Positions 1 through 64,000 of a stretch of 64,000 nucleotides of DNA are shown here, piece after piece (the first letter of the stretch is position 1; every line of letters starts with the position of its first letter). Source of the stretch: Paragordius varius. Its lineage: Eukaryota > Animalia > Nematomorpha. The translations under genes and the position numbers were made by a program. Below the pieces are notes generated by a model. It was not told the DNA's origin and made no database searches. It saw only the letters and a program-made list of their open reading frames with translations. The stretch is from positions 3,410,001 through 3,474,000 of the forward strand of contig OZ176052.1 in NCBI GenBank assembly GCA_964247055.1, given 5' to 3'.

Positions 1-2760
1 GGAAGAAGTGGATATGAAGAGGGTTTACTTTAGAAGAAACGGATGAAGTGGATACGTAGAAGGGTGAAACTTTAGAAGAAACGGATGAAGTGGATATGAA
101 AAAGGGTGAAACTTTAGAAAAGGAGGAAGTGGATATGAAGAAGGGTTAAACTTTAGAAGAAAAGGAAGAAGTGGATATGAAGAGGGTTTACTTTAGAAGA
201 AACGGATGAAGTGGATATGAAGGGTGAAACTTTAGAAGAAACGGATGAAGTGGATATGAAAAAGGGTGAAACGTTAGAAAAGGATGAAGTGGATATGAAG
301 AAGGGTTAAACTTTAGAAGAAAAGGAAGAAGTGGATATGAAGAAGGGTTAAACTTTAGAAGAAACGGATGAAGTGGATATGTAGAAGGGTGAAACTTTAG
401 AAGAAACGGATGAAGTGGATATGTAGAAGGGTGAAACTTTAGAAGAAACGGATGAAGTGGATATGAAAAAGGGTGAAACTTTAGAAAAGGATGAAGTGGA
501 TATGAAGAAGGGTTAAACTTTAGAAGAAAAGGAAGAAGTGGATATGAAGAGGGTTTACTTTAGAAGAAACGGATGAAGTGGATATGTAGAAGGGTGAAAC
601 TTTAGAAGAAACGGATGAAGTGGATATGAAGAAGGATTAAACTTTAGAAGAAATGGATGAATTGGATATGAAGAAGGGTTAAACTTTAGAAGAAAAGGAT
701 GAAGTGGATATGAAGCAGGGTTAAACTTTAGAAGAAAAGGAAGAAGTGGATATGAAGAAGGTGAAAATTTTGAAGAAACGGATGAAATGGATATGAAGAA
801 GGGTGAAACCTTATAAGAAACGGATGAAATGGAGATGAAGAAGGGTGAAACTTTAGAAAAAAACGATGAAATGGATATAAAGAAGGGTGAAACTTTAGAA
901 GAAACGGATGAAGTGGATATGAAGAAGGGTGAAACTTTAGAAGAAACGGATGAAATGGATATGAAAAAGGGTGAAACTTTAGAAGAAACGGATGAAGTGG
1001 ATATGAACAAGGGTGAAACTTTAGAAAAAGATGAAGTGGACATGAAGAAGGGTTATACTTTAGAAGAAAAGGAAGAAGTGGATATGAAAAAGGGTGAAAC
1101 TTTAGAAGAAATGGTGAAGTGGATATGAAGAAGGGTGAAAATTTTGAAGAAACGGATGAAATGGATATGAAGAAGGGTGAAATCTTATAAGAAACGGATG
1201 AAATGGAGATGAAGAAGGGTGAAACTTTAGAAAAAAACGATGAAATGGATATGAAGAAGGGTGAAACTTTAGAAGAATCGGAGGAAGTGGATACGAATAA
1301 GGGTGAAAGCTTTGAAGAATCGGAGGAAAGGGATATTAAGAAGGGTGAAACATTAGAAGAAACGGATGAAGTGGATATGAAAAAGAGTGAAACTTTAGAA
1401 AAGGATGAAGTGGATATGAAAAAGGGTGAAACTTTAGAAAAAACGGATGAAGTGGATATGAAGAAGGGTTAAACTTTAGAAGAAAAGGAAGAAGTGGATA
1501 TGAAGAGTGTTTACTTTAGAAGAAACGGATGAAGTGGATATGTAGAAGGGTGAAACTTTAGAAGAAACGGATGAAGTGGATATGAAAAAGGGTGAAACTT
1601 TAGAAGAAAAGGATGAAGTGGATATGAAGCAGGGTTAAACTTTAGAAGAAAAGGATGAAGTGGATATGAAGAAGGGTGAAAATTTTGAAGAAACGGATGA
1701 AATGGATGTGAAGAAGGGTGAAATCTTATAAGAAACGGATGAAATGGAGATGAAGAAGGGTGAAACTTTAGAAAAAAACGATGAAATGGATATGAAGAAG
1801 GGTGAAACTTTAGAGGAAACGGAGGAAGTGGATATGAAAAAGGGTTAAACTTTAGAAGAAACGGAGGAAGTGGATATGAAGAAGGGTGAAACATTAGAAG
1901 AAACGGATGAAGTGGATATGAAAAAGAGTGAAACTTTAGAAAAGGATGAAGTGGAAAATGAAGAAGGGTTAAACTTTAGAAGAAAAGGAAGAAGTGGATA
2001 TGAAGAAGGGTTTACTTTAGAAGAAACGGATGAAGTGGATATGAAAAAGGGTGAAACTTTAGAAGAAACGGATGAAGTGGATATGAAGAAGGGTTAAACA
2101 TTAGAAGAAAAGGAAGAAGTGGATATGAAGAGGGTTTACTTTAGAAGAAACGGATGAAGTGGATATGAAGAAGGGTTTACTTAAGAAGAAACGGATGAAG
2201 TGGATATGAACAAGGGTGAAACTTTAGAAAAAGATGAAGTGAATATGAAGAAGGGTTGAACTTTAGAAGAAAAGGAAGAAGTGGATATGAAAAAGGGTGA
2301 AACTTTAGAAGAAACGGATGAAGTGGATATGAAGGGTGAAACTTTAGAAGAAACGGATGAAGTGGATATGAAAAAGGGTGAAACGTTAGAAAAGGATGAA
2401 GTGGATATGAAGAAGGGTGAAACTTTAGAAGAAACGGATGAAGTGGATATAAAAAAGGGTGAAACTTTAGAAAAGGAAGAAGTGGATATGAAGAAGGGTT
2501 AAACTTTAGAAGAAAAGGAAGAAGTGGATATGAAAAAGGGTGAAACTTTAGATGAAACGGATGAAGTGGATATGAAGAAGGGTTAAACTTTAGAAGAAAC
2601 GGATGAAGTGGATATGAAAAAGGGTGAAACTTTAAGAGAAACGGATGAAGTGGATATGAAGAAGGGTTAAACATTAGAAGAAAAGGAGTTATCGGATATG
2701 TAGAAGGGTGAAACTTCAGAAGAAACGGATGAATTGGATATGAAGAAGGTTGAAACTTTA
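1..2760. repeat. Purine-rich minisatellite, 42-bp unit with 39-bp and 40-bp variants; truncated by window start
   Basis: Consensus gaagaaacggatgaagtggatatgaagaagggtgaaacttta repeated tandemly. Variant units (ggttaaac, gagggtttac, atgtagaagg) recur in higher-order blocks. All ORFs in this span are repeat-derived and interrupted. Confidence 0.97.
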
Positions 2761-5410
2761 CTATTTTTATCTTCATTTTAATGTAAAAATATTAATTTTT
2801 ACCAATCGATATCTGACATGGCACAGCTAGTTTATTATAATCTTGAGATAAAGTTCCATATAACATCATGTTTAAACAAATATATTTTTTTAAGCTTTTA
2901 TATTAAAAAAGGGTCACTGTCATTAATTTATTAAGCAGTACCTAACCCTAATTATATATTTGCATAATTGTGTATTAAATGAATACCTCTCAAATCAATA
3001 ATTGCATCATAATGTGAGTTTTAATTTTAAACATTTTGGTTTTAATTCATAAAAGGGGGGATTCTATACTGATTTAATTTAAATTATAGGTAAAATTTAT
3101 AAATTTACAATCATATTTTACCAAAAATTTTGAATCTTTTTTTCTGTCAAAATTATTTTACAGTAGTGTATTGCAAAAACAACAAATAGTTAAAATTAAA
3201 ATATTTCCCCTATGTTTTAACATTACAATTAATTATGTTCTTTATATTATGTGTTTCTTTGTACAGTTTTAGGCATGCCTTATAATATCTCAATATACTA
3301 TATGCAATAAAATTTCTATCGGTAATAATAGTTCCCTCGGTCAATACCCACAGGGCTTAATATTATATATTTAATACGCCCCCTCCTAAAGAAGTCCAAA
3401 GGGCTTCCTCCAAGATTTAAGCTAGATGATTTATAGATTTACAAAGCATGACAACTTTGTTTTAAGATCTATGGAGAAAGTTATATGATCAGTTGCTAGC
3501 ACAAAAGATATTTGTTTCAACACAAAATTATAATATTTTGTATTCCATTAGTGTGTTTATCAGCGGTTTCAGCCAACGTTAATCACGGATTTTTGACAAA
3601 ATTCCATTACTCTAAAAACAAACGAAATAAATCAAAAAAATATGTCATTGCATATTAAATCCTTCGTTAATGTTGCTTATAAATGTTTTAACGTATTTTT
3701 AGGCTAGCTTATGTAATTTAGTAACATGTGCCTTAGCCCATATGGTCAAGCATAAATGCGATTATAATTGTTATTCCTTCATAATTATCTTTTCAGTTTA
3801 TAGCAATATACCACTAGATATCGTTTTTTATATTGTATAAAAAAAACTTTACACTTTAATTAGTTTGGGAACCAAGGGTTTTATTGAACCTGATTTAATC
3901 ATTTTTAAACAAATAGAAGTCGAAGGTTGGGCAAATAAAAATATTTTGTTAGAAATAATAGTGTAATCAATAACAAATCAACAATCTCATAGAATTATTA
4001 TAATAAAGATCGAAGCAACAAATGTTTTTATTATTTGTTTGATATTGAAAAAAATAATACAAAATATAAAACTCTAAACATCTTACAATTATACACATTC
4101 AATTTTTACATAAGAACGAAAAAATGTAATGCAGATTTCGGGGAAAATTGCTAGAATATTGTGCGTATCAGCTTACAATGACATTAAACCTACGCAAGCA
4201 AATGAATCTTTTTTACTTACATATATTTTTATCATTTCCGATATCTGATATGATGAATTTTTAAATATAACCGTTCTATATATAAATTAAAATTTCTATT
4301 TTAATATTTTTATCATAAGTATTGGGGAAAAAGTGTTGCAACATATATTTGTGATATGCGGGGTGTGACCTCTAAATACAACAATATAAATATATATTAT
4401 TCGGTATTATACCACTCAATGTGTCATATTTTAAATATTTTTTTCCTTTATTTTTTTCTAATGCTTTTAAAACCGATTGAATATAACTTTTATTGCTTAA
4501 ATGCTGATATAAAATATTTTTTGGCAGTTAAAAAATTATATCAATAAAGTTTTAATAAAAAGTTATGCTAAGTTTGTGAATATATTAATCAACATATTAT
4601 AAAAATTTATATTTATTGTTATTGACATAAAAGGGTATGAAGACGTAAATTTTCCAAATTTGATGCAATTGAGAGATATATTGAATAATTAGATTATCAA
4701 ATATATTAGTTAGCAAAAATCATATTATGTACAGATCAAAATTCAGATTATAATTAATAAATTATTAAATAATTGAGTCAATAAAATTATGTATGATAGT
4801 TAAAGAAAAATTAAATAATAAAACACGGCAAACATGAAATTTTGGTATTTTTTACACTTTCAAATGAAAGTTATTGAGGTTAGAAATATTAAAAGATTAA
4901 TTGAGAAATAATATTATCATTCAAATTATACATACATATTTGGACATGATTCTAATTTAGTTTGATATGATTTTGTCAAAAGTAATATATATTTAATATT
5001 AAATATAAAAGTAATTATAGGAAGATGAATTTATATCTATCTATATTTAAACATTTATGCAAAGATGAGAATCAAATTATGCATGCGTGCATGTATTGTA
5101 TTGTTTCAGGAGGATATAAGCGGTTTTACAATAAAGCTAAACTTCCAAAGTAACATATTGGGTTTAACCCAAAATCTTGCAAAATATTAATTACCATAGA
5201 GTTTATTTTTTAAATCAGTATTTATCCATTTATTGAGTAATTAAGGGACTCATTCATTTTAGAGTCTTTATGATGCCTAGTTATTTATAGTGTCGCCAAT
5301 TATTCAATTATTTCAAATATTTTAAACGATAATACCGGTTTACATTCAGAAATATATAAAATCGAGGCCAAATTTATATGACTTATATCTATAGTAAAGC
5401 AAAAAATATT

Positions 5411-7725
5411 TCATCTAAAATCACGCATAAAGTTATCTAATTCATCCAAATCTCTTTGGGTTGGACGTGGTCGTCCATAATTTTGATGTTGTTCTTGGGT
5501 ATAATATGTTGTGGAAGATGTGGACGGCTGATTTTTATCGTAATATGAGGAGGAGGTGGAATAATGTTCACCACGCCTTTGATTTTGGTGTAATGGGCCG
5601 AGCGAATTTGTAAAGTGATGTTGGCGATCATCGAAACGACTGTTGTTCTGGAACGAATCGTGATAATCGTGTTGGGTTGAAGAGGTCATCTTTTTGGAAC
5701 TTGAATTACTGCTGTCATAATAATAGCTACTTTGTTTGTTGTAATTAGCATCGTGATATCGTTGTTGTGAATCAATGTTAGATAGTGATGAACTGGATAC
5801 ATCTATTTGTAACAAAAATTCGATATAATAGGCAATAAAATATTAGACACTTTTTAAAAATTTTTGGTTTGTTTAGGCATTGGAATTTTAGTCATAGATA
5901 CTATACCATATATCACCAATGTTATTTTCTTTTTATGAATTTTTGATATACCATATGTTAATTTGTTTAACCGTTAACTCGTCATTTTCGAAAGTGGTTA
6001 TCATTAAGGTCCTAGATAAGATTATTCAATTTAAAACTGTTTTACTTTATGGCTAAATGCTATAATAGATCATACAAGTGAGGATTTTGAATCATAAAAG
6101 CTTTAAGTTAAAAATGAGAAATTTTAAAATTGGTGATTGTTGTTAATATTGCAATATATTTGTAATTGCGCTAATCTAAGAGGCCGCTAACATAAAAATA
6201 AGTAATTAAACTTTGAAAATTTTTGTATCTTTGTATAAAAAATATATTCGATACAAAAAATATGATATTAAAGCATTATAAAGGGAACGGCAGACGATAT
6301 ATTTGTTAAATTGTTTATGAGCACATGAAAATAGTTATAATTACAGGCAGTTTTTAACGTATTATTTTTACTTTCAATTGGTACTGGGAACGTGTCCTCC
6401 TCCACAACACGCCTTCGACAATACGTTACACCTCCCGGTTGAGCAATTACTGGTGGAGGTGTATAGTATCTCACGGGGGCTTGTTGTGGTTGTTGAAGTG
6501 GTGGCTGTTCGATTCGGGTTGATATGACACGTTCAGGGATTATTTCCGTTACAGTTGTACCGGCATCAGTTCGAACTTCCCGAGTCCGTTTATACGTTTC
6601 AGTTACCGTTACTTCATCATCAATGACCTGGGGCGGTGGAGGGGGAAGAGGAGCAGGAGCTTGATACACATAACGAATGGGGGGAGGGGGTGGTGGTGCA
6701 GGTACCGGCACATGTACCGGAATATATTCACGCCTCACGAGTGTTCCCCCTCGTGCTACAACGGGTGATATGTCTCTGGTTTTTCGATCATACGTTCGAG
6801 AAGTATATATGATTTCTCCATCGGGCCCTACGTTACGTAATGCCTCACGAAATACTTCTGCGGCTGGCCGGGAAGGATTGATATCCCCATAGGCGTATTC
6901 ACGGTCCCCAACTTTATGGTAGTATGCTGCATCCCTCCAAACTAAGTCATCACGGGTGTCAGCAAAAGATCGGCTGCGGTTCCGTGCACTATTGATTGTA
7001 TGACATACAGGAGGGAAATAATCAATATCATCATGGTAATATCGACGACTACTATGTCGAGGTACAACAGCTGGGATATACCTCCTTCTACCATAATCAT
7101 CGCTTTCGGACGTAAGGGTATTATAGCCCTCACTCCGATTTTCTTCATGTCGTGTCGATGAATGTGTCGCGTGATGATACTTATCTTCTTCGTGGCGATA
7201 TGATCGTTCACTGGGTGGATAATATATGATGGGTTGGGGTGGAGCTGGGCGATAATAACGTCTTGGGGGAGAGTGATCACTCTTTTCTTCAACATGTTTT
7301 GTTTCCGAATGATAACGGGTTTCCCTAAAATTTTCACCACCTCCCGTTCGACTATTCCGGACGTCACTTATGACGACTGGGTGTAGAGTTCTGGCAAGTG
7401 GCGGACTGGAAGATCGCATTCGGTAAACTGTTTTGGCTTTGCTGCTTTCGCGCAACTCAGGTTCTTCTATCCTTTCCGTAATTTTTTCAGTTTTTTCCTG
7501 CTTAAAACTACTTTGTTTAGTCCGCATCTCTTCCACCAATTGTTTTTTATCGTGGTGGGATGTGCCACCGTGTGATGACGAGGTAGAATAGTAACTGTAC
7601 CCGGAATCCTTAAACCCATTATTATTGTCATTATTGTAATTTTGATGTGAAGTTGATGCAGAATTTTTCATAGAACGAAATTTTTCTTTCTGCTTGGCTA
7701 ACCATTCCTCCGATGATTCAACCAT
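5411..7725 (-). CDS. Orphan low-complexity Pro/Arg/Ser/Tyr-rich protein, about 581 aa, 2 exons (7725-6372, 5802-5411)
   Basis: 1.35-kb ORF with an in-frame TAA upstream of the ATG. Donor GAA A|GTAAAA at 6371 and acceptor caaatag|AT at 5803 are both phase 1, joining the 485-aa and 134-aa ORFs. No recognisable domain. Confidence 0.75.
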
Positions 7726-9954
7726 TTTGGCGTCTTTATGATAAATTTATGGATAAAATTTGTCGTGTCGCAGAGATTATCGTAAAATTGTTCAGTATTT
7801 TTGTATCGTTGAAAATTAATTAAAATATGCAAAGTTATAAATATTTTCGATATGACTCATCCATCCATGAAAATGCAATTCAATAAATTTTTCATTCTAA
7901 AATATATTTATATTTAAAATGTAGATGTTAAAAATATATATGTAATAAAATCAAATTTTCTATATGCTAATATAATAGCCGGGAATAAAGAAAATTATCA
8001 CAAAATTTTACACCATAATGTTTTTGTCTCATAATTCGCATTTTCAAAATTTATGTAGCCTCTAGGCGTTTTTTTTTTAATTTTAGATGAGTACACTATG
8101 ATAATTTATCGTATTAAGTTTTATTAGCCGCAAAAACGATCATACTTGCGTTTTAAAACAAACAATAAAATATATATAGTATTTAACTTTAAAATACAAA
8201 GTCTTTTATCGTTATTTAATTATGATTGGTCAATTTTGAACAGAGTCCAAAACAAGAGAAAAATGGATGAGAAGGCTGCTGATGTCCTTGATAATAATAA
8301 TATATTATATCTAGCTGTGAATAATTTATTTATTGCCTGTCTTTCTATTGTTTATTATTTAAAAAATTTATAGTCATACCAAAATTATTGGAATGTTTCT
8401 CCATTTTTGAATCGATTGAATTCAATCTAATATTACTGCCAAAATTATTCAATTTTGAATTGTTAAAATTGTTGAATAAGGATGCTTGTAATTAGAATTT
8501 ATTTTTACAATTTGTTTACATACTAAGAAACAAATAAAAAGTTTAAATTAATTTATGAATAAAATCAGTTATAGTGCGACAAAATATGGTTGGTTTTAGA
8601 TTTTGAATTGTTTGTTTTGCAATATATAGAAACACGGACTAAAACTACAATAGATATTCTCGATAATATATATATAAACAGATATGTTTATGCAAAAAAG
8701 ATGCTCCTTTGTTTTCATCCGAAAAAATAGCAAAATTATCTAAAATTTATCCAACGGATGGTACATTTTATGTATTTTTTATATTTACAACATACCAAAA
8801 CAACAATAAGACTTTTTATATTTTGTACAATAGTTGTGTTTTTATATGCAATAATAACAAAAAATAATGTAAACACACTTTTAATGTTATTTTATTTTTT
8901 TACATGCTTTTTGCAAAAAAATTTACAAGGTTACGACGAGGAAAATAGTATTTAAAAATGTAAAGCTCAATACTTAAAAAATCTCAAATTCACATAAGTT
9001 TAAATTCGATAACTCGTTTTTTTTTCAATCAATACTTTATCACATATCGGTTAATATTATTTTAATTGATCACATAGCGTCATTAACTAAATTACAAATA
9101 TCAATCTAGAAAAAATCCAAAAATATAATTTAAAATTATCCTCTTTTGACGTTGTAAACAATTAATTTATTTAAATATAACAATTAAGATTTTATAGGGA
9201 TTTCGTGCTTTTCGCTAAAATATGTGCACTAAAGTTTTTTTTAAAATTTTATTATAGGTAAATATAAAAGTATAAATCACATTGTTTCCTTGTATTTTTC
9301 GAAATTATCTTATTCTAACATTTTCTTTAAAGGATTTTATATTGATTTTTATGAAGCACAACTTTCTTGTTTTATCATTAAATTCCATCATTGATTGAAA
9401 AATAAAGATTATCATTGTAATTTAACACACCTTTGCTTTTCTCGTTTAGGTTGTGAATAACGGTTAAAAAATATAACCTAATGTAATCATTTTACAGTTT
9501 AAATATGACAGCATTTTACATTCTCGATTTTTATAAATATATAGAATACTCTTGGCCTAGCTCTATTATTCATATCATCATAATAATAATTTTATATACC
9601 TAAAAATGTAACAAATAGGTGCTATATTATGCCACATATTTTTTTATAAAGAAAAGTAGGAGTTAATATTTTTTGTAAAGACAACATGATAAATTTAACA
9701 ACAGGATACTTCAAATTAAATAGTCTTTTTATATATTATGTAGGCAAAGAATCGCTAGCTTAAGGAAAAAATGTGATCATTCAGCTTTTGTTGTTTTTTA
9801 TTGGGACCCCTGGGGTCAACCGTATCGATATGATTGAAATGATCAGATAAAAGCATTTTACTTTTTTAAAATGTTAACAAACAAAAATCCCTAATAAAAT
9901 TTGAGCCTTTGAGTCAATGAATGCATTTCTTTATTAATGATTGTCATTAATATA

Positions 9955-10237
9955 CTGTAAAAACTCAAATTATACGGACAAAACATAAAACAATTTTTTT
10001 TTTTGTAAATGACAACCATACTTTTTAAAACCTTATTTTTCAAAATATAACTTATTGTTTCAAATTGTAAAGTCTGAGATAGAGATGTTTATTGGTAACA
10101 ATCCATTATATAATTTGCAGTTCAAAACAATCAGATATATAAAAATAATGCAAGATTTAACAAGCATAGTTGCCTTTTAGAAAAAATATTTGTCTTTATA
10201 TTTTTACGTTTTGTCCGTATAATTTCAATTTTTACTG
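9955..10237. mobile_element. Tc1/mariner-type MITE
   Basis: About 37-bp TIRs (ctgtaaaaactcaaattatacggacaaaacataaaaa vs reverse complement cagtaaaaattgaaattatacggacaaaacgtaaaaa), flanked by TA on both sides. Confidence 0.75.
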
Positions 10238-11441
10238 TATAATTTATAGTTCTAAAACTAATTAGATTCTGCATATCTCTGTTCTTAAGACCCTAGACAT
10301 GTTAATTTTATACCGTAAAAAGCCAGTTCAATTGACGAAATTCGATTAAATTTAGAACGTATCAAGTATATTTAAATTTTTTATATGAATATTCTAATTA
10401 ACGCGGTCAAAACGGCAAGAATTTAAAAGTTAACATCTACGAATGGATATTTTTACTTCATCAACCCAGGGTCATTAAAAAACTTAAAAAAATAATTTTA
10501 GTATTGGGCTAAAATAATATATACTTTCTTTAACCTTTTAGGCTAGGCGCATGATAAATTGTTTTTTTAATATGAATATTGTAAAAAATGTTCTTGTTAT
10601 TTTTTTCATTTCCTAGTAATTTTCATTTAAAATATGAATACAAGACGCAAATAACTGTATATTAAATAAAAATATAATTAACTTTGGATAGCTTTTAAAT
10701 TGGAATTTACCAACAAATTTTTGACGTCAAATGATTTTTACATCAGCTTTTCCGTTTCCATCATTTTTGGAGCTATCCAAATTTGGGACTCTTCTAGGAG
10801 TTATAAAACTGTAAGAATTCTATGTTTTATCTAATATAGGAGAAGGTTTTAATAATTAAATCTTAACCAAAACAATTTTCAAAACAGTAGTTTGTTTACT
10901 ACTTTTAGCTTTGGAGTCAAAAACTAATCCAAAAATGTCATCATACACAAAATGATAATGTAATGAAGTGTTAAAAAAGTATTTGGATCTTAACTAAATA
11001 TTAATGTTTTAAGCAAAAAACAAGAAATAACTCTTATTTTATGTTAAAAATTTGATAAAGTATTGCATGTTATATTTTTAAAAATATTTTTTAACATTTC
11101 ATACAAAATTTAAAACTCAATCAACAACATTCTGGTTTGATTGAAAACTTCAATACCTTTTCACTTTTTTGTCCAAGTTTACTTTTGGAGTAGTTTTATA
11201 TCCCACATGCTCATTAAAAATAAAGAATGTTATTTAAGTTAAAATTTAATTATTAAGCGTTGTTCTGATGTATAAGAAAAAAAGCTCATGTTTTTTTTAC
11301 AGTGTTGTGACTTCTAGAACCTGTAATTAGAACAACCCAAACACGATTAAAACTAACAGCTGACATTATAATAGAAATATATCAAGTATTTGCTAGTGTA
11401 GCTGGAAAGCTTTGTGAAGTAATTATTAAAATTTTCTCACC

Positions 11442-12037
11442 ATAATATACATTTATTTGTCTGTTAGCGATTTAAAAAATTTAGAGAAAAATAATGCGGC
11501 ATAAAAGTTTGAGATGAGGATTTTTTAGCAATTTTATATTAAAAAAAATTTTTTTTTGGCATAATGAGCCTAAAAGACTAAAGAAAGCATATTTAAATTT
11601 TGGTTTAAACTCAGATACTTTTTAAATTATTTAAATTTCAAATCGCTCTAGATCATAAAACTACCCCAAATATCGGTATAACAAAATAATAATAAAAAAG
11701 ACCCATTTTTTATAAAAATTGGATTTTAAACTCTTTTTATTAAAATTATTTATAAATTAAAGAGAATCGGTCAAAATATTGGTTCCATTATTCCACATAT
11801 TTAACACTTCATCATCTTTAAGTATTTTTATATTTTTAGAGCGATTTAAAATTTGAATATCTTAAACACTATTTAAGGTAAACCAAATTTTTAAAATATA
11901 CTTTCTTTATTTTAAGCCTATTATACATTTTTTTAGAACAATGTAAAATTGTAAAAAAATCCTCACCTCAAACCTTGCCGCCATTATGCTTTCCATAATT
12001 AAATCGGTAATGCAACAGGCAAATAAATGTATATTAT
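11442..12037. repeat. Long diverged inverted repeat (foldback-like), arms about 215 bp
   Basis: 11442-11655 aligns to the reverse complement of about 11826-12037 (anchors ataatatacatttatttg, tttgag(a/g)tgaggatttttt, aaatcgctcta). Confidence 0.75.
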
Positions 12038-12282
12038 CGTTAGAAATTAAATAACTTTAAAAACCTATCATGCTACATTATGCCAGCAAAAACTTCGATC
12101 GTGTTTTGGAGCTGTCCCAATTAGAATATAGGAAATATAAAAGAAAAATAATAGTTTCTTTGAAATAACACTTAGAAATTTTGTTAATAATATTATCAGG
12201 ATTATTTCGGTGATTGACAAAAATAAATACATTTATAAATTTCTATGATATTTTCTGAATCATAGTAAATTTATACAAGATA

Positions 12283-12314
12283 CTAGCTGGCCTTGTCACA
12301 CTTCGGTGTGGCGT
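12283..12314 (-). mobile_element. Probable Helitron 3' terminus
   Basis: Minus strand reads cacac-cgaa-gtgtg hairpin, then aaggccagCTAG|T: the hairpin plus CTRR|T signature. 5' end not located. Confidence 0.5.
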
Positions 12315-12590
12315 AGTATCACTAAAGTGACCAGACGTCCCGCTTTTTCACACTTTGTCCCGCGTCCCGCTACGTTTTTAAAATGTCCCGCTTTTTCACG
12401 ATTATATAAAAAAATTTTTTTTTAATGCAAATAAATTTTTTTTATCCGTTTAAATTTTTTAATCAAATATCTTTAAAATCTATATAAATTTTAAATTAAA
12501 ATTTTTTATTTTAGAATTAATATTTATTTTTTTCGAATTTATATCATATGATTATACATTTTCCTTCCTACTACTACTGTCATCATTATC

Positions 12591-12836
12591 AAAAAGCCAA
12601 GTCAATACCACAAATCTCTAGATTAAAAGACAAATTGATACCACAAATCGGTACCTTACACGTTTATTCCAGAAAATTAAGGTAATATAATATTTATTAT
12701 ACTTTTAGTTTGCCAACATTATTAAAAAGCCAAATTAATACCACAAATCGGTAGCTTAAAAGACAAAATGATACCACAAATCGGTAGCTTACACGTTTAT
12801 TTCAGAAAATTAAGGTAATATAATATTTATTATACT
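12591..12836 (+). repeat. About 113-bp direct duplication inside the hAT left end, with four ataccacaaatc motifs
   Basis: 12591-12703 and 12724-12836 are near-identical, both ending cagaaaattaaggtaatataatatttattatact. Confidence 0.85.
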
Positions 12837-12853
12837 AATAGTAGTTTATGAAT

Positions 12854-14701
12854 ATGAGCACAAAAAGAGGTTGTAAATTCAACGATAAATTAATGAAAGA
12901 TTTTCCTTTTATTTAAAAAACGAAGAATGAATCATCTGTTAAATGTCTTATATGCAAGGAGGAATTCACCCTAGCACATGGCGGCAAGCATGATATTACA
13001 AAGCATATGGAAACACAGAAACATAAAAAATGTTTAGATATGGCGACATCATCTTACAAAATGAGCGATTTTTTTCGAAAAACCGCTTTTGGAGAGGAAG
13101 AAAAGAATTTGGCACTAGCCGAAGGCGTTTTATCTTTTCACGCCGTTAATCATCATTCCTTTAGATATATGGACTGTACCTCACAGGTTATTCGCATGTT
13201 ATTCCATAAAAAATTTACACATGCCCGTACAAAGGCTGAAGCCATTGTGTGCAATGTCCTTTCGCCACATGCATTTTCTGAAATACAAAAAGATTTGCTA
13301 AAAATTAATTTCTTATCCCTATACTCTGATGCATCAAATCACCATGAAACAAAATTTCCCACTTTGATAAGATATTTTGATTCAGAAACCGGAGTAAAAA
13401 TTAAAATTTTAGATTTAATTTCCCTACCCGGTAAAAATTCCGAAATAATATTTACTTCAATAATGAATATTCTAGAAAAAAATAATACAAAAGACAAAAT
13501 TATCGCATATTGCGCTGACAACACCAATACGAACTTTGGTGGTAAAGCAAAGAGGGGAACAAAAAATATTTTTCATAAAACAGATAATCTTAATCAAAAC
13601 ATTATTGGCGTTGGGTGTGCAGCGCAATACACAACGCTATTCAAACAGCTGCTGATTTGTTACCCCTAGATGTGGAAAATGCAGTTGTTAAAATATATTC
13701 CTATTTTTATATATAGACGGTACGTGTTGAAACGCTTAAAGAATTCTGTGAAAATGCAGGAGTTCAATATCACAAAATGCTTGGATATTGTAAAACTCGT
13801 TGGTTAGCTTTTATGCCAGATATCGAGAGAATTTTAAAAATGTATGATCCTTTAAAATCTTTTTTTATCACAGGACAAATGTCCTACAACTTTAAAAAAG
13901 TTTATTGAAAGTAATTCTAAAAATATGGTTAAAATTCTTACATAATAAAGCTTCTTTCTTTCAAAATGTTATTAAATTTATAGAAGGTGATTTCGGCAAT
14001 CGAAGTAGCCAATGAAGTTAATAACCTAAAATTCCAATGTCAAGAACGTTGGAAAATAATTTTATACCATTAACCATCCGCAATATAATAAATAATTTAG
14101 AAAAACAAGGCTTAATAAATCGCCAAGATATTCTGTACCATATAAAAATGTTTTATACAAACTGTAAAGATTATTTGGAAGACTGGACGACGCGATTCAA
14201 TGAAATTGATCATTTTTATTGGATAATATTAAAATCAGAATTTAATTGGTGCGATGTTCAAAAATCATTTGATTATATCTGCTCCCAAAAATTCTCAAAA
14301 AGTAATCTTTCAGAAAATGATCTTTTTTCTGAAGTATCATTAGTTAAAAGATATATTAATAATGAAAAACTTAAATTATGGACAAAAGAAAAATATACAG
14401 TAGAAAAGAAATGGTTGGAAATATTTCAACATTTTGAAGCCATATATTACATACAATATATTTTAAAAATTGTGGAATTCGCACTATCTTTACCTGGAAC
14501 CAACGCTGCTACTGAGCGCGTTTTTTTTACAGTAAATCAGGTGTGGACATCGGAAAAATCAATTTAAATGTTGAAACATTAAAGGCCGTTTTATATGTCA
14601 AATATAATTTGACAAATTCTTGTGAAGACTTCAATATTTTAAAAAATGATGACAATCTGCTAAAACGCATTCACTCAAACAAAAAATATACCAAAGAATA
14701 A
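12854..14701 (+). pseudogene. Disrupted hAT transposase (BED finger, DDE core, C-terminal dimerisation region)
   Basis: KCLICKEEFTLAHGGKHDITKHMETQKH (BED-like), SLYSDASNH, YCADNTNTNFGG and FALSLPGTNAATERVF. In-frame TAA near 12912 plus frameshifts split it into the 13007 and 14037 ORFs. Confidence 0.9.
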
Positions 14702-14745
14702 AATATTTTCTTTAAAGTTTTTGTGTTAATAAATAAACAAAATTA

Positions 14746-15568
14746 CTTAAAATATTGTATAAGTCTTCATAATTTGTCAAATTATATTTGAACACATAAA
14801 ATGGCTTTTATACAACATTTAAATTTGATTCCGTGTCCTTACTTAATTTACTGTGGAAAAACGCGTTCAATAGCAGTGGTTCAGGTAAAGATAATGCAAA
14901 TTCTACAATTAAAATATTATTGTATGGAACATAATTTGTTTAAAAATGATATATTTAACCATTTCTATCCTACGTATTTTTTTCTGTTGTCCATAAGATA
15001 AGTTTTCATTCAATATATTTATTTAATAATGAGACTTCATAAAAAAGTGTCATTGTGCACCGTCTTGTCTTCCAAATAATCGTTTCTGTTTGTATAAAAC
15101 ATTTTTATATTCTGGCTATTCGTTGAGCCTTATTTTTTTGGATGCTTTATAAAATTGCGATTAGGTAATGGTATAAAATTATTTTCTAACCTTTTTTGAC
15201 TTGGAAATTTGACTTTTGTCCTGTGATAAAAAATAGGATTCTAGAAGATCACATTTTTATAAATATTTCAATCGTTGGCAAAAGAGCTAACCAACAGTTC
15301 TACAATATCCAAGCATTTTAACATCTATATATCCAGGGGTAACCAATCAGTAGCTGTTTGAATAGCGTTGTGTATCTGCCAATAATGTTTTGATTAAGAT
15401 TATTCGCTAAATTGTTAAAAATATTTTTTGTGCCGCTTCTTGCATCACCAAGCGCATTTTGTAATGATTTCGTCTTTATTATTTTTTCTAGAATATTAAA
15501 ATCACTTCACCCTTTGTTCGTGCACATGTAAATTTATTGAATAAGCTACAAACAACCTGTGAGGTACA
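14746..15568 (-). pseudogene. Inverted, multiply deleted copy of the same transposase region, inside the same element
   Basis: Colinear exact reverse-complement anchors: 13175-13189/15554-15568, 13584-13609/15378-15403, 13628-13650/15352-15374, 13774-13792/15301-15319, 14052-14072/15166-15186, 14141-14162/15088-15109, 14599-14618/14771-14790. Confidence 0.9.
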
Positions 15569-17061
15569 AATTTTTTTATATTTATAATGTATTTGTGTTA
15601 AAAATAAAATATTACAATAAATTTTTTGTATAAAATTTTTTAGTTGTACCCCCCAATGACCTCCCCCCCTTCTCAGATTTGTCCCGCTTTTTCCTTCAAA
15701 AAATCTGGTCACCTTAAGTATCACCGATAATTATTTTAATAATTTGAAATAAATAGAGTTAATGGAGATAAAAAATAATAATAAACATATTCAATAAAAA
15801 AATGTCTTTAATCATTTCTTTTACGGGTTTTTGCATAGGCTGAAATATTGTGTACTCGAAATTGACCATATTTAATCTGCCCTATTAATGTTTTCTACTA
15901 TCATTGGATTTATTTTAAATATTAGTTTAACGAAATCATGGTTAAAAGATCTAATTTAAAATTCTGTTCATACAGCTGGGATCAAAGGATATAAAAAGTA
16001 AATCATTTGTGGTCCCTTTTTGAAGGAAAGAATGATATTATACAACCCCAAAAATGTATACTACGCCTATTTTGTATGGCGTCTCAGTTATAAACCGGTA
16101 GACCCCTACCCATAGACCTATATGAAAAAAGCGCTAAGTTAAATTTTTTGCCTTAATTGGGAAAAATTTGGAATCATCTTTGAGACCATCGTCTTATGGG
16201 TAATTCGCAATATCGACACTAAATAATCGTTATATGATGGCGTTTTAGGGCATAAAGACCCCAAATTAACGGCTAATAAAAAACCCGACCTTAATTACCT
16301 AGTTACGGGTAATATTTCAAGCTTTTAATGAGCTCATATGGCTTCATAAATTTTCTGTATAGCTCCAAAACAATGCAATTTCTATATAGTGGCGCAGTTT
16401 TAGCGGCTATCTGTTTACCCAGCAGCCAATATTAAAAAAACGCAAGGCTAAAATTCTTGCCTATTAACAGAGAATAAATCGAATCCTCAGTGAAACCATC
16501 TCATACCCTGGGCAAAAAATTATTATTTTTTTGAAAAAAATGGCATTTTACGGGGGGAACGAGTAAAAAGAGAGCCTAAATTTTAAAAGTAAGCCGACTA
16601 GGTTCGGCGCAATCAAAAAAATTAAAAATAATCATATTTGAAATCGAATGGTCCAACATGTTTTCCGGAAAATTGTCTCATAGAAACGATTTTTTTGGAC
16701 TTCTGTTTTCAAAAAAACCCGTTTTTTACAATGGGGTGGGCCCGAACTGGGAGCCCAATTCAAAAAAGGGCGAAGCTATTGTCGGGACATTCAATTGATT
16801 ATATTTTTTGACATTTGGATTTGAATGGGTCCGGTTTTCCGGAAACAGATCACAAAGCTAGCATTTTCCATTTTTATAAATATAATACATTATAATGATC
16901 GGAATAGAAATGCTGGTATAAACAGTCTTTCCGAACCAGAAGATTTTATGATATATTTATCTACGATAATTGTTATTTTACTTTATAACAATAATTTTAC
17001 AAGTTAAAAAACATTTTCTGTTAAATTGTATTTTGATCACTCGCACCCATAATTTTGATAA

Positions 17062-17103
17062 GTGACCCCAAATGGGGTCGCGACCCATAGTTTAAGAAGC
17101 CCT
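17062..17103. mobile_element. hAT MITE terminal fragment
   Basis: gtgaccccaaatggggtcgcgacccatagtttaagaagccctg resembles the end of hAT (Charlie/Buster-type) MITEs. The other end was not found. Confidence 0.45.
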
Positions 17104-17465
17104 GGTCTGGGACAAAAAGCGAAAAGATAATAAGGTTTTAACTTTGAAACCATGACGTTTAAACAAATAATATTATATATTTGTGTTACGGTGATCGATC
17201 GATACTAAATATTAGTTAGCATAAATCAAAATCCAGAATTCACATAGAATTTTGAAAAGACTCTATATATTCATCTAAAAATTTTAATCTTTTGACTCTA
17301 TAAATTCATATTCAACATATGTTTACTGTGTTAATAATTTAATGAATGGCCTAGTTAGCTCTTCAACAAAAATACAAAAACTATAGTATATAAAATAATT
17401 TATAGCGTAAAATTTTATATACAAATAAATGAATATAATAATTTGTATAATATCCACTCCATTTT

Positions 17466-20400
17466 TCATCTGTTTTTAAGTCTCAGAAATAAAGGCAACG
17501 GAGATTTGGAAATATTATCGATATTACTGGGATATACGGGTGATAATTGAGTGATATTGGTTTCATCAAAATAATTAACATTTTCCGTAATGTTTAAGCA
17601 AGGTGTTTCTTTAATAAAACTTTCATCAAATAAAATTTCACTTTGATTAACAATGTTTGTCGTTACGTTATTTAGCATATCGTTGGTTTTGACAGAACAA
17701 TCTCCCAAATCTAAAACAAAGAAAAAGCCATATATCTATGTTTATAAAATTTGTATAAAAAAGTGTTTAAATTCAAAAAAGTATACTTGATAAATTAAGT
17801 TCTGTACTATCTAAAAACAAAGTAGAATAATTTGTATGATTAAGTAGTAATGTATCATCCATACAGGAGCATCCAATTTGATGATTCTGTTGGTTACAAA
17901 CATGCGAATTTTTGACGAATTCTTCCGTAATATACGGCGATTTTTTGTGTTTGGAAACAGTTGATGTATTAAAGATGTTTTTTATGGGAGTTGTAATTTT
18001 ATTTTTTTCAGCTATCCTCAATTTTGCCATAAAATCGGTAATTAGATAATTATTAACAATCGGCTCATTGATTGTTTCTTTGGTTGAAGCGTTCTTTTTA
18101 TTGAGATTCTTGCCAGTTTTATTGGTTGCTGCTTTAGCATCTAAAATTAATGAAGTAATAAAATGATTTGTGAAATTTTTAACACATTATTTAGACCACA
18201 GGGGTGGCCTTAAATAGCTTCGCGGGCCGCATTCACAAAATATATAGGTATTGATAAATATTTTATTACATTTCAAACATAAAACTGTAAAAACTACTGT
18301 TTTTAATTTCTAATTCATTGCCAAAATTGGGTACGATGTATTCAGAAAATTTGCATAAGACAAAAAATTTTACTTACATTTAGTAAAATTTTGTATGTAG
18401 AATTTCTCGCGGGCTGCCAAATATTTTGGAGGGCCGTGTGTTGGCCCCCCTGGTTTAAACCAAATAAATTTATTCTTTATTTATTAGGTTTATTGGTATG
18501 AAAAATTCTTTTATATAAATAGGTTTTTAAAAACACATTTAATATTAAATTTTATTCCACTCTAAAAACAAACTGATTTGAACAAAAATATAAACCAAAT
18601 ATGACCCCAAACCCTAAATATTATAATATCTCATACTTTTTGCCGTTAGATACATTGTAATCTGATCTGGATACATACTAGTTACAATGTAATCACGGAT
18701 AGGAAACTCAAAAAATTGATTTGTGCTTTTGGATTCTTTCAACATGGTTTTTAACCATTTCTTATTGCTGACAATTTTTGACTCATTATTCGCCGTTAAC
18801 ATTACTTTACTATTATATATTATTTTATAATTTTTGTCATCATGAATGAATCGAATGACAAAATATTTGTTTTGAAGTTTGTGTTGTGTTTTAACAATAG
18901 TCTCTGGCTTTAAACCATATAAATGCGCAAGAATATTTGCAAATAAATTTCCTTCATCCTCACCCTTTTCAGATGAAAAATGGTGTAAGGCACCCATGTG
19001 GTAAATTAGGTAAGGAAATAATTTTTCAAATGTATACTCAGGGTCCCAATCAAGATTCTGACGCATAAAATTCTAGCAAGTTCAAGGAATAAATCATTAT
19101 TTTTTTTGAATAAACTGGTTAAAACCAAAGTTATTAACAAGTGTTGCAAATTACATGTAATTTTAAGAAAACAAAACCTAAACCAATGACACATTATTAA
19201 CAAAATATCAATCGAATATTTATAAATTTAATGGTGATATTTTGGGCTATAAAATTAAAAAAATATTTATTTCAGTTCCAGAGAGAGTAAAATCTTATAC
19301 AGAATGTCTTAGTTAGATGTTTGTTTAACATAAAATCTATGAATAAAAAATCATTATTAGTTAGCAAAATCAAACAAATGAGTGGTCTAGTTAGTATCAA
19401 ATTTATTCTATTGTATTCACCATAAAATATAAAAAAACTTAACTTACCAGTACACCCTCAATATCCGGCACAGTATGTTTCAATTCATCTTTCGTCGGTA
19501 TATATTCCTTATTATCTAGGCATTTAAATTCCTTAACGACCTATAAAATAACGCCCAAAAAATAATAGCAATAAATATATTTTCACGGGCATAAATTTGT
19601 TCGGACAGATAATTACATATTTTATGAAAAAGACTAAAAAATATTTTTTAATTGTTTTAAGCCCATCAATACGAAACTCACTTAATTTGAAAGGTATTTG
19701 CGTTTATATCAATTTGATAATCCAAAATATATAAAACAATTATCAAAGGGATGTTTATAAAAGGTATCAGAATCTACTATCCAAAAAAACACTCTAACTC
19801 TATTTATAATAAACTCATTTTTAATAAAAAAAAACATGACCCCAATTATCAACAAAATCATTTTTTTAATAAACATAGAAGTTATTCTATTAAATTTTGA
19901 AAACAAGAAAATATAAATTTTATAAACCTCATCTATTGGGAATGAATTAGATGGTATGGTCAAAACTTTTTTACACAAATTCAATTCCATTTTGTGGTAG
20001 GCTAAAATTGTTTGAGCCAAATGCCAGGTACAATCACAATTTTCTGCAAAATTATATGGGCAAATATGAACATCCTTAATTATAAAATAAAAAAAAATTT
20101 CATCAGATTTTAAAAAACTTGATTTGGTGCCGGAATTACAATGTTTCCCACACAATTCCAATTCAACCAAAAATGTATAAAAAGGATCACGTCTCCATTC
20201 ATAAATTCTATATATATATATATATATATAAATACGAATCATCTTTTATAGATATAAAAATATAGAAGAACGAAAGACATGACATTTAAAAACCAATCTT
20301 TACACAATATATTACAGACATATAATATTCATTCATCTCAATAATTCAATTTCTAATTTCAGTTTCTTAAATGATAAAATCAATCGCAATTAACCAAAAA

Positions 20401-21552
20401 AGTACAAAAAATAATATACTTGTCAAGTAGGGAGAATCCTTTAATTTGAGAATTTTGGTTTTTCTTCAAATTAGAGAGGAAATTGAACACACTTTCTTTA
20501 CCGATACCAGGTATGCCTCGTGGAAAATAATCACATCCAAGTAATAAGGCACAAGCTATTAAATCATCCTGTGTAAGGCCCAGCGATGTTTTAATGTGTT
20601 GCGAATCGTAAAAATCAACTTTGTTTTTCTACTTATATTATCAAAATAAATATATAAAGGGTTGGGTTTCGTTGATCAAGCCAAAAATAACCATACTTAG
20701 TATGTGAAAAATAGATTGATCATTATAAAAAAAGCACACAAGTTGTGATTAATTAAAACTTGATTATTAATTAAATTGTTCAGGTACTAGCATGAAAGAT
20801 AATTATAATAATTTTATAAACTTTATTTTAAAGATAAATTTTATATAGATATATATCTTTGGATAAACATATGTTTAATTTTTCGCTGTTGTTTTCAAAA
20901 GCGGTTACAATTACAACGGATCAGATCAACTCTAATATAAACTTTTAAGTTTTTTTAACTTGGGTAATTACTTTAATATCAATATCTTTGAAAATATGCA
21001 ATCCTCCGTATACAAAAATATCACTATCTGAAGAAATGCAACCGTCCACAATCTATTATATAAAAAATTTAAAACTAATTTTTGATTCAGTAAGGCACAC
21101 AATTTTTCAGCTTCAGTTTTACTTTTATAATATGGTATTCCCATTAATGTGATTAATTCAATGCACTACTGATTATATTCCAATTTCTTACCTTGTTTGA
21201 AACTTTATTCAACCTATGCCGTGTTTTGGTAAAATTTTTGCCACCATCTAAGCGTTTATTAATTGTTTCCATTTTTAACTTCGGAGGTTTTCCATCAATT
21301 ATAAATACTAGAAAAATTTGGTTCTGATATAACTCTACTATTCGAAAAAATAAATTTCTATGCAAATAATTAAATATTTTAAAACCTCAGGTAAAAATTT
21401 GAGGATAATGGGTTTTGAAATTTTAAACTAATATTAACACTTTCACAAACCCAAATGCTAAGATCGACAGCCAAAAATTTGCATCTCAAATTCTCCAAGC
21501 TGAGAGATTGTTTGTATTTTAAAATTGCCTCCCATATATTTTGCACTCCCAT
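17466..21552 (-). CDS. GEN1: GEN1 Holliday-junction resolvase (XPG/Rad2 family), about 706 aa, 10 exons (21552-21386, 21357-21192, 21165-21076, 21052-20972, 20628-20420, 20207-19928, 19540-19448, 19072-18637, 18140-17787, 17710-17466)
   Basis: Spliced translation gives MGVQNIWE..LAVDLSIWVCE..LRNLFFR..FIIDGKPPKLK (XPG-N), TEAEKLCA..VDGCISSDSDIFVYG (XPG-I), LLLGCDYFPRGIPGIGK (H2TH), CDCTWH and LDWDPEYTFEKL. All intron phases are consistent. Confidence 0.93.
18199..18452. mobile_element. hAT MITE in GEN1 intron 8
   Basis: Ends caggggtggcc / ggcccccctg; degenerate flanks atttagac(ca) and gtttaaac resembling Buster/Charlie target sites. Confidence 0.65.
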
Positions 21553-21602
21553 TTTGTATACATGCGCATAAACCGCTGGTTGATGTGTGACTCGCTGTTC
21601 TG
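21553..21602. promoter_or_regulatory. 50-bp head-to-head gap between GEN1 and Dab start codons (putative bidirectional promoter)
   Basis: GEN1 ATG at 21552 (-) and Dab ATG at 21603 (+). In-frame TGA at 21588-21590 and no + strand AG in the gap. CG-enriched, contains the palindrome atgcgcat. Confidence 0.7.
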
Positions 21603-23256
21603 ATGGATAGGACTGAACGCAACAATTCCTTTAAATCTGTTACATCTTCACAAGATTCCCAAATTCTGTCAAATATAAACAATGGCCCATCAAATGTACG
21701 AAAATCTATTAAAAAAGATTTTGGTACGTTTGGAAAGCGTAAAAAAGCACCAAGTTTTATTGCAATCAATTTTATAGATGATTCGAATGATGCAAAGTTT
21801 ATGGCCTTAACTCATGGATTGGAATATAATTGCAAATTTATTGGTTGTATCATAGTTAATGAGCTTAGAGGTAAGGCTGTATGTCAGGAAGCATTACAAA
21901 ACCTTAAAGTAATCTAAAATATTATATTTTAGCTCAAAATTAAAAGTGATAATGCTCATAAACAAAAAATAATATTCAAAATATCACTTAACGGAATCAG
22001 TATTTTTGATGCAAAAAATAAGGTTTTTATTGCCTATTATTAATAGATTCTTTTGCACAAACATCCAGTCAATCGCATATCTTTTGTCAGCAAAGATACC
22101 AAAGATAATCGTTGTTTTGGATACATTGTTTCCTTAGAGGATAAATCAATTAAATACTTTGGATACAAATCTGAAAAACCCGTATTAATTATTTCAATCC
22201 CTTTTTATATCAAGCAATATCCCAATATTTAAACTTAATTTACAATTTTTATTTTAAAATTCATACTTATATGTTTAATTTTATCTTTTTGAAACATGTT
22301 TAAAAATTTAACCTCATTATTTAATGTTTATACTCTGAATCCATATTGATAAATAATCTATCTCCGAACATCGCCTAATATACCATTTGCAGTTCAAATT
22401 CACCCTTAAATTCGAATTCACCCTTGAACAATTTAAATTCACCCTAAAAATAAATTGTCTGTTTTCGGGCTGATATAACTCATTATTAATATGAAATATA
22501 ACTTTATGGCTTATTTTATTATTTTTTTAGTATTACTTAAAATACAAACGAAATTTCAATTAAAAATAGAAAATAAAGTTATATGAAATCCTAAAAAACC
22601 ATAATTTTTTTAGGGTGAATTTAAATTGTTCAGTGTGAATTTGAATTTTAAATGGTATATTAAAGATTAATTTCATATTAAATATAAAAACTCATTTATA
22701 AAAAAAGAATTTTCGATATATCCCCCTTGAGAATTACAATTTTCTTATGCCAGGCCGAAATAGTTGTAACCGCAATCCATGATCTTTTTATGATCATCAA
22801 AGAAATAAAAAGCCGCACGTCCGGTAATGGCGCTTCTGTGTTTAACACATCAAATAATTCAAATTCAATTAACAATAATACTAATAATAGCAATTTGTTG
22901 TTAAATTCAACATTTGATATTCTCAACTCATCATCACGCACTTCAAGTGTTTTGGGAGGTGAAATACAAAGTAATAAATACCCTTTTAGAATAATTTTCA
23001 TTACTGAGATATCATTTTAATTATCTGCATCTAAATCCAGTAAATATCTCTTTTTCCCCTATAATGACTGGCCTTTTTATTAATTAACTTATTTAATTAA
23101 GGCCTTAAACTATTTTTTATTCTCAATATGATGGCAAAAATTAAAAATAATCTTTCATATATATATATTTTTTTGAAATATCTGCTATGGTTTAAAAAAA
23201 TTTTATACATTTTTTATGAAATATTTTTCCCAAATTCGGTTATTATGGATGGAGCG

Positions 23257-23294
<38 letters not shown>

Positions 23295-24020
23295 ACATTT
23301 AACCCTTGTTTTTAACTCTAGAATAAATTGCATGGTTTTAAATCCCTATATTTTATTTATTAAACATGAAATTTCATTTCAAATTACCTATTATACGAAA
23401 AATATAAACCATGCCATAAAATATTTCACATTAATGATGAGTTAACACCAAACATTTAAGGTATTTTAGGATGAATTTGGAGTCTTTTTAAGGGTGAATT
23501 TCAGGTCTAAATTGGTATATAATATATAATTGTTGTGGTTATTAAAAATAATTTTTTACTTAATCTAATAATATTTTTCTGCATAGGCTTTTATAATCAT
23601 TATATATAATTATATGTATTTAGCTCCCGTGTCTACCAAATCAGGGATAGTAGCAACCCAATTAAATACTCTCATACAGAATACTGATTTACTTTCCATA
23701 TCTGATCCGGTTTTCTTTTACTATATATTTAAATTTATTTTATACATGGGTTTTTATGACAAGATGTGCTGAAAATTTAAATTCTATTTTATTTTTGTTT
23801 AATTGATTAGTTTTCGCCAATTAGTAGTACCACTGCTCCATCCGCACAAATAGATCCGTTTGTGCTGAATCCGTCTTTTCTTAATATCGAACCTACAAAA
23901 AATGGTATGTGTTCTTAGAAATTTTTTGAGGAAAATTTTTAATTATACTTTAAAACATGGGTGTCTAGTATGCGGCATTCCGCGAAATTCGGTGTGCTGC
24001 CCACGGAAAATTTTAACAAT

Positions 24021-24074
<54 letters not shown>

Positions 24075-27000
24075 TTTACAAAAATAAATTTTGGCAAAAA
24101 ATAATTATTAGTATCATTGTTTGCCTTTACAAATTATTTTTTAAATGATTATGTAGCTGTCTCGATATTTCAAAAACTATTAATTGTTTTTTGTATATTA
24201 AATATTTATAGATTGGATTCTTAAAGTAAAATCGTTTTTTTATGTTTATATTTCTTTAAATGCGGCCCGTGAAGCCATTGTTGGAGACGACCCCTCTAAA
24301 ATATTTCTTTTATTAAGATAGTGTTATAATGAAACATATAAACTAACCAAAATAAACATATTGGAATATATATATATATATATATATATTATAATTATTG
24401 AGTATTTTTAACGAATAAAATTGTGGAGAATCATTCATTATACTTTACCAATCATAAATAACAGTTTAAGTTTAACATTACTCTTATTAGTTCAAAAAAT
24501 ATTTTTATACTATGATATTTACTATTTTAATATATTAGGTATTAGAGCCTCAAATAATGTAATTGAATCTCATCGACCCCAACAACATAATATTACATCC
24601 TTGGCTTGGAATGAAAATATTATTGAAAAGTATTCATTTGTATTTACCGTTTATGTATAATAAGTCAACTTATTTTCCAAATCTTTAATAATAGATAAAA
24701 ATAATTAATGACTTTTATATTTTATAATTATTTTTTAAAATTTTGTTTGAAATATATTTTATCATTATTATTTTCTATTGTTTTTAGTTTATCCATAGAA
24801 AATGTTAACATGTATCAATTTTGGATATAGTTTAGGTTAATAAATTTTACGAAAATTCCTTTATTTTCTTTGACAATATTTACAAAGTAATTTAACTATT
24901 GTGTTTTTTGGGCAAAGAATTAAAGTATACATGTTTTTCCAAAAACTTTTCACAAAATAAGTTAAAATTTTTAAGAAACTGTTTTTTTGTGTTTTAATAT
25001 TTTTTTGTCTAGTTTTAAGGCATAAAAAGGTTCATTAGCTGACCTATAATTATTTAATACAGTATGCTCTTAATGGTTGCTAATTTCCGACTATAATAGG
25101 GCATTTTGCAACACAGGAGTATATGGAAAAAAGAATCAAATAATTATTTATCCAACATTTATTGTTTTTCCCATACACTACTGTGCTGCAAATTGTCCGA
25201 CTATAGTTTCAGCAACGATTAAAATGCATACTTTAACTCAAATTTTATGATTTTTTTAATATTCTATGCGGTGTCTGTGTTTTTAAATTCATAGTTATAA
25301 CAATGGTTATTTATGCATACGTATATAACTCTAAAAAGTAAATTATTAATTTCAATAACAAATAAATAGAAACAAATTATTATAATGAGAAATATTATTC
25401 TATATTCAATATTATTCACAAATCCTCCTATTTTTCAAAATGATTTTGTAACATATATGGTGTTATAATTTTAATTTATAATCATTTTTTTACTAATTAT
25501 TTAATGTTTCTAACCAAGATTCGTGAAAAATATGATAATGCATAACTAATAATATATTATCATAATAGCCAGCAACCCACGAATAATGTATTAAGTAATG
25601 AATGGCCTTTAAACCACAATGATGTTAATATGACTACTCCAAATAAATTGCTATTAACAGAAAATAGCAATTTCAATCATAATACTGAAAAATGGGAAGC
25701 TTTTCCCTCAAACACAGTCAATTTTACAAATGGCAATAGTCTATTCTCATCCTATAATGAGAAGGTTAATAGGGAGAAAAGATTAGAAAAACCGAATTTT
25801 GACCTCGAATTTGATCCGTTTGCTTTGCATGACCAAAAGATAGGTTTTTGTTTTACCTTTTTTTATTTATCTTGATTCCATATTATAATTAAGTTAGTAT
25901 GCAATTTAATGGTTGCTTATTTTACACTTTAGTAGGGCGCAATTTGAAACACAGTAGTGTATGATAAAAACAACAAAATGTTAAATAATCAATTATTTCC
26001 TTTCATTTTTCCATACAGTCCTGTGTTGCGAATTGCCCTACTATAGTGTGAAATAAGCAACCGTTAAAATGCATATGTATATATTGTTAAAAAATATTTA
26101 TGGAATAATTACTCGATCTGCCATACAAGTAGGTTTGAGAAAAATCAACACAAAGAATTCCTCTTATTATTCAATATACATCGCTAGTTTTTCATTTATT
26201 TTGACCGATTGCATATAAAGAAAAGGGGTTATCAGCTCAAAATTATTTTTTTCGTTTTTTTACGGCCATTAACTAATAATGATTTGCTATAAATTCTATA
26301 CGGTAATATTTGATGAAAAGTTAGCGATGTAGACCATACTGTATTTTATAAGTGTTTTCTTATTTTGTTTTTCCCTTTTTAAAATCTATTTGTATATACT
26401 TTTTTCAGTTCAAAATAATATAAAACTTAAATGCAACACAGTAGTGTATGGAAAAAAAATGTTGAATAAACAAGTATTTCCTTTCTTTTTTCCATACACT
26501 CGTGTGTTGCAAATCGCCCTACTATAGTGTGAAATAAGCACCATTAAAATGCATACTGTATGTATTAAACCAGTGGTACTCAACAATTTGATAAAAATTT
26601 CATTATGGTTTAATCTATCTTCAAGATTTATTTATACAAAAATTTAAAACAATTCAGGGCCATATAAAGCTTTTTAAAGGCCGCCACGGCTCGAATACCA
26701 ATGTATGGAACTTTGCCCTATTTATGTGTGTTATCTGAGTTTAATTGGCGAAATTTATCAATTTTTCCAACATATAAATGTCATGCCTGGCTATACAGCC
26801 AATGGCTTTAGCACTAACACACAGGTCCCATCCTCTAAAATAAAATGAAAAATAAATAACCGATATACTTTTTATGTGCATAGAATATTCTGACGCAACG
26901 TTTTTCTAATATATGCATAAAATTAATGAAACTTTAAAAACTGGTTATTTTGAATATAATTGTATTAACTGGCTTTGTATTAAAAATTTATTACATTTTA

Positions 27001-29222
27001 TACTTATATTGTAAATCCTCACTGCAGAATACCCAAACTCAGCGTCTTATCGACAACAGAACAACAATAATCTTAGCAATTATAATGGAATAAATGACGT
27101 AGTAAACGCAATAGGTGATAATGGGTTTAATATGTGTTCACCCCCTCCTCCAATGTTACCCCCACCGCCCCCTCCTTCTGTAATAACACAAAGTGAAGTA
27201 GGGAATCTCGCTATGTGCAATGGAATTACAGTAACTTAATTTTTCCTAAATAGTTTTTCCAGATAATTTATAAATAAAAATTGTTAACTTTTAGCAAAAC
27301 TTAATCCTTGGTGTATAACATCAATCGTAATTATATATTAAATTACAGTTTAGAGTCTCTTTTTTCCTTTTTTATTAAAGGGTAGGGACTAAAATTATAT
27401 TCGGGCATATGAAGGCTTAACACTCGTTTGCCTGCCCAGGGCTGACAGTGATGATGGAAAAAATGCGTAGTTTCGGGGTTCAAACTCAGGAGTGTAAGAG
27501 TCCGGCGACCTACTTTTTATCTTATATATTATAATAAATATTTAATAATTATAAAATGGTTTAAAAAACCAAATTTACATGAACGATATAAAATTAATAT
27601 ATAGGCGCTACAAGTAAAAAAAGATTTCGCTTAATCTTAATGTTTTATACACATTCATTTGATATTTACAGTGTTTGTGATATTTTTCGTTGAATAATAT
27701 ATTTCCTCAATTAACGATCAATAGAGAACATATTTTAATGCATATTCAACAGTTTTATTTTTCTTTTAAATGGAATTTGCGATTAATTTTATTTTTAATG
27801 CTAATTTGATCTAAAGGGCTCATAAATTCATTTTTATTTTGTGATCTCCATATCAAAATGTAATTTACTTTGAATCTTATCAGTAATTTAATTGATTGGG
27901 CTAGAATTTTAGTCGATTTATGCGAAGATATATCTCTGCAAATTTTATCGGGAAGTAAGAGATGATGTAAAAAATTATGCCTTTTAGTTTAGTACACTTA
28001 AATAAAGTAGTACCACATATATTAACTTTTCGAAAAGAGATGTTAGTATTATTTATTTTGCAATCTAGAAATAACGAAACAAAAAAATATTTTGTAAAAC
28101 TTTAATCCTAGACGATGCAAAAAACGGCACAGCATAAAAATTAGAATTCAAAAACATACGTCTGTTTCATATTTTTTAAAATGTGTTTTGTGTTAAGGTA
28201 CTCCCTACAAAACCCCCGCCCATTCCACCTCGACCTCATCATGCTACACATTTACCGCAAACCAATAATGATATTAATAATGATGATTGCAATATAAATT
28301 TATCACAAGAGCCTCATAGTATTAACTCATCGCTATTCAAAGATATACCAACTCACCTAATGAATACTAATACGAATGAAAACAAAAAATTTAACATTAC
28401 CAATCCTAGCAATTTTAACGAAAAAACTGTAAATTTCAATAATTATACAACAAGTTTTACCAATGATAGCGATTCCTGTTACAACCATATTATGAAAAAA
28501 GAAAATAATGATAGTATTAAAATTTGTTTGCCCCAAAAAACTCAAAAGAAACCAACAAGTCACCAAGACAATATTTCAGTTAGTAGTATGTCCTCACTTG
28601 GTTCATATGATGCCAGTTTAGCTCCTACAACAATTGTCAAAAATGCCGACACTATAAAAGGTTAATTAATCTTATATAATTTTCTAAACTTATCTACAAT
28701 GTAAAATTAACAGCAGAAACAGTTTAACATTTTAGTATTCCAGTTTTTTAATTTCAGACCTTATCTGCTGTCTTACATATTACTGAAATTATTGTTTTTT
28801 AGTATATAATTAATAAATTACCGTTTATGATCCCTTTTTTTCTTAAATAATGGAATTATTTTCCGGTTTAGGGCTAACACGATAAGCATTCTCCATTTGA
28901 TCAATTCCATTTGATTTTAATTAGCCTATTGCATTCATTGACTGGTTGTAACCACGAATGTTTATATATAAATAGATGCAAACCAGTTTATATTTTTAAC
29001 TAATTAGCTCGTCTGAATAAACTAATCTGAAAATCGATTTACTTACCGTCTTTATTGCAATGAAAGATTAACAGAATAGTTGCCCTTTGTACTAATAATC
29101 CATTTTTTATATATGTAACATTTTTTATATTATTTTTAGCTGCTAAAACAAAATCTGAAGCGCTATCATCTTCGTGTTCTACATCATCTATTCCGTCCTC
29201 GGTTGAAGCCAATCTCGAATAA
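21603..29222 (+). CDS. dab: Disabled (Dab1/Dab2-like) PTB endocytic adaptor, about 612 aa, 10 exons (21603-21753, 21778-21908, 21933-22022, 22047-22181, 22754-22970, 24539-24629, 25569-25843, 27028-27230, 28198-28660, 29140-29222)
   Basis: PTB: YNCKFIG..RGKAVCQEALQNLK..HKQKIIFKISLNGI..HPVNRISFVSKDTKDNRCFGY..AEIVVTAIHDLF. Disordered tail has DPF, WEAF and PPIPPRP motifs. All phases are consistent. Confidence 0.88.
22381..22657. mobile_element. TA-flanked MITE (TIR TACCATTT, internal AATTCACCC repeats), in Dab intron 4
   Basis: ta|taccatttg...aaatggta|ta with inverted aaattcaccc / gggtgaattt arrays. Same family as 53163-53452 and a fragment near 23460-23519. Confidence 0.8.
25060..25233. mobile_element. 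About 175-bp palindromic MITE, copy 1 (opposite orientation to copies 2 and 3)
   Basis: Long TIRs starting cagtatgc..ttaatggttgct and ending agcaacgattaaaatgcatac. Confidence 0.75.
25895..26077. mobile_element. Same MITE family, copy 2
   Basis: tagtatgcaatttaatggttgcttatttt...aaataagcaaccgttaaaatgcatatg|ta. Confidence 0.75.
26430..26558. mobile_element. Same MITE family, copy 3 (left end truncated)
   Basis: tgcaacacagtagtgtatgg...gccctactatagtgtgaaataagcaccattaaaatgcatactg|ta. Confidence 0.75.
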
Positions 29223-31798
29223 TAATTTTCAAAATAAAATTTTAGTGGTTATGATTGGAGAGTTGAATAATTTTATTTTTTATATTGTGCATCAATTATA
29301 TTTTCCAAAAATATTTATTAAATAAACTCAGATAGATCACTTTTCAAATGTACAGTAATATTATTATTTATTTTTACATGCCACTTATCTTAATTGAAAA
29401 CTAATGTTATATAGTTAATTATTTATGCACAATTTCATTATACGCAAACAAATAATTACAAAATTAGGAAGTTTGTTTAATATATTTGAATGTGTGCCAT
29501 CAATATGCAAAGCATGTATTATAAATTAACTGTTTGACTGTTTATAAACCTATTTTAAAGGGTTTTTAATGGTTATCTTATTAAGCAAAACATATATCTT
29601 AAGATATACCATATTTTAGACAGCCCAATTAAGCACTACATAGGATATAAAACGAATCAAAAATGGTTTAATTTTTAATTTTCTTATCACAGTTTATTTA
29701 AAATATGTTAAAAAACTCATACTTAATCTATTCATTTGATTTGTGCGAAATTTAATACAGAATTTGCCTTTCTTGAAAATATAATTTTTTTGTTAAACTT
29801 TAAATTATAATGCAGAGATATATTAATACCGTAAACACACATTTAACATGGGATGGATATTTATAATTCTATACTCCTCACAATGAATTAAAAAAACTTA
29901 TCGATTATTAAGTTTTCGAATTAAACACCGTATTTAAAAAAGGAAGTTTAATTCAATATTTATTAATATATAAAATATACTACATTATATTTATAACATG
30001 GCTTTTGGAGTTTTTTTGTGTACACAAAAAAAATTTATAATTTTTTTGTGCAAGTTTGTAAATCGATCGAAAAATATGATGAATGAAATATATGATAGAA
30101 TTGATAGTGGACCAACTAATGGAAAAAAATAGAAAAGTAAAAATGTTTATATTGTTCTAATGCGCTTTTAAAGGAATATTTTATTTATAATAATACTCAG
30201 ATCATGACAGTTTACCAGTTAAGGTATTACAAACTAAACAGGGCAATTATATCGGGGAATATAAATTGTATAAAACAAATGGTTGGTTAAACTACTAATA
30301 AATTTTAAATTTGATGCAAAAAAATTATAAGATGATATCTAAGCCCCTGTTCCCTTCCAAAAAAACATATTTGAATAGTGGTGTATGCGTATTTTGAAAT
30401 ATATATATTTATTCAATATGTATCATGAGGTTTGGGTAATTAACAGTATATAAGTTTTTTATTTGAGGAATTAGGGTAGGGTTTGCTATATAAATGTTAA
30501 TTTTTACGTTATATATGATTTTTATTAACTAAACAAAACTAAATAATGGTATATGAAGTGAGCAATACATGTTTAATGGTCTCTATGTTTATACATCAAA
30601 ATTACGAAAATGGAAAAAACGTATATATTGTTTATGTATAACTAATATTCAATTTTTAGGGTCGCCGCGTAGCAATAATCCAGTTGAGAGACGCAATGAA
30701 CAATTAATGTTTTTATTGAGTTTTGGACAAAATAAAGGATTTTATGTTCGGGCATATGGACAAATTTAAGGATTATATGTTACTAGCGACTAAACATTAT
30801 ATTAATTTACCAAAAATATATTTCAAAATAATAATAATAGTATAATCTATCACAATCACATGTTTTATATATTACTGTAAATCTTTGATATATTGGGGGT
30901 ATTGGATTAATGGAAGAAAAATAATTATTAATATAATGTGAATAGAATATACAAAAAAATTTGACAATTTTTTTTATAAATTTAGTAAAAAAAAACGGCC
31001 ATATACTGATCAAAACTTGTTTCACCCTTGAACAAAGTGTTGAGTGTTGGAACATATTTTGATGTTAAGAGGATTTGCTTGCTAAAGTTAAGAGCGATGG
31101 TTTAAGAAATAATCTCCCATATTTGTGAGCCTAAATTGGTAATAGAATATAGCTTTGGTTTTTTTTGCACACGGCGGTATTCAAAAATGAAATAAATAAA
31201 TATTCAAAAAATCCCAATACAATAAAAATTGAAATTAAACATAGAGCACGTAAAAACTGCTAGCAAACATGGTTTTAAAGTACAACCATACTTTTTTAAA
31301 TCTCTATTTTCCCAAATAAACTACTTAATTTATTTCGAGTGTACTACCAATTATCTCATTTCTTTATTTGCGAAAAAACGCTAAGAATTATATATTAAAA
31401 GTAAGGAAAGTTTGTAATTATGATTGTTTTTTTCAAAAAAATATTTGTCTTTATCTGTATAATTTGTAATTTGCATAGACATCCTATTGCATATATCAAA
31501 GTTACATTTTATAAATAAAAATGATATTGGGCAAAAAGTGCCAGAGTGATCGTATATAAATTTAATAAAATTTATTTAAAATCCGCAAGTCAGAAAATTT
31601 ATTTGAATCGCATTGGGTTCAAAATATTTTTTTTACATAATAAGATTAAACTTTAGTTAACTTTATATTTTATATTGCTAGCTTTTTATTAAATATTGCC
31701 AGGTAATATATACAGATATAATTATTGTTAAATGAAAAGTATATCGGCCATGCTTGCTGTATATATTCCATATATCATGACTTTGTAAAAAAATTTCA

Positions 31799-33828
31799 TT
31801 ACTTAAAACATTAATAAAAAATACCGTATCTCTCAGGAATTCATTAACTTCATCTTGAGACAACGGTTGAGTGTCTAAATGAGACATATCGGACCAGCCC
31901 ATAGAATGTAGGAATCGTAATTCTTCGGCCCCTTCAGGCATCTCCAATAAATCATCCGCTAAATATTCGGTTGTTTCTGAGTTCGTTGTACTGCTCGCAG
32001 TATTTTCAGAAATAGTTCGTTCATTAACGACCCTTTTCTTACTAAAACTTCTTTCATCATTGTTTGATGATGTCGGCGGGGGCGGTTGATGAAATTGGTT
32101 AGTTTTCGAAATGTCAATATTGACATTATAGTTGTTGTGATGAGTCATAGAGGTAGAGTCATTTTGATACTCATCTCCATTTTGTAAATCATTTATATGA
32201 ATGGGGAAGTTTTGATCCTTGTGATTTCCATTAGTGATATTATTACCATTAACACAAGAGGAGTTAAGAGGGGGATATTTTAGATTGCTATCATTTGTGT
32301 TTATCGTATTTTCATTATGATAGTGTGTTATGTCATTTGAATAATATTTTGAGCTATAATAATCAAAATTAGTTTTATGTAAATTGGAAGTTTTTGAGCT
32401 TTCTGAAGCGGTACATGAAGAATGGCACCAATTTGGTCCTAGTTGAAATTCAGATGTATTCAACGTTTTGGGTTGAAACTTTATGTCATTATAATCATAA
32501 TTATTGTTGGTATTATTTTCCAAAGAATTTATAGCAGTATTTGTTGCAGTATCAAAACCATTTTGCTAAATATACATTTATAAATGTATGTCTAAATATA
32601 TCAAAATGCTGACTTAAACACAAATTTATAATCAAAATAGAACAATGAAAATGGCAAATTATCAATAAATTACGTATCAATGATTTGATTATAATTAAGT
32701 TCGTATAAAACTTATCCCAAAATCTCTAAAAATATAGTCATGGACAGTATTGTAGTAAATATATTAATGTTACTGAAATAATATTTTGGGATATTTTATA
32801 AAAGTCAACTCAAAAACGTATAAGATATGAAAATATCTTATATTTTAAATTAAAATGAATTTTATTGGTTAACTTAACCTTAACGCTAATATATACTTTA
32901 TATGAATAAGAAGATTCGTATGAAGGCGTTTGATTGGTCGTGTTAGGATAATTTTGGTCAGACGATTGTGTAGTATTCCCATTCATATTAGAAACAGAAT
33001 TATAGCGTTGAAAATCAGGATCCTCTCTAAAATTTGAAAAATGAGACCCGTTATGGAATTTAGCATCAAACGAATTATAATTTTTCATCTCAGTGGTAGA
33101 ATTAATATGATTATTGTTGTCAGAACCATGATTTATATTAGATGTACCATTATGATGATTGGAAGAATGGAATGAAACATATTTTTGATTGTTTGAGAAT
33201 TTCAAAGGATTATAATTCATATTATTTGTATAAGGCGAATGACCATTTATTGAATCATTGCCGTTGGTGTATACATTTTCTGGTAGTACATTATTGGAAT
33301 ATACATTAAATGCATTTGAATTACAGGCGTTACGAATATGAGGTCGTGTATTCCCAAAATTATACTACAAATATTATTTAAAAAATATAACTTGATCTTG
33401 ATAGTTCCATCGGGGTCTCGCATAAAAACGTGGGTCTAGATTTGGATTAAATGAGGGATTGGGATATTTAAATGGACCTAATATTTTTTAAAACATTAAT
33501 ATACCTTTCAAAAATTGAGAATTCGGAAAATATGCTCGTGTAAATGGAATGTTTCGTAAATGTTTGTTTTGAAAATTTTCAAATTTAGTAGCACCATTGT
33601 ATTTATAAGCATTATTAAAAGGGGGTTGATATCCATTTAGATTTGGACGATTATTAACCTTAGACAAGGGTATAAAACTAATAATTTTATTTTTTTGATT
33701 AGAATCTTTCTGTGAGTTATCATCGGATTTAGGTGTATTCTAATAATTAATATAACATTTACTTCTTTGGTTGATTTTAGCCATGATGGAAACAAATTTT
33801 GATCAATATTGCCTGACTCGGGCTCCAT
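31799..33828 (-). CDS. Asn-rich protein with vasculin/GPBP1-like C-terminal motif, about 532 aa (exons 33828-33763, 33739-33505, 33477-33392, 33364-32897, 32565-31825, stop 31801-31799; alternative unspliced stop at 31678)
   Basis: Phase-consistent splicing joins the 33637, 32810 and 31678 ORFs. C-terminal EELRFLHSMGWSD..PLSQDEVNEF resembles the GPBP1/vasculin motif ExRLLKxMGW..PLTEDExxEF (recalled). Gene model is solid; family call is moderate. Confidence 0.6.
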
Positions 33829-34689
33829 AAACAATATTAGAAAAATATATATACAATTAATTTGACATTTTTATATAAGATATTTTAGAAATGCTTATTA
33901 AAAAAGAGGTAAATATAATAATATAAAAAAAGATGTTTGATTGTCTTAGTGAGTCATATGAGCGATAAATTACAAATTAGCCGCATTATATAAAAGATTC
34001 GATTAATAGAAAAAAGGTTCCACATATTTGTAGAATAACACTTCATTATTTTTTACTTTTTGTCCTAGTTTACCTCAATTTTGAAAATATTCTACACTTT
34101 TGAAAGTTATTTTGGATGAAATTAATTTTAAAAACATTGTCATGAAAACTGTGTCCACAAAAATAACTAAAATTATATATAAATTCTCATAGAAGATTTA
34201 TCAGGGTTATCATGATGCTTTTTGTTTTGGCTCTAAGTGTGATATAATAAAGTTATTTAAACTTTTATGGTAAGTACTCCATATCTGAAAAGGGGAAAAT
34301 TTGAACACATTTTTTTAATAAAATTTTTTTGGTGAAAGCTTAATGCTTCATTATAAAAATTATCCTAAAATATATCATAAACTACCTATAAAGCAAGACA
34401 ATATTTTTAAAATATTTTAATTTTTAGATGTAAGCTCCGAAAGTCCCAATTTTTTTGCTCTTCTAAAATGGAGGAGTTCTTTTTAAATAAAAAATGCCGG
34501 GATTGCAAGAAAATTTTAAATATATGGTAAATTTTAAATACAAAAAATATTTTTAAAAATAATTTTTGACAAGCATTTCTATTTCTCGAAATTTTGGATA
34601 AAATATTCGTTAGTCCTTAAATTTATATCAAATATATATTGTGTTTTATAGAAAAATTCGTCAAATTGCTGAACTCGTTTTCACTTCAC

Positions 34690-37030
34690 TCTGCCACAAG
34701 TTCCTATAGGCCAGAAGGACATTATCAAACACCTTTTGACCTTAAATACATATCACCGTTGCTCGAAATCTGAATATTAACCATAAATTACCCTTTCAAC
34801 AAAGCCATTTTATCCTTGGATGTTATGGCGTCGCCGTTACATTAGTATTCCAATGAGCCACCTTTTATCGGAATTAGGCTTTAAATTAACCGGCATTATC
34901 TTATACCATTATCCTTGGAAATTCATATATCGAAAATCATTTTTCCCATTGTTTTTATTCCTTCGGCTGTTATGCTGTTAATTATCTCCACCCATATCGA
35001 AAACTCGACTACCAAAACCATTCAATATTTACTACTTATGGGACCGGCAATATCTAAATGAAGTCTTATATTTTAAAATTTTAATACACGGGATTCGCAA
35101 AAACATTTGTTCTGTTCCTTTCACAACTCAGACAATCGTGGGCTATTCTTTCAATATCCTTAAATTTTCGGTCACACCAACGACCTCGCTGGGTTTCTCA
35201 TAGCAACAATGCCCGGCGGCCTTGCATGAGAGCCAAAATTTGTTTTCATGCCTCTGTAGTGATAGTTAACCGATTCCCCACACAAGCCATCAACTTGTTT
35301 TAAATTACTTTTTAAGGCTTTGAACTCGGATAATTTCGGTGTTAACCAATTATTTTTGAGTGCACTTCACAATCTATTATAGTATCATCCAAATATTTTT
35401 TTTATTTGGGCTTTTAAATAATCCGCTATGATTTGTCGAATTCGATTGGCCACACATTCGTCATCATTGCCCGTTGGTTCCTGGTTTTATGGGAGTCTCG
35501 AGAAAATATAAGCCATATATGTCGAACCCAGCAATATGTTTCACATCAAAATCATACCCTGCAGCTTTGTATATCCATCGTAACAACTTAAAATTTTTGA
35601 TGTCTCCCAACTTCCTGCTGTTACCTAATAATTAAACCAACGGTTTTCGGTCAGACCAAACCTCGTCTGGCCATAAAAATAAAATGGAATTTTTCCAAAA
35701 AAAATAATATAGCTTTGGTTTCTAATTTAATCACAGAATAATTTTTCTTCATATTTTAACATTTTAGTGCGAATGCTATACCATTTTTCATTTTCAATTT
35801 GCAAAAATACTGATCCAAAAGCTTTTGTCGACGCATCCACTACTATCGTATTGTTATTTAAGTTATATGTGGCCACTAATGACTCTCCTGATATCAAGTT
35901 TATAGCTCCCAGCAATTTCTTTTGATGATCTTGAGATCAATTCCAATCCTTATTGGGTCACCGATAGTGCATGTAAACTAACTTTGAGATGTAAAGTCGG
36001 GATAAAACGCTCATAAAAGTTTAACAAACCTAAAAGCGATCTTAATTCTGTTTTGTTCAAAGATATAGCACACTTTATAATAGCATCAATCTTATCCTGG
36101 ACGAATTTTTTGTTCCACACTTCAACCCCAAAAATTTTATATTGTTTTGAAGCTTATGTTCTCTCGTTAGTGTCCTTTCCGAACTTGCTAGGCTCTAATT
36201 AAGATTTATATCATGTTCACCCTTAGTGTTTCCGACATTCAACACATCATCGAGGTAAGCCATAGCGCTCTCACAATTTTTAAGTACATTATCCATTATT
36301 TTTTGAATTTGACGTTTTTAACCCAAAATGCAGACGATTAAATTAATAGCCAATGGGTCGTGGTATCTTTTAAATCGATGCACAAAAACCACGTGCCATC
36401 CAACTGTAGGAATAATCTGCGATATGTTATCCATGTGATCATTAATGAGGCGGAAATCCGTACACAGTCTGATTTCGTCATTGGTTTTCACTACATCAGT
36501 AGGCGCAGCCCATTCCACATGGTGTTGGGTGTGATCTACAGCAATCAATATTCCCAAATCTATTCGCCCCTGGACTTCTATTACCACTTTATTATGCAGC
36601 GCTAATGGTATTCGCCGGGCGGCCCACACTTTTGGTATCGTATCCGATCGAAAATACAATTTAACTAACCGGATCACCATTGTAGCAACCGGTTTGGGAA
36701 CCGTTTGCAGATATCATTGTTATTATTAATATTGGTCAATATCTGATTAAAGATTAACCGGTAAAGCCATATCACAACCAATAATACAAGGTAAAAATAT
36801 GGGAGACAACACTTCTTCCGTCACCAATCATTCTAATTTTTAAATGATATTTCTTATAGTAACCTCCTTATTCACAATTTCCAAAAGTTTAATTGGATTA
36901 TTTCCGTAAACGTAGGCACATTTTAGTAACGGGCCCCACCGTTTTCCAGACATTTTTATTAAGAAAGCAGCAGCTCCAGTATTAAAGAACATGCTAACAA
37001 CTCGGCCATTAATCCCATTTACCTAAATTA
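34690..37030 (-). mobile_element. Decayed Ty3/Gypsy LTR-retrotransposon pol (PR-RT-RH-IN order); LTRs not identified
   Basis: Minus strand gives FFNTGAAAF (protease DTG mutated to NTG), EWAAP..EIRLCTDFR, AYLDDV (YLDD at 36246-36257), VVDASTKAFG (RNase H), HARPPGIVAMRNPARSLV and RLHLDIAGP (integrase). Many stops and frameshifts. Confidence 0.88.
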
Positions 37031-38956
37031 GCGTTCATATTATCATCATAATGTTTTTTTAAAAAAGAGTGGCATATTTTACCGAATGCGGGAGTTGGGT
37101 AAATGAGATTAACTACATCTCGGCTTCTAAAACGCTAGCCTAATTTTTTACATTTATGTGAGATTACTAAAAACAATATTATCGAATCCATGGTGATAGA
37201 TTTTCTGAAAATTAGCCTTAAATCAAGTATATTTCCCTCATGCGAGTTAGAACTATTTTCTCCTAGTCCGGAAAATTGTTTCAAAATATATTTATCAGGT
37301 GGCGCTTAAACAGAAGTTAAAGCTTTACCCAGGATGTTATTACAAAATGCAATATTTTTGACTTAATACGGGAAGTACTAAAAACCTTCTTGATTCTATA
37401 AGGCCTCACAGGTTTTCTGAAAATCAACTCAAGCCACATTATTGCTATATGGTGATAAGTATTTTACAAAAAATGATTCCCTTCAAGAGGCTAAAAAAGA
37501 ACTAACTTAAATTTCAATTAAATGGAACTCAGAATCTAAGCCAAATTTAGCTTCGAAACCACGTATTTTTTTAAATTTGCGCATTTCACGGGGATCCTCA
37601 TTGAAAAAACGCTGGACCCTTTATACTGGATATACCTTAACCACTCTAAATTTTAATAATCTAGGCTTGGGCAAAAATAGGTCACTAAAAAGGCGTCCAA
37701 ATATAGAAGCTAGCTTATAGAGAAAATACCACTTTTTTAAGCGCATTTGTCCAAAATATACAAAATTTATTCTCGAATTAAAATGGACTTACACGTTTTG
37801 CGGAAAATTATCTGAAATACACAATTTTTGGGATTTTCAAAAAAAATATTATTACAAGTGGTCGGTTGGGGGTACTTAAAAAAGCAGCCCAGTAAATTAG
37901 GCGCATTTATACAAATTTTTTATACTATTTTAAAAACGGACACATATTTTTTCCCGGAAAATCGTTTCAAAGTCAATATTTTACTTTATCTTAATATATA
38001 GATTATCTAAGTAATTCCAAATCCTGCGATTTTTTGATATTGGGTATTTAGCACAAAAGGCGAATATTTTTATAAAAAAATCATGCCCAAATCCAAAAGT
38101 ACCATGAAAATCTTGATAGATTTATCTACCAGAAAATGTTTATTTTATGAGGATTTTGCAAGAGAAATATGAAACTATTTTTTTACGGTGGTGGAACTGC
38201 ATACAGGGTTGATTCCAAATATGACTTGACTGTGAACGACAATTTCAATGCCATTTAAACCTTTAGATTGTTGACGAAATATCAATGATCGAAACAAGTA
38301 ATATATTTTAAATTTGATATAAATACGCCATCCTTTAACAAAATCTATAAGCTAAAGAATTCCGGGCATATATTCAAACATTAACTAACGGAGACATGGT
38401 CATAACTAACAGGAGGAAATAAAGTAAGAGTAAGACCAAAATGAATGGCTTAAAACGATAAAAATGAATTTAGGACAAAAAGAGATGGTCGATTCTAAAA
38501 GACACTAAACGATTCGGTATTCCAAAGAAAGGCGATATCGACTAAAAAGGCTCACAATATGAATATAATATGGCCATTTATTACCGTAACACGATACTAT
38601 TGCCATATTAACTTAATTAACCATCAAAAAACAAAATTCATACACACATATAAGCACAAAATTATAACAATATCTAAAACAAAAATTGACGTAGGTTATT
38701 AATTCATATAATAGGCAGTCTTATCAGTTATACCCCAGGCTTCAAGAATAGCAAAGGCAAAGCGAAGATGAACAAGTTATAGTCATCACATGACAACTTA
38801 AGACCAATTGGAATGGTGCTTTATAACACAGAGCGTTGAAAATTAAAAAAGGTAGAGATATATGTCGAAATATGGTGTTGAGGAAAGTTGCCGCAAGTTA
38901 ATTGAAAAGATGAAATTAAAAACATCGATGATAAAATCAAAGCAGACACATCCTGA

Positions 38957-39204
38957 TTAGCGCCTGCCTACAAAACATTCATGTTAGTCATATCACAAGC
39001 ACTAAAAATTTGGAAAATTAATAAAAAGTAGAAATAAGAGAATGTAACTATTGTGAAACGCACTAGATTCACATTCTAGCCATGACAACAATTTAGCATT
39101 GCATTAATTTCACAATAGTTACATTCTTTCTACTTTTTATTAATTTTCCAAATTTTTAGTGCTTGTGATATGACTAACATGAATGTTTTGTAGGCAGGCG
39201 CTAA
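38957..39204. repeat. Near-perfect inverted repeat / young MITE-like hairpin
   Basis: Arms 38957-39058 and 39108-39204 are identical over 97 nt apart from one 5-nt indel (taaga); 49-nt loop. Confidence 0.93.
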
Positions 39205-39593
39205 GAAGCATCCATACAACTTCAATGTCTGATTAACAACATACTAAAATATTAGGCAGAGCTGTTTGGTTCATTTATATTTTAGCCATTTAATAGTCGT
39301 TGGACTCCGAAACATTTTTAAATTCTGCAATTATTGATCTTTCTCATCAGTACGGTATAACGCATACAAAAATTTGAATAAATGACTTATTATATGTAAA
39401 TATATCTAGTATTTTCATACAATATATTAATTTACTAAAGCTGAATAAAAATAATTAAAAAGTGCTTTTAAAAATATAAATATGTGTAAATTAAAGCCTA
39501 TGGGTATTGCACAAATATGTATGGTATGTTATCATAAAAGCAATTATAAAATGCAAGAATAAGTGGTCAATTCATATTAATAAAATAAAGTTA

Positions 39594-42500
39594 TTAAACT
39601 GAAGATAAATCATTCTTTATCATAATACTATTGAGGCATGTCGTTAAATTTTCAATCATATCCACCTCATTATCATTATTTTGATCTGTTGTGGAGCATG
39701 AAGGCAGAGTGGGATCATTTTGAACAACATATGTATTTTCTATCCCTACCTGACCATCTTCACTAATCTCAATTGGTGGTTGCAATGGTAAAAGTGGAGC
39801 CACGTTAAATGTTAATGGTGGTCTAACATTTTGGTCTGAATAATCCAAAGATTTTGATGTTGTATTGATTTTACTTATCTTTGAGGTTTCGTTCACATCC
39901 AGGCTTTTTAATGTGGATGGTTGGTTTTCACCAATTAAACTCATTTGTTTTCTAATTTTTTTGGTGTGTTTATTTAGTATTAAACTATTTATTTCTTTAA
40001 CTGTTACTGGGTTATTTTTTTCAACTTCTTCAGCATCATTCTCATCACTATCTGGTGATGAGGGTAAATACAAATTAGGACCATAATTAGTTTTTTCTTT
40101 GACAAAAGCATAAGGCTCCGTAATAGGAGCAGGGATTTGATTGTGTTCGCTATTGCTAACTTCGTTCGTCGCAGCACGGTTTGGAGAATTTTGATGCGAA
40201 TGAAATTTGATTGAGACATCAAATTGGCAAAAATTGTTTCTTAAATCAGTCATTGGTGCAACAATATTATTAAGTTTAATCTCAAGTGACTGAGGTCTAT
40301 TTAGTACGGAAACATTCATAGACGCAGGTAAGGATCTCTCGCTTATATTGTTAACGTTGCAATCTGCATGACATATTTCCAAATTAGATTTTGGTCTAGT
40401 ATCATTATTTTTTTCGATGATAGATGTGCAGGATTGGGGATTATGATTGGATGTCATTTCCCTCCGTTTTATCTCTTTTTGATATTCGATTCGAGACATT
40501 TCAAGCGCTCTTATCATATCTAGATGATATGTATCCTGAATTAAAAATCGCCGTTCATTACCCTTATTTATATTTTCTAATGCATTTGGATCTTTTAAAA
40601 CTTCAGATGTTTCATCAGTGTGATGATCAATTTCCTCAAGACCTTTTTCCATATCATCTTCAAACGAGCAAAATTGTGATGAGTTATATGAATTATTCTT
40701 TGCATCAAAAAAATGTTGCGTAGACTGTTGATGTATGGAAAAACATTTAAAACTACAAAATTCCTGTTTTACACCTGTTCGGGGATTATAAACGCGTTGT
40801 TTTGCGCAACTCTTTCGTTTGCACTTTTGGCTAGTTTTCGTGTCAATCGAGGATGCATTAATACCTACATGAGTATCATTCACAGGTTGTTGAGTCTTTT
40901 CTGGCTTAGGACTCTCTAACAATTCATCCTCTTCTTCCTCCTCTGGAGGAGATGGCCAATCGTACAGAGCAATAAGATTGGCATGACGACCAGTTTCATC
41001 TTTTACCCATAGACTCGAAGGATTTATGTAATTAAGGTGTGAGCGATGATACAGTGCATTCATATGGCGCTCATTATTGGCTATTGAATTGAGATAGTTA
41101 TTATAAAATAAACGATTTTTAACTTTGTTTGGTCCAACATTGTTGGGGGGCATTCGGCCAAAGGATTTGGTATCATTTTCACCGGTCAAATTGCCAGCAA
41201 ACATATCACATGCCATATCAAGTAATTCTTTAATACTGTAAGTATTAATATCTGAGTTGTCCAAAAAATTCAATATGTTTAACAGAGAAATGGGATCCTT
41301 TTGGATCGGATCCAACAGTCGTTGAGTATTCTTTTGTCGTTGTTCAGAATTCGCACCGCTCATAGATTTAAAAGAAGTAAAGCTCCCAAAACCGTTGGAA
41401 CCACCAACCCCTTTAGCAAGCCAATATTTGAGTGATTGCTTCAAACTTCCTCCATGCATTCTGGGAAAAGTTGAAAAGGCGGATAACGACCGTCGTCTAT
41501 TTTTATTTAGGGAGGTTGATAAACAATTACGATGTAGTGCACCACCATCTTTTTGAGCTATAGATCGAGAATAGATTAAAAAATCCGTTATATTTCGACG
41601 AATACGGAAATTGTCATCATCTCTCAATGTTTCCATATCTAATAGGTTAGGAAAGTGTTTTCGCCGAAATTTCTTTAACATAGGTGGTGTCTGAGGTTGA
41701 TACAAACCTATGTTAATAACATTATCTACTTTATCATTATTGTCACTTTTGCCTACTAGCTGGGGAATCATTGCAATGCCGTTGTAGGCATCTTTCATAG
41801 CTTCATCTACAAACGTTTTTCCAATCGCATTATTTCGTTTTCTTTCGTTAATAGTACGGTAAAAATTATTAAAATCCCAATCAAGTGAATTAATGAATTC
41901 ACGGCGTTTACGGTAAACTAAGTGTGTCATTTGTAAAATTTTCATTCGGCTACTGGAAAAATATGCACAATTGAGAAGTTTGGATAAATTTTCAGTACAT
42001 TCTTCCAACTCATTAAGTAGAAAATCAAAAATTGTTTTGTTAAATATATTAACGGGAGTGCTTGTTTTAATAGAATTTCCAAAATTATTTTCCCAATTAT
42101 TGGGTACAGTAGATTTCCCATTATTCGTAAGTGTCTTTACTGATATCTGCTCCTCAATCTCCGACATCATAAAATAGGCGTATACAGCGGAATACTTACA
42201 AACACGCCTAGCTTTAATTAATTGTCTATGACCGACAAGTAAAAACGATAAATTTAAAGATTCTTTGCAATGATATTTGGATATTATCGATTCCTTTTTC
42301 AAACCCAATAATGGTAAAGCTGATGTTGTAAAAAAATCTGTAAAAAGCACAGAGCCGTATTCATCAAAGAAATCTTGTATTCTTGCCATACGCTTGAGTA
42401 GAGATTGTAATAATCTACCTTGTTCAAATGTTAATTTGGTATCATGCTCACGATATTTGTTGTAATGCATAAGAAATGTATGCAATTTTGAAGTTCTAGC

Positions 42501-45500
42501 ATGATGCATCTTAACCAGTTCGATTGTTTGGTCAATATTCTTTTTGGCACGATTAACTGCTTCGACTCGCTGACATCTAAAATATCCACCAGTTGAGGTA
42601 CCGTGCTTTCTCCAAGCCTCAAGGCATACCCAACAAAAATCAAATTTACACTCATAACAACGTATATGATTACATCCTTCAACCTTTTGAATGGGACATC
42701 TACATTTAGGACACGGTTTACAATGAGTAGCCAGCCATAATTTATTGGCCACGCGTTCATATTCCTGTTCAGCTTCTTCGGCAGTCAAAAAATCATTCTC
42801 TGCACTTGACGGATTTTTCGGGTCTTGAATGTTCTTTGGTGCATTTGTTTGGTTTTTTTCGGAAATTTGCGATTCATTGACATCTCCTAGGACAAAACTG
42901 TTTTTTTCATCTTTTTCCTGGTGCTTTCGTCCATGGCGCTTACTAATACCATTTTTAAACCTCCAAAGATTATGCGCGCTGTTAGATCTTAATGTTTTGA
43001 ATCGGGTAGAAATACGATTAAAATTATTGTTGCTAGTTGACATGTGTGATAACACCAACGTTTCTGGCAACAGAGATTTGCTTCTCTCGTATAATCTCTT
43101 CCTAGAGCGCTTAACTTGATTAGTTTTATCGTCTGCGTGAGCAATTATTCCATTGTTAGTAGACATTGCTACAATGTCCCGAGCAATATTTGCAAACGAT
43201 TTTCGTTTATTTACAGTTTTGGCCACTTTACAATTTAATTTATGCCCACGATCACCGTTTTCCTCGGGCAAATTTACGGTGGAGGAAGTAGATATTTGGG
43301 ACTTTTTGTTTAAATCTTTAACATGATCGAGGTTTATTTTGGTGGTATTAGGCATATTCGACTTTTCATTGGATGAACATGCTCGCATTATTTTTCGATT
43401 CCACTCTCTCAAAGCAGTACAAGAACATGGAGGATGTGCTTCACTGCCACACAACCAACAAAATTCGTGAAAATTTGTAAGATTAGCAATATATTCATCA
43501 GTCGTATATGGTAGATTTGAATATTCATTACATATACGATTTCCACCACAATCAACATCAAAAATTTGAATTGAATATACATGCATTCCAGGATCAATTT
43601 TAAAGCAAGCTCCAATTTGATTAAAATAGAGGTGACTAGAAGTTGTTATGTCATCGTCATCAGGATGTTTGAGAATTAATGCGTTATTTGATATGTTCGC
43701 TGTGTCTAGGATGTCCAGATCTGTTGACATTTTCCAACAATGTATTCTATCGGCGCTGGATGATAGTGAGAAATCTTTTGGAATTATATATGATTCATGT
43801 ATTTTTACCGATTGAGGGCAATCTGCAACTGGGCAAAATCGTATATACGGGTTACCAGTAACAAACGTTTGTAAATCGTATTGCAAATATTTTTTGGTCA
43901 AATCACGAGAAACAATTTTTTCTATAAAAGCTATTGGCACTAAATTATTACATTCATATGCCGGACATAGTATCATGTTAACTTTACCCTCTTGAATTTG
44001 CAGCGTAAGATAAGTTTCCCAACATGTCCGACAAAACAAATGCCAACAATCCATTTTTGGTTTAACAATTTTGGCTTTGGTATCGGGCCTCACATCTTTA
44101 TTAAATGCAATAGATGTAGTAGGATATGATGCTGCTCCGTCTTGTATATTTTGAGCTTGTTCACCAAGTTCGGTTAAGATTTCATCACATATACCACATT
44201 TTGGAGATGGTCCCTGTTTCATTATTGTAGGCTGGAATGAAGTGGTACAAGAGTCAAACATACAATTATTTGTTAATGTGGAATTCTTGTCATAATAATT
44301 GGTAGGGGATGTGGTTGATGATGGTGGAGATTGTACACCCGACATTTGGCAACAGGCACGACTATCGCATGTCCATGATTTGAGAAGTTTGCTTTTGGAC
44401 CAATCATGAGCCCGTAACAAGCCCTCTGCTGTAAATAACGGAACATTTAGCATATCAGCCGTACTTACTATAAGGGTATCCTTTACTTCTTGTAGATCTG
44501 TGCGAGTAAGCGCCTTATAACATTCATCAAACGTTAGACGCGACAATTCTTTTTCAATCAAATCGTCCTGCTCCTCGGCCATATAAACCAAATGGAATTC
44601 AATGTATTTAACTAGGCGTTCATTTCCACTTTCCCAAGCAAGGTCTAAACACGAAGCATATACACGTGATATGTTATTACGTCTGTTATAGTATTGTTGC
44701 TCATAAATACCTCCCCCGCCCATAAAACTATTTCGTCCACCATTATTATACAAATCTTGTGAAGTGTATGAAACACGCTCACGCAATGTCCTAACTAATG
44801 CACGTGTTAAGGGCTGTGAGCCCCAACGTTCAAGGAGGTATTTGAACAAAGCAAAGTTTCCAGCTCTAGCAACGTAATGTAATGCTGTCCACCCCTTGGT
44901 ATCTTTGAGGCACAAGAAGTTGGCAGGAGCCCATGGATTATATGTTTTGTAGTAGCTTGTTAGCAGTGGCGCATAAAAATCGTATCCTGGTTTCAAATTG
45001 CTATTATCTGGATCAACCTGTTGAAAATCATCACCGTTACCCTTACAAACAACCGTGTCACTATTTTTTAAAAGAGGTTCTTTTTCTTTAGCTAATTTGT
45101 CTGTATAATCTGATGAAGTACATGCCTCGTTGTTTGTTAATAAAAAGTTCTCATCCGTATCCATATTATCATCAATGGAGGTTTGAGATTTAGGGATCGA
45201 AACACCATTAGAATTTAATGTTTCATCCAATCGCGATACATAGGATTTTGTATGAAGTGAACATAATTCCTCTAATTTATTATACAATATTTGGCAACAT
45301 AATATTCGTTTTTGAGTTTCGGTGATTCGATTTGTTGTGTCCTGCGTGAATTCAACATCAACGCTTGGATATTCGTAATTGCTATCAAAATTGGAGGGTT
45401 CACAGACTGCATGTAGAACTGACTGTGATTTATCATTTTTTATGGATATATCACATCTGGAATCATTAACAAACATTTGAACAAAATATGGCATGCCATG

Positions 45501-45665
45501 CTTTAAAGCTATATGCAAAGGAGTATCATGGCAATACGAATCGATCAAAGGTAAACTTGGATCAAGTAATTTTTGGATGTCAGTGGAATTTTTAAAAAGA
45601 TTTATGGCCAGTTTTTCATCTCCGGATAGTAAATATTTTTGAAATTTACTAGATTGATTTCCCAT
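39594..45665 (-). CDS. ANKIB1: Ankyrin repeat and IBR domain-containing RBR E3 ubiquitin ligase, 2023 aa, single ORF
   Basis: MGNQSSKF N-terminus, ankyrin repeats (DTPLHIALKHG, GWTALHYVARAG), TADMLNVPLFTAEGLLRAHDWS, RING1, IBR, RING2 CKPCPKCRCPIQKVEGCNHIRC with catalytic Cys, Ariadne-like region and UIM-like DMIRALEMSRIEY. Confidence 0.95.
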   Translation of the reverse strand: MGNQSSKFQKYLLSGDEKLAINLFKNSTDIQKLLDPSLPLIDSYCHDTPLHIALKHGMPYFVQMFVNDSRCDISIKNDKSQSVLHAVCEPSNFDSNYEYPSVDVEFTQDTTNRITETQKRILCCQILYNKLEELCSLHTKSYVSRLDETLNSNGVSIPKSQTSIDDNMDTDENFLLTNNEACTSSDYTDKLAKEKEPLLKNSDTVVCKGNGDDFQQVDPDNSNLKPGYDFYAPLLTSYYKTYNPWAPANFLCLKDTKGWTALHYVARAGNFALFKYLLERWGSQPLTRALVRTLRERVSYTSQDLYNNGGRNSFMGGGGIYEQQYYNRRNNISRVYASCLDLAWESGNERLVKYIEFHLVYMAEEQDDLIEKELSRLTFDECYKALTRTDLQEVKDTLIVSTADMLNVPLFTAEGLLRAHDWSKSKLLKSWTCDSRACCQMSGVQSPPSSTTSPTNYYDKNSTLTNNCMFDSCTTSFQPTIMKQGPSPKCGICDEILTELGEQAQNIQDGAASYPTTSIAFNKDVRPDTKAKIVKPKMDCWHLFCRTCWETYLTLQIQEGKVNMILCPAYECNNLVPIAFIEKIVSRDLTKKYLQYDLQTFVTGNPYIRFCPVADCPQSVKIHESYIIPKDFSLSSSADRIHCWKMSTDLDILDTANISNNALILKHPDDDDITTSSHLYFNQIGACFKIDPGMHVYSIQIFDVDCGGNRICNEYSNLPYTTDEYIANLTNFHEFCWLCGSEAHPPCSCTALREWNRKIMRACSSNEKSNMPNTTKINLDHVKDLNKKSQISTSSTVNLPEENGDRGHKLNCKVAKTVNKRKSFANIARDIVAMSTNNGIIAHADDKTNQVKRSRKRLYERSKSLLPETLVLSHMSTSNNNFNRISTRFKTLRSNSAHNLWRFKNGISKRHGRKHQEKDEKNSFVLGDVNESQISEKNQTNAPKNIQDPKNPSSAENDFLTAEEAEQEYERVANKLWLATHCKPCPKCRCPIQKVEGCNHIRCYECKFDFCWVCLEAWRKHGTSTGGYFRCQRVEAVNRAKKNIDQTIELVKMHHARTSKLHTFLMHYNKYREHDTKLTFEQGRLLQSLLKRMARIQDFFDEYGSVLFTDFFTTSALPLLGLKKESIISKYHCKESLNLSFLLVGHRQLIKARRVCKYSAVYAYFMMSEIEEQISVKTLTNNGKSTVPNNWENNFGNSIKTSTPVNIFNKTIFDFLLNELEECTENLSKLLNCAYFSSSRMKILQMTHLVYRKRREFINSLDWDFNNFYRTINERKRNNAIGKTFVDEAMKDAYNGIAMIPQLVGKSDNNDKVDNVINIGLYQPQTPPMLKKFRRKHFPNLLDMETLRDDDNFRIRRNITDFLIYSRSIAQKDGGALHRNCLSTSLNKNRRRSLSAFSTFPRMHGGSLKQSLKYWLAKGVGGSNGFGSFTSFKSMSGANSEQRQKNTQRLLDPIQKDPISLLNILNFLDNSDINTYSIKELLDMACDMFAGNLTGENDTKSFGRMPPNNVGPNKVKNRLFYNNYLNSIANNERHMNALYHRSHLNYINPSSLWVKDETGRHANLIALYDWPSPPEEEEEDELLESPKPEKTQQPVNDTHVGINASSIDTKTSQKCKRKSCAKQRVYNPRTGVKQEFCSFKCFSIHQQSTQHFFDAKNNSYNSSQFCSFEDDMEKGLEEIDHHTDETSEVLKDPNALENINKGNERRFLIQDTYHLDMIRALEMSRIEYQKEIKRREMTSNHNPQSCTSIIEKNNDTRPKSNLEICHADCNVNNISERSLPASMNVSVLNRPQSLEIKLNNIVAPMTDLRNNFCQFDVSIKFHSHQNSPNRAATNEVSNSEHNQIPAPITEPYAFVKEKTNYGPNLYLPSSPDSDENDAEEVEKNNPVTVKEINSLILNKHTKKIRKQMSLIGENQPSTLKSLDVNETSKISKINTTSKSLDYSDQNVRPPLTFNVAPLLPLQPPIEISEDGQVGIENTYVVQNDPTLPSCSTTDQNNDNEVDMIENLTTCLNSIMIKNDLSSV

Positions 45666-45764
45666 AGGAAGAAACTTATAATATTATAAACCACATCGGT
45701 ATTCAGAAAATCGATTTTTTGAAAAAATTTAAAAGCATGTGATAAAAAAAGATATTATGCTAAA
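45666..45764. promoter_or_regulatory. 99-bp head-to-head gap between ANKIB1 and SelT start codons
   Basis: ATG at 45665 (-) and ATG at 45765 (+). Confidence 0.65.
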
Positions 45765-46701
45765 ATGAGCTCTAACATATGTACCTTGCTCCTTTTGCTT
45801 GTATTATCTCTATATCTGGATATTTATGATGAAAACAGTGATCCTATTGATATAAAGGAAGTGCAATATCCCAAAAATACTCTGAAAATTGAATATTGGT
45901 AATTACATTATTAATTTTAGCTCTTCTTGAGGATACAAAAAAACTTTTCAACAAATTGGAAATGTCTTGTTGCAAAAATATCCTGAATTTAATATCATCG
46001 GTGAAATATACCCTCCCAATCCTCTCAAAAAATATTTGGCGCAAATACTAAATATAGCAAAATTATCACTTATAGCTATGATCGTTCTCAATATAAATCC
46101 TTTTAATATGCTTAATATATCCACTCCATCCATTTATAACTGCATGTTAGAATCCAAAGTATCATATTTATCAAAAATACATCTTTATATTATATAAAAT
46201 AGTCTAATTGTTTTAACTTTATAATTATTTTTGGGAATAGGGTTACTTTTGTTTGATGCTATTTTTCATTTCAAATGCTATTGAGTCACAACTAATTTCA
46301 ACTGGTGCTTTCGAAGTTTCAATAGATGGTAATTTAATATTTTTTTATTGTCATAAAACTTGATGCGGTGAAATGTTTTTTAATTTATATTTTACACGAT
46401 AGTTTTTATTACTTTCAATCAGCAAACAACTTTGAGTTAATATGTTTTACGCGGTCACGAGCCCGCGTACCGGTTAGACCTAATTTTATTTATAATTCCA
46501 GATTTATGAGAATTTTTTTTTACATATAACAAATGTTTTTATATCTTTTTAAAACTTAATATATATCTTCTATGATCCTATTTTATCAGCCTGTTTTTTT
46601 CAGGTCAAATACTTTGGTCAAAACTTGAAACTGGCTACATTCCAGAAATACCACATCTTCTCCACATATTGGATTCTTACATTGGTTCAAGAAAATTCTA
46701 G
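45765..46701 (+). CDS. SELENOT: Selenoprotein T (Rdx family), 185 aa, exons 45765-45898, 45921-46158, 46241-46328, 46604-46701; Sec UGA at 45928-45930
   Basis: Signal-peptide-like N-terminus; LKIEYC-S-S-U-GYKKTF (CxxU); IIGEIYPP; STGAFEVSIDG; LWSKLETGYIP. Phases are consistent and a SECIS lies downstream. Confidence 0.93.
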
Positions 46702-46720
46702 TTTTCAAATCATGTAAATA

Positions 46721-46791
46721 TTTCCCCTTACATTTATGAAGATTAGTGCCTCAAAATTGTCATGGCATTAATTGGAACATTTTAGGGGAAA
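46721..46791 (+). promoter_or_regulatory. SECIS element in the SelT 3' UTR
   Basis: Helix I tttcccct/aggggaaa; core AUGAA (46736-46740) opposite GGAA (46774-46777); helix II gattagtgcc/ggcattaatt; apical loop with unpaired AAA 12 nt after the core. Confidence 0.9.
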
Positions 46792-48069
46792 GAAGTGAAT
46801 ATATCTCAAATATATAATTTTCAAAATTTATTAATTGTTTATAATTATTGTCACAACTATAAAAATGTTGCAATTGTCATTTTTATTTCTATATATTGTA
46901 TAAATAATACTAGTTATTTTCGCCTCGTTGCTTCCAGTTTGATTTTTGAATTATATAATTATACTATAACATCAGAATAATCAGTAAGATATTATAATTT
47001 CAATATGTAAAAATTAAAAAGAAAAGTCTCAATTACCAAAAAGTTTCATAACAAAGTTTATTGGATAATTATAATAATCAAACGTTATCTCTACATCTCT
47101 TTATTTAATGGTCACATAATATACATGTTTAAATAAAAATGAGGTATATCACCCGATAGCCTTTCTTTTCTTACTATCATTAAAATCGCGGGTAAATTTT
47201 GACAAAATTCAAAATGGATCTCAGCTATCCCTTTTTTATATAGAATGAAACACGAGGCTATCGTTGGATATAAAAGGGAGATCGAATACTAACTAAGTGG
47301 TGACAAATGTTAAAAAATGATAATTTGATGTGGAAACAATAATCACACATTGGAATTCGGTATGAAGGATTTGGTTATGTTGAATTGTAAAATTTTCCAA
47401 GTAGTTAACGTTTGAATTACTTTTCATTTCTTCATTTAGGGACAAAAATATACTTTTTTAATTTTCTATGGATAGTGATATCGCCAGCTTCCATTAACCG
47501 AAAAAAACTTGCGGGGCAGGTTGCACATAAAAAAAATAACTCCAAAAAACTGATTTTAGGTAGTGAGTTGTTATATATACAAAATAACTAAAAATTTGCA
47601 TTTAAAAAGTTACTAAACATAGAAAGTTTGTGTTTCAGTAAGCTTCGAGCGTCTATAATGCAAAAATAATATTTTTTAACATGAGTCTATCATATAATAG
47701 TTTATATAGGTTTCAAAATGTGAAAAAATAAAAAGTTAACAATTTTGTCAAAGGTTTTTTACACAGCAGCTACATAACCTTTTGTATGTTTGGTGGTTGC
47801 AAAACCAAAATAACCATCTAAATCCCGATTAAAAATATTTTTTGTGTGCAGTATGCCATGCATTATCTTAAAATCCGCTTCCTCATTTTGCACAAATTTT
47901 TTTTGAAAAATTGTGCCAAATATTTTCTATCTCTATTCTAATCAATATAAGTTTACCGCAAAACCTCGGCACATGTTTGTATATAACCACTAGTCCATTT
48001 TGTGAGGGGTGCAATTTTTTTTCGGAGCCCACATGATATCCATATTGCTTTTTAGTTATATTGATGATT

Positions 48070-50078
48070 TTAACACTTCGACTCAGAATGGGGCATCTAA
48101 ATACCCCAGACTAAATTTGATTTAGGATTTTTAGAAAACTACTAAATAAAACGGTCCCTATTTAATTTTATGCTTCTATCCTAATAAAAATTATATGCCA
48201 AAATATCTAGAAAGTTTGTTTTGAGAAAAGTACCATGTCAAACTACTTTGACGCTATTTTTACAAAATTTTTGAAAAATATCGTCTTCATTTAATTTTAA
48301 GAGTAAATTTAAGGCTAATTTTTTATTAAACATTGATACAAATAGAAAAAGCGGTTTATTTTGTATTATTTTTTAATTTAACCATTGCACACATGTCACG
48401 TTGACCAAATTTTTATTTTTCGGTTTTAGTTTAAATAAGGAATATCAAGTATTTTTGAATAAAGTTATTTATATATTTTGGTTTATTAAAGTGCAAAATT
48501 TTGCCATGGTTTCGATTCCTTCTATATTTTTTAAGAATTTTTTAAACAGCCCTGGGGTATTTAATTACCCCAATTTTATTCGGAGGACTGAAATAAATGT
48601 GTTGTATCCAAGTGTTAATGGAGGCATTCACAAAAATTTATTTATCTAACATAAATCCGCTAATTATGCGATTTTTGGTGAAGCGATAAGCATTGTATAA
48701 TTTTTATGAAATCTTAAACTAATAATAAATGCACCATAATGATACAATAATTTATGTATATATATTAAAATTTTTTTATCCACCTCCGATTTTGTTCACT
48801 GTGAACAGTATAATCCTTTCACTCTTCACTCATAAAATACTTGAATATTTTTTGGTTAAAATCTCATGTGCATTTGATGTTTACAATTGTGGGGTTAATA
48901 TAAAAATATCGAAAAATTTGCACTTTATGTTATATAAAATTATAGTGAAATCTAAATTCATATCCAAAAATTTGACTAAAAAACAAGTTTTTATAAATTT
49001 TAGATGTCGAATATATCAAATATTTGGATCTGTCTAAAATGGTTGTAATAAACGCAAATGGTATTGCGCGATATTTATTTAAAATTTATGCTAAACTCAT
49101 CAATAAATGTTTTTCAGAAAAATTCAATATTTTTCTTAAAAATGTAAAATTTTGGTGAAGCGAGTTTTATGGTATTATGAAGCATGTAGAACAGTATATA
49201 TTATAAGATTTTATTAAATCCTTTTCTATATGATGCTGAATATATCTATCTTCTCAGATTTTACAGATTTATGTTAAATTTAAGTTATACATTTCCTAAT
49301 CAAACAAACATTTTCCCAGTCAGTTTTCCCAACCAATGAAACAATTTCTCAGTCTATTGAAACATTTTCCCCGTTAAAAACGGTTTTTTAGGATAAATAT
49401 CAAAACAAGGCATAAAAATAACTTTTAACCATTAAACATATTAAAAGAATATTATTTTTTAGATATCACAAATTTTGAATGACAATTTTGTAATTATATG
49501 CCAATTACACAATCATTAACACTTAGATCAACAAATTCATATTATTCCTTTGATTCATATCGAGGTAGTTAAATACCCCAGGCCTGTTAAAAATTAAATT
49601 CTTTAAAAAATATGGAATTAAAACCATGGCAAAATTTTGCACTTATATAACATTAAACCGAAATATATAAAAAAAATTATTCAAAAATACTTGATATTGC
49701 TTATTTTAAGCTAAAACCGAAAGGAAAAAATTTAGTCAACGTGACATTTCTGCAATGGTAAAATTGAAAAATAATACAAAATAAACCGCTTTTTCTATTT
49801 CTTAATGTTAGATGTAATTTATATAAAATTTAGCTTTAATTTTAAACTTAAAATTAAATGCAGCCGATATTTTGCAAAATTTTTTTAAAAATGTCGAAGT
49901 AGTTTGACATGGAACTTTTTTTTAAAACAAAATTTTATTTAGATATTTTGGCCTATTTATATAATATTTATTACGATTGAAGCATTAATAATTAGGACCG
50001 TTTCCTTCAGTAGTTTTTTAAGAATACCTAATCAAATTTAGTCTTGGGTATTTAGATCCTCAATAATCGAAAAGTTAA
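48070..50078. mobile_element. Two inverted, diverged copies of an about 500-bp element 1 kb apart (or one foldback element)
   Basis: 48070-48571 aligns to the reverse complement of 49561-50078 throughout. Each arm is bounded by taaataccccag / ctggggtattta-like inverted ends. Confidence 0.8.
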
Positions 50079-50553
50079 TGACTTAATCTTTATACCATTT
50101 GCATTTCAAGATATTAAATACTTCGAATTGCTTAAACATTTCAAATTAAACATTTGAAAGTTGCGTACCATATTTTATAAAACGCTATCTTTTAGTCAAA
50201 TGTCTTTTTCTATTTTCGAATTAAACATTCATTTAAAAAATATTTTAATTGAAATTTTTTCACAACAGTATATTTATAAACAATTGAATGTGGTTTTATA
50301 ATCTGAGACCTAAAAAAAACAGAAAACCTCTTGTAAAAAATATTTTTTTATCACTTATATTTTCTAAAAAAATAATATTTTAAGAAATATTAAATAAGCA
50401 CATCCTATATTAAAAAATTGTAATCTAATTATTAGCCAAGTATCAAATAATTATGTAACGTCTTATTTACCATTTATGTGGGTATCTTTTATATTTCAAT
50501 TACAATTTTATTCTCATTTGACTCTCTTAGGCGTTAGCCACAAAATTTAAAAC

Positions 50554-53500
50554 ATGAGCCGAGAAAAGAAATCACTTAATTTAGATTTTTTATATAAAAC
50601 AATGGGTATTTATTTTTTTAATATATAGAAACCCGGGATCCTAATAAACGTAAAATTAAACCGATTGCTAACGCCGATACGATTATTATGTCGGAAGATA
50701 GTTCGGATGATAGTGATTATAATCCCAATCCATCAAATACATCTAATTCGGAAAATGAAGATAATTCTAGCATAGAAGGAGAATCTTTAAGCATTGATTC
50801 CAAAGTTGAAGCAAAAAGTATTACAAATTCGGAATTACCAGAAAAATCAAACATTAATATAATAATGGTATAGTTTAATAGTTATATTTAGAATGATAAT
50901 CTTATTTGCATAATATGTCTCAACGATAACAAGTTAAATACGAATAATGTTTAGATTAGAGAGTGAAACTTTGGTTGAATGTGATATTTGTGGCGTAGTG
51001 GTTCATGAAGGTTTTGGTTAATTTAATTATAAAATTTATTTTATAAAAAATTTAATTATAATATATTTTAAAAACATGTTTCAGAATGCTATGGTATTTT
51101 TGTTGGAACACCAAACGCATATAGCACAAAAACAAGAATCGGTTTTTTTATAGTTATATATATATTACATGTATTTATTTTTTCATTAATTGTTTATATA
51201 TCACATTAATATATGGGTTATTAAGGAATATGCTAAATTTTACCTTAGTTTTATTTAAATTATAGTCTTCTCTTATAATTTAACTTATCTTCTAAATATT
51301 TATATCTTTCCTATTTCATATTTTTGTAACTTCACTAATTATAAATAAAAAACTAACGGTTGACTTTTGACTGCATTAATAATTTTATATAAGGATGCTT
51401 ATATTTTAATTTCTTCAATGTAATAAATATTTTTGATTTTAACATTTTTATAACACAAGGGAGTAATAATACTTCATGACCTTTTGGTGTAATTTTATAT
51501 CCCAAAGCCATTTAAAATTATTATATTCAACAAATAATTTTTAGCATTAGCCCAAATCAAAAAATATGCTTTCTTTAGCCTATTAGGCGCGCATTGTAAA
51601 AAATTTTAAAATATCGGCTGATAGTTTGGATCGTGGATTGGAGCTACCTGGATTTGGGACCATAGAAATTAAGAAAAGTGTAAAATAAGTTATTTTTTAT
51701 TTAATGCAGAAAAAGGTTTGGTAATTAGATGTTATCAACTTTAACAGTAATTTTTTACTACTTTAGCTCTGGGTATAAAACTATCCCCAAAATGTCATCG
51801 CGGGAAAAAATGAAAAGGTATTTAAGTGTGATAACAATACAACAAAATCTTCGTGTAGATACTCTTGTTTTAGACTTCAAATTTATTTTGTCATTATCAT
51901 TATCTAATATGATTGTTTCAAGGTTAATGAATCAAGCATTTAACAGTCCTTATATTTAATATAACATACACTTTTCATTTTTTAGATCCTATGGATATTC
52001 AATCACACAGTCGGAGAAGGGGATGCAAAAAAGATGTAGTATACCGGTCGAGCAATAAGAATAAAAAACTTAAAACATCTTTTTCTTACAGCGATATCCC
52101 ACTTGATTCACCCCTAATAAATCCATCCGTTGATTTAGTTGACATTGATCAACACATTAAGAATTTGAATGGTGTTGGTACCAACACCATGGTTCCAGGA
52201 AAAGGAACCACATCTCAAACTTCAATCAACCTGAACGAATTGCAAGGTAATGCCCGTTTATTATTATCAAACAACAATAACAATACCACATTAATAAATG
52301 ATAAAGTTAAACAGCAACCCAATGATGATGATGATAAAAATACCATTTTTCTTATGGATGTTGTTGAAGATAGTCAACAAACTGTTGAAAGAAATAGGAA
52401 AAATCCAGAATCTATTGATAACCCAAACAACAACGCAAATGATTGTGATTCTGTCATAGAAAACCTTAACCACCTTTATTGCAACAGTAGTTTTGATAGT
52501 AGTTATGGAAGTACTCGGAGTCATAATACACAACATAGCATTGCAAGCGGTGGTGATAATTTATATAATGTGAATGAGGATTTGTTTTTAAATGAAAAAA
52601 ACATGATTAATACAGCGAATAATGATGATGGTGATGATCGAGAAAGCGTAAGCAGTGTATTTTCAACTGAACCCTGGTTTTGTGAACCGTGTAAATCCGG
52701 CGTATATCTCCCCACGTGTCAGTTATGTCCTGCCATTCCTGGTATTGGTGCCTTCAAGGAAACGGATGTCCGAACGTATAAAAATATGATTTATAACTTT
52801 TAAACTAAAAAAAGTTTTAAATTAACGCCTAATGCAGTGGTGTTTAAACCGTGGCCTATGGGCCACGTGCGACCTTGAATTATTTGTTAAATTTTTTTGG
52901 TGTATGGTACTTATTTGAATATAATTATTTGCAAATGTATCAAACAGCTATGATTTTTTTCCGCACGCATTATATGTTTCAGGGCCCTTGAGATAATAAA
53001 AATATAATTGGCCCTTTAAATTTTTTGATGGGTACCACTGCTCTTAAATTTCGAATACAAAAAAAATATATCTTGCAACATTTTAAAGGTAATATAAATA
53101 TCGGATGATTAAATTAAACTCTACGTTATAACGCTAACCATATAAATGAGTTAGTTACACTATACCATTTACACTTAGAATTTATCCTTAAACGATTCGA
53201 ATTTCACCCTCGAACAATTCAAATTCACCCTAAAATAAATTATGTTAATATGAATTATACCTATATTTTAATATATATTTTAAAAACATAAAGTTTCGTT
53301 TAAAATTAAAATATAATACTGAAATATAATAAATTAAGCTCTATTATATTTTATATTAAAAATGAGTTATGTTATCCCGAAAACACATATTTTATTTTTA
53401 GGGTAAATTTAAATCGTTCATGTTCAAGGGTTAATTATAATTGTAAATGGTATACCACTATTTCTTCAAATTATTTTGATTTATATGGTTATCGTTTAAT

Positions 53501-56109
53501 TTGGTTGTAATAAAGAGTTAAAATTTGTTTATATGCTGGTTTTTCTATAATTAAAACTAAGAGAGAATATAATAATATTAATACCAATCATATTTATATT
53601 AGATGGGTTCATCTTGTTTGTGCTCTTTATACTCCAAGTGTCACGTTTGCTGATGTACAAAGATTATCAACAATTACGTTATTTGAATTAAATTATCGCA
53701 AATTTGGTGAAAAGGTAGCATATATAACAAAAAAATGATTAAAAATCATAATTGAATATTTTATCCATACTTTATTTTAATTTACTTTTGAGTTTTTTTA
53801 TATACCAGAGTTAGTTTACATCATTGATTGTAAATTATAAAATTTATGTAATTGCTTGCAACATATATTCGAAATTTCTTTATAATTAATTTGCCAAGTT
53901 TTATGGTTTATATATAATTTTTACTAATGTCATTTTTTTAAGTGTAACCCCCAAACAATAACACAGTTTTCAATATATGTTGTAAATTATAAATGATAGA
54001 ATTTATTTTAATTAAACTTGACATTATTAAAGGTCAACAAATAAATTAATTTTATATTCTTACAATATTTTTATATCAAATTTGATCCCAATGAATGATT
54101 TTTACCGTTTTATGTAAAGGAATGTGCATATTGTGAAGATAAGCTATTAGCGCGAACAGGGATTTGTATCAAATGTGATGCTGGAATGTGTCGGACATAT
54201 TTTCATGTCACGTGGTTGGTTTTATATCATATTTTTTGTGTCGTATAAAATTTTTTGGTATCTAAATTTTATAAAACAACCATTTACAATTAATTTGGAC
54301 TTTTTCTCACCCTATTAACTCAAAAAACTGTGTTTTTGCAAATAATCATTGTTATAACCATTAAAACAATTTTAGTTAAGAATGCACCTATGAACTAAAA
54401 CAAAAATAACTTAGCTAAAAGTATTCCGTATGCAAGAAAGCATAAAACATGAATTTTTACTTTAAATTAACCTTTATTTTATATAGTGTTCTTGTTAAAA
54501 ATGGTAAAATTAAAAATACAGAATGTTTAACGCCTTATTTTACCAAATATGAAAGACCCTTTTTTATTACTTGTTACACATTTTCCTAGTTATTAAATTA
54601 GTTGGCACAAATCTTAGTTGTTTTTTTGGAAAACTAATCAAAATGGCACAAATAAATTTATAATATTCTTTCTTATCCTATTCAATTCATTTCATATTTC
54701 TTAGTGCACAACGTGAAGGTTTATTAATTGAAAACTATAATATTGGTTTGCCAATGACTTTTCCCAATAGTCCGCCACAATCAGCCCGAAATAAAAACGT
54801 GTCCTCATATAATATCCTTACAGGCAAAAATATGAATAAAAACGAACCTTTTAGCAATACAAATGATCTTGAGAATGATTTCGAAAGTGAAATTTATTCT
54901 CAAGATTTTAACACTAAAGGTAAAGGATGTGGTGATGCTATAAATAATAATCATTTATCGCCTGAAAACGCATACTTTGCATTTTGTAAGCTACATTATG
55001 GCCTTAAGGAACAGTATAAAAAGAGAGCTAGGGATTACAATTTAGCTGTAACTCGGCAACTAAATAAAATTCGGTAAAATTTTTAATATTATTATTTGGA
55101 TAGATATGTAAATTCTAGTTATTTTTATAATTTTTTGGTTAAATTAATTATTATCGAGAAATTTTGATTTTTTTAACTTTATTTTCATAGCAAATTGAAA
55201 AGGGACGATGATTATCAGGGCGATGGCACTTTTTCTATGGATTTGAAGGATCTTTATTTTAAAGGTATATTTAGTTTTTACCTTTAGTCAAGCGGATACA
55301 ATTTTTTCAAAAACTCCAATTTTGTATTTATATATAAAAAATAAAAGAAATTTCATGGTATTTTTATCATGTCTCAATTTTGTCCCCTAATTTTATGATG
55401 CATAATCAATCCATATTTAAGCCATTTTCGGTAAGATTCCATACCTATAAAATAACTTACTGAGTGTATGCCTAAATTTATAATTTATAATTAAGAAAAA
55501 TACATATATTATTTATTTAAGAGCGCTGTTTTTACAATTTTGTTTGGGGATATACCTTATTCTAAGGCAAACCAAGTCCTATTTTCTATCTTCCCCGCGA
55601 TGTTGGCTGGATCATGAAAATGCGTTAACGGCAAAGGCCAGTTTCTAATGATGATCTGTAAAACATTATTTGTGCACAAGGGCATGCGTTACGTAAAAAA
55701 TTGCCTCAGATTACTCCGATTTATAAATATTATGAATACAAATTATTTCGTGGTACGAAAACTCCGAATCCGGAGTCCTACCCTTTATGATTGATTGATT
55801 GTTTGATACCTACTTTTTTGTAACGTGCTATATGGAAACTTTTTGATTGACGAAATTTATAAAATATTTACACTTAAATTGTAAGTCTAACTTTTTACAT
55901 ATCAAAGTTATTATTTCTTATAATCTAGTGGACATGTCCAGAAATGATATTACTGATTTCTGCAAGAAATATAGTAACAATAATTCATTCTTACATGATA
56001 ATAATTTAATCACCGATTACATCGAATCTAAACCCATGGAAACTTTGTTAGACCCTGAAGAGTTTGGAAATGAACATTTGAATCAAAAACATCAATTGTT
56101 ACTTACAAA

Positions 56110-56162
<53 letters not shown>

Positions 56163-59100
56163 AATAGTTTTGCACTTAAAAAATGATATATCTTATATCT
56201 TACGGAATTTTAAATAAAAATTTATAACAGCATATATTATATCTCTAACAGAAGGCGAGAAAACGGTTTTTAAAGATGATTTGGTTATAGAGCAAAAAAA
56301 TATTATTAATATAGTTTATTTTTTCCATAGTTTGGTAATATTATGTTATAAGTTAAGTTGAAATGTTATCATTAATTTTTACACATACTGAAAAATAAAG
56401 AACTTATGAAATATTTCCTCTAACACCCAATAGTTTGTTGGCTTGATTAGACGTGTATGATTCGTATTTTTATAAGCTTAGAACCATTATTAATGTGTAT
56501 TTAATAGACATTTGAAAAATTGATCATTTCATGCAAAAAATATACCTATTCAAACATAAATAGACGCATTTTACGTCGACTTTGTGAAAAACGGTCCACA
56601 TATAACGCATACGAAGTTGATTATGGCCGGAGTTTACTTGATTACTGGCTCCCAGATCAAAGTATGGAAAAGATTTATGGAAGGCATCTCACAACTGACC
56701 CCTATTACGTTCGATGTTTAATCGAACGAAAAGCACCCCTTTTTGGTATTCATCGGATTGAAGTATATACTATATATATGACTACAATGTTTAACAAAAT
56801 GAACAAAAAATGAAACGAATATTTTTGATAGCGAGTTTTAATTTGTTCTTTACGCTTTTTAATGCCTTAAAACGAATATTTTAATTAATTCAAATTGTAT
56901 ACATTATATTGTACCCAATTTAAATTATATTTTTTGTTTGACATAACGTAAAGTATTCATAAAACACATTTTGTAAATGAACCTATTCAAATAATTTAAA
57001 TGCTCTACTACATGCATTTTCTTTTGACCATGTGCATTACATAGCTATATATATCTAAATATATATATATATATATATAGTCCTTGCTGGGATTTGGAAC
57101 CTTCATAAATTATACTAACCCTGTAATAACTAATACAACCCAACATAAAGACTCCAATGATATCCATGAAAGTTCTATGGCATCTGATACATCGCTGCTA
57201 ACTTTAACCCCTCTGAATACGCCAGAGTTTACGCCAAAATTTGTGGATCTGTTTATGGGTTGTTTTTTGTCTTTGGTTTTTTTGTAAATGTCTATTTTTT
57301 TCTGATTTTAAACTATGTTTTTATATATAATATATATTTAGAGCGTGAAAATGCCCTTAAAAAGCTTACCTCTAATACCGTTACAATAAAATCGGATATA
57401 AATTCGCTGAAATTTAAACATGGTGAATTGGACAAAAATGTTGCCAAAGTAATTTTGTTTCATATTTATATTTTTTTAGTACAAATTTCATAATGTACAT
57501 TTCATTTTAATAAAATGTATCATAGGATATCATTGGACAACATAAGAATATTCGTTATCAATTAATTGTTATCTATTACATAATTTTTATTATTAATCAT
57601 TTTCAAATGTATATTAGATGAGGAACCTGGTTGAAAACAGCACAATCGAACAAAATCGTCATGTAAACTACACATTTTGTTATATATTTTTCAATTAAAT
57701 AACGCATTTTTACAAAGAATTAATATATCTTTTCAATCCATTCATGGTTTTTGTTATATAGGCGAGTCATTTTGAGGACATCAAAAAATATATGGCTATC
57801 CTACGCCTTTTATCCAGTAAAACAGAAAAAGATAAGATTTTTACGGCACAATCTTCGTTGGATAAACGGTTAGACCTTTCCAAAATGGGTCCTAAAAGTC
57901 AACGACTTAAACGAGCCCTCTTAAATGAGAAAAATAAAGCCACGATCTCCACAACTGCTTCTACACAAGAACGACAAAGGGTGGCTATTCAAGAATATAT
58001 AAAGGATTCCATGGTATATATTTATATATGCATGTGTTGATTCGTTGTTTTATAAATGTAGGGTATTAATTTTTGTTTTTAAAAAAATGGTATTGACTGA
58101 AGTTTATTGTATTTATTGGTCATTGTATATCGAGTTCCGACTTCTCTTATAAAATTAATGTGAAATATTTTTTTTTCAATAACTATCGTAAATATTATTC
58201 TGTATCATAAAGGCTTCTATACTATATTTTTTTCCATATTGTCGTCTGTTTTTTAAACAAAAAATTGGCTTTATTTGAATTATTTCTTTGAATACCCCTT
58301 TTAGTCAAAGTCTAAAACAGGGGTGTCCAACACGCGACCCTTTAAAATATTTCAGCCGCCGCTAGAAATTTCTAAAAAATTTAAGTAAGCTCATTTAAAC
58401 AAATTTTTTAAGTTTTTCCGAATTTTGGCAAGAACTAGCAATAAATATTATTAGTTATTGCCCATATATTTAGCGGATGCGGCCCTCTAAGCCTTTGTAT
58501 TGGACACTACTGGTCTAAATGGTCATTAATATTTTTCCTTTGATGAAAGAAAGTATTATAATTGTGGTTCAACTTTTTTCTTTAATAATTTTGCTAATAA
58601 TCAGACTCAAGTATGCCCATTGATAAACATATTTTTAAATATATATATTTATTCTTTGATAGGCCGGATTTTCATGAATTTTTACGATCAAAAAAACTGT
58701 ATGATTTTGTATTTATATTAACTTAGAACCTTTTGGATTCAAAAGTATGCAAAACTACCGGCAAACGATTTGACGATAATGCCTTAGATATTACATTATG
58801 CGGAGAAAATACTTCATCTATTTGTGTTAAACAATCGCCATCATTTATACATTTACTGACACAACAAACTGCTAAAACATTAAACGATAATTCATTAACA
58901 CAGCAAAATAATGTTAATAATAATCACACTTATTATGCCAAAAATGATACCAGTATTATAACCATAAATGGTAAAATTTTGAATCCAATTAGCTTGGTGA
59001 CAGAAAAAAATCACACACAAACATCAACACAATTAACGCAAGATAAAGATAAATATTTTACTAGGGGTGTGGTGGCTAAAACCGAAATTCCACACAATGA

Positions 59101-61615
59101 TAAATTGATTGAACAACCAATCAAAAATAATGTTTCCATTTTTCAAAATATTTTTAAGTCGGTAGATTCAACAAAAAAGCCCGCCTCCTCTCAACTTAAA
59201 AAGAAATCTCCGACCAAAATTAAACGCCTAAAAACTGAAAATACAGTCTTAGATGAGGAAAATAAAGGGTTTAATTCAAACACAAAATCTGAAACATTAA
59301 AATCTATTGATTTAAAGACAGAGGATATAGAATCAGATGTCACAATCGTACCCCAAAACATGACTGTTAATGCAGATGTTTCGAATCTGGTAAAATTAGA
59401 AAAAAACAAAATTGTTGAAGCGAATAAGATAAGTTTGAAAAAAGGTACTACACCAACAATTACAAACAAATCAAAAGCTTCACTCAAACAAGTTAATAAA
59501 TGCGACATTAAACCACCTGTAACAGAATCTGTAGAAACAAATATTTCCAAAACCGATTCCAATCTGGATGATATTATACAAAATCAAAGTTTAATAGCTT
59601 TCAGAAAACGGTTTACTAAAATTTCTATGGAGAATAAGGATTCCTCATTGATTTATAAAAAACCGTCGATAAAGGAAAAAGAGCTTGAAACTCTAAATAC
59701 GGAAACACACAATAATAATGAAAAATCAGCCACCAAAACAGCTGAACGTGGATTAGAAGAAAACGGCAATATAAATGACAAAGAGGTCAAGGTAGAATTT
59801 CACCAAAAATCAGAAACAATCGATATAGAAGCAGGCCGTGAAAATATTGATAATGTAAATGCGAACTCACCACATATTGAGGTCAATCCAATTGAAATTG
59901 GCAAGCTAAAAGAATTAAACAATATTACAAATGACAATATTAATGATGAAACTAGTACATCTATCAAAAAAGAAAATGTTTTAACAACCAAAATATCCTT
60001 AGTCACTGAAATAGACTGTAACATTTCCAAAAAAAATATTTCATCTCCACCCATAATTAACGCTCAAATAGATAAAAACATGGAAAAGGAGATATGTGAA
60101 ATTAGGCATGAATCCGATACGATAACAAATTTACCACAATCAAGCCCTGATCCAGTAATGACAGAAAAATTCCCAATAACAATCAATAAGTAAATTTAAT
60201 AGTTTTATGTAAATACCTAATAATAATTGTTTAATGTAATAATTAAAAAAATTTATATTTAATAAGATCATGATCAAGTCTAAAAAATCTTAAAACTTTA
60301 TTAAAAAGTGGAATACTCTAATTAATATATTAATTGCCTTAACACGTTTATAATTGGAATAAAAAAAGCTATTTAGCTTCATTTTAACAATATTATCAGT
60401 GTATTTATTCTATATGAAAACGATATATATAATATATTTAATGATGTAAAGCGAGAATTTGGATTTTTTAATGCGATCCCAGTTACAAAATTAGAGGATT
60501 AAAGGGCGGTATGCTTCTATTGGATAAAAAATTATATATCCCTAATTAATTGATATATGAAAAACATTTTGATTTTATAAAATTTATTATGCTGTTCTGC
60601 TCAAATAGGTTATTATTATCAGATTCGATGATAGCATAATCTTTAATTTAGAATATCACTTACAAATACCAATCATATCGTATTGGATAAAACTATTTCC
60701 GATTCTTTTGACAATCAAGAACTCTCACCCTCAGCAAAACAAGATATTGATTTATTAGATCAGAGTTTGGATAAGGTCAACTTGCAAAAAGATTCGCCAA
60801 AAACTACTAACGATCTTCGATCATATCGGTATGTTATTATTTTTTTACAAAATAAACGGATATATTGCGTTTTTCTTATTTGTGTTCAATAAGTTTAGAT
60901 CTGACAGGTAATAATATTATAACCGTGATTTGGCCTTAAACTTAAACATATTTCTGGTATACATGTTATAAAATTTAGAAATTTTTTTAAATCGTTTTAC
61001 TTTTTTTATATGATTTTTATTTTGATTATCCAGATTTTTTCGATGATTTTGCATTGATAAACGGTTAGACCGGTTATTTTGTTATTTGTCAAAATAATAC
61101 TATCTCTAATTTTTTATAACATATACTTTATAAATATTAAATTTAGATTGCGCACAAATTTATATAAATCTAAACCAACCAATATTAATATTATATCATC
61201 AACCAAGTCAGAATCTGATGTTTGCATAAACACACTGCCTGATACTACACCTTTATCACCTCAAAAATCAATAGGCCATACTGAAGAGATATCAGAAAAA
61301 CAATTGAAGCAATCCGAAAAACCTTATTCACTAAGACACAAAAAATATAAAAATAATTCCGCGTTTCATCCATACAAACATGCCTTAAATGACATAACTA
61401 TTATGGATAACAAATGTAAAAGTGAATCATCCAACAATAATATGTTAAATCATGATAATAAGGTTCAATCAGTAGAGCCCGAATATAATCACGCAACATA
61501 TGAAATTATAAGAAACACCACTCCCATCAATATTGTACCAAATGGTTCACTTTTTGCCATTGAAAAAATATCTTCTATTAATGAAGAAAGTCCATCATGT
61601 GAATTTATTAAATAA
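50554..61615 (+). CDS. PHF14: PHF14-like PZP (PHD-Zn knuckle-PHD) chromatin protein with long disordered tail, about 20 exons; exon structure uncertain in 55265-55928
   Basis: RDPNKRKIKP..DSSDDSDY; LICIICL..ECDICGVVVHEECYG; STEPWFCEPCK..CQLCP; FKETD..WVHLVCALYTP; ECAYCEDKLLARTGICIKCDAGMCRTYFHVTCAQREGLL; PEFTPKFVDLFMERE. The 3' exons (58727-60189, 60652-60828, 61147-61615) join in phase but carry no conserved motif. Confidence 0.85.
52835..53040. mobile_element. hAT MITE in a PHF14 intron
   Basis: Ends cagtggt / accactg and internal ggcc-rich subterminal motifs. TSD not conserved. Confidence 0.55.
53163..53452. mobile_element. TA-flanked TACCATTT-family MITE in a PHF14 intron
   Basis: ta|taccatttac...gtaaatggta|ta; homologous to 22381-22657. 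Confidence 0.8.
56111..56159. repeat. (TA)n microsatellite; others near 20209-20230, 23260-23290, 24023-24070, 24367-24389, 57061-57079
   Basis: Directly visible dinucleotide runs. Confidence 0.95.
58318..58512. mobile_element. hAT (Buster/Charlie-type) MITE
   Basis: Ends caggggtgtccaa / ttggacactactg; TSD gtctaaaa / gtctaaat. Confidence 0.8.
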
Positions 61616-62016
61616 ATTGTTAACTTAATTTTTTATAATTTATTTAACGCATCGCTGTAACTTAGTCTTTTTTAAAGAGAAAGAATTAATAGTCCATAGT
61701 CAAAATTTTTTCGGATGCTTAATTTTTATAAGATGGGGCTAAAATCATGGGTTAATTTGAAAAGATCTTGGCTTAAATTTTTGTCTTTATACCCAATGCA
61801 CTAAATTAAAATTTATCCTGCTTTGTAATATCTAAAACAATTATTTTATTCTGATAGCTTATCCGAAAAACGTTTCAATATGGTGGCGTATTTAACAATG
61901 TGTAGGTCTAGAAATTAAAAAAGCTGGTCTGGGTTTTTGTCTTTCCTCTTGCTTATAACTTGGGCGAAAATAAAAGATCTTTATCTATATTAAGAGTTGA
62001 GCAAGCTTACCCAGCG

Positions 62017-63458
62017 CAGAAGCGTACTGAGGGGGGGCAAGGGGGTGCATCATGCCCCGGGTGCCATTATTTAGGCGCGCCTAAATGATTTTTATTTAAA
62101 TTTAAAATATGCAAAAATAATAACCTTCAAGTAAGCAGCAATTTACGTAATAATCTTCAAAATAATATAAAAATTATATAAATGAGATTAAGAGCAAATA
62201 TCATGTAAAGAACAACTTTCATGTAGATATTTCCTGCAACAGATGCATTATTTTTTCGCTTAAAAAACGTTTCTTTATCACGCATATATTGTTGATTCAT
62301 GTATTGCCTTTAATTAAATTATTTTAACTTCTCTCTCTCTGTTCAAAACCTTATCTCTTGTCCCTATAATATTGCATTTTTATTTTAATCATATTCAATT
62401 TCAAACAATTTTATTTATTTAAATCCTCAAGATCATTCCATTTCTAACAAGGAAGGTTTTTATTAATAATATGGCCTTGTATTCTTTATAATGACTTTCA
62501 TTTTCATCAGCTATCAATGCCTGAACTCAGCGGTTACGCAAATAGCAAACGAAAAGGAAGAGAATAAAACAAATAAAATGCGAATGAGTATGAAATCTTC
62601 TTTAACGAAAATATCTGACTATCACTATAACATTGAAAAATAGTATGCGACACAAACATGGTACTCCTTAATAATAATAACATTTATACACCTGAAACCC
62701 TATTTATTGAAAATAGAGATGAGAAAACTACAAATATACCATTAGTAATTCCAAGCGCTTTACCTATAGAGTTTAATGATGTCGCCTTTTTAAAATTTAT
62801 TAATAATATGTTCCCGTAATATTTAATTTACTTCGCACTGAAATGATTCGTGAATCTCAACGATTTCAAACTAAATGCAATCTCTTTGAAACAAAAAATC
62901 ATCGTTCAATGCCCCATTCTTGGTTTTTTCGACGTGTGGTTAAAAAAGAAGGATTAGAAGTTGAGAGGTCTTTGCTTATATATTCACCAAAGAACAAATC
63001 TGCGTATTGTTTTTGTTGCCTACTTTTTGATTGATCAAATTCTTTACCATCATCTTTTATAACTATGCATGATTTTAGTAAATGGAGGAAAAAAGATAAA
63101 TTAATCCATCATGAAAATAGCCTCAATCATCATAAAGCATTTAGTACTTGGAAAGAGGGAGAAAGAAGATTGAATAAATAAAACAGGGATTGATGGTGCT
63201 CTAGAAGCTCATATACAATCGGAAAAGAATGGATGGCGAAATATTTTACATCGAATATTGGGCTGCATGAAATTTTTAATCAACCAAAATCTCCCTTTTC
63301 GAGGATATGTTGAAAGTTTAATATACTTATCTATGGTGTTTAGGTTGCAACGTTTGTATTTTTTACTAAATTGTTTTATTAACTTTCAAAAAGAGTACGA
63401 AGGGGATCGCCATAAGAGTTTTATGCCCCGGGCGCCACAAATGCCCAGTATGCCACTG
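62017..63458 (+). mobile_element. Internally deleted hAT element (Tip100/ZMYM1-like), 1442 bp
   Basis: Perfect 8-bp TSD ACCCAGCG (62009-62016, 63459-63466). TIRs CAGAAGCGTACTG vs CAGTGGCATACTG. Shared subterminal atgccccggg. TTF-type Zn-finger remnant LIYSPKNKSAYCFCCLLF..KW..HENS..H. No DDE core seen. Confidence 0.88.
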
Positions 63459-64000
63459 ACCCAGCGGCCTATTTAATAAAAACTCCGCACTATATTTTCT
63501 CATAGAAAATCATTCATATTGAATGGCGTATTTAGTATAGGTAGGGTGGAGCCATACCCAGCGGCTAATTTTAAAAAATGCTTTTCGCTTGGAAAGTAGG
63601 TAAAACCATTGTGGAATGCATATAGCCTCAAAACTTGGGAAAGTCACATGTTTCTGCATAGTCGTGTTTATTATAGAGGATGTGACCCTATCCACGAATA
63701 ATAATTTCTGTTTAAACGGAAAATACATAAAATTAATTTTTATATTAAATAGTTTTCATATTTTGGACGAAAATTAGCTTTTCTGCGGTTTATTTTGCAG
63801 AGGGTCAAGCCCGACTCTACGGCTAATTTGAGGCTGAGCTAAATGTTTGCTTTTATATTGTAAATGCATAATACAACTATTTATTTTTAATAGTCTTATA
63901 ACTATGCTGAATAAATATTTTTGAAGAACTTGGTTTTTTTGCAATAAATGTATGGGTGGGTCATAAAGATAAGGGGATCATAAAGGGCCGACAATGATCG

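Follow-up and report, generated by a model that had tools for sequence, protein, structure and literature searches.

Intron size in a 64-kb window, the whole stretch of DNA analysed here, changes abruptly with position in the gene. In rebuilt models of five genes we found 12 GT–AG introns of 22–28 nucleotides (nt), each of them forced by the reading frame or by in-frame stop codons, and all 12 begin 52–477 nt from the start codon; the 21 later introns that we re-modelled are 74–1,568 nt in length. Introns of 22–28 nt rank among the shortest known in animals. A polarity from small 5′ introns to large 3′ introns is already known from blood flukes, and the window thus adds a second example, more extreme, from a hairworm-like ecdysozoan. 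On balance, and with confidence only a little better than even, we favour the explanation that a promoter island keeps 5′ introns minimal, and that downstream introns were inflated by mobile elements and local duplication.

Intron size switches close to the start codon

Intron lengths are bimodal: they fall at 22–28 nt (n = 12) or at 74 nt or more (n = 17–21), and the interval of 29–73 nt is empty. Donor sites within around 480 nt of the start codon open introns of 22–82 nt in the five genes, 12 of these 14 introns being 22–28 nt in length, and introns of intermediate size (74–82 nt) lie at +394 to +457. Beyond about +560, introns are at least 212 nt long, with a single exception (the 76-nt last intron of GEN1), and every intron of at least 212 nt is located at +564 or beyond. 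The switch in size falls between +477 and +564 from the ATG.

In each of the five genes, the tiny introns come first and form an unbroken run ahead of all larger ones (product of the per-gene ordering probabilities, 3.5 × 10⁻⁶). The polarity gives a Spearman’s rho of 0.83 (P = 3 × 10⁻⁸) and a Mann–Whitney P value of 8 × 10⁻⁶, for a sample of five genes in one window with distances counted from the ATG, not from the transcription start site. Intron rank is a poorer predictor of size than distance from the ATG: among third introns, those at +477, +437 and +379 measure 23, 27 and 22 nt, but those at +579 and +564 measure 572 and 275 nt. Over the initial 460 nt of coding sequence, introns are around twice as dense as farther downstream.

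An initial annotation of this DNA had described a polarity opposite to the usual trend for the first intron to be the longest, and small introns indeed come first in five of five genes. The lengths that it gave for GEN1, the vasculin-like gene, SelT, the first nine introns of PHF14 and eight introns of the Dab-like gene were all reproduced as in-phase GT–AG introns. It had placed 13 tiny introns within about 500 bp of the ATG; 12 of these stand, and the thirteenth, in the Dab-like gene, is a stop-free, in-frame candidate. The claim that roughly 30 later introns are all at least 74 nt long holds for the 21 that were re-modelled.

Gene models

GEN1 (minus strand; ATG at 21552) has introns of 28, 26, 23, 343, 212, 387, 375, 496 and 76 nt in 5′ to 3′ order. 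Its first exon matches residues 1–42 of human GEN1. Intron 1 (21358–21385, 28 nt; +167; GT..TAG, phase 2) joins positions 1–38 of XPG_N to positions 61–95, intron 2 (21166–21191, 26 nt; +361; GT..TAG, phase 0) lies between the XPG_N and XPG_I exons, and intron 3 (21053–21075, 23 nt; +477), the sole in-phase GT–AG option, joins XPG_I positions 1–21 to 24–46. The first large intron is intron 4 (20629–20971, 343 nt; +581; in-phase GT..TAG), which is followed by an exon that corresponds to XPG_I 58–89.

The Dab-like gene (plus strand; ATG at 21603) has introns of 24, 24, 572, 1,568, 939, 1,184, 967 and 479 nt. Retention of intron 1 (21909–21932, 24 nt; +306) leads to an in-frame TAA, and its flanks match the Dab1 PTB domain (residues 16–47 in exon 1 and 54–78 in exon 2). 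Intron 2 (22023–22046, 24 nt; +420) is the sole in-phase option and precedes exon 3, which matches positions 73–103 of the PID profile. The first large intron, intron 3 (22182–22753, 572 nt; +579), holds a foldback or MITE-like element at around 22376–22662. The candidate extra 24-nt intron in exon 1 (21754–21777, plus strand) starts with GTTTTA, ends with TATAG and is 79% AT; as it is in-frame and stop-free, the reading frame is compatible with both its removal and its retention. A second candidate in the same exon (21724–21747) ends with AAG, is richer in G+C and is less intron-like.

Introns of the vasculin-like gene (minus strand; ATG at 33828) are 23, 27, 27 and 331 nt in length. On the basis of the frame only, intron 1 (33740–33762, 23 nt; +66; GT..TAG) joins a 22-codon exon to a 78-codon exon. 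Intron 2 (33478–33504, 27 nt; +324) links stop-free stretches of 78 and 33 codons and, if retained, brings in a stop within 5 codons; intron 3 (33365–33391, 27 nt; +437) links stop-free stretches of 32 and 184 codons; and intron 4 (32566–32896, 331 nt; +932; in-phase GT..TAG) leads from a 156-codon exon to the last exon. The exons of this gene, compared singly with Pfam, gave no match. A doubtful terminal candidate of 23 nt (31802–31824, minus strand) ends with AAG, whereas all 12 counted tiny introns end with TAG; its removal places a TAA directly after the junction and the unspliced frame stays open, and it is not counted here.

SelT (plus strand; ATG at 45765) has introns of 22, 82 and 275 nt. 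Removal of intron 1 (45899–45920, 22 nt; +134) restores the redox motif Cys-Ser-Ser-Sec(TGA)-Gly-Tyr, and a SECIS-like element lies 3′ of the stop codon (46727–46786, plus strand). The intermediate intron 2 (46159–46240, 82 nt; +394; in-phase GT..TAG) is flanked by exons of the conserved SelT core, and intron 3 (46329–46603, 275 nt; +564; GT..CAG, phase 1) precedes a last exon with a weak match to Rdx 51–73. Apart from this weak match, the exons of SelT and PHF14 gave nothing significant when compared singly with Pfam; the PHD exons of PHF14 are shorter than 20 residues.

The first nine introns of PHF14 (plus strand; ATG at 50554) measure 23, 24, 22, 74, 844, around 827, 405, 490 and 117 nt. 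Intron 1 (50606–50628, 23 nt; +52; GT..TAG, phase 1) puts a conserved basic N terminus behind the ATG. Retention of intron 2 (50868–50891, 24 nt; +314) results in an in-frame TAG, and the next exon starts the first PHD finger with its CxxC; with intron 3 (50933–50954, 22 nt; +379) removed, the second CxxC pair of the PHD finger follows the first at normal spacing. The intermediate intron 4 (51011–51084, 74 nt; +457) interrupts the HxxC of the PHD finger and contains an internal duplicated motif of around 13 nt. The junctions of intron 5, the first large intron (51142–51985, 844 nt; +588), were read from the sequence. We rejected the ATG at 57792 as the start of a new gene with a large first intron, because an open frame runs upstream from it as far as an acceptor at around 57761, which indicates an internal exon.

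Splice signals and support for the tiny introns

Without exception, the 12 tiny introns and the 17 larger modelled ones begin with GT and finish with AG; TAG ends all 12 tiny introns, and splice-site motifs are alike in the two classes (a GTA or GTT start and a TAG end). As candidate branch points, most tiny introns carry TTAAT- or ATAAT-like motifs 7–14 nt before the AG, although chance alone would produce such motifs at 80–90% AT, and the 12 have no common sequence apart from splice signals and AT-richness. Once tiny introns are removed, the frame is open and the protein collinear with its homologues in GEN1, Dab, SelT (CxxU) and PHF14 (PHD); for the vasculin-like gene the support is the frame only. 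Domain collinearity returns to within 2–3 residues, and 8 or 9 of the 12 introns are backed by the Cys-x-x-Sec motif of SelT or by collinear XPG, PTB and PHD domain matches. As predicted from DNA, the introns of the five genes are ordinary U2-type GT–AG spliceosomal introns, divided between a near-minimal class of 22–28 nt and an inflated class.

An independent DNA run over the tiny-intron sites had no insertion or deletion inside them among the differences listed. A search of sequencing runs listed none recorded as RNA that covers the locus, three putative RNA runs yielded no contig over 45700–51699, and Rfam gave no gathering-level match within the 64-kb window. Looking for tiny introns between open frames of 25–30 codons gave far too much noise in DNA of 27% GC; a narrower search, for in-frame look-alikes inside long exons, took its place. 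Only 4 were found in 11.8 kb, which argues that no tiny introns are hidden downstream.

Mobile DNA and compact gene starts

Several large introns contain repeats. Nested inverted repeats in Dab intron 3, whose arms measure 34 nt (85%) and 75 nt (71%), make around half of this intron a foldback element, and intra-window repeats cover 49% of it. A MITE-like element in GEN1 intron 8 is common to a PHF14 intron. Word depth in a DNA run rises 10- to 50-fold at 51300–51699, in PHF14 intron 5, indicative of repeated (high-copy) DNA; around the start of PHF14, depth is single-copy from about 50100 to 51300, and around 450 nt upstream of the gene are free of repeats. ATG-to-ATG spacers of 50 and 99 nt indicate that the compact zone also reaches upstream of the ATG. 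Within the window, GEN1 introns 4–7, vasculin-like intron 4 and SelT intron 3 contain no recognisable repeat, so the evidence for inflation by mobile DNA concerns some large introns only.

According to the explanation that we favour, each promoter would lie inside an island of around 1 kb that does not tolerate insertions or duplications, or soon loses them. Introns within the island would stay at the smallest length that the spliceosome of the lineage accepts, and introns farther downstream would have been inflated through mobile elements and local duplication. An insertion-free island accounts for 5′ introns not being large, but not for their sitting at the physical minimum.

An ANKIB1-like gene and comparison with Gordionus

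Two genes in the window have no intron at all in the promoter-proximal zone. The ANKIB1-like RBR/ankyrin gene (39594–45665, minus strand) is intronless, a single open reading frame of 2,023 codons that stands head-to-head with SelT, the two ATGs being 99 nt apart. The best match to its 2,023-amino-acid protein is a Gordionus sp. protein (839 bits, versus 362 for the next match; 37% identity over a third of the query). This one protein points to Nematomorpha, hence ‘hairworm-like’, and makes Gordionus the nearest sequenced relative found. The Gordionus gene has 28 introns, each of at least 150 nt, compared with none in the window orthologue, and its first intron, of 7.6 kb at +188, indicates that the island rule does not hold throughout the phylum. 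Gordionus Aha1 resembles the small-first pattern of the window, with an opening intron of around 48 nt followed by introns of around 1 kb, and the Gordionus genome is AT-rich (26.9% GC), as is the window. Introns of 22–28 nt were not seen in the three Gordionus genes read, and no SelT was found at the locus of the Gordionus ANKIB1-like gene. Nematomorph genome preprints do not mention introns.

These observations divide an earlier proposal, in which a compact ancestral genome was re-expanded by transposable elements and a promoter-proximal zone was spared. Inflation and a spared zone agree with the elements in large introns and the repeat-free gene start; ancestral ultra-compactness gains no support from Gordionus, which has a first intron of around 48 nt in one gene and of 7.6 kb in another.

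Alternative explanations

The polarity could instead reflect a position-dependent splicing regime, which we consider unlikely. Strict intron definition in the first 0.5 kb or so would tolerate only, or favour, minimal introns; the cap-binding complex, with early-elongation Pol II or promoter-type chromatin, would act there, and another mode downstream would allow long introns. Such a regime would fit a switch that is sharp and linked to distance (tiny donors extend to +477, and large ones begin at +564, +579, +581 and +588 in four genes), as well as the very narrow 22–28-nt class and the 74–82-nt introns exactly at the transition (+394 to +457). However, tiny and large introns have the same splice-site motifs, GEN1 accommodates a 76-nt intron at its 3′ end, and two genes are intronless in the zone. 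We are correspondingly doubtful of the broader proposal of a promoter-proximal ‘minimal-intron’ mode of around 0.5 kb, with a sharp boundary set from the 5′ end of the transcript, that would amount to a position-dependent rule for splice-site pairing in an animal.

It is very unlikely that the tiny introns are recent 5′ gains, through intronisation of AT-rich coding sequence or a short inserted element, and that the large introns are old. The twofold intron density near the gene start would fit, as would a lineage that remodels its introns (0 versus 28 in the ANKIB1-like gene and its Gordionus counterpart), but tiny introns share only splice signals and AT-richness and are located within ancient conserved domains. 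We give least credence of all to an artefact of gene modelling, in which the short segments are not removed at all, being assembly-error frameshifts or real insertions, and the polarity arises because conserved 5′ domains are easier to model. The tiny introns were modelled from DNA alone, the vasculin-like gene lacks homology support, and for one or two of the proposed tiny introns the frame is kept whether they are removed or retained. Against this, all twelve have GT..TAG ends and lengths of 22–28 nt, taking them out brings back both the SelT redox motif and collinear domains (to within 2–3 residues), the independent DNA run has no insertion or deletion in them among the differences listed, and the long downstream exons leave no room for missed frame-shifting tiny introns.

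Significance and comparison with known systems

To our knowledge, introns of 22–28 nt are near the lower limit for any spliceosome and have so far been published for very few animal groups. Their presence beside kilobase introns in the same genes would mean that one spliceosome handles both extremes. We know of no explanation offered since 2009 for the fluke pattern. That a second parasitic lineage, unrelated to the flukes, shows it more sharply and with a boundary around 0.5 kb from the ATG makes it possible to ask by comparison whether a promoter-proximal constraint on insertion or a cap- or chromatin-linked splicing mode sets intron size. In such genomes, annotation software that imposes a default minimum on intron length would get the 5′ ends of most genes wrong.

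First and 5′ introns are reportedly the longest as a general eukaryotic rule (Bradnam and Korf, in 2008). Length is position-dependent both under that rule and in the window, but the sign is reversed here, the 5′ introns being shortest. Ciliates and chlorarachniophyte nucleomorphs have genomes of uniformly tiny introns. These groups and the dicyemids share with the window GT–AG introns of about 20–30 nt with a very narrow spread of lengths; the mean intron of Dicyema japonicum is 38 bp (PMC6736024). Nearly all introns are tiny in those genomes, whereas here over half (17–21 of the 29–33 modelled) are 74–1,568 nt, which sets the window apart from the uniform type, and tiny introns occur only at the start of genes.

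A close parallel is Schistosoma mansoni, for which Berriman and colleagues are said to have described in 2009 a polarity from small 5′ to large 3′ introns. Both have bimodal sizes with the small class at the 5′ end and large, repeat-bearing introns towards the 3′ end, in the AT-rich and transposable-element-rich genome of a parasite. The small class is 22–28 nt here and about 26–45 nt in S. mansoni; in its sgtp2 and sgtp3 genes, the first introns are 31–41 bp and the 3′ introns are large (PMC4653847). The lineages also differ, a hairworm-like ecdysozoan here and a flatworm there, and in the window the switch can be located, between about +480 and +560 nt counted from the ATG.

Intron size and distance from the start codon

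The polarity claimed by the initial annotation, with tiny introns near the start codon and larger ones downstream, holds in all five genes that we rebuilt (GEN1, a Dab-like gene, PHF14, a vasculin-like gene and SelT). Within the window, which has a G+C content of 23-39% and carries genes of animal type, the pattern is genuine and has strong statistical support. Twelve tiny introns of 22-28 nt have donors 52-477 nt from the ATG (genomic distance), the remaining 17 tabulated introns are 74-1,568 nt long and four further PHF14 introns are at least 117 nt; no modelled intron is 29-73 nt long. In every gene the first k of its n introns are the tiny ones, without exception (product of 1/C(n,k) = 3.5e-6, or ~4e-7 with nine PHF14 introns counted), and length rises with distance (Spearman rho 0.83, p 3e-8; Mann-Whitney p 8e-6). 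Thirteen tiny introns had been proposed, 12 of which were rebuilt, the third 24-nt intron of Dab being only a frame-neutral candidate; of the ~30 later introns said to be at least 74 nt, 21 were modelled (17 plus 4), all of at least that length.

Intron size is better predicted by distance than by rank. Third introns of 23, 27 and 22 nt have donors at +477, +437 and +379 (nt from the ATG), and third introns of 572 and 275 nt have donors at +579 and +564. The first intron of at least 212 nt has its donor at +581, +579, +564 and +588 in four genes and at +932 in the fifth, in which one exon crosses the boundary. Donors of the 74- and 82-nt introns are at +457 and +394, and the sole short intron far downstream is the last of GEN1 (76 nt, +3766). 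Other gene starts in the window leave this rule unbroken: an ANKIB1-like gene (39594-45665) and a gene starting at 7725 are intron-free over at least the first 1.4 kb. The ATG at 57792 was rejected as a separate gene start, as it lies inside an internal exon.

Support for the gene models

The models were re-derived from sequence, one exon after another, and Pfam and homology searches were run on single exons. For GEN1 (ATG 21552, minus strand; introns 28, 26, 23, 343, 212, 387, 375, 496 and 76 nt), every frame-keeping GT-AG pair was enumerated for each adjacent exon pair; the nine lengths first proposed are all among these options, each being the one that retains most coding sequence. Exon 1 matches residues 1-42 of human GEN1, and the exons are collinear in Pfam (XPG_N 1-38, then 61-95; XPG_I 1-21, 24-46 and 58-89). 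Because XPG_I matches end at 21 and resume at 24, the 23-nt intron falls between those profile positions.

In the Dab-like PTB adaptor gene (ATG 21603, plus strand), retention of either 24-nt intron (21909-21932 or 22023-22046) would introduce an in-frame stop. Exons 1 and 2 align with the Dab1 PTB structure at 16-47 and 54-78, and exon 3 with PID profile positions 73-103. The later lengths of 572, 1568, 939, 1184, 967 and 479 nt are all reproducible, with an uncertainty of tens of bases in where the low-complexity 3' exons begin and end. Judged from sequence, the putative third 24-nt intron must be 21754-21777 (typical GTTTTA start, TATAG end) or 21724-21747 (AAG end, higher G+C); both are in-frame and stop-free, and the second resembles an intron less.

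All nine PHF14 lengths (ATG 50554, plus strand) were recovered: 23, 24, 22, 74, 844, ~827 (740-1556 possible), 405, 490 and 117 nt. The first four introns divide the first PHD finger between Cys pairs. The 74-nt intron (51011-51084) contains a duplicated AATTTAATTATAA-like motif and looks as if a shorter intron had been enlarged by local duplication. Introns of 23, 27, 27 and 331 nt were likewise obtained for the vasculin-like gene (ATG 33828, minus strand), a model supported by frame continuity only, because a Pfam search matched no family to any of its exons.

SelT (ATG 45765, plus strand) again has introns of 22, 82 and 275 nt, the first of which (45899-45920) splits a Cys-Ser-Ser-Sec-Gly-Tyr motif. 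A SECIS-like stem-loop (46727-46786, plus strand) lies 26 nt past the stop codon (Rfam SECIS_1, 26.3 bits, E 0.011, below the gathering score of 35) and fits decoding of the in-frame TGA as selenocysteine. A second haplotype or strain in the DNA run X1 has two changed bases in the 22-nt intron (45903 and 45906), with length and GT unchanged; the indels listed for the SelT region fall within intron 3 and the 3' UTR or immediately before the ATG.

Position +3 is T in 10 of the 29 modelled introns, tiny and large alike (17711-51985). Animal 5' splice sites do not usually have T there, and the GTT starts may point to relaxed rules of U1/U6 pairing.

Among the listed runs, none on record as RNA contained the locus, and three putative RNA runs that carry the same species label produced no contig over 45700-51699; removal of the tiny introns is therefore inferred from sequence. 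The DNA run spans this whole interval, with no insertion or deletion inside tiny introns among the variants listed. The 11.8 kb of long exons searched contained four in-frame look-alikes, two of them less than 400 nt from an ATG, and nothing to suggest that tiny introns had been missed downstream. A terminal 23-nt candidate (31802-31824, minus strand) has AAG at its 3' end in place of the TAG shared by the 12 solid tiny introns, and its frame is open without splicing. A hAT transposon has a GT..TAG stretch of 30-33 nt (13684-13716, plus strand; 85% AT) whose removal would link two transposase ORFs, so that a tiny intron may be present in the element's own gene.

Compact gene starts and repeats

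GEN1 and the Dab-like gene are head to head with ATGs 50 nt apart (21552-21603), as are SelT and the ANKIB1-like RBR/ankyrin gene (minus strand; an uninterrupted 2023-codon ORF with zero introns), 99 nt apart (45665-45765). Such spacings imply that the 5' UTRs are very short or overlap and that each pair shares a bidirectional promoter. A high-copy repeat upstream of PHF14 stops ~450 nt before its ATG; by these spacings and this repeat-free flank, the compact zone reaches upstream of the ATGs.

A nested foldback element makes up half of Dab intron 3. A MITE-like element of ~260 nt with CAGGGG... termini occupies GEN1 intron 8 (18195-18460), and a copy with 76% identity, inverted relative to it, lies in one of the late PHF14 introns (58312-58525). 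Word depth, a copy-number measure from X1, is 10- to 50-fold in excess in PHF14 intron 5; no repeat was found within the window for the remaining large introns. Elsewhere, an extremely abundant repeat forms two inverted arms (~48100-48700 and ~49500-50100; depth ~1e6 versus 200-300 in single-copy flanks), joined on opposite strands by many contigs. A long tandem array (1-2800) has units open in both directions, reading MKKGETLEETDEVD... on the plus strand and as a FHPSSYPLHPFLLK-like frame on the minus strand, and shows a strong skew towards G over C.

Origin of the polarity

We prefer, with modest confidence, a reading in which insertions would not be tolerated in an island of ~1 kb around each promoter. 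Tiny introns would be minimal GT-AG introns surviving inside it, and MITEs, foldback elements and duplications would have enlarged the introns downstream. The main rival, a splicing regime dependent on position, draws on the sharp, distance-based size switch, and we consider it rather unlikely. Recent gain of tiny introns at the 5' end is less likely than either, and we regard it as very improbable; a gene-model artefact, also below both, seems more improbable still.

Comparison with other lineages

The best relative of the ANKIB1-like protein by far is from the nematomorph Gordionus sp. (839 bits, 37% identity over one third of the query), with a G+C content of 26.9%. In that Gordionus gene, 28 introns, of which the first lies at +188, range from 150 to 7,593 nt over 40 kb (10001-50499 of locus L005), whereas the window copy has none, which means wholesale intron loss in the window lineage or gain in Gordionus. 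Gordionus Aha1 has a first intron of ~48 nt followed by introns of ~1 kb, and a third gene read is a single exon. From these structures, the extreme form seen here is not obviously common to Gordionus.

Nematomorph genome preprints and a literature search yielded no mention of intron polarity. The Schistosoma mansoni genome paper reportedly noted an 'unusual intron size distribution', with small introns at the 5' end. First introns of S. mansoni sgtp2 and sgtp3 are 31-41 bp and their 3' introns large (PMC4653847); dicyemid introns average 38 bp throughout genes (PMC6736024). The polarity described here is of the kind known from flukes; the lineage is new and the form more extreme.
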